Shown: one piece after another, positions 1-64,000 of the stretch | How positions within the stretch are numbered: position 1 is the stretch's first letter | Layout: every line of letters begins with the position of its first letter | NCBI RefSeq assembly: GCF_036669915.1 | Contig: NC_089312.1 | Coordinates: 251,991-315,990 of the forward strand | Direction of reading: 5' to 3' | Length of the DNA stretch: 64,000 nucleotides | DNA from: Pocillopora verrucosa | Taxonomy: Eukaryota | Translations under genes and position numbers: made by a program | The notes under the pieces: generated by a model | The model's database searches: none | Seen by the model: the letters and a program-made list of their open reading frames with translations, nothing else | Told to the model about the DNA's origin: nothing

Positions 1-505
1 ACCGTGACATGTTGGGTTTAGTTTCGGATGTCGTAGTAGCAGTAGTAGTAAATTTCAATCGATTCTAGCATCTAACCAGCGGCACAGCGTAACTTCAGGG
101 CCTGAAACAAACACATTTAAGATGTTATTCTCGTTTCTCTTTGATCTCTTTCCATGTTAAAATCAGTTTTTCTCGCAAAAAATCCCAAACCCCTTGGCAA
201 AAGAAAAATTATCCTGCTTAGTACACGAACAAAATGAAATTACAAAGCGAAGCATTTCACTGCTACTAAGAAGGTACACATTTCGATCTATTAACGGAAA
301 GGCCTTTTATGTACCTACGATTTGGCGATTTCTTTAGCTGACAGCTTGGTAAATTTGGCGATGAGTTCGATGCTTAGGTGAATCGAAGAAAATCGGTTAG
401 ATATTCTTGTTGAGTGTACAAACCGGACCAGTTTGGAGGGCTTTTGTGGCCTCTAAATGCCGAATAGGGTCTGTCTGATTATAAATGTCACCTTGTAAAG
501 AACAA

Positions 506-585
506 TCTCTGCAACCAATCAGAGCGCAGCTACAGGTTAATGACTGCCCCTGATTGGCTCGTATTTCCTGCTGACGTCCACTTCT
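506..585. promoter_or_regulatory. promoter-like cluster: CCAAT box (gcaaCCAATcag ~512-520), inverted CCAAT (ctgATTGGctc ~551-558) and CRE/ATF site (cTGACGTCca ~573-581)
   Basis: Two NF-Y-type CCAAT motifs in opposite orientation ~35 bp apart plus a palindromic TGACGTCA, all read directly in the sequence. No gene is assigned; on the minus strand an ATG lies at 8-10 and runs off the window start. Confidence 0.3.
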
Positions 586-3500
586 TTGCCATCAATGAAT
601 TTACAGGCAAAGAAATATTTTATTACCAAATCAACCAACCAACTCGTGTCGCTACAACGCGGACTTTGTGAGAAATTACACTAATGAATTCAGTCTCACC
701 TCACTCCAAACACAATGTCACTTTTGACACGATTGGCTTCCTATCCCTGCATTGTTGTGGAAGATAAACAAGTAAAAGAAATTTGCAAGCCTTATTTATG
801 TCCAGTCGAGCGCTTCCTCCCTTAAAAATGGAAACAGGATTATCGATGTGTGTATTATTTTTCATATGCCAGTCGTTTATATCTCTTTCTAAACAGGAAT
901 GTTTCGTACGTAGTAGCGAATCGTACAGGCGAAGGTTACAAATCCCTCGCGGGTTTACGAAAATAGGATTCTTAATTTATTTTCCACCGAATTTTACTTT
1001 ATTTCCTCTTGGTCTAAGTAAAATAGTAAAAACAAATTGAGGTCGTTGTAGTGGTAATGAATTATACATATTCCATCTATATACACAATTCTGATACGAT
1101 ATTCGATTATTCAAATAAGCTACAACCTATTTTTTTATCCTTCTGTAGAGTTTTTCTCGTTAATGTGATTCATAGTACCTATTGTTAGCAGAACACACTC
1201 GGAGACACAACACAATTTTAGCATAACATATGAATATACTTAAAATTCACCTGGAAAACACAGTGTGAAAAGGCGGCAAGTGAAACCAATATCTTTAGCT
1301 GGCTGAATTAGATTTGTATGCCTTTTTCAGTTCAGTCTTGTCAATATGTTTGATTTGTTTGCCTCATGACGCAACATCTTTTGTTGCAATTCCGGAAAAA
1401 AATCCTTGAGTACTTAAGTAAATCTTACTGCCGAGCTGTTCTAAAAGAAAACATTTTAATACTGAAATTTGGTGGGTCAACATTGCACAGCAAAAGCATT
1501 ATACCACCGAACCAAAACAGCCCAGGGGGAATGTGGAGGTCGCAATACATCGCTTCACTAATCATAGTAAATATCTTCATCAATCGGCGAAGATCAACTC
1601 AGGCCCCGTGAGCTTAAAGGCATGACACTTTAAAAGGAAAAGCTTAGCAGTTAATTTATTCACATGTCCAGGTTTGTTGCCGTGCAATTGCAAGGAGTTT
1701 GAATTGCTAAGCAGTTCAGTAAATAACTTAGTAAATTAAGCATATCTGGGTTTTTCATCACTGTCTCCAGTAGTGGATATTTTCCAAACAACCTCATCAC
1801 AGGCACGAAATGACAACAGCTTTACAAACTGCTTACTTTTTAGTTCATTTGCACTTAAGTGAGAGTTTTCTTTGGTAAATAGCATTTCTAGCAGAGATGA
1901 AAGAGAGTGATCTCTGTTAAATGGAGAAAATAAAGCTGATTAAGGGAAACATCGCATGCATGGCAGTGAATACATACGGTGGGGAACTGAGTTTAAAAAC
2001 TTCCTCCCTGTGAAAAGAAACCAATTAGAGAAAAACATTTTTGCATGAAATGAGGTTCTATGATGAGAAAAAATACAACTTCATTGTCTCTGTTCAAATG
2101 TATACCAATGTTAGGTCGAATATTTGTAAAAGCACGGTAAAAAAACAGCGGAAGCCACCATCAGGGTGTAATCTTGCACGCTAATTCACACTGAAAAATT
2201 GTCTTATTTCAAAGGGATTTCAGATAGAACTCCGTTGGTGATTCGAAACGCGCGCACTTTTTATATCTTTACAGGATACTTAACTCCAGCACCTGCCTTG
2301 GATATCACCGAGTGACAGCGACTAAACAAGCTTTATTCTTTCACCTTTTCAGCACGTCCTAGAACTTTTACAAATCTTGCCTAAATCCCGTTGTAAAAAC
2401 ATTTCGAAACTCGTTCATCATAGGTTCAGTCATCTGAAAAATGTAAGTTTCCATCTTAAGATACATTTGATGTTAGTTTTGAATGAAGCTATTCCGTAGA
2501 TCCAAAAGGGAAACACTTCTGCCACCAGAATACGGCAGGGAAAGTTTTGAAACCAATGTTAGTAATAAGTATAATCGCAGGCCTATCGTTCACCTTGTAT
2601 TCCTAGGCTGCAAAGGCAAATTTTCTGAAATACAAAATGAAGTGTCTTAAACTCGCCCATTCACGCTATGAGTCTATGCTCTGTGTGTAGTAAGATAGTA
2701 TCTTCTTCACTCCGGACTGACTCAAAGATTCTAATCTCCATTTAAATATATAGTTATCACATAAATGCTCAAATCATGAAATGGAAAGTGAATAATATTA
2801 TAAATAATTCCACCTAGCTGGGAGCTTAGAGTGCCTCATTCTGCATCCCTGTTAACGGTAAATACTCTAAAATTAAACCAGATTTAAACCGGCCTGCTTT
2901 TCTCTGACCTGCTCGTAACGGCTTAAGAAAAATAATACGACCAGATATCTAAGAAATGTTGAAATACTTTCCTCGGGGAAATGGAATATAGATATTGTTT
3001 TTCTCGTCCTTTAAGTCAACCGGCTCGAATCTTTTCCGTGTTCGAAGCCTTTTCTTCTTCATGTGATTTAAAACTTTACAGTTACCTTCTCCAGACAAAT
3101 CTACACATTTCCAACCGCAATCTTTTCGGAAAACAGCATTCTTGTATCGGAGATCAATACAGTCGCCGAATACTATAAAGATCTTAAAAGCCGGCTTCGT
3201 TTCCAAATTTGTTCGCACACCATTAACATTTCATGCTGTCTCGAGAAGAACACTTCAGCTCACCTTGAATGTAGATTAATAATATGCAAACCCATATCAT
3301 GATTTGTACTTTTTTTTCTCTTTGAGGCAAATGTTGAAATAAATTATTTGAAAAAACGCGATCAAAACCTCCCAACGAATTTGTCGTGTTCTCAAGTGTT
3401 ATCACGTTTATTTTCACACAATATCACGCTTATTTGAGTTACTAGCACATGGTCAATTCTCATGCTAGAAGCTACTTCATTTACATGAAATGTTCAGTGC

Positions 3501-5050
3501 CGTATTCTGCCTAAGGACTGAGTTGAAATGGATAACGAAGAATGAAGCTGAATGATTTGAAAATAAGACTTGAGTCTGTCCTTCGATAAATTGCATCCTT
3601 TCGTTATTTGCTAATATGGAAATCATTTAATGAAAATATTGTTCACCTTATAAACTAAACTAATTTCGATGAGGAATAAAAATACAACAATTACTTCAAT
3701 AAATACCGTGACTGGAAATCTCTAGATCATATTAAAGCAATTTTTTTTCTAAATCGCAAATTCAATCAGACACTTACCGAACCTTTACGACAAAACTGAC
3801 CGATCACTCGGCAATTTCAAGTAACGTCAACTGGGCGAGAGAGAAATCCAAGCCGGCTATCTGTCTCAACTGATAACCAATTTACGCGTTTACTCCGCCT
3901 TTAATTTCGGAAGAAGAAGACTCACAAAGGTGACAATTCGTGACAAGCTTAAGTTCATTCATAAAGATATTTTCCCACCCGCGAGAGACGTCAATTTGTT
4001 GCCAGCTTGTCAAAGGAGAATTTTAACTTAGTTAAAACTCCTTAAAGGATGTTCTTTAAAATAAATTAATTTTGCTTCCAGATATAATAAAAAGCTCTCT
4101 GTAACATTTTATTAGTGTTGTGCCAATAATTTTAAGCTAAATTTCACAATGTGCGTTTCCTTTTGTGTTTCAAGGTGTGTTCAAATCCCATCGATCTATG
4201 ATTGGCTTGTCCGAGACGCGTGCGGAGAGAATTTCCATTCAGTAAGCGGTGTGAAGTGTGATAAGAGATTCAACAATTTCGTATCGATTCTCCGCGAACG
4301 AATTATCATTTGCACATTTCATTGCCTTCATGCATGAGTGGGAAATATAATATGTGGTAAAAGAGTTTGATTTCCATATCTAAAAACGCGATGGTTTTTA
4401 CAAAGAGAATATATTTTTGAAGTGGTTTTAAATAAAGATAATTTATGGAACAAAAGAAGTTGATTCCAAGCCTCACGAAATACACTTTTATCCAACAAAT
4501 TAATGATGAAATTGTTACAACTCAGTAATATTTTTCCTGGATATTCTGCATTGTTTTGTGTTTCAAGTTGTTTTACATTTTACACTGAGTGATATCAATT
4601 TAGCTGATGTTTGAACATTATACGATTAACTAAAGAAGCCACTCGCCGTTAATTACGTAAATAGCGCTCTTGGGTCACGAACGACTCGGTATCTTGCATT
4701 TTATCTTTATTATCAGGCTGAAAAGTTTGGTTTGATATCTTGTAATGCTCTCTAATCAGAAGGGGTTTTAAGTTTGGTTTCAGAGGTCACGAAACTTTCA
4801 CTGTTCCTGTACTCGAAGTTTTAGTTACTTGAAGAAGGATACCATGAAATATCGTGATAAAATAAGGTCAACTTCTACAACTTAAAGTGAGCTAATAATT
4901 GATTTCAATTCAACAAGCTTCAAAAACACGAAGAATATCAACCTTTTAGGCTACATATATAACGACTTGAATTAATCCATAACCCAAGCAAAATGTTAAT
5001 TACTTTGCTCCTACCCTGAAAGCTTATTCAAAATTACACAGAGTCATACT

Positions 5051-5428
5051 TCAGGTGCACGTTCTATAGGTCACGAACCAAGCACCCGAAAGTACCCGTA
5101 ACTGTTGCCTTGACAGATGAACCAAGGATTGATTAGAGTTCCAATTTGTAAGAATGCTCAAAAGTATTGCACAAGCATTCTTCCGTTTTCCTTTCATGGA
5201 CTCAGAAATGAAGCCAAACGGTTTTTGTTTACGTTTCCAATATTGTTTAGCAATCACAAGATACTCCGTCAATATATTGGTGCCTGCATGACCGGAGCCA
5301 GTCAGCCGTCTGCGCAAGGCATTATCCTGCCACACAATTCGACGAGGGCAGGAAATCTCTCTCAGGATATCTATCACTCCCGCACTGTATCGTGAAGATC
5401 TCCAAAATCCTAAGGACTTGTAGCACAA
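5051..5428 (-). pseudogene. possible degraded DDE-transposase remnant (Tc1/mariner-like 'WQDNA' motif), very tentative
   Basis: The 125-aa ORF contains ...PRRIVWQDNALRRR..., reminiscent of the third catalytic-aspartate block (FQQDNAPxH) of Tc1/mariner DDE_3 transposases. No flanking TIRs were found and the remaining sequence does not align. Confidence 0.15.
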
Positions 5429-8400
5429 GTTTTGATATATTTAATTCTCTTCTTCTGCTGGCAATACAAAACTTTAGCTGTCAATTTATCCGTCTAGAAA
5501 GTAATATTTTCTCATTCCAAGAGCTGGGTGTGCTCACGTTTGTCAAAGTTTCATTTAAACTAGCATTTTTCTGAGACGGTAATTAGTCGCAATAAGGGCG
5601 AACGGGAAACAGAATAATTAATTTGGGGTTAAAACACAACAAACCTCGATATTTCTCGAAGGGTTAAAAAAAAATCCACTAAGAGAGCTTCCTGGGCTAG
5701 AGCACTTCTTATACCATTTCGATCTTCGGTTTTTTTTTTTTTGAGAATTAAGCCATACACAGGAGAGCTTGTTTTCTTTCTGCGCTGACCGATATCAAAC
5801 AGGAGCCGCATATCTTACGTCGTTCTCTTGATGAAAAGCCCTTGTTTTGCAGGGCCGGATATTCAGTACTTATAAAAGGAAATACATTCAAATTTATAAG
5901 ACTTGCCTTTCGCTTTTCCGTTCTCTAACAGTGAGGTTGAGACTGAAATTTTCGGTCCCTTAAACGGAGTCCCGCCAACTCAATTCAAATGGTACGGTAT
6001 GCCTTTTGTAAAAGAAACAACAATGAAGGGGAAGGCGAGAGATATTTAAAGAGATGCTAAAATCCAACCGATAACTATTAAATTTGCCATGGAGGCAACA
6101 ATTTTCATTTTCATCTGTTTATGCAATTAGGGGTGAAAAGGCTGCATTTATTTTCCCTTTCAACACAATAACACAGGAAGCAACGAATTTGGCCAGCTTC
6201 CCACTTCTCATCATCAGAGTTTAAGATAAGCACACACGGAGGTATTCTTTTTTTCATTTTATCGATCACGAAGGCGGGTACGAAATGTTTATAAAATTCT
6301 CTAAATCGCCTTAAGGGTTGACATGGATTAAGAACGATTGATATGTGTTTGAATAAACTCCCTTTCACAGTTGAGAACTCTTATAATTGTTATTTGGGTC
6401 CTTCCAGTCCACGTGGAATTAACAGAGCACGTCTATCCAATAAAATCCCACATCAATAAGTTTTGTATCACATGCAATGTGATGACAAAAGAATGGTTAT
6501 TACAAGAACATTTATATCATGCATTGATAACAAAAAAGATTGGCTTCTTTTTGTGGAGAGAGCGAAAGAAAAAAAAACGTGCCTTGCCACATGTGTATTG
6601 TACAAAGGTAAAACGCTGAGTTAAAGAATAACTAGAAAGAGTACATGGGGAAAATCATGCTAATTTCTTGGAAAACGGAATACTGACTTGTCAGGTTCAG
6701 AAAACAAAGACAGGGGAAAAAGAAAAAAAAATTGCTATTTTCTTAACTGAATTACGGTGTATTATTTAATGTGTTTTCACTGGATGAATTTCAGTATTTC
6801 GTTGTAATTTTACATGGAATAATTACGAAATCAGAGCCAAACTGCGGACGTGTTTGCGGTTTAGTAAAACTGAAGCCATGACGCGGACGTCATTAACTCC
6901 CTTGCGAAATAAATATTAGCGGGAAAAACCCAAATTGAACTTGTTTCAAGGCGTGTAAATCAGGTCATGAAAGATTTCTAATGAGGTCAGGATGAAGATT
7001 CTTGTTGAGTGATAGCTTTCAACAACACTTGATTCGGATGTTCATTTTCTCTCTTCTTTTTCGTGTAAATGTGAACTGGAAATTATTTGAAATAAGGAAA
7101 CACCTTTGATCTCCGAGGTCACGTAACCACCAAGTAACCAATTTTGATTAAATTTCTACTTCTTCTTGCAAGATTTTGAAATTCACCCGGCCGCAAATAT
7201 TGAGCGACATCGCTTGCCAAATTTTTTTGCACTTAAAAAAATTGATTCAGAGGTCGTCTTAATCTCGCGTTGAAAAATAAATGTTTATCAAATTTTCTCA
7301 AATTTAGTAGACCACAAAATATTTCTAAGTATAAATAACTCGTAAAATGTCTTCATTTAAAATCAGGGTATTTGATTTAACTATCGAAACTAGAAATGCA
7401 TCAAAATTGAACTCAAATTTGGGGTTTCCTTGAAAATAGAATTTGTTTCTTCAGCAAGGCTTCAATTGCCACTTTGCTGCATCGTCAATAAATGAATTTG
7501 ATTAGCAAGCTGTCAAATGACAGCTTTATAGGAACGATCTTAATGTCTTATGAGCAGATTTGAAGGTCATCCATTTGACTGAAACGTGCTTTGAATACAA
7601 ATTAAATCACGCTGGCTATAAAAACTGACCTGAATGTACCGTGATGCCCGCAGCTTCCAAGCAATAAATGACCTTTCACCAAAACCCCTTGCTGAATCAC
7701 TTTTAAAATGACGAAAATTTTCACATTGTTCAGTCGACCTCAGTGCGTCGCTTAAGCTCTCTCAGTTTCAAATCAGTCCATTAATACAAGCCGCACTATT
7801 TTGCGAAAAGCTTACAGCAAATATATTGCAATGTATCCTTGGCAATAGGTCACAAAACATAGAATAATTGTTTACTGTGACTTAAATATATTCAAACAAA
7901 ACGCTAGTAAAAAAAAAATAATAATAATAAAAAAAATAAAAACAATCTCACTGAAATATAGCGCCGATTAGAATCTTTTGTATCTTGAGACTGAAGAGAT
8001 TTTTAATAAGAAAATTTGATTTGTGTCAAAAGCAATCAGATCGGACAATTGTTACTACGGGTAAAATTTCTATCCGCATGAAATGACAGCAGGCGAAGTA
8101 ACACTTGTGAGCAGGTTAAGACAGGGATTCATAAAAAATTGTTTTTCTCACAATCCTTTTTGTTAACTGGTAAACATTTATACTCCAACATGTCAAAGTT
8201 AACCGAGAAAATTAACCGCCCAAATTAATGATCGAAACCCGCACCATGCAATATTCATGCTGGAATTTGAGGATCTTAACATGAACAGTTATTGAATATG
8301 CAAAGTTTGCCCGTAATATTGCAGGTTTATCAGGATTCTCGTAGAAGCTTTTGTTTGGAAACCATTCCTTTCTGGAAAAAATATATTGGTTCATGTAGCA

Positions 8401-11400
8401 TGCAGGGTCTGGGAACGTGCAGTGCGAGTCCTCGTGGACCTTGAGAGGATATAACGCCAACATCACCGATCGATGATTCGAAAGGAAATTTTGTGAATTT
8501 AAGAGGTCCTACACTTAAAAAAAACTGTGATGCACCTTCCCTCTTACTTTTACACCCGCGGCATCTTTCACTTAGCAAGCTGTAATAAATCAGTTAGTTT
8601 CATAAGAGTCCAAAAATGTTGTCTTCGATCTCTTCTAATGACCCCAAGAAGTTCATAATTTTTAATCTTTCAAGCCTTTAAAAGACTTTGAAAAGTTTTA
8701 CCAGGGTATAAATAATTCCACAACTTTTGAACTATTTTCAGTTCATAATTCTGGTAAGGATTGCGAGATAGCACTGAAAAATGACAGAAGATCAGGTTTC
8801 TATCAGTTTACAATCCTCGTGTTCAATATTAACTGCAATTAGATCAAATGCAAAAACTGTTGAGCCTGAAAAGGGAATAATTAACGCCAAACTGGGCACT
8901 AAAGTATTTATTCAACTCCATATAACGTTTTATCTGCTCATATGTTTCCCCATGAACTGAGTTACTACTGATAGTAATTACTGATAGCTGATGTTTCGTT
9001 GAAAGAAAACTGACTGGGAACCAGATTGTGGCTTAGTAAAGAATGGTCTGCATTTCCTCTGTGATCAATAAAATTACCCTCTTCCGCTAAAAGCCCTTAC
9101 CTACAGAACTTATTCCCTAAATTTTTTAGCCATAACTCTTGAATTTCCAGCCTTGTTAAATGAAGCCTGCATAATCCGCTTTACTTAATGATCACTGAAG
9201 CTTTGACGAAATTATTCTTCGACGGTAGAAGTTTTAAAATAAGCGCATCTCACGTTTGTCAGATTTTAATCAAGCACGCAGGTTACGTAGTGCATGATTA
9301 AAACAATAACTTGATAAACAACCAAATGAAAATGAAAATGATGAGTCAGCAATTTCAGTTTCATTTTCTCGGGAATCCTTGTTACTATCACGCGGACTCT
9401 TGGAATAACAGCAAGTCGCATGACAATGCTGATGTAACGTTTAACTAAAAAATCGTAGTTTTATCATATTCTAAACACCACTACATAAATCTCCATGCTC
9501 CTCAAGACTCAGTTTGCACATTTTCTATTCAAGCTTCAATTCTCACTACTGCATGTTTAGTACTAAAATATGTAAATTCTCTCCATCAAGTTCTCAATTT
9601 TGCCACTGACTGACGTTTTCACTCGTTAGCTCTACTAAGACGGAACGCAGCGAATTCAAACATGTCTAAGATGAGATCAGACTTATCGGACCGCAATATC
9701 AAGCAGTGCTGCTGATCTGAACAGGCGCTCTTAGCCTATGTCAGCTACTGAATGCAGGTAGTAAAAGTCCAATGGACCTAGCATATTTGTTCGGAAAAAA
9801 TAATTATCGTAGCTACTGACCGTGAAAATAAAAAAATTGTCTGAGTTGTTGTCGATGAAAACAAAATATTGTTGTACAACTTTTAGATTTAAAATCCGGA
9901 TCATGTGTGACTGAGATTAGCGGACGACCTTTGGTTTTCGAGAAGGATTCAATTGTTCAGTTCATCACACAAACAGATATCCGTAGCAGTACGGAAGAGA
10001 GAACGTGACTGTATGTAACGTTTACATCATTTTTCATCGTTAAGATCTCTTTCACAAAACTTTTATTTCTTCCCTCGTTTTATCTAACGTCGACAATTAT
10101 GTTTATACTCTTTTGTTTGGATACTTGTCATATTTCAGAACATAAGTGAATAAAGACACTCGGATCCCAAGTTCTAGTAAATTCCGGTTTCTGTACCTTT
10201 GCAACTTAACGGTGAACATCATTGAAATACGAACATCGGTCTTAATTCTGTCAGTACTGATGCCAATTCTTAAACCACAACTTACCCAAATAATGCCAGC
10301 CAGTTTGAAAATTGTTGTCTGAGTTGTTTAAAGGACGCTTTCTTTTTGTATCCAAATCGTCGACAGTCTGCACCGGTGATTTCAACGAAGTCAACAAGGA
10401 ACTTTGACCTAATTCAGTTGTTAATGAAACATGACCGCCGCCCAAAGCGATATTGAATTTTCCGCGAGATGAGTGAGTGGGAGGCGAGCTGAACATTAAA
10501 CGGAAATGTGAAAAAAACAAATATATCTTTGCCATTTTTCTATGAGTCTTGATTGTTAACTACTGACTGATAAACCGTCTGTTAATTATTATCCATTTTA
10601 GGTTATGGCTTTTAGCTAGCCGAGTACGACATGATGTTCGACATTATGATGCCCCCACAAGCTGGCACTTTACTTCAACACTGAGGCGATATATTGAGGC
10701 ACTTATATAAATAGCACGCTTTTTGCCGCAATTTTCAATTTCTAGAAACACGCATACAGGACTAGCACTCCTCAGGGGAATACTCTCAAAAAATTCGGGG
10801 GGGGGGTTAAGTAGAACGTCCGTCATGAATATTGAAACTCTTACCTTTTCTCAAAAAAAAAGATAATTTTCTCATGGTTTTTTAAACCAGTTGTATAAAT
10901 AATATAAAAATAGGCACAATTTTACCTAAAAAATAAAAAAATAACAGATCCAAGAACCAAGTTACGATGAGTATACAAAACTTTTCCCGATCTAAGACTC
11001 AAATAGTCAGATCTGACCCAAGTTAAAACCAGGAGTCTGTCAAAAGACACAAAACTTTGCGTCCTAACATTTACAAAAGTGAGTACGCCCCGAAGGTGAA
11101 AGAAAATTGAACAAAAAATTATAATAATAATAACACAACCTAACCTGATTCCATCATAAGCTGTGGCGATAACTCGTCGCACAAATTACAAATTTCACGT
11201 GATCATGACGAGCACTTCACTTTTTTTCCATTTGACATTTTAAACTGTCTTCACTAGCACTACCCTATTTTTTTCAAAATGCCCACCGAAAAAAATATAA
11301 TTACCTGAGCAAATTTATCACTTCTTTATTTTTACACATCCCTGAATATCAAACAAACTTAAAGATAAACCTAAGAACGGATCATCGTTGGTCCATATCA

Positions 11401-11534
11401 CCAGTTTCTTTCGCAACTCACTGACCTTTCAAAAATCTCCACATCAACATCACGGATTGTTCATCGCAGTTGTTTACGTTAAGAGGCCGAAAAGAAACAA
11501 GCAGTTGGTTTTGCAAACGGCCAGTTCGGTAACG

Positions 11535-11698
11535 TTTTAGGTCGTCCAAGTTCGCTAACTTCTTACGCTCAAGTATCTACCAATCAATTCGTTTTACCTT
11601 CGACGCATTCATCCCGCCGGTAATGTTCGAACGCCATTTTGTTTCCCAGAACTCCAAGCAGTAGGTTGGCCGTAAACCGGAAGTTAGCGGTACGACCT
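11535..11698. repeat. GC-rich imperfect inverted repeat / long hairpin (arms ~11535-11567 and ~11651-11684)
   Basis: The left arm tttTAGGTCGTccaagttCGCTAACTTCttACG and the reverse complement of the right arm (ccTTAGGTCGTaccGCTAACTTCcggttTACG) share TAGGTCGT..CGCTAACTTC..TACG. This is a locally GC-rich island in an AT-rich region. Confidence 0.4.
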
Positions 11699-13607
11699 AA
11701 GGTGTTGGCGAACCGGTCGTTAGCGAAGACCACTAAGGGTTACCAGCACATTGCACTCAGTATGGATGATTAAATTAAAAGGTTTAGCTTTTCTATTTAT
11801 TTCCCTTCCTTCTCCTGCCTCACGAAATAAATTAAAGTTGACTTATTCTTTCTGTCACTTTTCTTTTTTTCATATTAAAACATCTGACAGCCATCTCTGT
11901 TTAACACAGGCAATAACACGAAACACCATTCGTCATTTAATTAAAATTCATAAGCTCTGAGGAGCGTAAGAGAAAAAAAAGTTATACCTATTGAGACCTG
12001 AGGAAACACAAATGGATATTGTGTAACGTGGTTTCCCCGATAAAATAATGGAACTCTTGTTAATCGGAGCGGAGAAATGTATGATTAATAAACGTAAGAC
12101 TGGAGGGTGTGTTGAACAGAATAGGTGAAAAAACAGAAATCTGCTTCTTGCTGGATCTCACACTATATCACCCGGAAATATTAAAGAATCATAATCAAGA
12201 AGACATACTTTTTATAAAACTGCTGATTATAAGTTTGTCCTTCAGGTTTACTTACTCTTTCCTCAAAAAATATAATGAATAAAAGCTTGTCAACATGTCA
12301 CTTCGGCGACAAAAGGAGGAAAAGGAACAAATGACAAAAAAAATGACCTTAGAATGAAAAATATAACATGGAGTATAGAGAGACATGAACAATTCAATGC
12401 CAATACTCACCTCTGTTCTCTACAACTGTTCAACCTTGCTCCACGAAAGGTTCTCTAATACCGAAACTAAACTGATGTCATTAATTTTCCCAAGTTAAAA
12501 TTCATCACCGAGTTTATATATTAATATGTCAATAAAGAACCACGCAGATGGTAGATATATCATGTTGCTTATGCAAACCCATTCCGAATGAATGTCACTC
12601 TGTCAAGTATCTGTGACAGGTCTTTATGTTTTGTGTTGGCTTGGCGGATAACTCACCTTTCTAATCGAATCAATATTATTTTGAGAAGCAACGACTTGAC
12701 ACATCAAATATTTAGACAAGTTATGTTTAGTAAACGTCTTTGGTTATTACGGTTCCTAACAATTGGGCAAAAATACGCCGAAGAAACAATTCGCCTGAAG
12801 TCATTTCGGCAATTTTCTCTGAAGACAGCTACCCGTTTTAGTTGTGAATGGTAATAACGTTATTACCCACATTGAAGGCATCAGCACATTCTGGAAATTG
12901 ACAGCGTTATTTCGCACGTTTTGCGGTCTTGGCTTGCAAAGTTTTCTCCGATCATTGTAAATCACCTTATTTTCGTCTAAATTTCGGCATAACTAAATTT
13001 TATAAGGTTTGATTATGTAAGCCACTAATAAAAGTATGTGGATCTCTTAAGTTGTACAGAAACTGTATTCATCGACACGGTGTCTGAAATGGGATCTTCT
13101 GGTGAAATATCGAATGCAAATTGCAGATGATATTGCACGGGCCCCTTAGCAGTTGTCAGGTTCAGATGGCACCATACATCAAAGTTTAGCTTCAGTATCA
13201 TCTTTCATTTCAAAAATTACAATTTCTTCTTCTTGTAAGACGAACGAAGCGAAACAACAACTTGACGGTGTCTTGCTCAGTTCATAATATTTTCCATGCG
13301 CAATTGACTCGCCAAACCATCTAGCGCGCGATTTTCGTCTCATCTTTGTGATTTTAACATTAATATGCAAAGTAAACCCTCTTGGCCAGGTGTGGAGGAT
13401 AAAATTGTGCCTGAAATCGACTTTATCTTTTCCTTTTTCTTTCCTTTTTGCGATAAACTCTAACAGTTTTTGACTACAAAATAAAATCGGCAGATTCTTT
13501 TAATTTTTTCCAAAGTGTCAAAAGACTTCTGAGTAAGAATTTAAAAAAAAATTTCGAAAAAAAAATTTGTAGCACAATGTTACGATGATAAAACTTATAT
13601 ATGAACG

Positions 13608-14777
13608 TTATATCCAGGCAATCTTTGCTGTACTTTTAGCGTCTCTAACTACCTTCTTTAAATTCTCAGCATCACGCAAAGAAATATTTTTACAATGTGA
13701 AAGATTCAACTGAGAGAGGCCTTTGCATGTTTTAACAAGCAATTTTGCTGACTCTACTGATATTTTACTGCACATTGAAAGATTAACAGACCTCAAAAGT
13801 GATAAACCTGATGACTGTATAAACTGTAAAATGATTCCGTCACTCAGTTTTTCAATTCCAGATAAATCTAGCTCTTGTAATTCTGTTGACTTGGAGAAAA
13901 TGGCTAAGAGATGTTCTGTGAGTGATTTGTGATGCGAAAAATGACAGCCATGGAGGTTAAGAATAGACAACTTTGGGCAAGCTTGTGTCAAGGTTATCCA
14001 TTTGCTTTCCTCTGAAGTTGAAACACGTATGTAACTGCCAGTTACTTCAGTGCAGTCTGCCATATTTAAAGTTTGTAAGGACCTGCAGCAGACCCCAATG
14101 ATCTCAGTATCCACTCTATCCATTCCAGAAATATCCAGCACAATCAACGAATTTCCAGCTTTGACCAAGAATTGTGCAATATGGGGATGAAATTTCATTG
14201 CCTTGTTATCACCAATGTGCAGAACCTTCAGATGGGTTAGTGAAGCAATGAACTCTAAAGACATTGCTGTGAGTGAAGTACAGCAGTTAAGTGATAGCTC
14301 ACATAATAAGGGGCACCTCTTGCAGAGAACTTTCATGCATGTATCTGTGATAAATGTGTACGACAAATCCAAAGAAACAAGTTTTAGGCTTGGAGCACTT
14401 ATGTCAAATTCATCAACTGAGTTTGTCATTGCAAAAGACACCTTTTGTATTTCTTGTTGAGAGTTCAATAGTTTTTGTATTCCATAGCTGGTTACGCCAG
14501 TTGATGACAAGTTGACTTCTTTTAACCTCTGGCACTTTGGATTTTTATCATCTCCACACAAACCATCTATACCAGCATCTGTGAGAAGGGTGCATGACTC
14601 CACCCGCAATACTGTCAGCTCAGGACATGATGTTCCAAGTAAGTTTAACACTTCATCTGTACAAGCCAAACATCCACTGAGATCAATGGACTGAAGACGT
14701 GGTAAGTCTGAAGGAATCTCTTTCAATGCTTTTGCTGAGAGGCGTGAACAGTTCTTCAGACAGAGCTGTGTAATTTT
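13608..14777 (-). CDS. cysteine-containing leucine-rich-repeat protein (FBXL / AMN1-like LRR_cc family), 3'-terminal coding exon with stop
   Basis: A long open frame (372-aa ORF in the track, extended upstream in frame to the acceptor ctcttcag|AAAATTACACAG at 14778-14785 on the minus strand). It holds ~12 tandem repeats of the ...L..L.L..C..ITD.G... type, e.g. CPELTVLRVESCTLLTDAGI and CPKLSILNLHGCHF; the stop codon lies at 13608-13610. Confidence 0.8.
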   Translation of the reverse strand, partial: KITQLCLKNCSRLSAKALKEIPSDLPRLQSIDLSGCLACTDEVLNLLGTSCPELTVLRVESCTLLTDAGIDGLCGDDKNPKCQRLKEVNLSSTGVTSYGIQKLLNSQQEIQKVSFAMTNSVDEFDISAPSLKLVSLDLSYTFITDTCMKVLCKRCPLLCELSLNCCTSLTAMSLEFIASLTHLKVLHIGDNKAMKFHPHIAQFLVKAGNSLIVLDISGMDRVDTEIIGVCCRSLQTLNMADCTEVTGSYIRVSTSEESKWITLTQACPKLSILNLHGCHFSHHKSLTEHLLAIFSKSTELQELDLSGIEKLSDGIILQFIQSSGLSLLRSVNLSMCSKISVESAKLLVKTCKGLSQLNLSHCKNISLRDAENLKKVVRDAKSTAKIAWI

Positions 14778-15265
14778 CTGAAGAGAGACAATAAAATCTG
14801 TAGATAATTCTAGTCCTTAATTCAAAGAATCACTAATGAAAGTACCCTAAGATGGCTTAACACACCTTCCTAAGAGCATTGACTCGACTTAACAGACAAT
14901 TTCTTTTCAAAAAAGGAACGTTTTAGCTCAGTTTTCACAAAGGTATGTTGAAGAAATTTCCTGAAGTCCTAGATAATTTCAACTGTTTTCCTTTAAAACT
15001 AAGGCTTCATCCAGTTACTGTAAATTTGGAAAAGTAAGGTCAAAAACTGTGTTTGTGTATGACATCCATCCTGCATACTGCTATGATCAATAAGCGTCAA
15101 GAGCATCATGTGCTTTATATTCTTTATAAAGAAGAATGAGTCATTATGCTTATAAACCTTTTAATAGAGGATTTAGGATTTATTGACCAGTAAAATTTTC
15201 TTTATGAAGCTGTTATATCCTAATAACAATCATCATGTTTTCTCTGATAACTAAACAATACAAAC

Positions 15266-15432
15266 CTTACAACGAAATCCCACAGCAGAAATGATCTGAT
15301 CATTGATGAGTGAGGAACAGACACTCAAATCCACATGCTTAACATTAGAGTGGAGAAGAACATGAAGGTGACACACTTTAATTTGCTTCTTTTGACTCAA
15401 AATATTCAAAAGTTCTTGAATAAGGCCAGAGT
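15266..15432 (-). CDS. upstream exon of the same LRR gene (…SGLIQELLNILSQKKQIKVCHLHVLLHSNVKHVDLSVCSSLINDQIISAVGFRCK)
   Basis: The acceptor is ttattttgtag|AC (minus) and the donor AAG|gtttgt. The exon ends in phase 0 and joins in frame to the 14777 exon; it is LRR-like and resembles the AMN1 N-terminal region. Confidence 0.65.
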
Positions 15433-15844
15433 CTACAAAATAACAACAACATATCAAGTAAATGTTTGGATAACCAAAAATCTTCCTTTAAAGCTAAGGA
15501 AGGCTTCAGGCCCTCATTCATAAATATCACAGTTCAACGATTTATCATTTATATTCCAAGTTTCAAATCCCGCTAGTCTGACTCACTACTTAATTCATGC
15601 CATAAGAAACTAGGAAAAAGACACGAGAGATTCATGCAGTTACTCCACCTTCCTCGCCCCATTCCTCAAGAACCCCAGTTGACTCTCGACCACAAACAGA
15701 GTATGGCCTAAGTCATTACCGTGCATGTTACCTCAAAACAACTAAAATAATTATAAGTGCTGGGTTACAAAACCGTTTAAAATAGTTCAAAGTACATGTA
15801 CGCAGTTAAACTCACTCAAGCCATCAAACGGACCAAGAACATAC

Positions 15845-15942
15845 TTGAACCGATTAAGATCTGCGATCGATGCGTTGCACCACAGGCTCATATCTTTCGC
15901 GATACTCTCGAGGCTAAATCTTTCTAAAGTTTGCATGCTCAT
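15845..15942 (-). CDS. putative first coding exon of the LRR gene (MSMQTLERFSLESIAKDMSLWCNASIADLNRF), divergent from DCLRE1A
   Basis: An ATG at 15942 (minus) opens a 32-codon frame ending at the donor AA|gtatgt. The frame can be connected through a candidate 23-nt micro-exon (15577-15599, cctag|TTTCTTATGGCATGAATTAAGTA|gtgagt) to the 15432 exon, but this is speculative. Confidence 0.3.
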
Positions 15943-16225
15943 TCTTAACCTAATTTGAAAGATTTGGGATGTACAAAACGGTCACTGTCCGTTTGAAATT
16001 GATTAACTCTTCTCTTGCTTTAAGATTGCAAGAGGTGAAGTAATCTGTTGATCACTGCAACAATGCTCTATCCAGCGGTTATCGTCATGGAGAACATTAT
16101 GTGTAAGTATCGTACACGTAGTGTTTCAAATTAATTAAATATGGTGGACGCGGAGCGATTTTGACGGTTTTAACTCAGCGCAGATTATTCGCTGTAATAT
16201 ACATAATATATCACCTTTGTACGGC
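15943..16225. promoter_or_regulatory. short shared (bidirectional) promoter region between the LRR gene (-) and DCLRE1A (+)
   Basis: The putative start codons lie 283 bp apart in divergent orientation; this is inferred from the gene models only. Confidence 0.4.
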
Positions 16226-16709
16226 ATGGATGGAGAGGTGGAGGAAGATGATATCTGGGATGAAAAATCCTTAAAGCAGCTTGAAAGAAAGCGTGGACAG
16301 TCGGCACGCAGAGATGAAAAACCAACGAATTTACCGCGCAAAAGCCCAAAATCAAAGCGCACTGCCAATAATTTGAACAAACCTCAACGACGGTGTCGTT
16401 TGCAAGTCTCACAGAAAACAAAGACGGATAATTCTCAGACAATCATAAAGAACAGTGGGAGGGAACTAAAACGCAAGAGAGAAGATTCCTCCAGTAGTTG
16501 CAAGGAATTGAATGATGAGGACTCAACCTTCAGTCACCAATTATCTGGAAGCCAAGTTGACTCAGCTGTGGTTGACAACAAGATCACACCTCAAAAGAGC
16601 ATCGTAGATGGGTACTGCCCTAGATGCCAGATGCCTTTCGTTGCATTGGTTGGAGAATCTCCTGGGTGGCACGTCAGCGATTGCTTGGGAAGGAAATATT
16701 CTTTCATAG
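16226..16709 (+). CDS. DCLRE1A: DNA cross-link repair 1A (SNM1A/DCLRE1A) exon 1, containing a UBZ4-type zinc finger (CPRCQMPFVALVGESPGWHVSDC)
   Basis: The ATG is at 16226 (the track's start at 16217 is a TTG) and the donor is ATAG|gtaatt at 16709. A CxxC..HxxxC motif of UBZ4 type sits at the C-terminus of the exon, as in SNM1A. Confidence 0.8.
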
Positions 16710-17005
16710 GTAATTAAAGCGTACTTAGCTTAATAGATTTAGTTAGAACAATATCATTAATATTTCACTGCTGTTTAAACAGTTATACCCTCTATAAGTC
16801 AGCCCAGCCAGAAGTATGTGTAAATTTACTTGTTAACTTTGCTCTATGCAGAACCTCAGGACATACGTGGATTTGCATCAGGTAAAATTTCCTTGTGGGA
16901 CCATTTGACTGCAAGGATAGGAAAACTTATTCACTGATTCAGATAAACAAATCCGATACGTAAACAACTGAATCAATATAAAACAGAACCTTTCTTTTTT
17001 GTTAG

Positions 17006-17163
17006 GTGATTGTCCTGAAGGTGTCCACTGCAGATCAACATTTTCTCCTCATTATGAAAGATACTCTCACAAGCTTTTGGCTTCTGTCAGGAGTTATGGT
17101 CACATATACAGAGGAGATGAGGGAGAAAGTAGTGGAAACATAGATAATCTGATGCACAAACAA
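17006..17163 (+). CDS. DCLRE1A: DCLRE1A exon 2, with a PBZ-type (C-x5-C-x6-H-x5-H) zinc-finger motif: CPEGVHCRSTFSPHYERYSH
   Basis: The acceptor is ttttttgttag|GT and the donor AAACAA|gtaaga. Translation gives GDCPEGVHCRSTFSPHYERYSHKLLASVRSYGHIYRGDEGESSGNIDNLMHKQ and is phase-consistent with exon 1. Confidence 0.7.
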
Positions 17164-17368
17164 GTAAGAGTTTGACATACTGTAAAGACCTTTTAACTCT
17201 AAATCATTTCTTTTCCTGTGGCATAAACTTAGTAAGGAATCTGAAATAATTTTGGTAAGTTTAAAACTATATCTAAGGCATGAAAACTCTTACTATCAGA
17301 CTTTCTCATGAATTATTATTGGTGTTGACACTAATTGGAACTAACTTTTATTCTTTCCTTAACAAAAG

Positions 17369-18466
17369 CATGAAAGAGCAATCAAGTCTTCAAGACAATT
17401 GAACTTTTCAGAAAAACCATTTTTGTCTGAATCACTCCATAAAGATGAAGATGAGTGTGAATCTTCTGGGAGCCCTGGTGCTACAGTAGGTTTACCTTAT
17501 GGTAGAGCAAATGGAGCAATAGAAGCAGTACAATTAGATGAAAATAAAACATCAAAGGAATTACTATGCAATATTCATAGTTCCCCACAACATTCAAACC
17601 TTGGAGAATCTAGCAAATCTCATTCTTTGCCTCTACAAAGTGAGGCTTCAATGACCAAAGTTGAGACAGGAGATTTTCAAATGTCCTCTGATGATGATCT
17701 GTTTGGAGATCTTGAAGTCTTGGAAAATTTGTGTGAAAGTTCTTATGCAGCAGATCAGTTAACAAAAGACCAACAGAGTTATCACAGTCTTGAATGTGTT
17801 GATGTGTATGATAAGCCCAAGCAGTGTTTTATCCAACCTGTTGCTTCAGTTGTGGAGAAAAAGAGTAAAACAAGTGAACATACAAATGAGGCTGAGGTAA
17901 ATTTTACACCAAGTCCACATCCTTTGGATGTAAAGAAAATTAATGTCAAAGAAGATAATCTGGGTGAGCACTCAAGTATAGGCCAGAAACAACAGTCAAT
18001 TTTGGCATTTGTCAGAAAAGGGAAGGAAGCCTCTAAATCAAAGACATCTCTGAAACAAACTGATATAGGAGTGTTCTTTGGCTTGAAACCACTGAAGAAG
18101 CCAGCAAAAAATATAACAACTTCTCAGAATGGTGCCAGAATAACAAACTCTTCACAATCACAGTCTGCATCCCAAAGACAGGGTCACTGGGCAACAAGAA
18201 AAACATTCAACAATGATCGTAAAAACACAGAATTTACAACTGAAGGTCAAAGTTCAAGTCAAAGTGAAGGTCTAGCTGGTAGTAATAGAACCCAGACTCA
18301 ACGCAGTTGTCCATTCTACAAGAAGATCCCTAACAGTGCCTTTACTGTTGATGCTTTTCGCTATGGCAACATTCCTGGCTGTCATGCTTATTTTTTGAGC
18401 CATTTTCATTATGATCACTATATGGGACTGAATGGGAAATTCAAAAATCCAATCTATTGTAGCAAG
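17369..18466 (+). CDS. DCLRE1A: DCLRE1A exon 3 (long low-complexity linker plus start of metallo-beta-lactamase domain: …RSCPFYKKIPNSAFTVDAFRYGNIPGCHAYFLSHFHYDHYMGLNGKFKNPIYCSK)
   Basis: This is the 363-aa ORF; the acceptor is ttctttccttaacaaaag| and the donor AGCAAG|gtaata. The HxHxDH motif (FLSHFHYDHY) and the CPFYKKIP..FTVDAF block are the SNM1/Artemis MBL signature. Confidence 0.8.
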
Positions 18467-18578
18467 GTAATAGACTGTAGGGTTTATTAATATTTGATGT
18501 GGGAGGGCACCCTAATCATGAGGTTACTCGATCAGAAATGATAACTTCTTGATGTTCAAATGAAATATAAAGGGGTTA

Positions 18579-18613
<35 letters not shown>

Positions 18614-19140
18614 AGAGTATATCCTTAATAATAGTAAGGATAATATTATAGTTGGGTTCTGTTTTTATGTATCTCATTGCTACAAGCCTTGTCATGCATG
18701 ATGATCAGATTTGTGAAAGATTTTGGAAAGCTGGTTTATTAACTTAGAACAGACTCCTTTTTGACAGATGTTAACAATTACCTGCACCTTATAAACCTCT
18801 TATTTAGAACATCAACACAACTTTGCTGATAGTTTGAAACTTACTGACACTGTTTGGCTCTGACAACCAGATGAACAACGGCAGAACTGACCAATCAGTT
18901 TTCACATACCAAACCTCCAAAGCCTTAACTGACAAACAACTCTTCACTTGATTCTAGAAAAGACATATGCTCATATTTTTGAACTGTCAATAAAAAATTT
19001 CTCTCAGAATTGGTCTCACTCAGACAATTAGAGAAGACAATCATAATTGGGTAATATAACTCCACTATGGTATATTATTTGATAAAAACAGCCAGTAATT
19101 GATTGAAGAATTAGTGCTCACTTATAATTTTTTTGTTAAG

Positions 19141-19259
19141 ATCACTGCAAATCTGGTGATATCCAAGCTGTGTGTTAAAAAAGAGTTTGTCCATCCACTT
19201 CCCATGAATGCACCAACCATTGTGGAAAATGTTCAAGTTACACTTCTGGAGGCAAACCA
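19141..19259 (+). CDS. DCLRE1A: DCLRE1A exon 4 ([39 protein letters not shown])
   Basis: The acceptor is tttttttgttaag| and the donor CA|gtaggg. It aligns with human SNM1A ITGNLLKNKLHVQEQYIHPLPLDTECIVNGVKVVLLDAN. Confidence 0.8.
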
Positions 19260-19439
19260 GTAGGGACTACTAAGTTTGTTACTTATCACTTTAAAATTAA
19301 TAAAATTACTTTAAGTGAAATATGTTTAGTAATTAAAATAATGACTCATAATGACTTAGATAGAAGGATAAAATCTGTTTTGAGTGGCATTCTCAGCAAA
19401 ACATGGCCTATATTTTTCATTGAACTTTTTTTTTTTCAG

Positions 19440-19501
19440 TTGCCCTGGAGCTGTATTGTTTGTGTTCCAGTTCTCTTCTGGCCAGACTTACTTACACACA
19501 G
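19440..19501 (+). CDS. DCLRE1A: DCLRE1A exon 5 (HCPGAVLFVFQFSSGQTYLHTG)
   Basis: The acceptor is tttttttttttcag| and the donor ACAG|gtttag. It matches human HCPGAVMILFYLPNGTVILHTG. Confidence 0.8.
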
Positions 19502-19854
19502 GTTTAGCTTCATTTTGGTTGATATTTAATTAAGATACTTTTGCCACATGTGATATGTAAGTATTCAAAAATGCAATTATTCTACTGTAAGATTTACAAA
19601 GATTGTAGCTTTTCATCATGCTGTCATTTATGTACCACGTACAAAGCAGCATGCTTGGTGATTGCTCTCATGACATAACCAACCAATTGATGAACAATGT
19701 CATGTCTTGAATGTGACCCTGAACAGTCCATGACATCCCAGCTAAAGAATGTCAGTTTACAATCAAAGTATCACTTTCTACATCCCTTGTGACAACAGTA
19801 CCTGCGGAAGTTTCCTCAAGTACATTTTAAAGTATTACTTAATTTATTTTTAAG

Positions 19855-19933
19855 GTGACTTTCGAGCCTCTCCTGAAATGGAAAGGTATCCAGAGTTACA
19901 TTGTAAGATTGATGTCCTGTACCTTGACACCAC
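19855..19933 (+). CDS. DCLRE1A: DCLRE1A exon 6 (GDFRASPEMERYPELHCKIDVLYLDTT)
   Basis: The acceptor is ttttaag| and the donor AC|gtaagt. It matches human GDFRADPSMERSLLADQKVHMLYLDTT. Confidence 0.85.
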
Positions 19934-20028
19934 GTAAGTACATCTACACTGACATGTTTTTTCGATCTGTTATGTAATTACGGAATAATCTTCAGTATTT
20001 ACAACTTGTTTTTTTAAAAACATTTCAG

Positions 20029-20174
20029 GTACTGTGATCCAAATTACTCCTTTCCTCCTCAAGAGGAAACCATCAACTTTGCTGTTTCAAAAGCTGTGCA
20101 AGCATGCAAACAAAACCCAAAGACACTGATAGTTTGTGGCTCATATACAATTGGGAAAGAACGTGTCTTTCTTG
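20029..20174 (+). CDS. DCLRE1A: DCLRE1A exon 7 ([48 protein letters not shown])
   Basis: The acceptor is catttcag| and the donor CTTG|gtgagg. It matches human [48 protein letters not shown]. Confidence 0.85.
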
Positions 20175-20403
20175 GTGAGGACTTTTAAAATCTCAGTTTA
20201 ATATATTTTTGTGAGATGGTACAGAGGAGAGAATTCTTAATTCAGACACAGGAGACTGCGATTCTACAATTTCAGCAAATATCAAGGCTTTGTGTGATAG
20301 TCACTTTTTAATAAGATTGAATTCAATTTTGTTGCTTAACTATCATTGGCACCAATAATTAAATGGGAACTGTTTGTTGATATTGTTTTGTGTTTATGTT
20401 AAG

Positions 20404-20558
20404 CCATTGCAGAAGCACTTGGATGTAAAGTTTGTGTAGAAAAACAAAAGAAAAAGGTTCTGGACTGTCTTGAATCCAATCAAATAAATTCTCTGATCAC
20501 AACTGACTGGAAGGCGGGAAGAATTCATGTGTTGCCAATGGCAAAGCTAACGCTGCAG
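20404..20558 (+). CDS. DCLRE1A: DCLRE1A exon 8 ([52 protein letters not shown])
   Basis: The acceptor is tgtttatgttaag| and the donor GCAG|gtaaaa; it is phase-consistent. Confidence 0.8.
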
Positions 20559-20663
20559 GTAAAAGATGAATTTTTAGTGCTGAAATTGTATTCTTCACTT
20601 TCATGGCTAAGATAAAGCAACTTGAAATTTATTATTATGGTGGAAAACAGAACATGTATTCAG

Positions 20664-20763
20664 TTAACCCTTTAACTCCCATGACTGATAAAGACTGAAT
20701 TTCTCCTTACAATATCAATACAATATCAAGTACACTAGTTATGAGGGTAAAGAAAAGTATTAA
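20664..20763. mobile_element. short/internally deleted copy of a piggyBac-like MITE (TTAA|CCCTTTAACTCCCATGACTGATAAAGACTGAATTTCTCCTTACAATATCA…) in a DCLRE1A intron
   Basis: It shares the 5' terminal ~55 bp with the copies at 32503, 56450 and 58327, and is flanked by TTAA at 20664-20667; the 3' end is poorly defined. Confidence 0.4.
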
Positions 20764-21015
20764 TCAGGGGATTATTAGTTGATCCAATACCCAATTTTCA
20801 GAGCTGATATTATAAGAATTGTGTCACAGACAGTAAGGAGAATTTGATGTTATGAGTGAAACAAATTCTGAACTCCAGATATTTTTTTAGATGTCTCTGC
20901 TGTGGTTTTATCAGTTGCAAAGTATTCAAATTAAAATAAGATACATATAGAAAGATGTTTAAGATGGAATATAATTTCAAAGCATATTTTCATCATCAAT
21001 TTTATTTATTGATAG

Positions 21016-21157
21016 AATCTAACAACATATTTGGGGGCTCATAAGTCACAGTATGCTGAACTCCTGGCATTTAAACCCACTGGGTGGGAACACAGTGAAA
21101 AGCAAGAGGACTTGTCGATGATTAAACCTTCCAAGAGAGGAAATGTGACAATATATG
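21016..21157 (+). CDS. DCLRE1A: DCLRE1A exon 9 ([47 protein letters not shown])
   Basis: The acceptor is ttattgatag| and the donor TATG|gtaagt. It matches human ...ILAFRPTGWTHS...GNISIYG. Confidence 0.85.
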
Positions 21158-21312
21158 GTAAGTACAGTGATATGCTAGATTTAACTTACTCAGCCCATCT
21201 TGTTTTTTCCACCCAACTTCACTCCTCTCCTAAAGTCAGTTTTTTTCATTACTGACAATGATGTAGTTCCTAGGGTTTGTTATATTGTTGTTTTCTTCGT
21301 CTTTATGCTTAG

Positions 21313-21479
21313 GTGTTCCTTATAGTGAGCATAGCAGCTTCAGGGAACTGGAGAGATTTGTTAAGTTTCTTCAGCCAAAGAGGATCATTCCTACTGTTAA
21401 TGTCCATTCCGCAGAAAAAAGGGCTCAGATGCAGGCCATCTTCAACAGCTGGTTATCGAAGGATTCCTTAAAGTTTTGA
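21313..21479 (+). CDS. DCLRE1A: DCLRE1A terminal exon ([55 protein letters not shown])
   Basis: The acceptor is ctttatgcttag| and the stop is TGA at 21477-21479. It matches human [31 protein letters not shown] (beta-CASP C-terminus). Confidence 0.85.
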
Positions 21480-23106
21480 GCAATGTTAAGTCTTAATTTA
21501 ATGGCAGGTTGTCAAAGAACATGCCAAAAGAGAGAAATAATATTTGATGATCGTCTATGAAGCCTACAAAATGTTAAGTATTTTGTAATTCCCATGAAAT
21601 GAAAAATTGTACAGTAGTATTTTTCTATAACCATTATTTATGGGTATTTTGTTGCATCAATCTTGAGAATTGTTTACAGTAAGTACTCAAGATATAATTC
21701 AAATATAGGTACAGCACATATGGATAAGCATAATTTTTTCTGTATTTGAAGCTACATGTAGCTGCTTTTATGTTAATAAGTTTAAGCTCTCAGTTGATTT
21801 TCTGATGCTTCATTATTTTAAATGCACTCAGATAGCCTTATTTGAACTGGTGAATGAAGGAACTCTTATTTATCCACAGAAGTGAAATATATATATATTC
21901 TTATTGTACTTATACTTACATGTACTTATTTATACATCACTGACATAAAATCATACTTGACTGTAAATCACTGTAATTTTCTCACAATTTAGACTAGAAG
22001 GACAGTGCCAGTAATGATTCTAGTTGGCTTATCTTCAGATCACAATTAATTTCATACTAGACTAGAGTATCTGAACTTTTTAAGAGATTAGCCAATAACC
22101 TGCTGATCTGCAGGAACATGTGAACTTTGCTTGTGGAGTGATTTAGCATTTGGAAGTTGATTTTGTGTTCAGCTATGTGGAAAATAAACAACTTTGTTGG
22201 TAAAAGCAAAATTATAAAGGTTGTGTGAGTTTCTCAGGCCCTTAGAGCATGTACAACCTAGGACCAAAAGTAAGGACTGTATTGTAAAATCATATTTGTT
22301 TCTTGCAAAGTTACTGGGCCTTCAGTTTCTATATGGTTCACAACCATCTCTACTTAAAATTACTTTTCATCTGCAAGACCATGTAGTTTTCAAATTAAAA
22401 TAAAAAAAAAATTGAGTGACAATCAAAGTGTAAACTGAATTCTGAGTCAGTTTTTTTACCTTACATATTCCATTAAATATTACCATTGTACTCTGTTTTT
22501 GGAATTTCAGCTTACTTCTATTTATTTAATAGAGAAAAAATTGTCTTAGACTAGAATATAAAAAGTACAGATTGAATGATAGTATGGAAATAGTTTATTC
22601 ACACCCTGTGGAAGCCAGCAATATTTTTATAGAATTGATATTATTAGAGGTTCAAGTACTTTCATACATGTTGGAAACAATGCACTTTGAACTTGGCATT
22701 GAAAAGTATTGAACTTTTAAATGAGCCTGCAAGTCTGATACGAAGGTTTTAAACAAGGCAGAGGCAAGCTCTCCTATGAACTTCGAGAAGCTTTGGACAT
22801 AGAAAAGTTTATTGCCTTGTCAAATTCTTATCAAAATCATTAATTACTGACTGTCACTTGAAGCAATTTTGTTTCATTCTTGCTGGCCAGTTTTCATTTA
22901 CCAAGTGGACTGAAAGGGGTTTTTATTGCAGCTGATATTTTTAGCAATTTATATTTCAGACCAGTGGCTTGTTTTTTATATGAATCCTGAGATACATTTA
23001 TGTGTGTCCAGCTTGTTATTCTTTCCAGGAAATGAAGATTTTTCATCCTTTGGCATTAACTGCTTTCTGTTGTGACATTGCTTTCTCATCTGCATCATGT
23101 GCTCTA

Positions 23107-23290
23107 AAGTCAGAAACAATACAATGTGTCAATATGTTTGGGGAGGCAGGGTGGCTAAGTGGTTGGGGCACTGTTCTTGTAATCAAGTGGTCCTTGGTTC
23201 AAGCCCTCTACCCTGTCTTTCACTGGATTTGTTCTTGGTTGCCTCAAGTTCAACTCCTTTGCTGCAATTTGTATATAGCCAACTGGACTG
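23107..23290 (+). repeat. tRNA-derived SINE-like element (Pol III A box TGGCTAAGTGG, B box GGTTCAAGCCC) downstream of cyclin J
   Basis: Canonical A- and B-box motifs are read directly in the sequence, with a tRNA-like 5' head followed by a non-tRNA body. It overlaps the spurious ORFs 23002-23361 and 23097-23366. Confidence 0.45.
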
Positions 23291-23894
23291 CTTCCAACCA
23301 ATTGGGAATCTTGAATATTTTGTTTATGTTTGTTTACAATGTTTATTTACAATTTGTTTGAATTAATTATTTCTTGAAGACATTAGCTACTTAGCTGCCT
23401 TGTTAATTCAAAATGAATTAAATTTCTTTTTTTTCTTTTACTAAGATACAAAATCAGATTACTCTTTCCTTTCACCAAGCTAAAGGATTGAAGTACCACC
23501 TTTAAATTGTAATAGATATTGCCATTCTTTTTAAATCTGAAGTCTATGTATTCCAGTACCTTAACATAATGTGCACACAGGGTGCGATCTGCTCCCATGT
23601 GTAGGATGTAACCTTGATCAGTAGGGGTGTCCAGGATGGGCAGAGGTGAAGCCTCAGTCGTGATGCAGCTACTGCTGCTGATGTTATCACCGAGGGAGGA
23701 AATGCTAGGAATGAATGATCTAAAGTGAAGAACAGTGGAAATAGTTAGGCAAATAATAGCGGAGCTCGCAGAGCGTAGCCCCATAATTATACAAAATAGT
23801 AGTAACCCATCAAGCTGAAAAAATTTGGTTGTACAACCGTACAAGGTGCTACTTTTGACATGCATGGTCAACTGTACCATGGGCACGCCAATGC

Positions 23895-24075
23895 CACGGC
23901 TTTGCTCAGTTAAGTCCAGTGGTTTGCACTGGGCTCCGAGTCGGACAACCTGGGTTCTAGTCCTGGCTGGGACAAGTTGTGTGGGGAAAAAAATTGTGAG
24001 CTCCGCTTTTAGGCTTGGCTAAATCTATAAATTAGTAATACTTCCTTACTGTACCTCACTGGAAAATCCCCTCCA
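23895..24075 (+). repeat. second tRNA-related SINE-like element (…GCTCAGTTAAGTCCAGTGG…CCTGGGTTCTAGTCCTGGCTGGG… then a CORE/MIR-like tail)
   Basis: It has a B-box-like GGGTTCTAGTCC and a tRNA-like head. It is unrelated in sequence to the 23107 element and overlaps the long spurious minus-strand ORF 23383-23886. Confidence 0.35.
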
Positions 24076-24384
24076 CTGTCATGATATACAAATGTAGCCA
24101 TATAAGTGGGACCTAAACCCATGGAAGGACACACTTTATTTGCTTGTTTGTTTTTGTTCCATTTTGGAATGGTTTAATGTTTGGGCGAAGTGTTATGATA
24201 AGCTCACATTTTGTCAACTAGGAAGTTTTCAATATGCCAAATTTTGAACTTGTGGGACCAAGGGATGTGAGATGCATTAAGTGTGAAGACAACCTATAAC
24301 TCCTTGCATCCTAACATCAGTACCCACATTCTCCTTACTCTTCTCTTTAAATTTCATCTGGATCTAACAAGGAAAATTTGTTTA

Positions 24385-24478
24385 TTAATCCAAGCTTCTT
24401 AGGTTGGTGACCATTTCCTCTATTATCATGCTTGTAATCAATGATTCAGCAGTATTGCTGTAGGGAGAAACTTTATGC
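24385..24478 (-). CDS. CCNJ: candidate 3' coding exon of cyclin J (…SPYSNTAESLITSMIIEEMVTNLRSLD*), unresolved
   Basis: Weak similarity to the cyclin J second-fold start (DHAFLNYAPSLVAAACVASS). No clean AG acceptor gives this frame, and the nearest strong acceptor (tttctccctacag) terminates after 6 codons; the true 3' structure is uncertain. Confidence 0.25.
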
Positions 24479-24543
24479 TGGTCACTCAAAAGGTTTAAAG
24501 GGTTGAGGGTTAGTCCAAATATTTTTTTGAAATTATATCTTAC

Positions 24544-24831
24544 CCTGCAAAGCAATTTCCAGGAAATAATGCACATATTTCCTGGTATAAGCCATTGGCT
24601 TGGTGTTATCCTCAAGACTTCTTCCACTAGACTGACAGTCTGTTGCTGAAATTGCATGAATCAAGTAGTATTCCATGAAGTGTACAGGTGTAGGTAAATC
24701 TAAGTTCCATGAGAAAAAATTCAGTAGCAGGAGTTCCATCTGATGAAATTCTGGTGCACTGAACAGGTTATGAACGTAGGCATTCAGTGTTGATATGGTT
24801 GGTATCTTGTCCTCATTTTCTTCAAACTTTG
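24544..24831 (-). CDS. CCNJ: cyclin J exon 2 (KFEENEDKIPTISTLNAYVHNLFSAPEFHQMELLLLNFFSWNLDLPTPVHFMEYYLIHAISATDCQSSGRSLEDNTKPMAYTRKYVHYFLEIALQ)
   Basis: The acceptor is tttttaacag| (minus) and the donor CAGG|gtaaga. There is near-collinear identity with human CCNJ SKFEEKEDSVPKLEQLN…[27 protein letters not shown]…KLYMAKYADYFLEVSLQ. Confidence 0.85.
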
Positions 24832-25510
24832 CTGTTAAAAATAAAAAAGAACGCATGGTCAAAACTTTAAAATACATCATTTTTCCGGGTGGAAAGCACT
24901 AGAAAACACCTCTACCAAAGTTAAATTGAGATTTTTGTTGGAATTTTCTGAATTCGTTTGGCTAAAATGGTCGAAGTGTTAAATCTTATCTGCTTCTTAT
25001 AGCAACTTAATGTCATTTTATTAAAAAGCGATAATAAGTTTGCCAATAAAATCTCTGCCAAAGAGAAAAAAAAAATAGATGCCTAAAAACATTTTGTAAT
25101 TCGGAGAAAAATTCCCCCAAGGGGAAAAACGAATACCTTATTGAACAATGTTAATTAGGTCGAAAGGCGCGCTTTGTTCGAAGGTTCAGAGGGTTCCGTT
25201 CGTAAGATCTTCACAGAAGTTGGTTTACATGGCATCAAAATGATTAATTAAATCTATGACTATATGACTCAAAGTTTTTCTTTTCTTATTGTGATCTATG
25301 AAGCAACAAAACAATTTCTCTCAGTAAGGTACGTAAGCTCAATAATTTTTTTTGGAAATCACGATCAACTTTATCAAACTTGGATATATTTACATATTAT
25401 AGCATCACAATACGACATGTAACAATTTATTTCCGATGACCGTTTCTTCTAAATGCTAGAAAGGAGTGCTGGAGTCTTACCTTAAGCAGGCACCTGGAGT
25501 ATAACACTTA

Positions 25511-25791
25511 CCTGCCAGCAGCAAACATGATAACGCAACAAGATAAAGTTTGCGTTCATCTATGTCAAATTTATCCATAAAGAGGTCCATATAATACACA
25601 GCTAAATGAAGCACACCATGAGAACTTTTAATCCTCTCGGAGAATACAGCAAGCCAATCAACAAGAAAACGCCTGAGTTTTAACTGAGGTGAAGATGAAG
25701 TAAAAGGTGGCAATCTGGTTTCTTTCTCTCGGAGAACGTCGTGTATTTCCAGAGCGAGCTGCGATTTCCACCATTCGTTTTCCACCATCAT
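25511..25791 (-). CDS. CCNJ: cyclin J exon 1 ([93 protein letters not shown])
   Basis: The ATG is at 25791 (minus) and the donor GCAG|gtaagt. It aligns with human CCNJ [54 protein letters not shown]…[32 protein letters not shown]. Confidence 0.9.
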
Positions 25792-26157
25792 CGTCTTGGA
25801 ATATGCTTTTAAGAGGCAGCAAAGAAGATCCTGATCACTGTATTTTATCTAAGTAGTTCTCCAGTGCTTAGCATTTCAATGTAAACTAAATTCCAAAACG
25901 GAACTCGAGTTCCAGCAATATACCTCTAGGGTAATGCAACGCGAAGTATCAATTTTGGACTTAAGCGGGAGTTCTATACAATGCCATATTTGGAACAAAC
26001 ACTCCAAATATGGAGTAACCGTGGCGGACCCCAGAGAAGACGACGAGAGACTGGAAATAACAACTTTCTATAAGATTTGCATAACATTCGTTTTCTCTGC
26101 TCAAGTCGGACGGGTTGTGGTGACCTCTCTCAATTACATCGATTCAAGAGGAGAATA
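25792..26157. promoter_or_regulatory. shared divergent promoter region between cyclin J (-) and MVP (+)
   Basis: The start codons lie 366 bp apart in head-to-head orientation; this is inferred from the gene models. Confidence 0.4.
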
Positions 26158-26211
26158 ATGAGTAATATTGTCCGGATTCAGCCTATGCAATATATTCATC
26201 TTCTAGATCTG
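26158..26211 (+). CDS. MVP: major vault protein exon 1 (MSNIVRIQPMQYIHLLDL)
   Basis: The ATG is at 26158 and the donor CTG|gtaggt. It matches the human MVP N-terminus M..EEFIIRIPPYHYIHVLDQ. Confidence 0.75.
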
Positions 26212-26847
26212 GTAGGTACATCGTAGTTATGCATTTGGATTATTTGCTCAATGACTCGCTCCTAACTGTTCTTCTATGGGGAGGAATTCATCAGGGAGTT
26301 TGTAAGTTCTAAAATGTTCAGCTGCTAATCGTCGATGATTCCAAATGGTTTTTATCTAAGTAGTGACATTTTAATTCTGTCAATCTCTCCGTTTTGCCAG
26401 TTGATGCAGCTATTAAGGGCAAAAGAGCACAATATTTCGACAAAAATCGAAATGTATGTTCTGAAATTTTGAAAAGTTTCAATTTCGCATAATTTTACGT
26501 AGCTTATCAGTTAAAGTTACCAATTCCACTTTTCCATGGGGATTTGAACGTTAAATGCTCCTAGATATTGAATGCATTAGCTCTACCAAATATCTTCTGA
26601 ACTAAGTATATTTTTCTTCGTATTGTTTTTAAAATGTTCTTCTTCTTCTTCTTTCTTCTCACCTGGGAAAGTGAAACAGTTTTCGTGACGTCAATAGTGT
26701 TGCACGTCACACCTGGGGGTGTAACCCTGCTGAAGTTGATAACAACAAGTGAACCGAGAATGAAATCAAACTAAGACAGATATGAAAGTAACTAGTTACA
26801 TAGTCAGTTGGCTTTCTTCATCCTATGAGTCCTTTTGCTATTTTTAG

Positions 26848-26981
26848 AACACTAATGTGACTGTACTGGAAGTGGGTCCAAAGAGTTTGATTCTACAGGA
26901 TAATCACCAATTAGTGGCTGGTCCTTTGCCATTTGTTGTCATTCCACCAGGTCATTACTGTGTCATACAAAACCCAGTCAA
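26848..26981 (+). CDS. MVP: MVP exon 2 (NTNVTVLEVGPKSLILQDNHQLVAGPLPFVVIPPGHYCVIQNPV)
   Basis: The acceptor is tatttttag| and the donor AA|gtgagt. It matches human [44 protein letters not shown]. Confidence 0.9.
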
Positions 26982-27080
26982 GTGAGTCCTAAAAAAAATA
27001 TTTTTGTGTTATTTCTACAGTTATCTCCCAGAATATTTGTGATCTCAAACCATAACTGCATTTTCTCTTGCACATTTTAG

Positions 27081-27147
27081 ACAGCCTTGTGAACCAGGAA
27101 AACAGTGTGACTTGAACCATGGGCACAGAGAAATGAGATTTTTCAAG
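27081..27147 (+). CDS. MVP: MVP exon 3 (KQPCEPGKQCDLNHGHREMRFFK)
   Basis: The acceptor is cacattttag| and the donor AAG|gtttaa; it is phase-consistent (2+67). Confidence 0.7.
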
Positions 27148-27258
27148 GTTTAAATAGTTTCTGTTACAAATGATGACTCTTCATATTTTTCTTTATGATT
27201 TAATGCATTTGGGTATCAAAGAAGCCTGTAATTTTACTTTGTGGTTTTTATCGTTTAG

Positions 27259-27313
27259 GAACCATTCCCTCTTTATCCTGGTGAAGCCATTGAAGGAGCA
27301 AGAAAAATGTCTG
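27259..27313 (+). CDS. MVP: MVP exon 4 (EPFPLYPGEAIEGARKMS)
   Basis: The acceptor is tcgtttag| and the donor TG|gtaggt. It matches human DPFPLYPGEVLEKDIT. Confidence 0.85.
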
Positions 27314-27490
27314 GTAGGTGTCCAGTTTGTTGATTTAGATTCATATTAATGTGTATGTTAAATTACATTATGGACAGTACTTTGTGATATCTTTGGAGTA
27401 CAATTGTACAGAGGTGCTAGGACAGGTGATTCCTCTGAGGCAAACAATCCTTGATTAAAAATTAGTTACCTTTTCTAATTTGATTGCACA

Positions 27491-27648
27491 GGTGGTAAGT
27501 CTGGAATCAAGGCTCTCCCAGTTATTGGACCCAATGAAGGTCTTCAGTTAAAAGCCATTGTAGATCATATAGATGGTGAAGAGGAGCGAAAGGCAGGAGA
27601 TATGTGGCAGCTGGAGGGACCTCTGACTTACAGACCAACACCATATGC
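27491..27648 (+). CDS. MVP: MVP exon 5 (GGKSGIKALPVIGPNEGLQLKAIVDHIDGEEERKAGDMWQLEGPLTYRPTPYA)
   Basis: The acceptor is gattgcacag| and the donor GCA|gtacgt. It matches human …[35 protein letters not shown]. Confidence 0.85.
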
Positions 27649-27771
27649 AGTACGTTAATATTAAATGAAACAACTTATTTCTAAGGAATTTATTTTAACC
27701 TTTATCTATGAAAACAGCTTTGTTATGGGTGACTTTCCTTCAGTCTATTTAACGTCAGAAACGGCTGTAAT

Positions 27772-27863
27772 TTCCTGCAGAAAATTGAAAAAAGAGTAAG
27801 ACCTTGTATCATCAAACATGGAGAAGCCTTGCGGCTGAAGGCCAGTCAGGGATTAGTGGATAA
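27772..27863 (+). CDS. MVP: MVP exon 6 (KIEKRVRPCIIKHGEALRLKASQGLVDKTG)
   Basis: The acceptor is atttcctgcag| and the donor AA|gtgagt. Confidence 0.8.
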
Positions 27864-28616
27864 GACAGGAAAGTGAGTTAAATGAATTAATTCAGAGTAA
27901 ACAAAGCAAACCTTGGTTACTATTTTTATATAGTTAGTAACTGTAGAACTCAGGTAAACATAAACAAGAGAAATTTTCTCGAGGAAAAACCAATTTGGTA
28001 TCAGGAAACTGAACTGGAATAGCTATGGTAGTAAGTTGTGGTTTTGAGATTTGCTTGCTTGTACTTAAATGCATTATGATTGTCAGTATAGAATTGACCT
28101 GTGAGAATTTAATCAAATTGTTCATTGGTTTTTAGTTTGATGGAGGGAATAAAATTTACCTTAGTATTAAAAACTATTCACTAAAGTGGAGGTGTATATT
28201 TACCAGGCTGCTAAGCATCAAGATAAATATCCACTGTTAGCCACTAATGTTAATTGTTGTTTTGGTGTATACTGAAACATTGAGATAATAAAGCACAACT
28301 AGATGATTTTACCTGATTTATTCCTGCAATGGTTACAAAATTTTCAGATGCAAATCTCGTGCAAGTTGCTTTGAGGTGGATGACAAAGGATATTTGCAGT
28401 TTGAGTCCCCAATCAGAGCATGCCTTCAATGCTATCCATTGTTTTACTGCATGTATACCAAAATCACATATATTATCCATTTACTTACCAAAAGTAATTT
28501 TATTTGCTGTATATTAGTCAAGTTTTATATGATAATAGCAATTCCTTCTATGATGTAATAATTTGATCATTCTTGGATATGAGTTTTAACTTCATTTAAC
28601 TTCATTTCCTTTGTAG

Positions 28617-28686
28617 GAATCGTGTTACATCTGAGCAATGGTTAATAAGAGATCTTGGAGCTTATTTGCCTGGGGCCTATGAGGAG
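28617..28686 (+). CDS. MVP: MVP exon 7 (KNRVTSEQWLIRDLGAYLPGAYEE)
   Basis: The acceptor is tcctttgtag| and the donor GAG|gtaagt. It matches human [23 protein letters not shown]. Confidence 0.85.
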
Positions 28687-29309
28687 GTAAGTAGCCAACA
28701 AACCTTTGTCTAGTAAGAGTAACTGGACACCAGATTAGGACCATAGCTATGATGCAATTTGTGCATCATCATCATTTTTGATAGATACTCTAACTAATTG
28801 GCATAGGTATAATCTAAAAAAAATAATATTTATATTACTGCCCCTGTTAGCCTGTACACCAGAAAAATATTTCCTTTGTCATTTAGTGACCAATGTTTAA
28901 ACTATGTAGAAAGTCAGTAAACACAAAGTGAGACACATAACCTCCCACAAGTTTTCCAAACCTTTTTGTAAACCTTTTTGCAATCTTAACAGGTGGGTGT
29001 TAAGTGTGTCTTTACTCTATTTCCACAACCAAATTGAAGGCAGTTTTTTTCTGAAAAAAGTCCATCACTATATTGTGTTGCTAAGGGCAATCCATATGAA
29101 ACGAGTGAGACTTAATATTTTGCAGTAAACAAATTTTTCTCTCCTATGCAAGCAATAGTGAGCACACTAAAACATGGAGGGTAGGGATATTGGGGGCTCT
29201 TTGCCCCCAAAACTTCATTAAATGGGCTGATGTAGCCCTCCTTTCCTCTCCTGCCCTGCTGCCATCATTTACGTTTCTGTCAGTGATGACTTATTCCATT
29301 CTTCTTCAG

Positions 29310-29404
29310 GTGGTGGGTGTAGAGAAAGCTCACACTCTGACAGAGACAATAGCCTTGCACATGAGAGCAAAACAGACGTGCATTGATGCACTTGGGAAAA
29401 AGAG
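29310..29404 (+). CDS. MVP: MVP exon 8 (VVGVEKAHTLTETIALHMRAKQTCIDALGKK)
   Basis: The acceptor is cttcttcag| and the donor AG|gttggg. Confidence 0.8.
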
Positions 29405-29630
29405 GTTGGGAATTATATTTTATCAGACAAGTGTAAAATTAAGGTGATGTGTTGAATAGCTGTAAAGATATCAGACTTGGTTTCACTCAATGAATTATGG
29501 CTCATTTTAATAACTGTAGTCATTCTGTAATAATCATTTAGTTGCTTTTTGCAAAAGTGCAAGTTTGCATTGATCTTTAGATTATTAATCAGACTGTCTA
29601 AAAACCAAATGTGAGAAATATGTTTGTTAG

Positions 29631-29697
29631 AAATGCAGGAGAGGAGTGGCTTGTCACCTCTGAGGACACAGAGATGTATATACCTGAAGTGTTTGAG
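29631..29697 (+). CDS. MVP: MVP exon 9 (RNAGEEWLVTSEDTEMYIPEVFE)
   Basis: The acceptor is tgtttgttag| and the donor GAG|gtaaag. It matches human [23 protein letters not shown]. Confidence 0.85.
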
Positions 29698-29828
29698 GTA
29701 AAGTAAACAACTGAGTAGTATGAGAGCTATGTTATAATTGTTAATTCTTCTTTATCAAAACTGAAGACCAATTAAGTACAACAGCACATTCAAGGAAACT
29801 CCTTTAATGTGTTGTTTGAAATTAACAG

Positions 29829-29970
29829 GAAGTTGTTGCTGAAGTGACTCAGACAGTTTTGTCTCGTAAAGAATACTGTATTGTTATGGACCCTGTTGAT
29901 AGCAAAGGCCGTAACCAGCTGGGCAAGAAAGAACTTCGCAAAGGAGTGGCCTCTTTTTTCTTACATCCAG
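29829..29970 (+). CDS. MVP: MVP exon 10 (EVVAEVTQTVLSRKEYCIVMDPVDSKGRNQLGKKELRKGVASFFLHP)
   Basis: The acceptor is attaacag| and the donor CCAG|gtaatt. It matches human …[33 protein letters not shown]. Confidence 0.9.
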
Positions 29971-30225
29971 GTAATTCTTAAGATTAAAAAGCAAACATTC
30001 GAAATTGGTGAAGCAACCATTTGATGGTATTATCTATCACCATTCTATCAATCACTGTTGATTGGTGAAGAAGGAAAGGAGCTCTGATTGAGTTAGGAAG
30101 GGCAATGCATGCTGTGATCATTTTACAGGGGCAACAAACACTAAAAGGAATGTCATATATTAAGTGACAATTCATTGGGGGATTGTTTAAATAACACATT
30201 CTTGTATAAATTTTGTGATTGCCAG

Positions 30226-30327
30226 GAGAAGATTTGGATGGTGGAATATTGAATTCTTATATCCTGGAGGCAGATGAAGCCTTGGTATTGTCAGCAGTGG
30301 ATCATTTTGATGAAGAATATGCAAAGA
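30226..30327 (+). CDS. MVP: MVP exon 11 (GEDLDGGILNSYILEADEALVLSAVDHFDEEYAK)
   Basis: The acceptor is gattgccag| and the donor A|gtgagt (phase 1). Confidence 0.8.
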
Positions 30328-30589
30328 GTGAGTGATTGCTACAAATGACATATAGTTAAAGATTTATGCATGGATAATAACTTTTCTTTGAAGCATCCCT
30401 TAACTCTCAAGGGAACTCTGGAGAGTTCAAGAAAAAAAACAGTCCAAAATCACCCTGGGAAAGGACTATAGAGAGAACAACTCAGGACTCTAGACCCAGC
30501 TGGAAGCAGGCATTGTGGCTTTAAGAAGATTTAAAGGAAAGAAGCTAGTCAATGTCCTGTGCACCACTTGATGGGGAGAGGACTGATGA

Positions 30590-30650
30590 CAATGATGATG
30601 ATGATGATGATGATAACCCTTTTCAAATCATGATGATGATAACCCCTTTC
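30590..30650. repeat. (ATG/GAT)n microsatellite (~8 units) followed by a duplicated ~22-bp unit (gatgataaccc[t/c]tttcaaa[t/c]cat) in MVP intron 11
   Basis: Read directly: …gatgatgatgatgatgatgatgataacccttttcaaatcatgatgatgataacccctttcaaaccat…. Confidence 0.8.
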
Positions 30651-30739
30651 AAACCATCTGGAAGTTGTTCATTGTATGTTTTCTAAAAATCCCCATATAA
30701 TGACTGTACTGTGTTGATTTGTGATATTTATCCTTTCAG

Positions 30740-30830
30740 AGAAGTATCATCGTTCTCCAGGGGACCGCTGGATGATATTTGGTCCAGTTGAATACATTCC
30801 ACCAATAGAAGTTGCTGTTAAAGCAAGAAG
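30740..30830 (+). CDS. MVP: MVP exon 12 ([30 protein letters not shown])
   Basis: The acceptor is tcctttcag| and the weak donor AG|gtctgg. The read-through frame (ORF 30721-30915) runs into a minisatellite and stops. The spliced junction to exon 13 reproduces the human order …[34 protein letters not shown]. Confidence 0.75.
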
Positions 30831-30877
30831 GTCTGGAGAGCTGTTTTTAATAAGTGTTGATGGCATTTTTTTCTTGA

Positions 30878-30950
30878 GTTGGGATGGTTTGAGACGTGAC
30901 ATTGGGATGGTTTGAGACGTAACATTGGGATGGTTTAAGACATGGTAGTT
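30878..30950. repeat. minisatellite: three tandem copies of a ~23-bp unit GGGATGGTTTGAGACGTGACATT in MVP intron 12
   Basis: Read directly: gggatggtttgagacgtgacatt / gggatggtttgagacgtaacatt / gggatggtttaagacatggtag. Confidence 0.8.
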
Positions 30951-31408
30951 TGCTGGTTTGCAAGTTGAACTGTTGGGCTACCCAAACAGTCCATTTGGCT
31001 GTGATGGTTAGATCATCTGTTGTCCATGATACTGACTGTCTTCTCAAAAGTCTGAGTAGAAGTTCTAGCACCAGCTTCACTTTACCTGATTACATCCACT
31101 CAGTTTGTCAAAATGTCACTTGCCCCTGTTTCCAGCAACTTTTCATATCATGACTACTTTCACAGGATAATCAGACCACATGATCAACTGTTACTGGTTC
31201 AAACCATGTATATTGATTTGTGACTATTGTAAATGAATTATATGGGCAATCAGGAAAAAAGTAATAGAGGACAGACCACTACCAGTACCTGTAATAGTTT
31301 ATGATCTTAAGTAAGCAGGGAAGCAGTGATCACAAAATACTTTTATTTTTATCTTTCCAAGATGTTTAATTAACATTCTGACTTAATCTGTATTATTTAT
31401 TTCAATAG

Positions 31409-31469
31409 GAAGGCTGTCCCTCTTTGTGAAAATGAAGGGATTTATGTTAGGGACACACAGAGTGGTGCA
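31409..31469 (+). CDS. MVP: MVP exon 13 (RKAVPLCENEGIYVRDTQSGA)
   Basis: The acceptor is tttcaatag| and the donor GCA|gtgagt. It matches human [19 protein letters not shown]. Confidence 0.85.
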
Positions 31470-31549
31470 GTGAGTAGTTGCCTTTGGTTTAATTAATTAT
31501 TGATAATTATTAAGTTCTCACAGTGTTCATCTTTGTTATTTTGTCTCAG

Positions 31550-31644
31550 GTACGTGCTGTTATGGGACCACAAGCATATCTACTGGGGGCCTATGAGGAA
31601 TTATGGGAAAAGGACCTCACTGATGATGTGGAAAATATTCTTAA
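31550..31644 (+). CDS. MVP: MVP exon 14 (VRAVMGPQAYLLGAYEELWEKDLTDDVENIL)
   Basis: The acceptor is ttgtctcag| and the donor AA|gtttgt. It matches human [30 protein letters not shown]. Confidence 0.9.
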
Positions 31645-31837
31645 GTTTGTCTTCCGTAGTATTGGTTTTCTATATTTTTTTATTGCTGCGAAAATGCATT
31701 TGCCTTGGTTAGTTTGCCTTCTTTAATTTTTTCTGTGTCTATCAGATGAACTGGCAAACTGATTGTGTTTGAAATGATAAAGGGTATTTGTACAGTAATA
31801 TTTTAGAAACTGACATTTTCATTCATCTAATGTTCAG

Positions 31838-31922
31838 GAATGGTGGAGGCATTGGCTCTGGTGACATTCGGAAAATGGCATACTTTGAATCTTCTATTAA
31901 TCCCTCATTCACAAGAGCTGAG
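31838..31922 (+). CDS. MVP: MVP exon 15 (KNGGGIGSGDIRKMAYFESSINPSFTRAE)
   Basis: The acceptor is aatgttcag| and the donor GAG|gtgtgt. Confidence 0.8.
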
Positions 31923-32104
31923 GTGTGTGCCAAGTTATTTGCTTGCAACCCATGAAAGCAAAGACCAAAGGAATCATTTTTTTACTTTCGGAAAGAATTG
32001 AATTGTAAAAAAAAAACTTCGAACAAGGAATGAAAATTAATGATGGAATAAAAAAGCTATTGATATTATATATTTTAACTGTAATATGTATGTTCTCCAT
32101 TCAG

Positions 32105-32161
32105 GGAAGAGATAAGACTCAAGTTATTGTTTACCGCTGCCCAGGATATACTGCTGTTCAG
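32105..32161 (+). CDS. MVP: MVP exon 16 (GRDKTQVIVYRCPGYTAVQ)
   Basis: The acceptor is ctccattcag| and the donor CAG|gtaatt. It matches human KTRVVSYRVPHNAAVQ. Confidence 0.85.
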
Positions 32162-32278
32162 GTAATTCACCTTTTGGTATCCATGAAAACATATTTACAA
32201 CATTTCATAAGCCCTTAAGTTTCCTTATACATGAAGAGAAATGCAATGAGAGCAATATTTTTAATGTGCTTTTCTCAG

Positions 32279-32329
32279 GTGTACGACTATTTAAGGAAAA
32301 CTGCAAGAGTCATCTTTGGACCAGACCTG
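32279..32329 (+). CDS. MVP: MVP exon 17 (VYDYLRKTARVIFGPDL)
   Basis: The acceptor is tttctcag| and the donor CTG|gtatgt. It matches human VYDYREKRARVVFGPEL. Confidence 0.9.
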
Positions 32330-32502
32330 GTATGTAGAAAAGTGAATGATTTTCATCATAATTTATTGTTACATTATGACTAAGATGATATGGAAAATGA
32401 CTGATAGGAGGTCCCAACCACTTTGATTCATCAGCAGTCTAATTACTAGCAATCACTCACTTGTTTATCCAGCACCTTTCTGGCTGGTAACATGGAATTT
32501 AA

Positions 32503-32818
32503 CCCTCTGACCCCAAAGAGTGATCAGCATCTAGTTTCTCCTTACAATATCAGCTAGGAACCAAACAGTCTCTGCGGCTCAGTGGTAGAGCATCAGAGTG
32601 CAGAATCCAAAGGTCTGAGGTTCGATTCCTCATGAGGACTCAGAATTTTGTCTTTGTCCCACGCTCATGACAAGACAAAAAAACCATCTTTCTCCACACA
32701 TTAAGGTCATGAGAATAAATGAGATCACCAACTAAAACAAATTCTCCTTGCCAGCACCTCAGAAAATGTAGACAGAACAGAAAAGAAAATATGCATACTG
32801 ATTTTAGGGTGGAAAGGG
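32503..32818. mobile_element. piggyBac-like MITE copy (TTAA|CCCTCTGACCCCAAAGAGTGATCAGCATCTAGTTTCTCCTTACAATATCA … GGGTGGAAAGGG|TTAT) in MVP intron 17, carrying a nested tRNA-derived fragment
   Basis: It has CCC..GGG termini and a TTAA/TTAT flank. The internal blocks (ATTAAGGTCA(C/T)GAGAATAAATGA(A/G)ATCACCAACTAAA, AATTCTCCTTG(T/C)CAGCAC, ATATGCATACTGAT) are shared with the copies at 34319, 56450 and 58327. An extra ~135-bp insert at 32565-32700 is absent from the other copies. Confidence 0.6.
32570..32641 (+). repeat. tRNA-derived fragment (pseudo-tRNA / SINE head) nested inside the MITE: D-arm GCTCAGTGGTAGAGC, T-arm GGTTCGATTCC
   Basis: The D- and T-arms are canonical. The acceptor stem does not pair (5' CTCTGCG vs 3' TGAGGAC) and the anticodon loop would be 16 nt, so this is not a functional tRNA gene. 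Confidence 0.5.
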
Positions 32819-32862
32819 TTATTGAAAGCCTCTTGTTCATTTTTGTGCTTTTTGTATTTCAG

Positions 32863-32908
32863 GTTGTACTTGGACCACATGAGAACTTCAATGTGCTTAG
32901 CTTGAGTG
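32863..32908 (+). CDS. MVP: MVP exon 18 (VVLGPHENFNVLSLS)
   Basis: The acceptor is tttgtatttcag| and the donor GTG|gtgagt. It matches human VSLGPEEQFTVLSLS. Confidence 0.85.
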
Positions 32909-33043
32909 GTGAGTGAACTTTCTATTCCTTTTCTTTCACTTCAAAAACCTCTACCACAACAAAACACATAGTATTTCTGTGTATTACACAAAATAATTTT
33001 CCTTCATGAGTAATCTTATCAACCTGTTGACTTAAATTACCAG

Positions 33044-33123
33044 CTGGGAAACCTAAGAAGCCAAACGCCTTGAAAACCATCTGTCTGATGCTGGGAACGG
33101 ATTTTATAACAGATATTATAGAG
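33044..33123 (+). CDS. MVP: MVP exon 19 (AGKPKKPNALKTICLMLGTDFITDIIE)
   Basis: The acceptor is ttaaattaccag| and the donor GAG|gtaggc. It matches human [29 protein letters not shown]. Confidence 0.9.
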
Positions 33124-33338
33124 GTAGGCAGTTAGTGTCTGTGTATCACTTGGTCTGCTACGTTTTCCCGCACTTCAGGTAATGTGCCTTTTTCCACTTT
33201 CTCATTGGCTACTGATAATATATCTTTTTTCTGATTGGTCGTCGGGATTACTTTGGGTTTGGTTCTTCGTCACTCAATTGAAAAATGCTCTATTTCACTT
33301 CATTTCCACTTGTTAATACTCATTTATTTTTATTGCAG

Positions 33339-33398
33339 GTGGAAACATCTGACCATGCTAGGCTTAAGATCAGAATTGCAATGAACAACTTCTTTGAG
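33339..33398 (+). CDS. MVP: MVP exon 20 (VETSDHARLKIRIAMNNFFE)
   Basis: The acceptor is tttattgcag| and the donor GAG|gtaatt. It matches human TADHARLQLQLAYNWHFE. Confidence 0.9.
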
Positions 33399-33498
33399 GT
33401 AATTTGGTTTTTGAATTCTCTTAAGACGTTCAGTTACTTGTGAGCCAATCATCTTTCAGAATCTGGGAGAAGGCTAACTTGGTTTGGTGTACTTTCAG

Positions 33499-33577
33499 GT
33501 CGAGAGAGGGAATAATGAGTCAGAACAGGCAATTTTTTCTGTCCCAGATTATATTGGAAATGCTTGCAAGAGTGTTG
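33499..33577 (+). CDS. MVP: MVP exon 21 (VERGNNESEQAIFSVPDYIGNACKSV)
   Basis: The acceptor is tactttcag| and the donor TTG|gtaaga. It matches human [27 protein letters not shown]. Confidence 0.9.
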
Positions 33578-33776
33578 GTAAGATACAGTATTACTCTGAT
33601 TCAAAAAAGATAAACCTAGCATTTCTTTAAAGGGCTTTTCCAATTGGTTAAGAACTAAAACTCTTCTATAGATAAGTCTCCCGCTCTTTCCCCACCCCCT
33701 CCGCCCACCATTTATTAAGCATAAAAATGGAAGGTATGTGTGTTAAAAGAAACTTGCGTTCTTTCTCCATATTTAG

Positions 33777-33919
33777 CCAGTAGAATCCGCGGAAAAGTAG
33801 CACAAGTAGCGTTTGATGAATTTCATCGCCATTCCACATCTCTCATTAAGAAGGCCGTGTTCGGAGTCGAGAAAGATGGAACAATCAAACAACGCCTTCG
33901 ATTTGACGCTAATCAACTG
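33777..33919 (+). CDS. MVP: MVP exon 22 (ASRIRGKVAQVAFDEFHRHSTSLIKKAVFGVEKDGTIKQRLRFDANQL)
   Basis: The acceptor is catatttag| and the donor CTG|gtaagg. It matches human [32 protein letters not shown]…. Confidence 0.9.
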
Positions 33920-34174
33920 GTAAGGGAATGAAAAGCATTCTTTGTCGTCAGTTGAAGTCGATTTCTTCTAAAATAATCTTATCGGGACTTTTTGAATCCT
34001 GTTAAGTTGTATCAAGACACATGAACGCTTTTGGCACAGAATTCCTTGTAAAATTGCTTGAAAAGAAGACATTTGACCTAAAAAAGGCAAAGTCTAGTTC
34101 TAGCTTGTTTTAATACGTGAGGTCAAGTTACGAATGGAAAATTAGGAGTTGTTTTCCTTTTTTTTAATCACCAG

Positions 34175-34275
34175 GTGGTAACTAATGTTGACATCCAAAG
34201 CATCGAGCCTGTGGATTTGCAAATGAGTGAAAGCCTCAGTAAATCTGTTCAAATGGCCATTGAGATTTCTACAAA
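34175..34275 (+). CDS. MVP: MVP exon 23 ([33 protein letters not shown])
   Basis: The acceptor is aatcaccag| and the donor AA|gtaagt. It matches human [33 protein letters not shown]. Confidence 0.9.
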
Positions 34276-34318
34276 GTAAGTTCAGCAACCTTCCTTTCCA
34301 AGAAGCAACTTTCTACGT

Positions 34319-34516
34319 CAACACCCTATGATTGACTAGCATCTAATTTCTCCTTACAATAACATCCCTTAATCAATCATTAAGGTCACGTGAAAAAAGA
34401 AATGATTACCGACTAATGGAGCTCTTGATTGTTAAAAAAATTCTCCTTGTCCACACTAAGGAAATGTATAGAGAACAGTATAGAGAATATACATAAGGAT
34501 GTAAAGATGTAAAGGG
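34319..34516. mobile_element. piggyBac-like MITE copy (5'-degenerate; …GACTAGCATCTAATTTCTCCTTACAATAACATCCCTTAATCAATCATTAAGGTCACG…GTAAAGGG|TTAA) in MVP intron 23
   Basis: It shares the internal blocks and the 3' terminus GTAAAGGG followed by TTAA (34517-34520) with the other copies; the 5' end (tcaaCACCCTATGATTGACTAGCA) is mutated relative to TTAACCC…. Confidence 0.5.
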
Positions 34517-34662
34517 TTAAAAGACGCTGACTGTAAGTGGGCGCTAGGTGAGCAACGAGCCGGTGAAGTGTATCCTAGTATCGCTAGCAGTGGATGGGAT
34601 GGTTGTATAGTTGGTAGTGTGAGGAGAAAATGAAACTGATCATAGTAGAGTTTACATATCAG

Positions 34663-34753
34663 GTCCATTGAGCGAGCTGCTGAACATGAAGCTAAAAGAA
34701 CAGAACAAATGGCGAAAGGATTGTTAGAAAGACAGAAGCTTACTAACGAGAAG
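34663..34753 (+). CDS. MVP: MVP exon 24 (KSIERAAEHEAKRTEQMAKGLLERQKLTNEK)
   Basis: The acceptor is tttacatatcag| and the donor AAG|gttcgt. This donor, rather than read-through to the TAA at ~34785, is chosen because it joins collinearly to exon 25 like human …[30 protein letters not shown]. Confidence 0.75.
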
Positions 34754-35872
34754 GTTCGTGCAGTGAAGGAGCTTACAACAAAGTAAAGGACCAGTTTATT
34801 ATAAACTTGTGTTACGCGAATCAGTGATGGTAAAGGGTTTAGAAGCTGTTTTATCTACATCCAGTATTGTGGCCTGGGTTCCACTCCCGATTCTCAAGAC
34901 TAGATTTTGTTGAGTTCAGGCGCTTAATCCGCAATTTCTCTTGATTCCATAGTCTTCTCCTGTGCACAAATATTATGGTGATGTAGAAAAATTCCATCTC
35001 TCTGGATATTTCTCTCAGGGCCAAAGTCAAATTTATGTTTTTAAACTTGCCATAGCACCGCTTATGTTTTTATTACGTGTTTTTGTCAATAGCCATTCGC
35101 TCTGATGAAGGGCTAACGCTCGAGACGTCAGCTTTGAAACTCTTTGCGCTGGCCAATTTACGTTATCAACTCAGTTGATAATACTAAATTACCCTATTTT
35201 TCCTTTTACCAAGTTGTTAGGAGAAGGGCAATGGAGTGTAGAGGGGTTGCTTCCCTTTAAAACCTTTATTGGGTCGGAGTGGATGAATTTACAAATGCAT
35301 TTATAACTTGACGAATAGATTTATTACTTTATTACACCCATTTTGAACTCACTGGTGGTCCCTGTAATCTGATTGGCTCTAATCGGTGCGATTTATTCAC
35401 GAATCACATCATTATTTGCTTTAAATCACATCTTTTTCCCAGCTAATGAGAAGGCTACACTAAAAAAAACAACCAATCAGATTTCAAGGCTTTTTTAAAG
35501 TAACCTATCAAATTTCAAGAAAATAAAAGACAAATAGTATCATGTGGCAAATTTTGCAACGTTTGTTTCTAAAACTCTTATTTTCCCCCCCATAAAATGG
35601 ATGAATTTAATTTCAAATCGGCTCAGTACTGCATCAATAAAATAATTGAACTGACCAAGCCTGTATTTGGGCGATTTCAAAGTGGATGTAATAAAGTGAT
35701 AATTGAACCTCGTGTCGTGCAATTTTGGTCTGAAATCATACTTGTGATTTGAAATCACGCGTATGATTTCAGCCCAAATTGCACTCCACTCAGTTCAATT
35801 ACCATTATTAATTGTACTCATTTTTCATTGTGAAAATAGAAATGGTAATTAAAAACGTGTCTTTCTCATTAG

Positions 35873-35962
35873 GAAGCTGAAAATGCGCGAGTGAAGTTAT
35901 TTGAACTGAGAGCGATTACTGCCGCAGTAGAATCTTCAGGACAAACTAAATCTGAGGCACAG
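35873..35962 (+). CDS. MVP: MVP exon 25 (EAENARVKLFELRAITAAVESSGQTKSEAQ)
   Basis: The acceptor is ctttctcattag| and the donor CAG|gtcagc. Confidence 0.8.
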
Positions 35963-36159
35963 GTCAGCCAACTTCATATATACCCACCCTTTGCATAGAT
36001 ATTGCTAATTTTCTGATTTTGTGGGACTTTTCAGAATTCTTCATATGACGCCTCTTTCGATAATGTACAAGTTCGTGTTTGTTTGTTTCATTTCAACAAC
36101 CTCTTCGAGATTTAAATCAACGTTACTCCAGTAAAAAAATGTTCTTATTATTCCAAAAG

Positions 36160-36205
36160 GCTCAGGCAGAACGTTTGCTCATTGAAGGGGAGAGTGCAAT
36201 AGAAG
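36160..36205 (+). CDS. MVP: MVP exon 26 (AQAERLLIEGESAIE)
   Basis: The acceptor is ttattccaaaag| and the donor GAAG|gtatag. It matches human SRAEAARIEGEGSVLQ. Confidence 0.75.
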
Positions 36206-36553
36206 GTATAGACGAGTTTGGTCGTGGAAGTTGTGCTTTACTTACGAGTAGTATACGGGGGCACTATGGTCTACAGGCAATCAGATGAGATTATTTTGTA
36301 CCACTTGCGTCATTTCCGCGCAGCGTAACAGTATTAATCCTTGCTTGACACTTAGGCATGACAAAGAGATTGAGTTATTTCAAATCACCATCTTTGAGGC
36401 CAATCCGGTCATATGAATGGTTTATTTGTACCATGTGGTACAAAATACTCCTCTCTGATTGGCTGTGTATCATAGTACCCCCTGTATACCACTCATACAT
36501 TATAGAAAGTGCAGATATGTTTGATTCTAACGTAGCTTTTCCCGTGTGTTTAG

Positions 36554-36618
36554 TCGCTAAACTCAAAGCAGAAGCTGCTGAAGTTGAGCTACTTGCTGAG
36601 TTAGAATCTCAAAGAATG
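36554..36618 (+). CDS. MVP: MVP exon 27 (GVAKLKAEAAEVELLAELESQRM)
   Basis: The acceptor is cccgtgtgtttag| and the donor ATG|gtgagt. It matches human AKLKAQALAIETEAELQRV. Confidence 0.85.
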
Positions 36619-36697
36619 GTGAGTTGGAGGATAATTGATCATATGCAACTGTAGCGGAATGCGTGTATATCTTATCATTTCTCATTCCTTATTTAAG

Positions 36698-36778
36698 GAG
36701 AAAGATGGGGAACTCGAACACCAGAAGCGACTTAATGAACTCGATCTACAGAAGGCCAAAGAACTGGCAGAAATCGAG
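36698..36778 (+). CDS. MVP: MVP exon 28 (EKDGELEHQKRLNELDLQKAKELAEIE)
   Basis: The acceptor is ccttatttaag| and the donor GAG|gtttgt. Confidence 0.8.
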
Positions 36779-36882
36779 GTTTGTAGCATTGTGTTCTGGC
36801 ATCAATTTCAAAGTGGTCATGACTCATATCAAGAGAATATTTATATCCTCGTGCTTATTTTCAAACTCGATCATTATCGTAG

Positions 36883-36963
36883 ACTGACAAGTTTGCCGCC
36901 ATGGTGGAAGCCCTGAGTGCAAAGACGATCAGTAAGATTGCGCGCTCTGGTCCTGAGTCAGAG
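36883..36963 (+). CDS. MVP: MVP exon 29 (TDKFAAMVEALSAKTISKIARSGPESE)
   Basis: The acceptor is cattatcgtag| and the donor GAG|gtgagg. It matches human [26 protein letters not shown]. Confidence 0.8.
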
Positions 36964-37414
36964 GTGAGGTTTAAACTTTACACTGTTACACTAGGAGCGT
37001 TTAATAACAGCGGAGGACGGATGGAGATAATTTTGAAGATGTAATTGTTTGGTTGCTAAGCAATATCTTAATCTTCGATGTTATATGCGGGCTTGTGTTC
37101 TTTTTATCTAAATTTTAATACCTTTATTCGTACTTTTTCCGCGCTTATCTTCGTTTATGACTTGGCGTGCTTTTCCCGCGCTTTTTACGGATCACATGTT
37201 TTGGTTTGATTTGCTCCCGGTTACTTCTGTTACCGCGTGTGTTGTGACGATCACTTAAAAAAAATTGAAAGTATTCCACCACGAGTAAACATTGATAAAA
37301 TCTACCAGCTTCTCTTAAGCGTGATAAACATTGCAACGCAACGCGGTAAATGGAAAGATATGACCCGAACTAAATAGATATGTATTCTTTTATACTATGT
37401 CGTTTTATCGACAG

Positions 37415-37528
37415 GCCGGGCTCCTCAAGGGACTGGGAATACAGAATGTCCTCATTACTGATGGAAAAACGCCTCTCAACCTGTACCAGTCCCCAAGCGG
37501 CTTTTCCCAGCCGGCAATGATGAGCTAG
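37415..37528 (+). CDS. MVP: MVP terminal exon (AGLLKGLGIQNVLITDGKTPLNLYQSPSGFSQPAMMS*)
   Basis: The acceptor is ttttatcgacag| and the stop is TAG at 37526-37528. It matches human [32 protein letters not shown]. All 30 exons sum to 2553 nt (850 aa) with consistent phases. Confidence 0.85.
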   Translation, partial: AGLLKGLGIQNVLITDGKTPLNLYQSPSGFSQPAMMS

Positions 37529-38212
37529 AGACCGATAACGAGAGCTCAGGAGTACAGTACAGTACTCAGTAATTTTAAGGTGAACTTTCTTCGTCAATAT
37601 GATAACAGACTGGTTTTTAAACTGTAAGTTCTGTCTGTGCACTCGCACTTAAAAACAGTAATGGAACCAAAAAATAAAGGACTTAGATTTGAAAAAGAAA
37701 AAATATAAAGATTTAGAATCTTTGTTTTAAAGCATTGATTCAGCACACTAACGAATGGAAAGTTCCTTTTAAAGATGGACAATTCAAATGGCAATAAATA
37801 GTTGTGGGAAAAGATCTGTGTATACCTGACGTGTGTATCACATTTTACACAGACAAGAGTTGTCGCCGGAAAGAATTAATGACATGAATAATTTAATAAA
37901 TAAGATTGTTGATGGTTTGTCTTGTCATTTGCTGATTTTTCTATCGCCACCTAAACTGCAGCACGTTTATTACTGTATTTAATTTTTGTCGGCTTTTATG
38001 AACACTTTCCTTATCTGAATCTGAGAGACGTGAATTTGACATTTCAGACCGTAACTTAGAAGTATTTTCTTTATAACACCTTGAAGGAGGATTAAACAAC
38101 AAAAAAATCGCTTACTAGAACATTTCAGTTGAAAGAAGGGACCAAGAATATTCAGCTCATCTTTCCACACTGAGACAATTCCTTCTCTAATGCCTACAGG
38201 AGCCTTTGCGTC

Positions 38213-38245
38213 AATCACACGCGAGGTAGCCGCGCGTGATAAAGT
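38213..38245. repeat. 10-bp inverted repeat ATCACACGCG…CGCGCGTGAT with a 7-bp spacer (CpG-rich palindrome) between MVP and the Sox gene
   Basis: Read directly; one mismatch between the arms. Confidence 0.5.
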
Positions 38246-39869
38246 TCGTGCTCCGCATCACGTTTGTATGAGGTGTTGATGACAACATGTTGAAAAATAC
38301 GTAAAAAATCCTCGGATGCGCACCAGATCCTTCTTTCCCCTACGGTCATATCAAACATTTCTTGGCTTTTGTTTAAAGATTCGGTAAAAGACATTCAATG
38401 TAGCAAACAAAACGGTATTTTCTTATGGAAAATAACTGTAAATACAAATTGAGTAAGGAAGTAGTATATTTAAAGAAAGTAAAATTTTTCACTTATAGAC
38501 TGATATATATCGAATTAGAGTGGATTGTAGAGTAATATATTATTGTATTGACTTATGGTCAAGCATTATTTTCAATGAAAGTTCCAGAATTGACCGCTAA
38601 AACACGGGTTACCATTATTTATGATGATAGTTTGAAATTCAACCTGATTCATCGATTTTATTAGTTTCCAGGGTCTTATTTCAACTCTTTAGCGAGCTTA
38701 AAATAACTTACCTCCCATGAATACTTCATTATCTAAATTCGACTAACTTTACTTAATAGCATATGCCATGAAACCAAGTAGGAAAAATTGCCCGTGTAAA
38801 CATAACTTGTTTCTCCTCAAACGAAACATTGCATCCACCCACAACTCAGATGATTTTCGGAGCAGACTTGACTAAACCGAGTGTCTTGGAAAGTTTGTTG
38901 CAATCGCCAGTTCCTTCATTTTTCTGGAGACCGCATGTTCATTTTGTTGTTTTATTCAGTGGAGTACTCACGATCGAAGTTTATAATTTTTCCCAAATCC
39001 TTTTTTCATTCCCTTACCCTTGCAACTAAGCGATTAAAAACCTAGAAACTCCATTTTTGGTGTTTAATACGAGGGTGTCTTGGCCGTGTTACGTTTATTT
39101 GACTACAGTGCTGGGTACTCCTCAGCCTTTTCAGATGTATCGGTGGAAAATCTAGTAAAAAAAAAAGACGAAATACATTTAGAGAATTATTGAAATTGGT
39201 AAGGGTAGTGGCAACTTTGCGCTTAATTATAAGAGTAGTCGGATATACAGAAATAAAAACAATAACTTTAAAATTGAGAAAAAGTTTTCATTGCAGCTGT
39301 TCCCGTTACGGGAATTGCTTCGAATTGCAAATTTGCGTGCCGCCTTTTGTTGAAAAAGCGGAACATATCCCACGGTGTTTGGAGATTGGCAATGGAGTAT
39401 ATAATAATAGCAAAATAGCCTTGATAAACTATTTTGGAACGAATTTCACTTTGCAGTTTATCTATATAGCATTACATGAGTTCTTGCAATACAAAAAATA
39501 CATCCGCTTTTACTGAATTAGTAAAATTTACAAGCCATTAACCATTTTTTCGTGATTCGGGGGGATAAATTTTTTTTCATTAGCGAACCAAACGTTGTCA
39601 TCTGCCTCTGTTTGATCGAGGTTCAAAACATCTGTCTCAACGTGAAGATTAACATACTGCCTGATTATCATAACTGACCTCTTATTTTTTTTCTTTATTT
39701 TTCTTTTTGTCGTCTAAGTAAAAGAAAATCGTATTTCAGTCGCAAGCTGCGAAGGAAGTCATCTACTAATCAGCTAAATTTGTGATATCGGCCAAGAATT
39801 GGTGTAATTCGGATTTCGTTTTTACACAGCGTTCTAAGCAATATTTTTCATTGACAATCTTTGTGAGGA

Positions 39870-39945
39870 ATCCGCCAATCAGCAGATATTCAATTACAAT
39901 GGGCTTTTGTTCAATTATTTTCCTTGACAACCGCACTGTATAATT
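39870..39945 (+). promoter_or_regulatory. putative SoxE core promoter: CCAAT box (ccgCCAATcag ~39876-39884) and TATA-like element (ctgTATAATTgg ~39935-39944); an inverted CCAAT (ctATTGGct) follows at ~40064
   Basis: Motifs are read directly, ~420-490 bp upstream of the ATG at 40365; the TSS is not determinable from sequence. Confidence 0.3.
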
Positions 39946-40364
39946 GGGATCAAATGTGTCTCACTTGTCTGTGAGAACAATAGACTGTGGAGGGCGGCTT
40001 TGTTACCAACTTCCGCCATTCTCCGCCATACGGCATGCTTTCAATTCCTAGAATTCTATTGGCTCACAGCGGAACAAAGCGCCCCACACGCAGAATAGCC
40101 ACAAGGAAAACAGATATTGTTCCATTCGGCATTGTTCAAAGACGGCTTGGATTTCCACCATTTGTTTCTATTCCAGTGTTGAAACTTCGCCTCGGGACCA
40201 CCAAGAAGGTTCCGAGTTGAAGATTTGCGTCTGAAATTCGAGCTCGCTAGTTTGTATAACTCGCGCGTTTTGCGCCTCGTGACGTGTTTCCTATTCTATC
40301 ACGTGATTACAAGAAATGTCATTTGTGTTCCAGTGATATTGCTAGTTGTGATCAAACTCCAACA

Positions 40365-41714
40365 ATGGCTACGGTTGCGAGTGGAATGAATAACGCGATC
40401 CCAAACGGACCTGAACTTGGTGAAGTGAAAATAGAGAAAGTAGATCAGATCAAGACGAGCGATCAGAACTTCAACTGGAAAATAACGACGACGGTGCCTT
40501 CATATAACGATGCCAATTCCCTGAACACAACAACAACCGTAACAGAAAACACGTCTTCGGACAACAGTAATAATGTAGTAGTGGCAGAATGTCCTCAAAT
40601 CGATGCTGCTACTCTAAAGCTTGCTACTTTGCCAATGAAGACACAGATCATGCCTGGCCCTTACTCTGAAGTTCAGCTGCCCAAGAAGGAAAATCATGTC
40701 AAACGGCCGATGAATTCGTTCATGGTTTGGGCGCAGTCAGCGAGAAGAAAACTCGCCGAACAGTACCCGCACGTACATAATGCTGAATTAAGCAAAATGC
40801 TCGGAAAACTCTGGCGAATGCTTCCCCCTGCTGAAAAGCAACCGTACGTGGATGAGGCGGCAAGGCTAGACAAAAGACACAAAGAGGAATTTCCAGACTA
40901 TAAATATCGACCAAGAAGGAAGCAGAAACCGATGAAACGTCCGTATGTTCAAACGCGAGTTGCTGTGACACCCGGGTGGCCTGCTGGACAGGCTCAAACT
41001 CCAATCGCAATGAACGGGACGGCTACCATCGCAGCTCAAAACGGCACCTTTCCCACTACAGCCTTGACACAGAATTCCCAAGTGGCTCAGGTTTTTCCTC
41101 AAGGAATTCAGACAGTCCCAGTACAAGCAGTGAACAATGGAGGCACGGTAACGTATGCGCCAATCGGTAGTGTAGGATACGTACCAACGACTCCTATTCC
41201 GGGAGGAAGTATGATTCTACGACCAACGTTCGTTACAACTGCAGTAACGAATCCAACATCAATCCAACCTGCAGCTTCTGTAACCGTGCAGGCGGTCAGA
41301 TCTACCGTAGCAACAACTCTGGCGACTCCAAGTTATGCTATCCCGTTAACACAGTACGCTGGAGCGCCGATTATTGTTTCGAGCGGTGTCAATAACCTGG
41401 TTAACTCTACCGACAATACAAACATGGCTACAGAAAAACCTACGGAAAACGTACCTCTGGCTACCATAAGCATTCCCGCTTCAATGGCTGGGCCCATGAA
41501 CAATCATTTCGCCACTATTGCGGCTGCAGGACTTGTGGCGCCCAATTCGGATCCTGTCCAACCCAAAACCTCGGAAAGCCAACATGCGGTGGATAATAAT
41601 TCCGTTCTGACTGTTTCTGTGTCGAGAAATGGCACTGAGAACCAAGTTGATGCGTCAAACGCAGAGCATCCACAGAGTATTGAGGTGAAAACAGCTGAGG
41701 GATGTCGGATTTAA
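40365..41714 (+). CDS. SoxE-group HMG-box transcription factor (Sox8/9/10-like), apparently intronless, 449 aa
   Basis: The HMG box [76 protein letters not shown] is near-identical in pattern to vertebrate SOX9 ([43 protein letters not shown]…[28 protein letters not shown]). An N-terminal dimerisation-like region and a T/P/Q/V-rich C-terminus are present. The first in-frame ATG after the last upstream stop is 40365 (the track's 40284 start is not an ATG start), and the stop TAA is at 41712-41714. Confidence 0.85.
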
Positions 41715-44700
41715 TCTTAAATTACTGGCTGCCTCATAAATCTCGGTAGGCCATAGCGTGCAAGTACTAACCCTAAATTTTGTGTTTATTTATTTACTGT
41801 TAGTAATTTGTAACATGGTACTTTTCTTACGACTTCCTCGCTCGCTAGAACAGTCGTGTTACTCTCTGACTGTGGTTTCTCTCTGTCTTGCGATTGTAAA
41901 TTCAGTGCACGTGTGACAGGCCTTTCTATTGTGTACCTAGTTGATGTACACTTGCATCAAGGGTCGACAATCTGGAGGCCACAAATGATTGTTCTTACAG
42001 AATGAGTTTATTATGTTTTTGCCCAATGTGCTTCACACGTCATCGCCTCTCTCTTTTGTACGATCCTTTCTACAAGAATGTACTCGTAGTATTTTCTATT
42101 GTTCGGCAGTATACTCCGGTTCAAAAGATTTTTAATTGTATGTGAAATTAACAATTGTGACATGTTTGTTTCGTTTTAAAGCACGTTCAGCCCAGCGCTA
42201 AGCTGTAGTTTTACCGCGCACTATTCTAATTATGCCTGCGATTTCACACGCCTTCCAAAAGCAAGGTGTGTCTGAAGACAGTTCCAGTATGTTCGAATCC
42301 TGACTTATTCGAACGATCAATCATTCGATTCGTGTGACCGATCATTCGTTCGTATACAAATAGCAATAGCGCTTTATTTATTGCGAACGGTGAAGACTGC
42401 AGTTGCTATTTATTTTATTGAAAGGGGTATATTTGTCAGAGGTTAAAGGATATTACGAAATTACTTGTTTAAAATGATTATTACTTAGTGCGATTTCGTG
42501 AAAAAAAAACATCTGAAAGACATAAGCTTGAATGGTTTCTAAGCCATTTGTTTCTTTGAGCATTTGAAAAGGTTTTATTGTTTAATTTGACAGGACTGTG
42601 TACATTTCAAGAGAGATTTGTGATTACGAAACTGCTTGTCAATTGTTTTGAATTATTTCTGATCAAAATTTGGACAGACTAAGACATGTTGGTCAACAAA
42701 TAGTTTTTTTTACCTTCAGTTGTTAATAATTTCAAGTACAGTTCTAGAAAAGAACATGAAAAATCAAGGAAAATCTTATATTGTATGTTTTGAATACTTT
42801 TGGTGATAACTTTTTTCTGGCATGTAATTTTGGTTGCTTACTGCTAACATTTCCTTGCAACAAATTAGAGCTTTGGTTTTCTGAGGAGTAAATTACTGCT
42901 GTGGTAGGTTAAATAAGTGTGAGACATCGGGCAAAACATAGAAAAAAGGTCTTGTTATTTTATGGGGCTGGAGTTTGTTTGTTAGTTGGCTCTCAAAGTC
43001 AAAAGACAAGTGCCGTAAGGTATGCATGCAGAAGATCTGGGTCAAATCCTAAATATTAAATTCTACAATTGTTCTTGTCTGAGCTGATAAATGTGAAGAT
43101 GCAAACCAAAGTGTTGAAATTCTTCTGTGGCAAAATGTATGTAGATGATATTCCTTATTGTTCATTGTTCTTAGAAAGTTAAGCTTTTTCAATGGAAATC
43201 TTGCTATTTCCAAGATTATTTTGTTCTTTTGAAACCAGCCCTGAGAAATTGTTTTTGTTTTAATTTTGAGCTTGAATGAGTAATTTTACCCTGCATGTAT
43301 ACTTTATGACACTTTTCCTTGAGGGTACTATAATCTCCTTTTTAATTGCACAAGTGGACATTCACTTCTCAGTGAATTATTTTTTCATTTCTTTATTATT
43401 ACATAATACTCATTATAAAGTTATTCTCAAGACAAAGTTGATCACATAAAACTGCTTCAGTGTTGGTGCAATGAACTTGTTATTTTCTTTTTTTTTGTAA
43501 AATGTAGCAGCATATTTATGAAAGAATACACATTCATCTTTCTGTAACAAAGATTAACTGTAATGGTATCTAGTTACTTTAGACTTCAAGAGCCATTTGT
43601 CTTATTTAAGTGTAGAAGTTTGTATTTTAAGGTGACTGTGTTGTTAGTAGTGTACGTTCATCTTGTGACAGTGTTTATTACTGTACTTTTCATGTTTTTG
43701 TATTGTTTGTTTGCTATCATTGCTGAGGATGTTAAATTAATGGCAAAAACTATTGTTAAAGAAGAAAACATGAGAGACAATGTGCAGTTTAACAATCCAG
43801 TTCAGAATGTAAATTTAAGGTGGTGACAAAGTTTTTTACAGAATGTTAGACAGGTATACACACCGCAATCAGACATAGAATTTATGTTAAAGATAAACAC
43901 CATGGAACTCCAATTCTTTGCCAAGGGTGGGATATGCTTACTACCTGTTATGCAGAGTTGACATTAATTGATATTTTCCAAAAGGTTGATGTTGAATAGT
44001 TAAACAATAGTAGTATGGAATGGTAGAATTCTAAATGTGATGATATAGGCTTATTTAACAAGGATTACATTACCATTCATATTCAAAGTAGTTTATAGAC
44101 ACAAAAAGTTAATAAATGATGAAAATACACACCATTCATTTATTGTATGAAAATAGATAAGCCAGGTTTCAATGCTATTACACAGTTGATTTTACTTTTT
44201 CAAATTATGATGGTAGAAGTAATCTGTCAAGTCATAGGTAAATCAAAATAGTATGCTGAATCTCTAGGCTAATAAACAGTGAATAGATTTTTACCATTTG
44301 TAAGATATTTTATGCCTCTGGTTACTGTGTAACTGACAGAGTAATTACCAGTAACTTTCTAAGATTTATGTGAACTTCATATTATTGTAAAGAAAGGATT
44401 TGACTGTTTTGTGAAAGCCTTTGGTACAAGTTTTATTCATTATCATTAAGCAAATTCTTGGTATCTTGGAGGTAGACCCATGCACGCTACAAGTGCATTA
44501 GATTTTGATGAACTAGAGGAAGGCCGAAATGTTAATCTTTAAGTAGTACTGTACATTATGGTAGCAACTTCCCTCCTTTCATTTCTGTTGCCCTCCTTTT
44601 TTTATACCAAATGCAAAATACATTAAGAACCCATAATCTGATCAAAAGTCCTTGCTTTTGATCACACATCGTTCTGTGAAGGGAAAATCATTCAGGCCTT

Positions 44701-46571
44701 TCTCTTGTTTGTCTGGTGTATGGTATATTGGCAGTCGGCTCTGCATACGTTCATTATTAATCAGAAAATCATTATTTAAAATGTAGTGTTTTTAATTCAG
44801 AATAAACGTAATGAACATCTTTATGAATTTTGTGAATTTTTCACTTGCTTGTGTCAAAGTGTATCTGATACTAAGTGTGATCTGCTGCACTTTCCCCTGT
44901 AATCATTTTATTAAACAGAAACTCAGGTGCTCTAGTATTTTAAATGTCATAAACTGTTATTACAGTGCCAGTATAAAAGTGCAAATTGAATTGGAAAGAC
45001 TCAAAAGATATGGAGCCAGTTAACTAATTACTGGACTTGGAAATCTACAAATGAGAACAACTTACCTTCTGACAAGTCTGTTGCTATTCATACTCAGTCA
45101 ATTCCCTATTATCTCAAACAGGAGGTTGTGATCCTTTTACTCTCATTGATTTAGTATTGGCATGATTAAGAACCTGCTTTCAAGGTTTTTATAAAGTCAA
45201 GGCCAGTTTACTTTATAGCCTTGAGCTCTATTGTAGAATGGAAAACCAAATTGAATGTATTAAAAACTACAACAGCATCCATGTCCCCTTCTTAGATAAA
45301 ATACCTTACAATCCCACATTAATTTCCAGAGAATGTTTTGAAGTGGTCCTGCATGGTTCAAGTGTTACAAGCTCTAGTCCAGCTCAATGGGTTTCTTCTT
45401 TGAGGCAAAAATAGAAATTCAACTCTCACAGTGCACACTGCTATTGTAAACCTGACTTCTTTCTGAGTCTAGCAATTGTAAATTTCCTTTGAGAAGGTTA
45501 CAGAATCCAGGGAAAGCAACAGCTGAAGTGGGTTTCTGTGATCCCTAAAATACTGTTTTTAACACCCATAACATCTTTCTTCATCAGTATTTTAAAATAG
45601 ATTGAACAGCAAAATAAGACAAAGTTTCAACAAAAAGATGAAGTTTCTTAATATTGTAATTTGATAATTTAAATTTAATAATTTGAATCCTGACAACTTT
45701 TATACAACAATATATAATTACACCATTAATTATTATGTTAAAGTAAGCATTCTTGATTCCTTGACTTGCCTTCAAGAAAAGCAATACACAGGTCTGCAAA
45801 GTACATTAGCTAACCACTGCTCTAATTTCTAACATTTACTGCAACAGTTTCTTGACCCTTCTACAGGATCTTAATTTTGAAAAAAAAAACCTTAAATAAT
45901 TTGTGAAAACATATCCAACTTAAGAAATCATTAGCTTAAAAGGTAAATAAACTTCTTGTTTTACTAGCTTTAAATAGTTTCAGTTTCTTCTGAGCATTCT
46001 AAGCTTGAGGAATTTCTCCTTGCTGACACAGTATTATGCTCTATTATTTGCAACATTTTCCTCTGGGACTTAAATATTCAATACATCTCATGTTTAAGTT
46101 ATTGTAATCCAATTCTTTTGTAGCTGAATCAGTAGCCATTTTCTCTTTTCATATGTTGGCCAAATAACCCATCAGAAACAGTATACAACAATACTTGAAG
46201 TTGTGGTTCTAAAATATATTACATGTCCAGAAGTATAACCAACTTGGCCAGTTAGCTCTAAAAATAAGTTATGACTTAACTTTTTCATCATCTCTTGAAG
46301 AGTGAATGGTTTCTTTTGTACAACATGTCTTTCACAAAAGCCTGATTTCAAAGGCTGCATAAATTCATCTGCCTACACATCCAATTAATAACATTTCAGA
46401 AATGAAAGGGAAAACATATTTAACAATAATCATTTGTGATAATTTTAAAATATCATTCAGTTTAAAAACTTTCCTGAACAATGAATAAATGCATGTCATC
46501 ATCATCCTTCCATTTTGTTTCAAGAGTAGAATGGATCTGCAATTTGGTTCACAATAAATATGAGTAGATGC

Positions 46572-47063
46572 TCATTTCATTTCTTGCACCTTCAAGCAAA
46601 ATGGCAATAACCCTTTCTTAGATTTTCCTCCTCGCAGACGTAGATCCAACCACTTCTGCCTGTTAGGAATTGTCTTGTCATTGAGGACATCAATGTCATA
46701 TGCATCAATATCCACCCCTGATAATGATGACAGAACTGAACTACTACTCATGGTACTAGCATTAGATTCAAATTCCCCATCATTATCTTCAACAGTTGAT
46801 TTCTTCTTCCTTGGCTGCAACATCAGCAGACCGATAGCACCATCAAGATGCCGAAACACATCTAACTTCAGGAGGTGTGACTGAATTTCAGATGAGAGGT
46901 TGCTTGAGTCAGATGCAATCCATACTTTGATGTAACCAAAATCTAAGCTAAGCTGCTGGGCACCATAAAAGCTGTGGAATTGATTTGAAAAGGAAAATAA
47001 ATTCTTCACTTGCTGACTTCTTCTGTAATCAATACCACAATTGACTGGCAACTGATTGTACAA
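46572..47063 (-). CDS. open frame with stop (163 aa: …FGYIKVWIASDSSNLSSEIQSHLLKLDVFRHLDGAIGLLMLQPRKKK…DIDAYDIDVLNDKTIPNRQKWLDLRLRGGK…), likely 3'-terminal coding exon(s) of the minus-strand gene whose large exon is at 51899-53498, or a separate small gene
   Basis: A long ORF with an acidic/serine-rich low-complexity stretch is untypical of random AT-rich sequence; no homolog was recognised and the exon boundaries are not resolved. Confidence 0.3.
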   Translation of the reverse strand: MYNQLPVNCGIDYRRSQQVKNLFSFSNQFHSFYGAQQLSLDFGYIKVWIASDSSNLSSEIQSHLLKLDVFRHLDGAIGLLMLQPRKKKSTVEDNDGEFESNASTMSSSSVLSSLSGVDIDAYDIDVLNDKTIPNRQKWLDLRLRGGKSKKGLLPFCLKVQEMK

Positions 47064-48033
47064 TGAAGGAGCTTAGACAATGAATCAAAAGAAAGCTATT
47101 AAGCCAGTTTCAAAGCTCCTAATCAGAGTATCTACTCAATAATTCCAGCCTGGGCTGTGCTTAAGGAAAATTCAACAATGATCACTGATAATTGAAAATG
47201 TTCCTCTCTTTTCCAGCTATTTTTCACTTTTGTTGTCTCACCAACTCGTCAGTTTTTGTGTTACTTCAGCCTGATCTTTCAAGCAAGGTTTAACATGAAG
47301 CCCTGTGGGGTGGGGCTGGTTGTCTTTTTCCAGAGATATCTGCATTTAAACACATTCTTTCTGAAATGCTAGTGAAAAGGCCATCATATACTACAAATTC
47401 TTACCTAAAAACAATTTCCTCTTTGAGAATGAAATCACTCCATGATTCCATCATGGTGTTGACAACAAGGGTCAGAACATTCAGTCGACTTTCAAAAGAC
47501 AAACCCATGGAGCTCTCTACAACTGGTTCCAAAATCTGAAACACTGCGTGTTCTACATATTGGCTCCGCTGATGAGGAATCCCTGATTATAAGTATTACA
47601 AAACAAGTCATAAGAGAAAATGAGATATCATCAAAATTAAGTCATGCTATTAAGTCTGGCTCTCTTGAGAACAACTGTTAGGGTTGGCTGGGTTTTCTGT
47701 ATTATGCTAGGAAAAAAGAATTTTCTTAGTTCATCTGGTTGATTAACTTTTTCAGTTGTCATCAAACCAAAATGAGACAACCAAAAAAACAACATGCATG
47801 CACATTTAATGAAGCAACCAAAATAATGCAACTTTCTCAAGACACCACTGGTGATTTCCTTCAATTCCTTTTCAAGCACTTTCTTTAAAAGATCTGAGTT
47901 GCAACTTACATGCCTATGTTTACAATACTTTTAGGGTGAGTTGATAGAGCTGGTCCTATTTCACAGATGGATTCATATGCATGCAAATCAGCAAAAAGCC
48001 ATGGGAATCACACCAAAAGACCAAAATTGACTA

Positions 48034-48544
48034 CAGTCGAACCTCGATTATCCGGACCCCAATTATCTGGACTATTCAATTATCTGGACTTTCTTCTCTG
48101 GTCCCAATTTTCCATGAATATTAATTAGTTGTGATCTTGAAAACTCAAAGTCACAAAAAGCCCAATGATTCTTTCAAAAGACTGTTGAAACAGCATATTA
48201 TCCTGTGCGCTTTTCAAAATTTGAAAGTGCGACGAGACAAAGAAATATTCTGATGCGTTTTGCGAAAATATGGTTGGCTCAATTGTTTTGTTGCCGAGGG
48301 AATTTCATGCTTGATTAGTTCCTTCCGCGTGGGTTATGTCACATGAACGATCAATAATTATTGTAAACTCAAATCAAAAACATGCCTACCAAGCAAAAGC
48401 TAGCCGTTCTATTGATTAAAGATAAGCAGATAATTATTTCATATTTCTATCTCATTAATATTCATATTTTCGATTATCTGGACTCTTGATTATCCGGACT
48501 ATTTACTGAGGTCACGATCAGTCCGGATAATCGAGGTTCGACTG
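48034..48544. mobile_element. non-autonomous Tc1/mariner-like MITE (511 bp) with perfect 24-bp terminal inverted repeats CAGTCGAACCTCGATTATCCGGAC and TA target-site duplication
   Basis: The left TIR is at 48034-48057 and its exact reverse complement GTCCGGATAATCGAGGTTCGACTG at 48521-48544, each flanked by TA (48032-33 and 48545-46). Subterminal direct/inverted copies of the ATTATC(C/T)GGAC motif lie at 48047-48095 and 48470-48532, and there is no transposase ORF. Confidence 0.8.
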
Positions 48545-48612
48545 TACTGTGTTTCCCCTGAACTTCTGAATGTGTAGAAATGTGATCACAGCTTTTACCA
48601 TGAATTAAGGCA

Positions 48613-48635
48613 AAAAAAAAAAAAAAAAAAAAAAG
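48613..48635. repeat. A(23) homopolymer ~70 bp downstream of the MITE
   Basis: Read directly. Confidence 0.9.
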
Positions 48636-51600
48636 AATAACATCAGAAAATATTCTGTTGGGAGATTTTGACCACTTCAGCCTAAACTAGTTGTGGCCTA
48701 AACAGTTAATCCCAGTGGAGGGTGATTTTAGTTTCAAATGATGGAAGTAAGGTTAGAGTTAGGGTGCCATTAATTTTACCAGAGTGGCGACTCTTCTTCC
48801 AACTCTTGCCAACAGGCATGGCCTCCTGAAAGAATTCTGTTGAAATTTTCGTCAGATCTCTTGAGAACAGAACCCATGACTTCTTCAATAAACCCTAGTG
48901 AACAGAAAAATCACAGGTTTTGCAAAGAGCACATCACAATCAAAATATATGCAACTACCAGATCTTGGCACGAAGTATAAAGAACTTATTCCCGCCAGTC
49001 TCAGAAACCACCTAGCAACTTGAAACATTTTCAAGTGAATCCATAACACCTTTGTGCAGACTTAACAAAGTACTCTAAGATGGTGGCTGAGGGCAATCAG
49101 ACACATTTGATTGCTAAGCACTATATGACAATAATAAAGAAAATGTTGAAGATGGACAACATTTATGACATTTCACATCAAGGAAATGACAAGAACTGAC
49201 CTCCAAGTTGCTTCTTTGCTCCTGTAAAAGACTGTACTGTACAGAAAGAGAGTTCCAACTGATGCTATCACTGTGAACTGCACTCAGTGACTGTACAAGG
49301 AAAAATGTCTTCTTCACTGACTGTAGAAAAAGTGGTAAGTCCCACTGCGTCAGAAGCAGAAACTGCTCAAGGGACCATAAGGATAAAAAATGATGTATTT
49401 TGGTATCAAACCAGTTAAATCCAAAGGACAGCAACGAATGAAAGCGGCACAGACTGGGAAAAACTGACAGTGTTAGAGCTCTGGCACTTCTATTGGCATG
49501 AGGTTCCAAGTGGCTAGATGATCGTTTCCAGTAACCTGCCATTTCAAAAATGCTTTCAAGTGGATCCAAGAGACTAACTATGGATTGTGCTGTCTGCGTA
49601 CCTGGGATGCTGTCTGTAAGTTCACTGTCCATGCGGCATTTGTCAGACAGACAGGAACCAAGAACACCACTGAAAGCTAATGAGAAAAAAATGCAATAAC
49701 TTCAGAACTGGTCACAGTAGAAGGCAAGGTAAGAGAAGCAATTATTTAATTAACTATCAGTTTCAAATGAAATGAAACCTAGTAATGAACAGATACAAGA
49801 ACCTTTAGGACTGTCACTAATTTAATTGTGTGGTGCAGAGTTGCACATAATATAGAAACTATTGCTACTTTTATTGAAGAGCTTTTAGGGCAATGTTTAT
49901 GTGCACACAGAGAAGATCAGCAGATCTTAATCTTACCTGAATCCCAGCTTGATGCAGAGGCCAGACAATGAAGATAGCAGCTTACAGCTTGAAGGGAACT
50001 AGTACCAGCTGGTGGCAAACAGCCTGTGAACAGAAAGGAAAAATAAAACAATTCTCCTCCTTTAAAATTTATATTTGGCTCACTACAGCCATGTGTGGAG
50101 CCATTTTATCATACATGAAACAACCAGTGAACATTATATTCAATAATTTGTACAAACATTTCAAGAAATCATTCATGAAAAGGATAGAACAGGTTATGTC
50201 ACCCACAACTATACAAGGAAAAACTTTAATCTTCAACCAGCTAACACATTAGATAAGCAGTGGACATAGTTCAACCAGGATCCACCTAGAAAAATAACTG
50301 CATTCATAATAAGCAAATTTTGCCTAGTTGCACTGTAAATCCAGCTGTTTAACAACATCTCTTAGAATTGTGATTCAACCAAAAATGAATTAATTAACAT
50401 TTTCAGCTCTACTGACAAAGCCAAAAGGCACTATGCAAATAACAAGCACAAACAACAAAAATAAATAAATCTATTGCATCAAAATCAAGGGAAGATATAA
50501 AATAAAATCTATATGAATTAAAAAATTAATTTATTATGATCATATTAAACATCAGGTCCAGCTTGCAGAAAAAGTACAAGCATGTAATTTTTCAGAAATG
50601 ACTTCAAATGAATCATGCAACTTGATAAATAAAGCATTTCTTGATAAGGATGAATCATCATATTTTTTGTGATGATATTGCAATGTAAATTAAAGGTCAT
50701 TGTTCAATATAAATAAGGACCTATCCCCTGGACTATAAAAGGTAATAATTTATTCTCATTTTGCACGAGGCAGAATTTCCTCAAATCAAACAAATTTCCG
50801 TCATTACAGCTGGTGTATCCATTAACATCTTCTCACACAAAGACGATAAATAAAAAACTTCATGTTACTTTATATTAAAATTGTAACTTAATTTACATCT
50901 GCAACTTACATTCAAAAAAAGAAATTTAATTAATCCTGAGAGAAAAAAAGAGAAGTCTAATTTCTTTCCAGCTAACAATTACTATTTAAAAATCATTCAC
51001 TTTTAAAATATTAGGTTTGCTAGTGATTGCAGTGTGACATCAGAAATGAGCTATAAATTTTTGGCATTTTAAAACCGAAGTATTGACCAATTCATAGATG
51101 TAATTCATAGAGTTTTGAAAAAAATAATAATCCATTTGTTGCAGACCAATCTTAATTACAAAAAATATGAGAGCAAAATCCTCACACTGATCAATTAAGG
51201 ATTTGACCACAAATGTAAATTTTACAAAAGCAGTGATAGCTGATGTGATAGATATCACTCAAGAACACCATATGCAGATACAACAAAATGTACATGATAG
51301 GATTTTCATTGGCATAAATGTAGATTTTAACACAATGCTTAATTAATTACTATTACATGAAGTTTTCAATGGCTTTAGACTCAGAGGGAAGGAAGTAACT
51401 AAAACTAAATTGATGTTTCCCCAAAGAAGGAAAAACAAAATATCTTGGGGGTCTCAAAAAAAGAGAAATTTATCCACTATGAGGCCAAAATTATTTCCAA
51501 GTTAAGAAAAAAGTCATCTTTACACATCCATTCCTGTTTGAGAATATGAAAGAGGAGACTGATGGGTCTGTATACAAACAGTTTTCTGAGCTTTGATCTT

Positions 51601-51898
51601 TATTCAACAGCTGGAACAATTATGCAGAAAAAGGCAAGCAAAAGGTTTGGTACATTATAATGGCTTATAAGGCATTTTACCATTTTCTACATTTATCACA
51701 CATTTGGGTATAATTGCATACATTTCAAGCAAAAATTAATAATTTCTTCATTCAAGATAACTCAACAGTTTGTATTTTCATATTCTGGATAAACTGCTAG
51801 TAAAGGAAATGTTTTCCTCCTTGTTTTTTTTCCCCTCTACTTTCTTATTCAAACCTTCCTTTACTTCTCAGATGTCCCCTGTACTCTTTCAAACTTAC

Positions 51899-53498
51899 CT
51901 GACAGACGTAGTGACTCCATCATGCGAACAACAACCATCAAAAGAAAATCAGACCATAAGAACAATGGACCCAAGGCCACATTTTGCATTAAGTTGCCTA
52001 TAGATTCTTGATTTTCTGCCATCAGTGCCACCAGCTGCTCTCCAAAACTGGCCCAAAGCATAGTGCTATAATCATAATGTAACTGCTTTGTTGTTTCAGA
52101 GTCTAAGGGTGCGTTCCACTGAACACGCTTGTTGAGTCTGGGTGATCCTGGACTTGAGCTGTGCCTGAGAATGCCATGACCCTCCTGATGGTGCAGTAAT
52201 GAACTTGTTGACCCTCCAGCCTCCTCAGCTGTTGATGTCCCCTGCAGATCAGCATCTTCACTCCTTGAACTTGAGGTCAGCTGCTCTAATGGCGGCAACT
52301 GAATCACATTTTTCCTCTCACCACTAACATGACGGCTTAAGATAAGTGTTGTTGAGGTAGCAAGTTGTGATATTAAATTACTGAAAAATTTCTGCTCCTC
52401 TGAATCAAATGAAAGCAATGGAGAGTCCGGCTCGAGTTTCAGGAGCGGGATTTGGTTGCGGCTTAACACTGACAACACTCCATTTTTGAGTGTACCTCCC
52501 TCAAGTCTTACATTCCCTCCAGTACATACCACCCCAAAGTCTTTCCATTCGAAGTTTGTAGCAAAGTCGTACTTTAACGTCCGAGTAACCTCCTGATGTT
52601 CGCTTACCAATTCATAAACGTGACCAGCCAAAATACGAGAACGTTCACAAGCAACGCCATTCAAAAGTTTGTTCAGTGACAATAAACAAACACTAGAAAC
52701 AGCTGTAGTTGAAACTGCAGTTTCTCGACCCTTCGACTGCACAAAATTTCTAATCTCGCTCACACTTAAAAGTTCTCTTTCGTCGCTCTGAAAATTTCTA
52801 GTGTACTCAAAAAGGCGATTGAAATCTTCAATTCCCTGGCAAACAGCACTTAAACCTTGCTGACTCAACCACCATTTGCATTTTTCGGCAAGGCGCAACA
52901 CGCACGATAAAATAATTGAAATGAGCGATATACTCGTATCTGCTAATTGCGAGAGCGCTTTATTCACCACTTCCAAGTCCTCCAGCATGTCTGGCACACA
53001 TTTGCGAAGCCATGGATCGGAAAAGATAAGTTTTCTTATCGCCAGTCGGTACATACATTGTGTTTTTGCTGCATGGCAAATGTCGTGAAATCTTTCAACT
53101 TTGAATGGGAACTCGCTTGGAATTGGCATTTCACCATCTAAATAGGCCATATACTTTTCCACTGTTTCTTCTAGCTCTTGTACAAACTTAGTGGAAGATT
53201 CAAGGCGTACCAGGCACTCTCTCGCCAAAACAATCTTTGAGCGATCAAGAAATTTCTGGCCGATATCGGTGAAAATCTCGCACAAAGGAACACCTTGCTC
53301 AAAATGCCCAAAGCTGCCGGGAACATGTTGAGGTTTCAAGCACGAATTTCTGGTTAAACTTACACTTTTGAACGCTTTTTTGAGAGTCCAAATGTTCTTT
53401 TTTATGTCCGTTGGGGCAATTTGAGTAACAGAGAGTCTTTGGAAAGAGTTGTTGATGCCATCGTTGCTAGCGGCTGCCGAAGACGAGCTGAAATTCAT
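51899..53498 (-). CDS. large first coding exon (533 codons) of an unidentified conserved-looking protein; continues via donor TCAG|gtaagt into downstream exons
   Basis: A 1.6-kb uninterrupted frame on the minus strand starts at an ATG (53498) and ends exactly at a consensus donor (cag|GTAAGT, minus coordinates 51898-51893). Predicted features are mixed helical and low-complexity regions and an S/T/P-rich patch (SSPGSPRLNKRVQW); no homolog could be assigned from memory. Confidence 0.6.
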
Positions 53499-56449
53499 AG
53501 CCCTTCAAAAAGAACTAAGCTGCCCTGCTTTCTTCCTTCAGCGGCACAACAGATTGGCAGAAAAAGCATAATCTTGGTAGTAGGACGTCTGGCACAGGAC
53601 TGGTTCGACAATAAAGATCTACATGGTAATAAAAAAGTTTATCTGTTTAGCGTTCAGTCAGTGCCTGATCTACCATCTTTGTTGATAATAACAAACTTCA
53701 TGCCCAGTTCATCCGCGCGCTAATCCACCGGAAATAGAAAATTCCTAATTCCAAAGAAAAATTTCAGAAACCATTTTCTACCTCCAATACTCCGCCGAAA
53801 TAACCTGTCATAAGGCTAGACTTTTTGACGAAGACGATGGAAGTCAATACAGAATTAAAAAGCTAAAAATGCAAATTGAAACCAAGCCGGGGGGAATAAA
53901 AGAAGCCATAATTAGCAATGAACGCCCTTAAAATAAAGGAAAGGTTTTCTTTCGTTCAACTTACATTTTAATGAGTTGTTTTCTGGTGATTCTGGGAGGG
54001 AGAGATCTTGCTTACTATCTCGGCCAAGGAAGCTTGAATAATCTTTGAATTCGCTATCGTTTAAAAAAAGAATATTATTATACACGAAAAAACAAAGCGT
54101 CTAAAATTTGCCAACAAAGAGCAGCAACTACTTGTACAACATCGGCACGATTTTTAAATGTCTTTCAAAAACTTCACCCTAAGATATGAATTAGTGGTCA
54201 ATATAGAAAAGAAATTAATTGTGGTTAATAACCTCGAGCTCTATAATATGCCATTAACTACGCTTTTTCAAATTGAAAAGACTCGCGTCGATTGATCCCT
54301 TCCATTAAAACAGGTGTACGCGGATAAGCAAGGCGAGAGTTTGAATTCAGCAAGATGATGTGAGACACACCGATTTCTTTTACATTAACAAATTAAAATT
54401 GAATTCGATTGGAGCGGGAAAAAGTGAAGAGGTGGTCTCTAGGTGATGAATCGATGCCAGTCCAATACAATGACCGGATGGATATTTCAAGAGCACGATG
54501 CTAAAAATAGACCTCAATAACCACCTGGTGACCATCCGTGCATAAAACACTTCAAAAACCCATATTTCATTTCTTTTCCTTTAATTTTCCCTTCATTTCA
54601 AAGCGTAAAAAGCCGACATACGCTCAGTCATAGAAAAAAAAGCTTCACTGATTCAATGAAGCAACAATACACTAATATCGATTAGTTTATTTTCTCGTGT
54701 CACCGAGTTTTAGCGCTCTTTAACAATTCACGTGAAGACCATGTTTCCATTTGCAGTACATCCAGTTCTAAGATATATTGCATAACACTTTGCTGAATAT
54801 TTCTGTGTTCAAAGAATAGCTCAAAGCAGAATTTGTTTTACCGTTCTATTTTGGTATGGACTTTGAACTAAGTCTGTATTGAGTTTCATCTCTGGGCCCG
54901 AATAGAATTATTTCTTTTTTTACTATCAATTGCAGATTTCTTTGAACCAAAAATTCAAATAAATTATCGACAGCTCGCAAAAATTGAAATGACTGGAACA
55001 AATTTCCAACGTATCTTAGGAGGAAAAAAAGCGAAGTGCTCTTGACACCAGTAACACGAAATGAAACACTTAACAGCAAATTTGACATGAAAGTTATTAC
55101 GAAGATCCAAGGAAAACGTCAAAATGGCAGAACCAGAGTTATGTGTATGAACAACTGGACAATATATTATAAGTCGTTCCATTCTACTTTATTCATCATT
55201 GTATTTCCAACTCGGATCTATAATGCATCCATCTTCCCAATTATAGCAACGTGCCGCTTAAGACTGGTTTCAAATCATTCTGCTAATTAACATAATAAAG
55301 ATTTTAACATGTACACAGCTGAACCTCACAAAAGTTATAGGGTAGAAGGTAAACAATTTTTTTTTTCGCCAGGTTTACCGTACGAGGCTACACCGCAACT
55401 GCCATAGTATTGACAGTGACTGAGATAAAAATAGTGACCTCTTTTGGCTTTGACTCCCTGAGGTGAACAACTCCAAAGAGATTCGTTTACTAGTACAATT
55501 TTTTGTGCCGCGAACCAGAGAAAGGTTGCTCCATATTGGATGGAATGTCAAATTTTAATTTTTTTCAGGAATTCTTTTCACACTCAAATCATGTAGCTTT
55601 GCAAGTCTTATGGATGTATCTTCCTATTTATACCAGCGAGAAAAGGTCGCTAAAACCCCAAATGTTCGGTGTGTTGAATAATTAGATTTAGAAAAAAAAC
55701 ATGAAACTAACGCTGCTGACATAGCACTACTGAATGGGTTGTCAAAGCGTTTGTGGTTCAGATGATCCATTAAGTATGAAGGATGAAAGGAACTGAAACA
55801 GATAACAGATTACTATTGTTTGTGTCCAAAAATTAGTAGGCTGGACTGCTTAAATTGCAATGCCAACATAACTGACTGCATCAAAACTACTCTGAGTGTT
55901 GTGAAACAATTGTTGTCATATAACAAAGTAACTAAATACAGTGAATAGCTTGACAGTAACCAGTGGCTAGTGGAAAGGGAGAGGGACACTGGTTCACAAT
56001 GCTTTGGTACAGAGGTGTCAGTAAATCTTTCTGTTATAACAAACCAGTAAAAAGAGCACTTCTTTCATACAACAATGTAAAGGATACAGACTAAAGCTTA
56101 TGGAAACGTATAAATAAACATCTTTAGCAAATAAATGTTACTGTTTTGAGTTGTGTCATACAAAAGGTTTCCCACAGCAAAAACAGCACATAAAGATTGA
56201 AATACCAATATATACAGTGAAATTTATTTGAATCATTGCTGTTGCTTTAAGTCCATGAATAATAAATTTAATCTTATCCATCCTCTTCATTTGGTAGGAG
56301 TTCCCAAATTCATTTTTTTTTCCAGATGTCACAATTTTGTTTTCAAATAAATGGAAAACCTTGATTTTCATACCAAGACTTTTCCTTGGAAAAATTAAAA
56401 AGGTCTAAAGTATTGTCTTTAAATAAGGCTAGAGCTCCACTGCAATTAA

Positions 56450-56653
56450 TCCTTTCACCCCTAAGAATGACTAGCACCTAATTTCTCCATACAGTATCAC
56501 CCATGAGTCACACATTAGGGTCACAAGAATGAGGGAAATGATCATTAACTAAAGAAGCTTTATGCTGTTGAACCAATTCTCCCTGTCAGCACTATAGGAC
56601 ATGTATACAGAACAGTATGGAGAATATACACACAGATATTGGGGTTTAAAGAG
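56450..56653. mobile_element. piggyBac-like MITE copy (TTAA|TCCTTTCACCCCTAAGAATGACTAGCACCTAATTTCTCCATACAGTATCACCC … ATATTGGGGTTTAAAGAG|TTAA), intergenic between the unknown gene and ROMO1
   Basis: TTAA is at 56446-56449 and 56654-56657. The terminal CCTTTCACCCC and GGGGTTTAAAG are imperfect inverted repeats, and the internal blocks are shared with the copies at 32503, 34319 and 58327. Confidence 0.6.
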
Positions 56654-56982
56654 TTAAGATAGTAAATTCTTTAACTACAACCAATTGCCACAATTTAAAC
56701 AAAAACTAATCAAGAAAAGATGACACAGATAAGATATTGACACAAACAAATGATTTGACTTGACTTTTCCTTTTCTACGGGTAACATTTTATTTTCATCT
56801 TTTTTTCTTTAGTTTTCTGCTGAACTTATGTCATATATGACAGGATACAGTGTTCTAATCGTTATAAACATTGACAGCACAGACTGTGTTGAAAGTTTGC
56901 CAGCATCTCTCACATAATGATATCCTAGCCTTAGCAATGACTGGTGTTCGTTACAGAATAAAAAATCCCACTTTGTTAGAAG

Positions 56983-57091
56983 TCAACATCTGATAGCTGT
57001 GCCAACAGACATGAACACTCCAAACGTTCCTCCTCCTTGAAGCATGATCTTGCCGACACTACTGACTAACTCTCTTCCTCTTAGTCCATAT
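56983..57091 (-). CDS. ROMO1: ROMO1 (reactive oxygen species modulator 1) exon 2 (…[36 protein letters not shown])
   Basis: The acceptor is ccccgccag| (minus) and the stop is TGA at 56985-56983. It matches human ROMO1 …[35 protein letters not shown]. Confidence 0.85.
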
Positions 57092-57753
57092 CTGGCGGGG
57101 AAAGAATAAGTGTCAAGTTTTCTAGCTTTCTGCAGTGTTTCTTTCACTTTTCTAGCAATCAATCTAAAGAGTGATACTCTGAGTAGGACCTCTGCTTATA
57201 AACATGATCATCTGGACAATTTCAGTTACTAAAATCTTGCTTAACAATAATCTCCTTTGTCATAAAAGTAAGATAAAAATGCTACAATGCAATTGAGCCT
57301 GCCCACTGATGTCAAAGTTTTGTTTACTGCCTAACCAGGTTGTGACCTAAGACAAAATAACTAACATTTGTACAACCCCACAAACCCTCCCCCTCCTCCT
57401 ATTTTATTGACGTCAAAATGACACATCAAATGACACATTTCGGTATTCACATATCTTCATCATTACTTTGGGAGGGGTATGGTGGTTAGCCGTTTCTTTT
57501 GATTCTATCCAGGATCTTAGGAAATTTATACATAAAACATTTCCATATAAACACTTTATCCGGAGTGCAACTGTGATGAACTTGCATCGAAAGACGACAT
57601 CTTTTTCATCTCAGTAACCGGGCTGCGATTTCCATATGAACAGATGACAATTAAGTACAAGTAAAATAGAGTGAAAGAATTCCTCTAAATCTAGGTTTAG
57701 GTACTTATAACGCTACAGGTCCAAAAGTTGTAGTAGTAATATTAGCATCTTAC

Positions 57754-57866
57754 TTGAACGCAGAATAGGTTCCAAAGAGCGCAGCAGAGCTCATTCCAAT
57801 AGCAAATCCGATCATGAAGCCAACTTTAACCCGGTCAAAACAGCTTGGCTGAGGTGCTCTTTGCAT
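57754..57866 (-). CDS. ROMO1: ROMO1 exon 1 ([37 protein letters not shown])
   Basis: The ATG is at 57866 (minus) and the donor AA|gtaaga. It matches human [43 protein letters not shown]. Confidence 0.85.
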
Positions 57867-58163
57867 ACTTATCCTCTTCTTTATTTCCTATGAGTTGCTA
57901 GTGTAAACTTGAAAGATAGAGAATGAGAACAGCAAAAACAGCCCCACATGCGAGGAGAGATGACTGCCCGTTAGCTCGTCAGAAGATTGGACATGAGCTT
58001 TCGCTAGCACGTAAGAAAGAAACCGCTGGGCATTCCATCGCGTTCGCTTTGTTCCCATTCCTTCTCGTTTTCGGCGATGATGTTTCGCTTTTCACGAGAG
58101 CTTCCGGGATTTGTGTATTTAGGAAGGCTTTTATCTTTAACTTCGCTTAGATTTTACAGGAAA
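57867..58163. promoter_or_regulatory. shared divergent promoter between ROMO1 (-) and the DUSP11-like gene (+); contains an ETS-like CTTCCGG motif (~58097-58103)
   Basis: The start codons lie 297 bp apart head-to-head. An ETS/GABP-type core is read directly, which is typical of bidirectional promoters. Confidence 0.4.
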
Positions 58164-58204
58164 ATGAATACAGAGGTAGTTATTGACAAAAGGATACCTG
58201 ATAA
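58164..58204 (+). CDS. DUSP11: DUSP11/PIR1-like RNA phosphatase exon 1 (MNTEVVIDKRIPD)
   Basis: The ATG is at 58164 and the donor AA|gtgagt. Confidence 0.7.
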
Positions 58205-58326
58205 GTGAGTATATATTTTTATTACCTCTTTATATCAAAAGGAACTTTGACCAAGTTGGTTTGTGTGGTGTTCTTCATGAGTCTTCAATCTTCCATTATA
58301 GATTGATTAAGTGTCTCCACACTTAA

Positions 58327-58482
58327 TCACCCCTGAATCAAACATAAAGTCACGAGAGTAAATGAAATGATCACCAACTGTAGCAGCTGTTGACTGTTGA
58401 TTAAATTTCCATGTCAGTACCTTAAAAAATGTGTCGAGAACAGCGTGGAGAAGATGCATACTGACGTTATGGTGTAAAAGGC
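58327..58482. mobile_element. piggyBac-like MITE copy, internally deleted (TTAA|TCACCCCTGAATCAAACATAAAGTCACGAGAGTAAATGAAATGATCACCAACTGTAGCAG … GGTGTAAAAGGC|TTAA) in DUSP11 intron 1
   Basis: TTAA is at 58323-58326 and 58483-58486, and the element shares internal blocks with the other copies. An 8-bp palindrome TTAAGTGT..ACACTTAA sits immediately 5' (58307-58326). Confidence 0.55.
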
Positions 58483-58849
58483 TTAAAGAACGTCATCAGT
58501 CATTATCATCATAAAATGGAATGGTGTTATGCCTTTCTAAAAGACATTACTATTATAAAAGATACCATAAAAACCATCTGGATATGAGAAGGAACTACTT
58601 TTTCAGTGAACTGTATCACGATTTAAGTAAGCTGGACCTGCATGCTACAAAATTGATAACTATCCACCTATGTAGAGAAAGATGTTTTTTAATCGTCTTG
58701 TCACGAGCACACTATCCTCCTATTTCTTGGATTAGTGGCATACTACAAAGGGCTGAGACTCAAAAAGGCATCTTCAGAAACTTTTGACGGTGGCCAATTT
58801 AATTTGACAGTTGCCAATTCATTTGACAAAACTAAACTATCTTGTAGTG

Positions 58850-58864
58850 CCCCCCCCCCCCCCC
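58850..58864. repeat. C(15) homopolymer in DUSP11 intron 1
   Basis: Read directly. Confidence 0.9.
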
Positions 58865-59078
58865 ACCAATGCAGCACCTCTTTTTCTTCATAATCTTACC
58901 CCCTTCTGACAAACCAAGTGGTCAAAAATGAACATATTTTTGTTCACATATAATGTTAAAAGACAGGTTTGTTTGACGTATTTTAAAAAAACCTTTTAAA
59001 ACCCCTTGAATTTGTTAGGAAATGTTAAGATTGTTTGTCAGCAATGATCAGCAATGACTTTGATTTATTTTATAACAG

Positions 59079-59154
59079 GTGGAGAGACTATAAACCATGT
59101 GGGGTACCCATACCAGGAGAGAGAATTATTGCATTTAAGACACCTTTGTCACAT
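59079..59154 (+). CDS. DUSP11: DUSP11 exon 2 (KWRDYKPCGVPIPGERIIAFKTPLSH)
   Basis: The acceptor is tttataacag| and the donor CAT|gtaagg. It matches human DUSP11 RWKDYLPVGQRMPGTRFIAFKVPLQ. Confidence 0.85.
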
Positions 59155-59321
59155 GTAAGGTGAAATAAAAACATGTTAGTGATTTCTGAAATGAAGTATC
59201 GCTCATGTTGTCAAGATATCAGTACTGAAAACAATCACCAACTGCTGTCTTTTTTAGCACTACCCTACATCTTAGAACTGACAGGGCTTTGAATTTACTT
59301 AGAAATACTATCTTGTTGCAG

Positions 59322-59371
59322 CAATATGACAATGAAAGTGATCAAGACAATGGAATCAAACCGCATGAAAG
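59322..59371 (+). CDS. DUSP11: DUSP11 exon 3 (QYDNESDQDNGIKPHE)
   Basis: The acceptor is tcttgttgcag| and the donor AAAG|gtaggt; it is phase-consistent. Confidence 0.6.
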
Positions 59372-59498
59372 GTAGGTACAGTGTTATTTACTAGACATGT
59401 GGATGCTAATTTTTTAAAATTTCTGTTCACATTTTTTCATCACACACTTTAAAAACTGCGCTTTCAATATCTTTCATCAGTTTTTAATCTTTTTTAAG

Positions 59499-59598
59499 GT
59501 TTACACCGATGGATCTGCTGAATTGCCTCAACCGAAAGCATATAAAACTTGGAATGGTTGTGGACTTCACTAACACTTACAGATATTATAATTACAGG
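59499..59598 (+). CDS. DUSP11: DUSP11 exon 4 (RFTPMDLLNCLNRKHIKLGMVVDFTNTYRYYNYR)
   Basis: The acceptor is cttttttaag| and the donor AGG|gtatgt. It matches human FSPLDLFNKIREQNEELGLIIDLTYTQRYY. Confidence 0.85.
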
Positions 59599-59808
59599 GT
59601 ATGTAGATCAAAGAATAATGTTAGCTTCTTTTTTTCATACATATTTTTCATACATTTAATACAGCAACTCTGTGGGAGGAAAAATAAGTTAAAGGTTATT
59701 GCAACGGTGTTCACATTGAAAGATCTTGAAAATTAGACAAGCTTTGTTGTTAGGCATCATGATTTCTACCAAAACAGTAATAGATTTATTGATCATATAT
59801 TGTTAAAG

Positions 59809-59888
59809 GAGCTCTCTGACCATGGCATACTTCATTGCAAGATCAAATGTGTTGGAAAAGAAATTCCAGATGAAAATGTGGTAAAAAG
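59809..59888 (+). CDS. DUSP11: DUSP11 exon 5 (ELSDHGILHCKIKCVGKEIPDENVVK)
   Basis: The acceptor is atattgttaaag| and the donor AG|gtaagg. It matches human …PYLKIFTVGHQVPDDETIFKFK. Confidence 0.8.
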
Positions 59889-59972
59889 GTAAGGAATAAT
59901 TTGAATAATGTAATTGGGATCTGGATAACCATTCTTGGTACATTTAAAAAGCAATGTTACATTCTTCCAAAG

Positions 59973-60019
59973 GTTTAAGACTGAGGTCTGCAGCTTTCTG
60001 GATAAGAGGAGTAACTCAG
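59973..60019 (+). CDS. DUSP11: DUSP11 exon 6 (RFKTEVCSFLDKRSNS)
   Basis: The acceptor is ttcttccaaag| and the donor CAG|gtgaga. Confidence 0.7.
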
Positions 60020-60104
60020 GTGAGAAACATAATGGTGCAAACAGTTTACTCCTTTAGTCTGTTGAATCCCATATGATATGTTACCATCTTTAATTTTTCT
60101 CCAG

Positions 60105-60165
60105 ATGCTGTTGTTGGGGTCCACTGTACTCATGGTCTAAACAGAAGTGGTTATGTAGTTTGTAG
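60105..60165 (+). CDS. DUSP11: DUSP11 exon 7 with the catalytic CX5R P-loop (DAVVGVHCTHGLNRSGYVVC)
   Basis: The acceptor is ttttctccag| and the donor AG|gtgaga. It is identical in pattern to human IGVHCTHGLNRTGYLICR (HCxxGxxRS/T). Confidence 0.9.
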
Positions 60166-60288
60166 GTGAGAAGAAGTGACATACAATAGTACAAAAAGTG
60201 ATTTCATTATGTGATTGGGAAATTCTATTTCAACGAAGAACAACATTTGAGTTTCAACTGATGTAATGAATCCACTTGTTCATTTTAG

Positions 60289-60335
60289 ATATCTTATTGA
60301 ATGCAGAGGATACACCCCTGAAGAGGCTATCAAAG
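60289..60335 (+). CDS. DUSP11: DUSP11 exon 8 (RYLIECRGYTPEEAIK)
   Basis: The acceptor is ttcattttag| and the donor AAAG|gtacaa. It matches human RYLIDVEGVRPDDAIE. Confidence 0.85.
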
Positions 60336-60842
60336 GTACAATAAGCTGTGAGGTCAAAGACAAAATCTTTTCAGATAACGCTACAATGAGTGTTACACAA
60401 GTTGAATAATCAGAGATTGATTCTCTTTTGCGTGACTTTGCTTTGTGATTGGTCCTGAAAACTCCCGCTACTCTCTCAACCAATCAAATTCAAAGCTAAC
60501 ACTACTACGACTTGGTCGCCCTCGTTTTCCCGCACAGTCGCCTTGTTTTACTTTGAGTTCTCATTGGCTCTCAAAGGTATTTTTCTTTCTTCTGATTGGC
60601 TGTTGTGGTTACTCTAGTTTTGGTTTTACGATACTCAATCGAAAAGCGCTCTACTGAGTAAACCTCTCATTTACCTAAAAGGAAAATAGCTATTTTCGCC
60701 GTCATCTCTTCTTTGACCAGATTGTTTCTGAAAGTAATCTGCGAACTTGCTTTTTATTTCCAACCTGTTGAGACCTACTGTTGTGATGAATGAATTTAGA
60801 ATAACACTTAGAAACTTTTTTTGTTCTTAATTACTTTTCCAG

Positions 60843-60918
60843 CATTTAATAAAGCTCGAGGACATGATATGGAGCGTGAGAATTACCTGGAGGATCTTCA
60901 TAAAAAAATCCCCGAATT
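60843..60918 (+). CDS. DUSP11: DUSP11 exon 9 (AFNKARGHDMERENYLEDLHKKIPE)
   Basis: The acceptor is ttacttttccag| and the donor TT|gtgagt. It matches human LFNRCRGHCLERQNYIEDL. If the transcript is left unspliced, an in-frame TGA follows immediately (60919-60921). Confidence 0.8.
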
Positions 60919-61050
60919 GTGAGTAAACTATTCAATTTCTTTTTACACGATTTTGTTACGCTAAGATAAATACACGTCACAAAGTAATGTATGGCAAGCC
61001 ACTTCCTGCATACCATTTAAATTTGTATGAAATTTTGTCACTTTTAATAG

Positions 61051-61612
61051 CGATTTCACGTCTTTCGTTCGTGTTGGGGATAACCGGAAACAGGACGAAA
61101 TTCAATTTGACAGACCAAGACATCTCCATACCAACTCAAGATATGCCTCAAGGAACGACGCATTTGAAGAGAACAAAACAAACTCGAGATCTTCTAACTA
61201 CATCAGGGGAAGTACAAGTGGTTACAACGACTTCAGATCGCGTTATCAACAAGTCGATCGTTATCAACCTACAGGCACCCCAACCCAACGTAGACATTAC
61301 ACGGAAAGGAGGTTTAGAAGCGAACGACACAGGGAAGATGATCATGATACTTATTCTCGCTACGATGATTCTAATAGAACTTATTATAATCCTGAACGTG
61401 ACCATCGTAATTATCCCGAAAGGAATTATAATGATCACGGTGATGGTTATTTTTATTCTGATAATTACTGTGAATATGGTAGGGAATATGAAACATATGC
61501 AAGCTCCAGTCGACCTAGAAGAAGTCGAGAGGACTCTTACAGGCGCGATCACGTAAAGAGAACTTCCTTAGTTAGGGATCGACCGAAGCCATACGCTCAG
61601 CGCAGAAAATAA
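61051..61612 (+). CDS. DUSP11: DUSP11 terminal exon encoding a ~187-aa R/D/Y/E/S-rich low-complexity tail (…RYASRNDAFEENKTNSRSSNYIRGSTSGYNDFRSRYQQVDRYQPTGTPTQRRHYTERRFRSERHREDDHDTYSRYDDSNRTYYNPERDHRNYPERNYNDHGDGYFYSDNYCEYGREYETYASSSRPRRSREDSYRRDHVKRTSLVRDRPKPYAQRRK*)
   Basis: The acceptor is cttttaatag| at 61043-61050. There is a 188-codon open frame in a frame with no ATG, so it is absent from the ORF track, which instead lists two overlapping wrong-frame ORFs (60987-61556 plus, 61148-61552 minus). The stop is TAA at 61610-61612. An arginine-rich tail is characteristic of DUSP11/PIR1. Confidence 0.65.
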
Positions 61613-62623
61613 CGTTCTTAAAACTAAAAGGTCAAGGTTCATTATTATTTTTACTTCAAAGGGCTTAGATGATCTAGTGTGCCGTGATGGGTTTCCTAAG
61701 TCATGCCACCTTCACGAACGATCAGATTCAAAACTAGAACATAGTTAGTAGAGGGGACTCTACTAACTATGACTAACTATGACTAGAATCAATCGCGACT
61801 TGTTTCCATTCCTTTCAACCAGCTACAGGTAGTTGGTTCGTTGTTGCTTCCAGTCATTAGGATTACTTCTGCCAGACGACAGCCTTTTCGACAGCGCCCT
61901 AAGATTCGTGTATTGCAAGCTACCACATTTTAATCGAAAAAAATTTTAATCGCTCAGTTATACCTTAATATTAGTCTTTTTACTTTAAACAGTTCCCAGT
62001 TTAGAATATAAGCTGAGTTTTTCAATAGAAAACTGTCACGACGTTGAAAATGATTTTTTTAGTGCTAGTAATAGGTGAGGACGCTTTGATATCTTAAGAT
62101 TTTATGATATGTATCTTATACTTAGAGGTGGAGTGGAAAATATAGCTGAAAACCGACCAGAGTAATTTTATTTAAATCTGTATAAATACGTTTTCAAAAG
62201 GATTGGGTATGAGAAAGAAAAAAGCTAACAACTATTTTCCCTCTGAAACGCTAAATTCTTTGGACAGATGCAGTCACCCAGATAAAAAGAGAATCACTAA
62301 TTACGTCCTCAAGACAGTTTGAAAAATTTACTTCTGGTCTACTTGCTCTGATTTTGGTTATTTAAAAACAAAGCTGACATTTTAGAAGTGATGGAACACT
62401 TAAAAACATTTGAACAGATGACACTGAAATACAAACTGGCAAAAAATTACAGGCAACGTAGCTTTATACATTTGAAATCAATACTGAAAGGGCTGGTGTA
62501 CTCACGAACATGGAAAGCAGAGTATTCTTTGACTATTATATGTTTGATTATTATTAAAAGTAAATTACTAATTTCAAAGTCTCGGGCACCGCTGCGGAGC
62601 CTTTCGGGTATACAATGTGACTG

Positions 62624-63537
62624 TCACGTGGGGGCAAGAAATTCTGACAGTAAGCTTCCCTTCCGGGCAAGTAGAGCATTTGGACTATCCATTTCCACAA
62701 TCCTCCCTTGTTCCATAACAACAACGCGGTCGTGGTGCAGAATTGTTTCCAGTCCAATAGGTCCATACGCAACCGTGATCACTGAAGAATTGGCAAACTG
62801 GTTCTTGACAACACTATGGATTATGCGCAATGTGGTGAAGTCGACGCCTGAGACAACTCCATCAAAAATCACGATTTTCTTCTTCTGTAGTATCGCACGA
62901 GCGAGAGACAACAACAGCAGCCGAGAATTGGAGAAGTTCACAGACTGTGTCATCATGTAGTCTAGCCCCCCAGGCAGTCCTTTCACATATTCTTTCATTG
63001 TCACGGTATCCAAAACGTTCCACAACTCTTCGTCTTCATGTTTCTCTTCCGGGTCAAGGTTTTTTCGTATTGAAGCCGTAAAAATGAATGGTGTTTGCTG
63101 AAGTGTGCAGAAAGCTTTCCTCGCTTCTCGGAGATTAATCGTTGCTAGTGAAATATCATCGACCCATACCTCCTGTTGGGATCCTTTTGACAGAAGCATA
63201 AGTTTAGAAGCAAAGGAGATCGTCTTTGCGTTTTTTTGGCCTATGATACAAACTTTCTCTCTTGGCTCAATGCTTAAAGACAACGTTTCAAATGATACCC
63301 GTCGACGACCGTAGGTGTGAGACAATAAGGAATCGCTGACACACACGGCGCCCTCCTTCGGCCAATCTTCGGGTAGCTTCGTGTCATTCTGGTGACTAGA
63401 CTCGGAGCGCATGTCATGGAAACTCATCAATCGGGCCGCTGAAGTCATGTCCTGTTCTATGTTTTTGACGAGAAATGGAATAATAGCAATTCCTACAACA
63501 AGCTGTCTGACAAATGTCAACGACAGAGCGACAAAAG
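62624..63537 (-). CDS. 3'-terminal coding exon of an ABCC/MRP-type ABC transporter (end of TMD2 plus NBD2) whose NBD2 is degenerate in every catalytic motif; the gene continues beyond the window end
   Basis: It aligns collinearly with the MRP1 C-terminus (…LPEDWPKEGAV / WPQVGRVEF…; …IRKNLDPEEKHEDEELWNVLD / [21 protein letters not shown]…; GLPGGLDYMMTQ / [41 protein letters not shown] / LLRKTKILVLDEATAAVD). The motifs are altered as follows: Walker A GRTGAGKSS becomes GQKNAKTIS; the signature LSVGQ becomes FSNSR; Walker B DE becomes DG; the H-loop AHR becomes AYG. The acceptor is ttttttctttttcag|CT (minus), the stop TGA is at 62624-62626, and the 305-codon frame is uninterrupted. Confidence 0.7.
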
Positions 63538-64000
63538 CTGAAAAAGAAAAAATTCGTTCCTGGTCAGCCAGCACTATGTATGTTGGTAAATGCTTCAAAG
63601 AAGTTAGTTACTCAATACCGTACCTTCAAGCCCTAGCTGGGGTAAGCTGGTTTTGCCTCAACGATTCCCTTCAATTTTTCCCGGACAAAAACCAAAAGTA
63701 ACTTAGTCACATCTGACGAAATGTTTGCAAATAAGCTGGAGAATTAGCTACAAATGCTTCGGTTCCAGAGGAGAGGGGGGGGGCAACAGTTCTTCAGTGT
63801 AACCCCATCTAATATCTCCTTAATACCACTAAAATATTCCTGACGGAAGGCGGTCATATCTACCGGGTTCCATTAGAGTCCGTTAACTTTCAGAAGTCAA
63901 GTTGGGATGCAAGTTAAACATTCGACGTAGTCATTTAGGAGTTATTTAGTTTCATTTATCAGTCAATCATGACTTACACTTACTGTTGTTGCTTGTGAAG

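What the first reader, a model, noticed from the sequence alone, without database searches (positions are those of the whole stretch)
16226..21479. Complete SNM1A/DCLRE1A orthologue carrying both a UBZ4 and a PBZ (PAR-binding) zinc finger
Exon 1 ends with CPRCQMPFVALVGESPGWHVSDC, a CxxC…HxxxC UBZ4 finger as in vertebrate SNM1A. Exon 2 encodes CPEGVHCRSTFSPHYERYSH, which fits the PBZ consensus C-x5-C-x6-H-x5-H found in APLF/CHFR and reported in SNM1A homologues of some lineages. The MBL/beta-CASP catalytic core ([25 protein letters not shown]) is fully conserved over exons 3-10. The tandem ubiquitin-binding and poly(ADP-ribose)-binding modules in front of the nuclease are notable for recruitment to damage sites.
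Basis: partly seen in the sequence, partly recalled or inferred. Interest (0 to 1): 0.5.

Follow-up and report, generated by a model that had tools for sequence, protein, structure and literature searches.

The report
Ordinary coral-type SNM1A repair nuclease gene
This is an intact cnidarian copy of the DNA-repair nuclease SNM1A; its ubiquitin-binding and PAR-binding-type zinc fingers are real, but they are the standard layout of this protein in humans and across animals, so the finding is correct and ordinary.

Summary
Window 16226-21479 (+) contains a 10-exon gene with GT-AG at every intron. The C-terminal part is an SNM1A-type MBL/beta-CASP nuclease: E = 7e-124 to human DCLRE1A structures, against 1e-39 for Apollo and 1e-23 for Artemis. 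The UBZ4 (aa 131-153) and PBZ-type finger (aa 164-183) align without gaps, at 49% identity, to the human SNM1A peptide 114-181. That peptide was shown in 2024 to bind ubiquitinated PCNA and PAR. The tandem is not special. 87 of 146 listed hits of an exhaustive profile search have both fingers adjacent (modal spacing 33 residues). Those hits include echinoderms, molluscs, insects, crustaceans, vertebrates and corals. One caveat concerns the PBZ. It is the SNM1A subtype, which lacks the aromatic and basic PAR-contact residues of APLF/CHFR. It does not reach Pfam's PBZ model. PAR binding is therefore inferred from the human orthologue only. Verdict: correct, already known, low interest.

The parts
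16226..21479 (+). SNM1A/DCLRE1A orthologue, complete CDS from ATG to TGA: 10 exons, 869 aa
   Evidence: Assembly and translation give no internal stop and all introns are GT-AG. The protein is colinear with coral and vertebrate orthologues, with no indels at the junctions in the catalytic domain.
16226..16709 (+). Exon 1 (aa 1-161 plus the first base of codon 162): N-terminal motif, basic/NLS-like stretch, UBZ4
   Evidence: The start codon is supported by the conserved N-terminus: MDGEVEEDDIWDEKSL here, MEEDEEDIWEEKSL in corals, and EEDIWEYKS in vertebrates.
16241..16273 (+). Conserved N-terminal motif EEDDIWDEKSL (aa 6-16); no function was found for it in the papers read
16616..16684 (+). UBZ4-type CCHC zinc finger, CPRCQMPFVALVGESPGWHVSDC (aa 131-153)
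   Evidence: C131, C134, H149 and C153 are invariant in the orthologues. The segment aligns without gaps to the human UBZ. A weak profile hit to the FAAP20 UBZ gives E ~0.4.
17006..17163 (+). Exon 2 (aa 162-214): PBZ-type finger and the following LLA..R segment
   Evidence: The exon 1-2 junction yields the linker KYSFIG|DC. This matches KYSYIGDC in the coral proteins and keeps the 33-residue finger spacing.
17011..17070 (+). SNM1A-type PBZ (C2H2) finger, CPEGVHCRSTFSPHYERYSH (aa 164-183)
   Evidence: C164, C170, H177 and H183 are invariant in the orthologues. The orthologue profile's best PDB hits are the APLF PBZ entries 2kqb/2kuo, E = 0.004, with all ligands aligned. It is homologous to the human C155/C161 finger.
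17369..18466 (+). Exon 3 (aa 215-580): fast-evolving, low-conservation linker, acidic motif, PIP boxes, and the start of the MBL domain
17684..17716 (+). Acidic motif SSDDDLFGDLE (aa 320-330), conserved in corals and seen in a fish orthologue
17990..18013 (+). Second, degenerate PIP-like box QQSILAFV (aa 422-429), found only in the cnidarian sequences in the sample
   Evidence: Present in 6 of 6 cnidarian sequences and in none of the vertebrate hits.
18056..18079 (+). Canonical PIP box QTDIGVFF (aa 444-451)
   Evidence: It aligns to the human PIP peptide QMDIGVYF, whose Y562/F563 were validated. It is present in nearly all orthologues.
18401..18421 (+). MBL motif 2, HFHYDHY (H559, H561, D563, H564). 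D563 corresponds to human D736, the nuclease-dead mutation site
19141..19259 (+). Exon 4
19440..19501 (+). Exon 5. MBL motif 3, ANHCPGA (H620), spans the exon 4/5 junction at 19252-19452
19855..19933 (+). Exon 6. MBL motif 4, GDFRA (D642), spans the exon 5/6 junction. Beta-CASP motif A, YLDTTY (D665), spans the exon 6/7 junction
20029..20174 (+). Exon 7
20404..20558 (+). Exon 8
21016..21157 (+). Exon 9
21313..21479 (+). Exon 10: beta-CASP motif B, VPYSEHSS (H821, 21318-21338); motif C, IIPTVN (21384-21401); stop codon
   Evidence: Pfam DRMBL covers aa 742-846, E = 9e-37.

Best explanation
The locus is an intact, single-copy-looking orthologue of SNM1A (DCLRE1A/Pso2 lineage) in a hexacorallian cnidarian, most likely a stony coral. 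The C-terminal ~345 residues form the MBL/beta-CASP 5'-3' exonuclease. In humans this enzyme digests past interstrand cross-links and chemically modified break ends. The poorly conserved N-terminal ~520 residues act as a recruitment arm with three short modules in the same order and spacing as in human SNM1A. These are a UBZ4 finger (ubiquitinated PCNA, retention), an SNM1A-type PBZ finger 33 residues downstream (poly(ADP-ribose), early recruitment) and a PIP box (PCNA). What is shown here: gene structure, domain identity, motif presence, orthology and phyletic spread. What is inferred from the human orthologue only: nuclease activity and binding to ubiquitin, PAR and PCNA.
For: The gene model is clean. 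Pfam DRMBL scores 126 bits against a cut-off of 22, and Lactamase_B_2 scores 35 bits against 27. A gapless 339-residue alignment to human DCLRE1A structures gives E = 7e-124, against 1.7e-39 for Apollo and 8e-24 for Artemis, and all metal-binding motif residues are conserved. The UBZ-PBZ segment is 49% identical, without gaps, to the human peptide used experimentally (E = 7e-26). The PIP box aligns to the human PIP peptide. The human modules were shown to bind PCNA-Ub, PAR and PCNA and to drive recruitment (PMC11199599; review PMC7607226). The nearest relatives are annotated coral DCLRE1A-like proteins, 83.5% identical to Oculina in the catalytic domain. The tandem architecture recurs in vertebrates, corals, echinoderms, molluscs, insects and crustaceans. 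The orthologue profile's top PDB hit is the APLF PBZ.
Against: No transcript evidence from this species is available. The exon 2/3 junction lies in a poorly conserved stretch and rests only on frame and splice consensus. Pfam's PBZ model does not hit the protein. The finger lacks the [FY] at position 3 and the basic pair after the second Cys that contact ADP-ribose in APLF/CHFR. The review PMC4756826 cites Oberoi 2010 for the view that it might not bind PAR. The structure model of the module has low confidence (pLDDT 57), and the fold match to the APLF PBZ is not significant.
Confidence: 0.93

Rival explanations
1. The gene is SNM1A, but the second finger is a PBZ in shape only. It is a structural or other-ligand C2H2 knuckle that does not read poly(ADP-ribose) in the APLF manner. 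Recruitment would then rest on the UBZ4 and the PIP box(es).
For: The canonical PAR-contact residues are absent in the query and in almost all orthologues: [FY] at position 3 in 3 of 134 segments, [KR] at position 9 in 0 of 134 and at position 10 in 4 of 134. Pfam PF10283 gives no hit for the query. The review PMC4756826 states that the SNM1A PBZ lacks critical PAR-binding residues. The finger has its own strongly conserved signature (ECPDGxxCxSTIPxH[YF][KR][KR][YF]xHxLLA), which suggests a ligand mode specific to SNM1A.
Against: The human GST-PBZ-UBZ peptide binds PAR in slot blots, and binding is lost with C155A/C161A. Olaparib phenocopies the PBZ mutant in laser-stripe recruitment. The query finger is colinear with the human one.
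Confidence: 0.2
2. The locus is a paralogue (SNM1B/Apollo or SNM1C/Artemis type) or a decaying pseudogene, not a functional SNM1A.
For: None beyond the lack of transcript data for this species.
Against: The score to SNM1A structures is 418 bits, against 139 for Apollo and 87 for Artemis. The SNM1A-specific N-terminal modules are present. There are no stops or frameshifts across 10 exons, and all catalytic residues are kept.
Confidence: 0.02

Closest known systems
Human SNM1A / DCLRE1A (UniProt Q6PJP8; structures 4B87, 5AHR, 5NZW)
   Same: The module order is the same: N-terminal EEDIW motif, UBZ4, PBZ 33 residues later, PIP box, MBL/beta-CASP nuclease. The catalytic domain aligns without gaps over 339 residues, and all metal-ligand motifs are identical in type. 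The UBZ-PBZ peptide is 49% identical without gaps.
   Different: The protein is shorter (869 aa against 1040 aa) because the linkers are shorter. The linker regions are only ~24% identical to the vertebrate orthologues compared. Motif 2 reads HFHYDH instead of HFHSDH. A second, degenerate PIP-like box lies 22 residues upstream of the canonical one; it is seen in all six cnidarian sequences and in none of the vertebrate ones.
Coral DCLRE1A-like proteins (Oculina patagonica, Montipora capricornis, in NCBI)
   Same: These are the nearest relatives, 77-84% identical in the catalytic domain. They share the linker KYS[FY]IGDC between the fingers and the same PIP and PIP-like boxes.
   Different: Overall identity is only 51-58%, so the window's species is not one of those in the database. 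The Oculina isoform found lacks the UBZ exon (isoform X2).
APLF and CHFR PBZ fingers (PDB 2KQB-2KQE, 2KUO)
   Same: The ligand spacing C-x5-C-x6-H-x5-H is the same, as are the Gly at position 4 and the aromatic residue at position 18. The APLF PBZ entries are the best PDB match of the SNM1A module profile, E = 0.004.
   Different: The finger lacks Tyr at position 3 and the Tyr-Arg-Lys-Asn core after the second Cys; the query has E166 and R171-S-T-F. It is a single finger, not a tandem pair. It is below Pfam PBZ significance.
UBZ4 fingers of RAD18, FAAP20 and others
   Same: The CCHC ligand pattern C-x2-C-x14-H-x3-C is the same, with an acidic residue before the last Cys (D152).
   Different: Sequence similarity to solved UBZ4 domains is only marginal (FAAP20 E ~0.4). 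SNM1A has its own CxxCQMPF signature, seen in 122 of 126 sequences.

Membership tests
SNM1A/DCLRE1A (beta-CASP metallo-beta-lactamase nuclease, SNM1/Pso2 group) | MBL motifs 1-4, including HxHxDH, the motif 3 His and the motif 4 Asp | tested here: met
   HFHYDH (H559, H561, D563, H564), ANHCPGA (H620) and GDFRA (D642) align to the human motifs.
SNM1A/DCLRE1A (beta-CASP metallo-beta-lactamase nuclease, SNM1/Pso2 group) | Beta-CASP motifs A (acidic), B (His) and C (Val in the SNM1 group), plus the Pfam DRMBL domain | tested here: met
   YLDTTY (D665), YSEHSS (H821) and IIPTVN are present. PF07522 scores 126 bits against a cut-off of 22.
SNM1A/DCLRE1A (beta-CASP metallo-beta-lactamase nuclease, SNM1/Pso2 group) | Closer to SNM1A than to the paralogues Apollo (SNM1B) and Artemis (SNM1C) | tested here: met
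   418 bits to SNM1A, 139 to Apollo and 87 to Artemis. The database hits are named DNA cross-link repair 1A.
SNM1A/DCLRE1A (beta-CASP metallo-beta-lactamase nuclease, SNM1/Pso2 group) | N-terminal UBZ, PBZ and PIP recruitment arm in the human order | tested here: met
SNM1A/DCLRE1A (beta-CASP metallo-beta-lactamase nuclease, SNM1/Pso2 group) | 5'-phosphate-dependent 5'-3' exonuclease activity | not testable with these tools
   This needs the recombinant protein.
UBZ4 ubiquitin-binding zinc finger | CCHC ligand pattern C-x2-C-x(n)-H-x3-C, conserved across orthologues | tested here: met
   C131, C134, H149 and C153 are invariant in alignments A1 and A2.
UBZ4 ubiquitin-binding zinc finger | Significant profile similarity to established UBZ4 domains | tested here: inconclusive
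   The FAAP20 UBZ entries (2muq/3wwq) give E = 0.36-0.44. Pfam UBZ_FAAP20 matches 2 of 18 segments, best E = 0.079. The PROSITE UBZ4 profile is not available here.
UBZ4 ubiquitin-binding zinc finger | Homology to a UBZ4 with demonstrated ubiquitin or PCNA-Ub binding | tested here: met
   Gapless alignment to human SNM1A 114-181, where the C125F mutation abolishes PCNA-Ub binding.
UBZ4 ubiquitin-binding zinc finger | Binding of ubiquitin | not testable with these tools
   This needs a biochemical assay.
PBZ (PAR-binding zinc finger, APLF/CHFR type) | C2H2 ligand spacing C-x5-C-x6-H-x5-H, with Gly at position 4 and an aromatic residue two positions before the last His | tested here: met
   CPEGVHCRSTFSPHYERYSH. 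The ligands are invariant, with G in 128 of 134 segments and [FY] in 132 of 134.
PBZ (PAR-binding zinc finger, APLF/CHFR type) | Consensus PAR-contact residues: [FY] after C-x, and a basic pair after the second Cys (consensus in PMC4756826) | tested here: not met
   The query has E166 and S172-T173. Across orthologues, [FY] occurs in 3 of 134 segments, [KR] at position 9 in 0 of 134 and at position 10 in 4 of 134. Human SNM1A is the same. I therefore file it as the SNM1A subtype, not as a canonical APLF/CHFR PBZ.
PBZ (PAR-binding zinc finger, APLF/CHFR type) | Match to Pfam PF10283 (PBZ domain) | tested here: not met
   The query gives no hit at E <= 10. Only 1 of 18 orthologue segments matches, at E = 0.0094.
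PBZ (PAR-binding zinc finger, APLF/CHFR type) | Profile-level relatedness to solved PBZ structures | tested here: met
   The SNM1A module profile ranks the APLF PBZ entries 2kqb/2kuo first of 177,635 PDB sequences, E = 0.0038-0.0051, and both APLF fingers align on all four ligands.
PBZ (PAR-binding zinc finger, APLF/CHFR type) | PBZ fold | tested here: inconclusive
   The AF2 model has pLDDT 57, and ~50 over the PBZ. The only Foldseek PDB match is the APLF PBZ2 entry 2kqc, but at E = 9.2.
PBZ (PAR-binding zinc finger, APLF/CHFR type) | Binding of poly(ADP-ribose) | not testable with these tools
   The human orthologous peptide binds PAR in a slot blot. The cnidarian finger has not been tested.
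PIP box (PCNA-interacting peptide) | Q-x-x-[ILMV]-x-x-[FY]-[FY], conserved and aligned to a validated PIP box | tested here: met
   QTDIGVFF at aa 444-451 aligns to human QMDIGVYF, whose Y562/F563 were validated.

The most novel reading that the evidence does not exclude
The SNM1A finger is a distinct, anciently fixed PBZ subtype (ECPDGxxCxSTIPxH[YF][KR][KR][YF]xHxLLA). It has been conserved from cnidarians to humans without the APLF/CHFR ADP-ribose-contact residues. It would therefore read PAR, or a related ligand, by a different binding mode. Cnidarian SNM1A additionally uses two PIP-type boxes in tandem, QQSILAFV plus QTDIGVFF.
Probability: 0.2. Interest if true: 0.35.

Novelty: already known. 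Interest (0 to 1): 0.1.

Why it matters
It matters little beyond annotation. The result gives a clean gene model for SNM1A in a cnidarian. It also shows, together with the phyletic survey, that the three-part recruitment arm (UBZ4, PBZ-type finger, PIP box) characterised in human cells in 2024 predates the cnidarian-bilaterian split. The one useful by-product concerns the SNM1A-type PBZ. It lacks the canonical PAR-contact residues in essentially every animal lineage sampled, yet it is strongly conserved. This sharpens the open question of how this finger recognises PAR.

Tried and rejected
1. A single-sequence phmmer search of the PBZ segment against the PDB returned only spider-toxin noise (E > 3). 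I replaced it with the orthologue profile search.
2. Pfam scans at E <= 10 gave no PBZ or UBZ hit for the query.
I re-ran it without that row. The resulting model was low confidence (pLDDT 57), so the fold search carries almost no weight.
4. The word-indexed homologue search with the 80-residue module scored only 96 candidates and returned 6 fragments. It was uninformative for phyletic spread and I replaced it with the exhaustive representative search.
5. Paralogue (Apollo/Artemis) and pseudogene readings were considered and rejected.
6. I checked the 2025 CSB-SNM1A preprint for a role of the conserved N-terminal motif. The interaction it maps is in the C-terminal domain, so it offers no explanation.
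7. I did not try to identify the species. No protein above 58% overall identity exists in the searched collection.

Full report
**Observation.** I read window 15800-21900 and listed ORFs. I then joined ten + strand segments: 16226-16709, 17006-17163, 17369-18466, 19141-19259, 19440-19501, 19855-19933, 20029-20174, 20404-20558, 21016-21157 and 21313-21479. Every intron begins GT and ends AG behind a pyrimidine-rich tract. The joined CDS is 2610 nt and encodes 869 aa plus a stop, with no internal stop.

The quoted strings are present:
- CPRCQMPFVALVGESPGWHVSDC at aa 131-153, window 16616-16684.
- CPEGVHCRSTFSPHYERYSH at aa 164-183, window 17011-17070, which fits C-x5-C-x6-H-x5-H.
- [12 protein letters not shown] and YLDTT.

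The one transcription slip is motif B. It reads VPYSEHSS here; IPYSEHSS is the human version.

**Identity of the gene.** Pfam finds DRMBL (PF07522, 126 bits, cut-off 22) and Lactamase_B_2 (35 bits, cut-off 27). Against PDB sequences, aa 524-862 align without a single gap to human DCLRE1A structures (4B87, E = 7e-124, 418 bits). The paralogues score far lower: Apollo 139 bits and Artemis 87 bits.

With the 698-1040 construct numbering, the offset between query and human residues is 173. Query D563 therefore corresponds to human D736, the nuclease-dead site used in PMC11199599. D665 corresponds to D838 and H821 to H994. All metal-binding residues are retained.

The best database relatives are annotated coral proteins. 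[quoted passage not shown] In the catalytic domain, identity is 83.5% to Oculina, 77-79% to the Montipora protein and its closest relative in the list (an unnamed sequence), and 54-55% to vertebrates. The window therefore comes from a hexacorallian cnidarian, probably a stony coral, whose protein is not in the collection.

A full-length alignment shows no insertions or deletions at exon junctions in the catalytic domain. The exon 1/2 junction produces the linker KYSFIG|DC, which matches KYSYIGDC in coral proteins. Two of those come from 2.5-2.8 kb contigs, too short to hold an intron-containing copy of this gene, so they are probably transcript assemblies. The exon 2/3 junction lies in a non-conserved stretch and rests only on frame and splice consensus.

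**The N-terminal modules.** The published human peptide covering the UBZ and PBZ (residues 114-181, sequence printed in PMC11199599) aligns to aa 123-190 with 33 of 68 identities and no gap (E = 7e-26). The human PIP-box peptide aligns to aa 442-461, where QTDIGVFF matches QMDIGVYF.

In the 66 homologues, nearly all full-length vertebrate and coral proteins have all three motifs. The first Cys of the PBZ almost always lies exactly 33 residues after the first Cys of the UBZ, as it does here. All eight zinc ligands are invariant in the module alignments.

**What the literature already says.** Three points come:
- Ahel et al. 2008 predicted a PBZ in human SNM1A.
- Yang et al. 2010 described its UBZ and PIP box.
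- Swift et al. 2024 (PMC11199599) showed three things. The PBZ-UBZ peptide binds PAR, and binding is lost with C155A/C161A. It binds ubiquitinated PCNA, and this is lost with C125F. The PIP peptide binds PCNA. The three 'highly conserved' motifs act in concert to recruit and retain SNM1A at complex breaks.

**Phyletic spread.** A word-indexed search with the module found only fragments. An exhaustive HMMER search of 1.84 billion cluster representatives found 285 proteins at E <= 0.001 and 121 at E <= 1e-10. Of the 146 listed hits that were new to this search, 87 have both fingers adjacent, with spacing of 30-37 residues and a mode of 33. Of those 87, 67 also contain HxHxDH.

Nine of ten divergent full-length representatives carry source names. 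They come from a crinoid, a sea star, a brittle star, a gastropod, two bivalves, a leafhopper, a shrimp and a porcelain crab, and most are named DCLRE1A. The architecture is therefore ancestral at least to cnidarians plus bilaterians.

**How far the PBZ label can be pushed.**
- Pfam's PBZ model (PF10283) does not hit the query, even at E <= 10. It touches only 1 of 18 orthologue segments, at E = 0.0094.
- The converse test is positive. A profile built from SNM1A modules ranks the APLF tandem-PBZ entries 2KQB and 2KUO first among 177,635 PDB sequences (E = 0.004-0.005). Both APLF fingers align on all four ligands.
- The structure prediction of the module was poor (pLDDT 57). The sole Foldseek PDB match, APLF PBZ2 (2KQC), is not significant at E = 9.2.

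Position by position, the finger shares C1, P2, G4, C7, H14, the aromatic residue at position 18 and H20 with APLF. It has E at the position of the first PAR-contact Tyr. It has R-S-T-F where APLF has Y-R-K-N.

Across 134 distinct SNM1A fingers, an aromatic residue at position 3 occurs 3 times. A basic residue occurs never at position 9 and 4 times at position 10. This agrees with the review PMC4756826, which cites Oberoi 2010 that the SNM1A PBZ lacks critical PAR-binding residues.

I therefore file the finger as the SNM1A-type PBZ subtype. It is orthologous to a human finger with reported PAR binding, but it is not a canonical APLF/CHFR PBZ. PAR binding by this cnidarian protein is an inference.

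**UBZ4.** The CCHC pattern and the acidic residue before the last Cys (D152) are present. Similarity to solved UBZ4 domains is only marginal (FAAP20 E ~0.4). Membership rests mainly on orthology to the validated human finger.

**Mechanism, as far as it is supported.**
- Shown here: an intact gene that encodes a nuclease core with all catalytic residues, preceded by the UBZ4, PBZ-type and PIP modules in the human order.
- Inferred from human data: the PIP box and the PBZ-type finger bring the protein quickly to PCNA- and PAR-marked lesions. The UBZ4 retains it on RAD18-ubiquitinated PCNA. The exonuclease then trims cross-linked or chemically modified 5' ends.

**Rivals.** One rival is that the finger is PBZ-shaped but does not read PAR (about 0.2). 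The other is a paralogue or pseudogene (about 0.02).

**Verdict.** The feature is already known and ordinary, so interest is low.

**Minor by-products.** These are listed under things noticed in passing:
- A second PIP-like box specific to the cnidarian sequences.
- Two further conserved short motifs in the linker regions.
- The neighbouring genes.

Noticed in passing
window 17990-18013 (aa 422-429): A second PIP-like box, QQSILAFV, lies 22 residues upstream of the canonical PIP box. All six cnidarian SNM1A sequences have one at this place (QQSLLSFV, QLSIKSFA, QLSMMSFV, QLSMMPFV, and a fully canonical QKSLLSFF in P0065). None of the ~60 vertebrate orthologues does under the same pattern.
   Followed up: partly
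window 16241-16273 (aa 6-16): The N-terminal motif EEDDIWDEKSL is conserved from corals (EEDIWEEKSL) to vertebrates (EEDIWEYKS). I found no function for it in the papers read. The CSB interaction mapped in the 2025 preprint lies in the C-terminal domain.
   Followed up: partly
window 17684-17716 (aa 320-330): The acidic motif SSDDDLFGDLE sits in the otherwise fast-evolving linker. It is conserved in all four corals and resembles SESDDDLFSEF in a fish orthologue. It may be a short linear interaction motif.
   Followed up: no
window 15787-15942 (-) and 13608-14726 (-): A minus-strand ORF starts with ATG at 15942, only 284 bp from the SNM1A ATG. Further downstream on the minus strand is a 372-aa leucine-rich-repeat ORF (LRR_4 E = 6e-14). 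This looks like a head-to-head gene pair, possibly sharing a bidirectional promoter. I did not test whether the two minus-strand pieces belong to one gene.
   Followed up: no
window 40284-41714 (+): An uninterrupted 476-aa ORF carries an HMG box (PF00505, E = 7e-24), so it is Sox/HMG-like. It lies in a 2-kb block of 46.5% GC, against ~36% in the rest of the window.
   Followed up: no
window 46572-47063 (-), 49114-49632 (-), 51861-53498 (-): Two exon-sized ORFs match CCDC142 (E = 3e-21 and 1e-15). A nearby 545-aa ORF in a 42% GC block has no Pfam hit. It might be another exon of the same gene or something unrelated.
   Followed up: no
window 62624-63598 (-): A 324-aa ORF with an ABC transporter ATP-binding domain (PF00005, E = 3e-6) is probably one exon of an ABC transporter gene that runs off the window.
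   Followed up: no
window 32568-32640 (+): A weak Rfam tRNA match scores 31.4 bits against a gathering score of 29, E = 0.013. ARAGORN does not call it. It is probably a tRNA-derived repeat or a pseudogene.
   Followed up: no
P0001 (Oculina patagonica isoform X2), P0036, P0043: Some annotated orthologues begin inside or just after the UBZ and so lack it while keeping the PBZ. These are either alternative first exons that give UBZ-less isoforms or gene-model truncations.
   Followed up: no

Follow-up and report, generated by a model that had tools for sequence, protein, structure and literature searches.

Decayed copies of a MITE of about 204 bp, very probably of the piggyBac superfamily, in the genome of the coral Pocillopora

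Short non-coding MITEs of the piggyBac superfamily, with CCY…RGG ends and TTAA duplications, include human MER75 and MER85 and the derivatives of Xenopus TxpB, all of which are mobilised in trans and are mostly ancient and fixed. Their hosts are different, and their sequences are unrelated to those of the family described here, found in a stretch of 64 kb of Pocillopora verrucosa DNA that we call the window. In corals, piggyBac MITEs have been on record since the 2010 description of CMITE, a group of piggyBac/TTAA MITEs from Acropora millepora and A. palmata (Wang, Zhang, Meyer and Matz 2010; PMC2872659), and the window family is ordinary in this respect. Both have coral hosts, a TTAA duplication and terminal inverted repeats (TIRs) starting with CCCTTT; the TIR of Acropora MITE family II, CCCTTTAAGCCCTA, shares 13 of its 14 bases with the CCCTTTAAGCCCCA of the window family, and c2, a window copy, has a 3′ end whose reverse complement, CCCTTTCCACCCTA, is identical to the left TIR of CMITE family V. 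In CMITE too copies insert into or beside each other, and most families have no recognised autonomous partner (PMC2872659). However, CMITE is about 100 bp long with a conserved internal region of 75 bp (PMC2872659), compared with about 204 bp for the window family, and the 60-bp CMITE core, used as a blastn query (word size 7, E <= 1e-3), matched nothing in the window or in 560 kb of family-bearing contigs. Having neither the length nor the internal core of CMITE, the window family is a separate family of the same kind.

The likeness extends to autonomous elements. Autonomous piggyBac elements of Acropora carry the TIRs CCCTTTCCCGTCC, CCCTTTAACGCCC and CCCTTTCCCTACTA, and the terminal CCCT and the first six bases CCCTTT are common to these elements, to the Acropora MITEs and to the window family (PMC2872659). 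TTAA flanks and CCCTTT termini are likewise found in AmiPB1-6 and in AmiPB2-like elements, and 12 of 13 bases are shared between the left TIR of AmiPB2 (CCCTTTAACGCCC) and c1 (CCCTTTAACTCCC), one of the window copies; unlike the non-coding window family, however, the autonomous AmiPB elements are 2.2-3.7 kb long and carry a DDE_Tnp_1_7 transposase.

Six copies were detected in the window with an nhmmer profile of the copies (E-values from 1e-60 to 1e-14; Table 1), and the next-best match had an E-value above 1; the sequence shared among them is real and far beyond chance expectation. The first-pass annotation had recognised the family and put it at five copies or more; the family stands, while the count becomes six, and the limits drawn at that time for c2, c3 and c4 were correct. 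Two others needed redrawing, as c1 had been cut short at 20668-20759 (92 bp) and is a full-length element of about 197 bp, and c5, previously 58327-58482, extends 5′ to about 58280-58300, where its first third is too diverged for the terminus to be recognised. Nor do the copies differ by internal deletions, as had been proposed, for their lengths are uniform at about 197-204 bp apart from the nested insert in c2, which owes its 316 bp to about 147 bp of tRNA-like sequence within it.

In the window, TTAA is present at three of the four readable 5′ junctions (TCAA at the fourth) and at three of the five readable 3′ junctions (TTAT at the remaining two), only c4 retains both intact, and the TIRs are degraded. 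The best-preserved copy is c4, with termini TCCTTTCACCCC…GGGGTTTAAAGAG; the 5′ terminus of c3 has decayed together with its target site duplication (TSD), c5 ends in AAAAGGC before its TTAA, and the 3′ end of c1 reads GAGTGAAACAA followed by ATTC in place of GAGTGAAAGGG followed by TTAA. The best alignment partners of c1 are the copies in L074, L115, L102 and L007, with the terminus CCCTTTAACTC, and c1 is a member of a divergent sister subfamily.

Table 1. Copies of the MITE family and the nested insert in the window, in order of position.
Feature	Span	Strand	Element	Flanking 4-mers	Match	Remarks
c1	20664..20868	+	20668 to about 20864	5′ TTAA 20664-20667	nhmmer E=6.5e-23, model positions 1-199	
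c6	24296..24506	-	24300-24502 (203 bp)	TCAA 24503-24506; TTAT 24296-24299	blastn and nhmmer, E=4e-55	absent from the first-pass annotation
c2	32499..32822	+	32503-32818	5′ TTAA 32499-32502; 3′ TTAT	nhmmer in two pieces: model 1-71 at 32499-32569, model 61-211 at 32692-32821	MVP intron; interrupted by nested insert
tRNA-like insert in c2	32553..32700	+			Rfam tRNA at 32568-32640, 31.4 bits (gathering score 29)	
c3	34311..34520	+	about 34315 to 34516	3′ TTAA 34517-34520	nhmmer E=5e-55	MVP intron
c4	56446..56657	+	56450-56653 (204 bp)	TTAA 56446-56449; TTAA 56654-56657	nhmmer E=2e-60	
c5	58280..58486	+		3′ TTAA 58483-58486	nhmmer E=2e-45, model positions 19-210, envelope from 58283	first part of DUSP11-like gene

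The family also occurs in other corals, and about 130 further copies were obtained from 120 coral-metagenome contigs that were fished with an internal 18-mer (TTTCTCCTTACAATATCA), a procedure blind to the element ends. Conservation of the 18-mer among these copies is no sign of constraint, because the contigs were chosen by exactly that 18-mer. Of 101 copies with a 5′ junction to score, 61 have an exact TTAA there (93 with no more than one mismatch), and of 69 scored at the 3′ junction, 34 do (64 with no more than one mismatch), against 0.75% for TTAA, and 8.2% within one mismatch, among control flanking 4-mers nearby. The fished copies start with CCCT, conserved at 82-96% per position, and end with AGGG. 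The modal length is 202-204 bp, and the consensus of 46 full copies measures 204 bp plus TSDs, with the same perfect 15-bp TIR, CCCTTTAAGCCCCAA, at both ends (15/15); TIRs of individual copies match on average at 12 of 16 positions. The two ends of the consensus, folded as single-stranded DNA, pair along about 40 bp (z = -5.3); for c4, folding is no stronger than for shuffled sequence (z = +0.4).

TIRs of piggyBac elements are defined as 12-19 bp long with a terminal CC[C/T]T…[A/G]GG motif (PMC2872659), and the consensus termini have this form. From its TTAA duplication and CCC…GGG termini, the family had been read in the first pass as a non-autonomous element of the piggyBac superfamily, a reading that about 100 independent copies now support; the alignment of many copies, proposed in advance as the means of refuting it, gave ends that lie consistently at TTAA and, in the consensus, the perfect inverted repeat described above. 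The six window copies are very probably fossils of a piggyBac-superfamily MITE of about 204 bp in the Pocillopora genome. TTAA duplications are not exclusive to piggyBac, being made by Kolobok elements as well (PMC6004289), and the Xenopus T2-MITE, of the Kolobok superfamily, shares both MITE architecture and TTAA duplication with the window family. A T2-MITE-like Kolobok element is nonetheless highly improbable: the termini of Kolobok and T2-MITE beside the TTAA are purine-rich (RR or AGGRR), and all ten full-length Xenopus Kolobok elements begin with AG (PMC6004289), whereas the family has CCCT…AGGG, lacks the terminal RR (AGGRR) motif, and has in its CCCT the piggyBac CC[C/T]T motif, identical to that of the cloned coral piggyBac TIRs (PMC2872659).

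The length of the duplication bears on a further reading, in which the family is a Tourist-like (PIF/Harbinger) MITE whose 3-bp duplication, TTA/TAA, has been misread as TTAA; TWA is contained in TTAA, and many genomes abound in Tourist MITEs. Among the fished copies, the four TTAA positions are about equally conserved at both ends (5′ junction 83/89/90/85%, 3′ junction 86/93/84/80%), and one base further out conservation has fallen to background (16-42%) at either end, whereas a 3-bp duplication would leave the element asymmetric. The nested insertion in L038 likewise argues against it: its flanks, CCCT/TTAA…TTAA/GCCCC (slashes mark the junctions), restore an intact TIR with one TTAA, the restored junction matches L091 at 95%, and the host sequence is rebuilt only if the duplication comprises exactly four bases. 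A Tourist-like 3-bp TWA duplication is thus extremely improbable. In L059, a copy lies inside another copy at the latter's TTAC position, with the 4-mer on either side, such that the 4-bp duplication is seen against an uninterrupted target in two cases (L038 and L059), both of them paralogous sites.

That the family might be a SINE or other retroposon, its TTAA ends being a coincidence in an AT-rich genome, has next to no probability. A tRNA-like segment does lie within c2, but as a nested insert, in one of six copies, that is not part of the consensus; the family lacks an A-rich or simple-repeat tail and combines a perfect 15-bp TIR, a fixed 4-bp duplication and a sharp conservation boundary, and ARAGORN called no tRNA. 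The pol III tRNA-like head, 3′ tail and variable TSDs of a tRNA-derived SINE are not features of the family, and its membership of that class is refuted by the TIR and TSD statistics. The insert itself is probably a tRNA-derived SINE, outside the MITE family; its tail matches 58671-58708 (minus strand) and L124, and P. damicornis assembly GCA_003704095.1 also has c2 with the insert included.

For the piggyBac MITE, the way in which copies would have spread follows from established piggyBac biology, from which we infer that an autonomous element provided a piggyBac (DDE_Tnp_1_7) transposase in trans and that this transposase bound the CCCTTTAAGCCCC termini. The sub-terminal inverted block TTCTCCTTAC / GTAAGGAGAA was probably a second binding site, a putative role. 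The transposase would have cut the MITE out and pasted it into TTAA sites, thereby duplicating the TTAA. The window copies are now too decayed for mobility. Neither the window nor the loci held any similarity to a piggyBac transposase, their only “proteins” being spurious ORFs of 35-74 aa, and tblastn queries with AmiPB1, 2, 3, 5 and Trichoplusia (T. ni) piggyBac drew no hit from the window or from about 560 kb of contigs that carry the MITE. Proteins were also searched with AmiPB2, and seven transposase loci were fetched for five of the hits; genes for piggyBac transposase (PF13843), with CCCTTTATAGACC TIRs flanked by TTAA, were seen in ENA long-read assemblies that have AmiPB2-like genes. 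The fetched loci contained TTAA-flanked elements with the TIR CCCTTTATAGACCAT or without a recognisable TIR; the AmiPB2-like elements with CCCTTTATAGACCAT had no internal similarity to the MITE, so that none is established as its parent, and the two loci closest to the MITE termini, L135 and L136, had CCCTTTA alone in common with them. The search for a cognate transposase with matching termini, suggested in the first pass, thus found none in the window, the ~560 kb of contigs or the seven loci.

Copies in the window are 66-80% alike, and the highest pairwise identity in the larger set is 93%. Loci in other Pocillopora DNA were reached via the cyclin-like coding ORF at 24533-24880, which is separated from c6 by 25-30 bp, and via a CCDC142 exon ORF; the flanking ORF at 58521-58787 found no record, and no coral MVP protein was among the hits when the joined translations of the MVP exons were used as a protein query. 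Among Tara Pacific contigs, c1 and c6 were present in 7/7, c4 in 3/3 and c5 in 2/2, and c2 and c3 were present in P. damicornis at 98.2-98.6% identity to the window. An apparent duplication at c4 in L146 proved to be a scaffold gap with overlapping ends rather than biology. The insertion polymorphism that had been suggested as a check was not seen, every copy being present in all Pocillopora contigs examined; given this and their divergence, the copies are old and fixed. Since no orthologous empty site or presence/absence polymorphism was seen, past mobility is deduced solely from structure and from paralogous sites.

The 3′ end of c2 lies about 40 bp upstream of an MVP splice acceptor. Strong enrichment in introns of housekeeping genes, claimed in the first pass, is not borne out by six copies in a gene-dense window: with four or five of the six in introns, P ranges from about 0.04 to 0.54, assuming that introns make up 40-60% of the sequence. 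Copies lie in introns and spacers because most of this gene-dense window is such sequence. It is very unlikely that the copies were kept through co-option, for instance to regulate housekeeping genes or their splicing from within introns, rather than persisting as neutral fossils. Fixation of all six in the Pocillopora contigs examined, and the position of c2 relative to the splice acceptor, would suit co-option, but old neutral insertions are expected to be fixed, six copies are too few to make the apparent intron bias significant, the copies differ from each other by 20-34% and have decayed termini, and in one of the three Tara contigs with c4 a 66-bp internal deletion has removed part of it.

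Near-identical CCCTTTAAGCCC / CCCTTTCCACCC termini surround unrelated interiors in the window family, the c1 sister subfamily and CMITE II and V. A single lineage of coral piggyBac transposase, long-lived and perhaps a domesticated PGBD-like gene, may therefore have moved a number of unrelated passengers in the Scleractinia, although we regard this as rather improbable; the conserved sub-terminal block TTCTCCTTAC / GTAAGGAGAA would then be the putative binding site of that transposase. If true, this would bear on the origin of MITE interiors, a question left open in the 2010 CMITE paper.

Fossil piggyBac MITEs of this kind do not change existing knowledge of piggyBac or MITE biology, and their worth is mostly practical, in giving a common coral repeat a clean consensus and defined limits. 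Within Pocillopora, the fixed, dated insertions could be used as markers in phylogenetics. The window has six copies in 64 kb, and in the Pocillopora DNA examined there is about one every 8-10 kb. Translated copies, with the peptide NPLTPKSDQHLISPYNITPES.IKVMRIKEMITN, matched 795 protein clusters at E <= 0.001, and the family accounts for hundreds of spurious “proteins” in metagenome catalogues.

The MITE family is an old, fixed, non-autonomous element of the piggyBac type, and elements of this sort have been on record from corals since 2010. That the repeat family is real was borne out when each of the five copies described in the first-pass annotation was compared with the window by blastn: their mutual similarity was recovered, together with a sixth copy (c6) that had been missed, on the minus strand at ~24297-24504. 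A profile HMM of the copies gave six matches in the window (E 2e-60 to 2e-14; all others E > 1), and when a further profile was made from 46 copies lying outside the window, it found the same six and none further. Two of the extents first proposed were too short: c1, placed at 20668-20759, is full length in alignment and runs on to ~20864, and c5, placed at 58327-58482, reaches at its 5' side to ~58280-58300, where that end is unrecognisable. All window copies are ~197-204 bp long, with the sole exception of c2 (32503-32818), which contains ~147 bp of foreign sequence. Given this uniformity, internal deletions, by which the copies had been said to differ, are not what separates them; they are distinguished instead by 20-34% point divergence and one nested insertion. 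Copy c1 represents a divergent sister subfamily, homologous along most of its length.

Positions of the family's copies in the window and of associated features
Feature	Position	Strand	Remarks
c1	20668-~20864	+	
c6	24300-24502	-	
c2	32503-32818	+	MVP intron
tRNA-like insert in c2	32553-32700 (core 32568-32640)		Rfam tRNA, 31.4 bits; window's only Rfam match
c3	~34315-34516	+	MVP intron
c4	56450-56653	+	
c4 deletion, 66 bp	L147 6910-7053 = window 56545-56610		Tara Pacific contig; between GAAATGATC and AACAGTATGG
c5	~58280-58482	+	DUSP11-like gene
AmiPB2-like piggyBac element	L135 3899-7718		TTAA flanks, TIR CCCTTTATAGACCAT, 593-aa DDE_Tnp_1_7 ORF; apparently intact
AmiPB2-like piggyBac element	L136 3899-6267		TTAA flanks, TIR CCCTTTATAGACCAT, 593-aa DDE_Tnp_1_7 ORF; apparently intact

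The foreign sequence in c2 is probably a tRNA-derived SINE, in which ARAGORN called no tRNA. The nested element measures ~125-147 bp; related sequence occurs on contig L124 (6505-6592) and at window 58671-58708 (-), where the tail of the insert recurs near the DUSP11-like gene. In P. damicornis the element is nested in c2 in the same way. The MITE family itself is not a SINE, a reading excluded by its TIRs, its fixed duplication and the lack of a tail, the tRNA-like piece being a separate nested element.

Six copies are too few to uphold the strong enrichment in introns of housekeeping genes that was also proposed. If introns are taken to occupy 40-60% of the window, the probability that 4 or 5 of the 6 copies would be intronic is ~0.04-0.54, from which nothing can be concluded on intron bias. 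Across the annotated 21-kb stretch, genes extend over at least 64% of the sequence and exons are short.

Since six decayed copies were insufficient for a claim about the target site, copies were sought outside the window. Translation of the element's 5' half in one frame gives NPLTPKSDQHLISPYNITPES.IKVTRIKEMITN, and a profile of 5'-half translations retrieved 795 short 'protein' clusters at E <= 0.001; the 120 of these that were listed all derive from ENA assemblies, with the peptide NPLTPKSDQHLISPYNITPES.IKVMRIKEMITN. These clusters are spurious ORFs on MITE copies, that is, host-DNA artefacts in microbial gene catalogues, and one such 'protein' led to Tara Pacific contigs carrying the element. 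JGI metagenome contigs were scanned with the internal 18-mer TTTCTCCTTACAATATCA, yielding at least 120 contigs; because this query carries no information on the termini, the ends were sampled without bias. In 122 non-redundant sources (~560 kb) drawn from the matches listed, nhmmer gave 141 hits.

In this larger sample, again among the matches listed, the 5' junction carries TTAA in 61/101 copies and a 4-mer within one mismatch of it in 93/101, and at the 3' junction the counts are 34/69 and 64/69; in control 4-mers taken 10-55 bp farther out, the corresponding frequencies are 0.75% and 8.2%. Conservation of T-T-A-A by position is 83/89/90/85% in the 5' flank and 86/93/84/80% in the 3' flank, falling to 16-42% one base outward and standing at 82-97% inward, where the element reads CCCT… and …AGGG. 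The consensus of 46 full copies spans 204 bp plus two TTAAs (modal length of copies 202-204 bp), and its first 15 bases, the TIR CCCTTTAAGCCCCAA, are the reverse complement of its last 15. The ends at TTAA and the inverted termini first recognised in the window thus hold across many copies. Imperfect inverted symmetry goes on to ~45 bp and takes in a second block, which is GCAT…TTCTCCTTAC in the 5' part and GTGAGGAGAATATGCAT in the 3' part. Folded as single-stranded DNA, the consensus shows end pairing at z = -5.3 relative to shuffles, whereas c4 has lost this pairing (z = +0.4), which fits its decay.

To search for empty sites, the flanks of each full copy were joined around one TTAA and uninterrupted matches were sought; two were informative. 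Locus L038 reads TTAACCCT|TTAA[copy]TTAA|GCCCCAATAG, and removal of the copy and one TTAA restores an unbroken 5' terminus (TTAA CCCTTTAAGCCCC…) belonging to another copy; across the junction, this rebuilt site matches a further locus, L091, at 95%. At L059 a copy in reverse orientation lies inside another copy at a position where the consensus has TTAC, and is flanked on its two sides by the 4-mers TCAA and TTAC. Together these loci show that four bases are duplicated and that the TTAAs are target-derived and lie outside the element. The equal conservation of all four positions and the L038 locus rule out a 3-bp duplication of the Tourist type. As the TIR holds a TTAA, the family is able to insert into itself, which accounts for some head-to-tail pairs, such as that at L130. 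Tandem arrays have also been reported for CMITE, the ~100-bp piggyBac/TTAA MITEs of Acropora, and were put down to replication slippage rather than independent transposition (PMC2872659).

A cluster of three elements within 1 kb was seen on a 2-Mb coral contig (L007 9984-10980), consisting of a truncated sister-subfamily copy, an abutting full copy with intact TTAAs and a ~130-bp internally deleted sister-subfamily copy. At the third position the model aligns over ~214 bp in other Tara samples and over 76 bp in L007.

TTAA alone is not diagnostic of piggyBac, because Kolobok elements such as the Xenopus T2-MITE likewise duplicate TTAA (PMC6004289). The family is nevertheless very unlikely to be a Kolobok MITE of that sort: Kolobok elements end in purine-rich sequence (AGGRR, and all full-length ones begin with AG; PMC6004289), and the MITE family does not. 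Hallmarks of piggyBac are the TTAA duplication and TIRs of 12-19 bp with terminal CC[C/T]T (PMC2872659), and the piggyBac assignment made from the window stands, on the CCCT…AGGG termini, the TTAA duplication and matches to coral piggyBac TIRs. The published TIRs include those of the cloned autonomous elements AmiPB1 (CCCTTTCCCGTCC), AmiPB2 (CCCTTTAACGCCC) and AmiPB3 (CCCTTTCCCTACTA) of Acropora, and of CMITE families II (CCCTTTAAGCCCTA) and V (CCCTTTCCACCCTA) (PMC2872659). The start of c1, CCCTTTAACTCCC, matches the AmiPB2 TIR at 12/13 positions; the CMITE II TIR is identical to the window family's terminus at 13/14, and the left TIR of CMITE V is identical to the 3' end of c2 as its reverse complement. 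CMITEs are about half as long as the ~204-bp family, and their 60-bp core matched nothing in either the window or 560 kb of sampled contigs. By sequence comparison, the family is of the same kind as CMITE and separate from the published CMITE families.

Neither the window nor the fished contigs encode a piggyBac transposase. The AmiPB2 query (Dataset S1 of PMC2872659) retrieved 267 relatives at E <= 1e-20, five of which led to seven loci. Two of these hold complete elements of 2.4-3.8 kb, and no TIR was recovered at the other five. The complete elements have just seven terminal bases in common with the MITE, and their interiors show no similarity to it; most CMITE families are likewise without a known parent (PMC2872659). 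The occurrence of identical 593-aa ORFs in two ENA assemblies, on three contigs in all, suggests a recently active autonomous piggyBac in the organism that hosts these AmiPB2-like elements.

The window copies are 66-80% identical pairwise. In the larger set, among the matches listed, no pair exceeds 93% identity and single copies match the consensus at 70-94%; neither measure gives a sign of recent activity. Contigs of other Pocillopora colonies, reached through flanking coding ORFs, carry c1 and c6 in 7/7 cases, c4 in 3/3 and c5 in 2/2, and P. damicornis carries c3 and c2, nested insert included. These insertions are older than the split of these Pocillopora lineages. The sole variation among the contigs is the deletion inside c4 in one of them, which could be an allele or a collapse in short-read assembly; a second apparent difference at c4 was a scaffolding artefact.

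A single-exon HMG-box (Sox-like) ORF at window 40365-41714 encodes a protein identical to one on RCHS01000623.1 of GCA_003704095.1, the P. damicornis assembly (PMC6668484), and matched exactly in 258 blocks of Logan assemblies as well. NCBI annotation of the corresponding locus confirms the HMG-box gene, a CCDC142 gene and the MVP gene, the last with Vault and MVP_shoulder domains. Identity between the window and GCA_003704095.1 is 98.2-98.6% over 21 kb, and with Tara Pacific coral-metagenome contigs it is 99.2-99.7%. Judging from these identities, the window is Pocillopora DNA and probably represents a lineage different from the sequenced P. damicornis, or another assembly. Over window 30387-51677, the P. 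damicornis reference locus (L001) differs by 1.4-1.8% with many small indels, the Tara Pacific contigs being nearer (0.3-0.8%).

A second dispersed repeat was noted at window 33148-33292, in an MVP intron, and at 60510-60653, ~0.8 kb downstream of the DUSP11-like ORF (59509-59736); its copies are 69% identical over 153 bp and rich in CCAAT-box-like ATTGG motifs (CTCATTGGCT, CTGATTGG). A homopolymer of ~16 C followed by ACC lies at window 58849-58866.

Follow-up and report, generated by a model that had tools for sequence, protein, structure and literature searches.

The two composite nucleotide sites of an ABC exporter each draw on both nucleotide-binding domains (NBDs). Site 1 combines the Walker A, Walker B and H-loop motifs of NBD1 with the signature of NBD2, and site 2 combines the same three motifs of NBD2 with the signature of NBD1. 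The SURs carry a TMD0-L0 module, and their NBD2 is nucleotide-competent, binding and hydrolysing Mg-ATP/ADP. CFTR, which has an R domain, is gated by ATP: both sites must bind it, and site 2 must also hydrolyse it. A review of degenerate sites describes only exporters with a single degenerate site; one such site is treated as the limit, and the consensus site supplies the power stroke (PMC7756269). In site 1 of Pdr5, the Walker A Lys is lost, the Walker B Glu is replaced by Asn/Asp, the H-loop His is replaced by Tyr and the signature is altered (PMC7756269). In human MRP4, W995 and R998 in TM12 bind substrate (PMC10202912). At present, the ABCC4 homologs of corals are taken for ordinary detoxification pumps (e.g. 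PMC11874183), and an Acropora ABCC4 gene under selection matches human ABCC4 at a BLAST e-value of 0 (PMC11874183).

The window that we analysed, the whole stretch of 64,000 nucleotides from Pocillopora verrucosa, contains an exon that is probably the 3' end of a selectively maintained, non-hydrolytic, ABCC4-derived full-length protein of scleractinians, with both nucleotide sites dismantled. By sequence, the exon belongs by descent to ABC subfamily C and is ABCC4-like. It matches Pfam ABC_tran (PF00005) with an E-value of 3.3e-6 and 28.2 bits, against a gathering cut-off of 25 bits. Its best phmmer match among all PDB chains is NBD2 of ABCC4/MRP4 (E 1.8e-56, query residues 46-318), followed in order by MRP1, MRP2, SUR2, plant ABCC2, MRP5, SUR1, MRP3, YCF1 and CFTR, so that the top PDB matches are all ABCC. 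The alignment to ABCC4 spans virtually the entire NBD2. A preliminary description of this DNA had taken the exon for the C-terminal part of an MRP-type protein and had proposed a HMMER search, and both the HMMER and the PDB results agree in giving an ABCC NBD2.

By structure prediction, the window NBD keeps its fold: its AF2 model reaches a pLDDT of 83.7 and a TM score of 0.84-0.85 to NBD2 of ABCC4 and SUR2B, although the model leans on canonical sequences, because the usable run had canonical homologs added (33 sequences in the alignment, these homologs included). Confidence is lower across the A-loop and P-loop region. With an 18-sequence alignment of the family only, the pLDDT was 40 and the model uninformative.

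Table 1. Features of the ABCC4-like locus and its neighbours, in window coordinates.
Feature	Position	Strand	Basis
Terminal coding exon of ABCC4-like gene	62627..63537	-	ORF, PF00005, ABCC4 NBD2 match, AF2 model
Stop codon TGA	62624..62626	-	Direct sequence read
3' splice site: polypyrimidine tract ttttttctttttc plus AG	63538..63556	-	Acceptor position common with orthologous loci
C-terminal part of TM12	63446..63537	-	Gap-free alignment anchored on EQDM / EVENMM motif
Former A-loop position, His (63319-63317), then family-conserved basic motif GRRRVS	63293..63319	-	Alignment
Degenerate Walker A GQKNAKTIS (canonical ABCC GRTGAGKSS)	63215..63241	-	Alignment to ABCC4
Q-loop LQQTP, canonical Gln present	63089..63103	-	Alignment; family has Arg there, Gln one residue earlier
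Degenerate ABC signature FSNSR (canonical FSVGQ; family consensus FSDSQ)	62921..62935	-	Alignment
Walker B IVIFDG (Glu to Gly; 62875-62858), then retained D-loop SGVD	62840..62875	-	Alignment
Degenerate H-loop TVAYGPIGL (His to Tyr plus 3-residue insertion)	62750..62776	-	Alignment; nearly invariant in family
DSPc (dual-specificity phosphatase) exons, convergent with ABCC exon; synteny anchor	58079..61556	+	tblastx/blastn; DSPc annotation on L001
Two Romo1 exons (~56972-57093, ~57750-57887); synteny anchor	56972..57887	-	tblastx; PF10247 annotated in L003, L004, L005

In the ORF listing, the minus-strand frame spans 63598..62624. The terminal exon within it comprises 304 codons for the last part of TM12, a linker and a complete NBD2. 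The window's share of TMD2 is that end of TM12, and the PF00664 TMD order is seen in the positional orthologs. A phase-1 intron splits the first codon of the exon. At exon entry the minus strand reads ttttttctttttcag/CT..., with the AG corresponding to plus-strand 'ct' at 63538-39. Nine other orthologous loci share this acceptor (polypyrimidine tract, CAG/C) with the window, down to the codon position, and the stop codon, which follows ...FLAPT, is placed as in the orthologs. The frame had previously been described as intact, and it is indeed open over its 304 codons between a conserved acceptor and a conserved stop. Upstream of 63571 the window shows no similarity to the orthologs. These have their penultimate exon some 500-700 bp before the last one, so its counterpart here is expected beyond position 64000, and the window therefore shows the terminal exon alone of this gene.

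We compared the DNA around eight relatives with the window (tblastx, blastn). The DSPc and Romo1 exons downstream of the ABCC exon occur in the same order and are collinear with six loci, and the Romo1 exons are 83-97% identical at the amino acid level to those of L003, L004 and L005 (tblastx). With the same acceptor and the same neighbours, the window copy is the positional ortholog of the coral family.

Four motifs that make an ABC nucleotide site are altered in the window NBD2. The Walker A GxxGxGK[ST], an LSGGQ-like signature, the Walker B Glu and the H-loop His are all absent, and because these four defining motifs are missing, we do not class the window protein as a catalytically competent ABC ATPase. 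The Walker A and signature remnants lie where the preliminary description had placed them (63241-63215 and 62935-62921), and the other substitutions that it reported also appear in the alignment to ABCC4: the Walker B Glu has become Gly (IIDE to IFDG) and the H-loop His has become Tyr (TIAH-RL to TVAYGPIGL), while the Q-loop Gln is kept in LQQTP (63103-63089). The coordinates of each motif agree with the nucleotide sequence. That description had also worried that an offset alignment might hide a canonical Walker A or B. We rule this out, as HMMER, MAFFT and a 153-sequence family-plus-canonical alignment place the motifs identically, and no canonical motif emerges under any alternative alignment.

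Three changes had gone unremarked: the H-loop insertion, the His at the A-loop position, and the replacement of the two substrate-binding residues of TM12. The A-loop residue is Tyr in 99% of canonical sequences and in 55% of the non-redundant family set. In the gap-free TM12 alignment, the equivalent of MRP4 W995 is Ile (63484-63482) and that of R998 is Phe (63475-63473), as in the coral family as well.

These substitutions are largely shared by a coral family. Among 5.8 billion proteins searched, 38 relatives have identities of 54-72%; the next matches, ordinary ABCC4-like proteins, drop sharply to about 34%. The roughly 38 distinct sequences come from coral assemblies, and nearly all are exon-sized ORFs on genomic contigs; one named relative is a 'Multidrug resistance-associated protein 4' of the scleractinian Desmophyllum pertusum. 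A comparison with orthologs in related species had been recommended at the outset, and it shows that many corals share the degenerate motifs. The family Walker A reads G[QE][KR][DN]A[KR][AT]SS, the H-loop consensus is AYGPIGLET and the signature is FSDSQ. Walker B Asp-Glu is kept in 37/38 relatives and the signature Gln in 35/38; the window has Asp-Gly and Arg at these positions, and the Gly is unique to it. When we searched 1.84 billion cluster representatives with a HMMER profile, two family clusters came first and then canonical ABCCs, the best single-domain canonical matches being Nematostella vectensis ABCC4-like proteins with normal motifs. This suggests that the degenerate lineage branched from ABCC4-like genes and is anthozoan, for the most part scleractinian.

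Two observations concern the sequence set itself. Four candidate distant members, P0054-P0057, were rejected as fused or tandem canonical ABCC models with four NBDs; they gave intermediate profile scores because the scores of the four NBDs add up. In D. pertusum, an additional A within an AAAA run breaks the copy into two gene models; this 1-nt frameshift looks like a homopolymer assembly error.

The orthologs provide the anatomy of the whole gene. It is compact, with six exons in about 6.5 kb (the five before the terminal one cover the N-terminus, TMD1, the end of TMD1 with NBD1, and, in two exons, TMD2), and encodes proteins of about 1270-1310 aa with the Pfam order ABC_membrane, ABC_tran, ABC_membrane, ABC_tran, that is, TMD1-NBD1-TMD2-NBD2 with no TMD0. 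When the 1272-aa conceptual translation of L003 is aligned with MRP4, it covers residues 15-624 and 675-1271 (E 1e-151), and because this alignment starts at residue 15, we read the coral orthologs as 'short' ABCC proteins without TMD0. Between NBD1 and TMD2 lies an acidic, poorly conserved linker of about 60-80 residues.

NBD1 of the orthologs is recognizably that of ABCC4 (E 5e-51), and it is degenerate too. In 28/28 family sequences the Walker A Lys is replaced by Thr, and nearly all 28 read GPPxAGAGTS, with a two-residue insertion; a few vary elsewhere. The same 28 sequences have L[TN]L[SG]Q as signature, LLDN as Walker B and Arg instead of the H-loop His. Judged from these alignments, both composite nucleotide sites of the coral family lack key residues. 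The preliminary description had argued from NBD2 that both sites would be compromised, and because the ortholog NBD1 is also degenerate, the argument is now stronger than the window alone allowed.

A divergent relative, P0072/L011, may preserve an earlier state. It has the same exon structure, the H-loop insertion and the His-to-Arg change in NBD1, and it keeps both Walker A motifs and the NBD1 Walker B Asp-Glu; its NBD2 signature and Walker B are already lost. This intermediate state suggests that the ATP sites were dismantled stepwise. We looked for downstream synteny at L011 and found none.

The family is under purifying selection, and the window lineage has been so for most of its history. 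Pairwise Nei-Gojobori (NG86) dN/dS for the NBD2 exon is 0.15-0.26 in 21/21 pairs, window pairs included, and 0.15-0.40 over all exons in the orthologs, with dS saturated for the deepest comparisons and above 1 in some pairs. Codon likelihood, calculated with our own GY94-type implementation for nine taxa and 300 codons on an NJ topology, gives a family omega of 0.29 under one ratio (M0). The terminal branch to the window has an omega of 0.34, not significantly different from the background (LRT 0.64) and significantly below 1 (LRT 26.7). The branch measures 1.12 neutral-scaled substitutions per codon, and over this distance a simulated unconstrained ORF of the length of the exon stays open with P ~0.0008. 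An omega of about 0.3 denotes constraint of moderate degree only.

The pattern of conservation follows the active site. We aligned the family with 142 canonical ABCC NBD2 domains and considered the 76 positions at which the canonical set reaches 85% conservation or more. The family keeps 48 of these (mean entropy 0.25 bits), among them WP..G, RxNLDP, the L..LARA helix after the signature, the Walker B Asp (with Glu), the D-loop Asp and the core strands. The other 28 are changed (mean entropy 0.80) and cluster at the ATP site. Some of the replacements are fixed throughout the non-redundant family set: there the H-loop His is always Tyr, the Q-loop Gln always Arg, and the Ala that lies two residues beyond the Walker B Glu always Ser. 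No formerly conserved position varies more than that of the Walker A Lys, with an entropy of 2.04 bits, as expected if phosphate binding has been abandoned.

How these data are read depends in part on the window copy itself. If the coral family is functional and the P. verrucosa copy was lately inactivated, the losses of Glu and Gln would be early decay, in a terminal exon that no stop has reached so far. The copy is the most divergent member of the family, departing at 37 of the 159 columns that are at least 90% conserved (its sister departs at 23), and its unique changes E225G, R146Q, P197S and T250S hit positions that are invariant in the non-redundant family set. The five upstream exons of the gene lie beyond the window end, and the simulated ORF survives with P >0.5 over a neutral phase only if that phase is no longer than about 0.02 substitutions per site. 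However, the marks of a pseudogene that we looked for in the exon do not appear: the frame is open, the acceptor and stop are conserved, and the window-branch omega matches the background. Somewhat raised divergence in the window lineage is seen in the adjacent DSPc and Romo1 exons too, which points to a long branch that is largely lineage-wide, an effect of rate rather than of gene-specific relaxation. Nor is the window copy alone in varying at catalytic positions: among other intact orthologs, D. pertusum does so in the Q-loop, and P0024 has Lys in place of the Walker B Glu. We therefore consider recent inactivation unlikely. The preliminary description, which had called for a dN/dS estimate, had already disfavoured a decaying pseudogene, and the omega below 1, the open frame and the shared degenerate motifs bear this out.

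Two further explanations concern the family as a whole. It might still be an ATP-dependent transporter that uses non-canonical residues, such as the Lys/Arg before the lost Walker A Lys, KKTS, or the Asp-Glu of Walker B. In its favour, Walker B Asp-Glu persists in NBD2 as noted above, a few complex-clade members keep K-[ST] (GEKNGKKTS), and basic residues flank the former P-loop (GQKDA[KR]; GRRR). Against this, NBD2 lacks both glycines and the Lys of its P-loop, the His of its H-loop and the Gly of its signature; NBD1 has lost its Lys, His and signature and carries the insertion in its P-loop; the former Lys/Ser positions are highly variable; and the window copy is without the Glu too. To our knowledge, no ABC ATPase works without the Walker A Lys in either site, and we regard such a transporter as quite improbable. 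Alternatively, the whole lineage could be a slowly decaying, functionless duplicate of ABCC4. All catalytic motifs are lost, and an omega near 0.3 may be higher than an essential transporter would be expected to show. Neither protein collection yielded a junction-spanning family protein, whether transcript-derived or a full-length model, an absence that cannot be calibrated. This reading is strongly disfavoured and retains very little probability, since frames are open, splice sites are intact and omega is low in every exon across lineages separated by dS >1, distances over which neutral decay would destroy ORFs; the strongly conserved canonical core positions and the retained synteny also speak against it.

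We therefore return to a maintained protein that does not hydrolyse ATP, the reading that the preliminary description had preferred and that the orthologs, dN/dS and the degenerate NBD1 now support. From the missing residues we infer that the protein would be unable to hydrolyse ATP at either site. It probably does not bind ATP in the normal way, because the former P-loop Lys and Ser positions are among the most variable of the domain. Because the scaffold is maintained and the NBD fold and core are preserved with two dismantled ATP sites, the protein may act without an ATP-driven cycle, and its NBDs, still coupled to the TMDs, may have been retained in a structural, dimerising or regulatory capacity. 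The likeliest roles would be a passive or gated conduit, or a regulatory or scaffolding membrane subunit, and the data favour neither. The window lineage may have gone one step further, with the Walker B Glu-to-Gly and signature Gln-to-Arg changes, while constraint was kept. We also infer a ligand specificity different from that of MRP4, because W995 and R998 are both replaced. A conserved G-R-R-R-[VA]-S motif adjoins the former adenine pocket and fits a basophilic-kinase consensus; that it serves as a regulatory handle is speculation on our part. For the most general form of the proposal, that stony corals keep an ABCC4-derived 'pseudo-transporter' whose two sites were dismantled stepwise and which works without any ATP cycle, we see the chances as evenly balanced.

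In full-text literature searches we found neither an account of this coral family nor one of an ABCC that is degenerate at both sites. If our reading is correct, the coral protein would be, as far as we found, the first eukaryotic ABC exporter to have been conserved with no competent ATP site. It would also offer a natural experiment on the capacities of an ABC exporter scaffold and its NBDs in the absence of ATP, as pseudokinases have been for kinases. The question then becomes what role is played by a conserved, coral-restricted MRP4 derivative with an altered substrate pocket. On the practical side, automatic 'MRP4' annotations in cnidarian genomes would include predicted catalytically dead proteins.

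Among known systems, ABCC4/MRP4 is the closest for every domain by sequence and fold (TM 0.84 for the model), and its TMD1-NBD1-TMD2-NBD2 layout without TMD0 is common to the coral orthologs. However, the consensus site 2 of MRP4 hydrolyses ATP, whereas the coral family is without the Walker A Lys, the H-loop His and the signatures in both NBDs, and the TM12 residues W995/R998 of MRP4 (PMC10202912) are Ile/Phe in the coral protein. SUR1 and SUR2 (ABCC8/9) set a precedent of another kind, as ABCC proteins that regulate KATP channels and do not transport, and the window NBD2 model fits SUR2B as well as MRP4 (TM 0.85). They differ in that the coral protein is without TMD0, the ortholog starting at the equivalent of MRP4 residue 15, and has a degenerate NBD2 and no predicted intact site.

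CFTR (ABCC7) shows that TMDs of the ABCC lineage can form a passive conduit and that one site can be permanently non-catalytic. The coral protein, in contrast, has a short acidic linker in place of an R domain and appears degenerate at both sites. The kinds of substitution seen in the coral family are the same as those in ABCC1, TAP1/2, Pdr5, TM287/288 and TmrAB. In those exporters, however, a single site is degenerate and the other composite site stays canonical, whereas the coral family appears to have both degenerate.

The gene at L011, a locus fetched around a divergent relative (protein P0072, amino acid identity ~40%), shares several features with the coral proteins. Its exon layout is that of the coral family, the H-loop of NBD2 carries the same 3-residue insertion (MHGNVGLDTI), and the His-to-Arg change in the NBD1 H-loop is common to both. 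Its two Walker A motifs are intact (GRTGAGKS and GRSGAGKSS) and its NBD1 Walker B reads LLDE; in NBD2, the signature and Walker B have been lost. The L011 gene seems to represent a step partway through the degeneration. The locus has a GC content of 47%, and we detected no DSPc/Romo1 synteny there, these being the neighbours that anchor the coral orthologs.

The public annotation of the Desmophyllum pertusum gene (locus L001) consists of two models, one of 972 aa and one of 254 aa that bears the name MRP4. This split arises because one extra A within an AAAA run shifts the frame of the terminal exon. The D. pertusum NBD2 Q-loop has Pro where the family has Gln (ALPRE versus ALQRE), and the corresponding NBD1 position is Gly. 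At locus L007, 52 codons directly 3' of the degenerate Walker A of the terminal exon are tandemly duplicated in frame, and the reading frame is still open despite the duplication, which could be either real or an assembly artefact.

In the protein collections, exons of the family form clusters, some with hundreds of members (584 for P0223 and 733 for P0227). No family protein longer than a single exon was found in the collections searched, nor, with the exception of the split D. pertusum models, any transcript-derived or full-length annotated model.

Features located in the window and at the fetched loci
Feature	Location	Strand	Identifiers and remarks
Basic motif G-R-R-R-[VA]-S	window 63293-63310	-	family-conserved
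Terminal exon with in-frame tandem duplication	L007:10001-11029		ENA ERZ25067546, protein P0002
Terminal-exon frameshift, D. pertusum	L001:~10186		GCA_029204205.1, MU825880.1
Divergent relative	L011:4690-10882		ENA ERZ25073755, protein P0072
Long overlapping ORFs	window 60987-61556	both	
Single-exon ORF, 476 aa, Sox-type HMG box	window 40284-41714	+	PF00505, E 7e-24
545-aa ORF	window 51861-53498	-	
Leucine-rich-repeat (F-box/LRR-like) exon	window 13608-14726	-	
Two CCDC142 exons	window 46572-49632	-	

Elsewhere in the window, the overlapping ORFs lie in a repetitive, Ile/Thr/Val-rich stretch, whose plus-strand frame has weak amino acid similarity (20-38%) to a segment that adjoins or lies inside the DSPc gene in orthologous loci. 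The Sox-type ORF falls within the sole GC-rich block of the window (46.5% GC at 40-42 kb). The 545-aa ORF, which has no Pfam match, sits in a second GC-elevated block (42% GC); it could belong, as a large exon, to a gene not yet characterised. The LRR and CCDC142 fragments come from ordinary metazoan genes and agree with an anthozoan genomic context.

The basic motif directly follows the former A-loop, and its first and third arginines are invariant across the family. By sequence it matches an R-R-x-S phosphorylation consensus, at a position where canonical ABCC4 has GGPLV.
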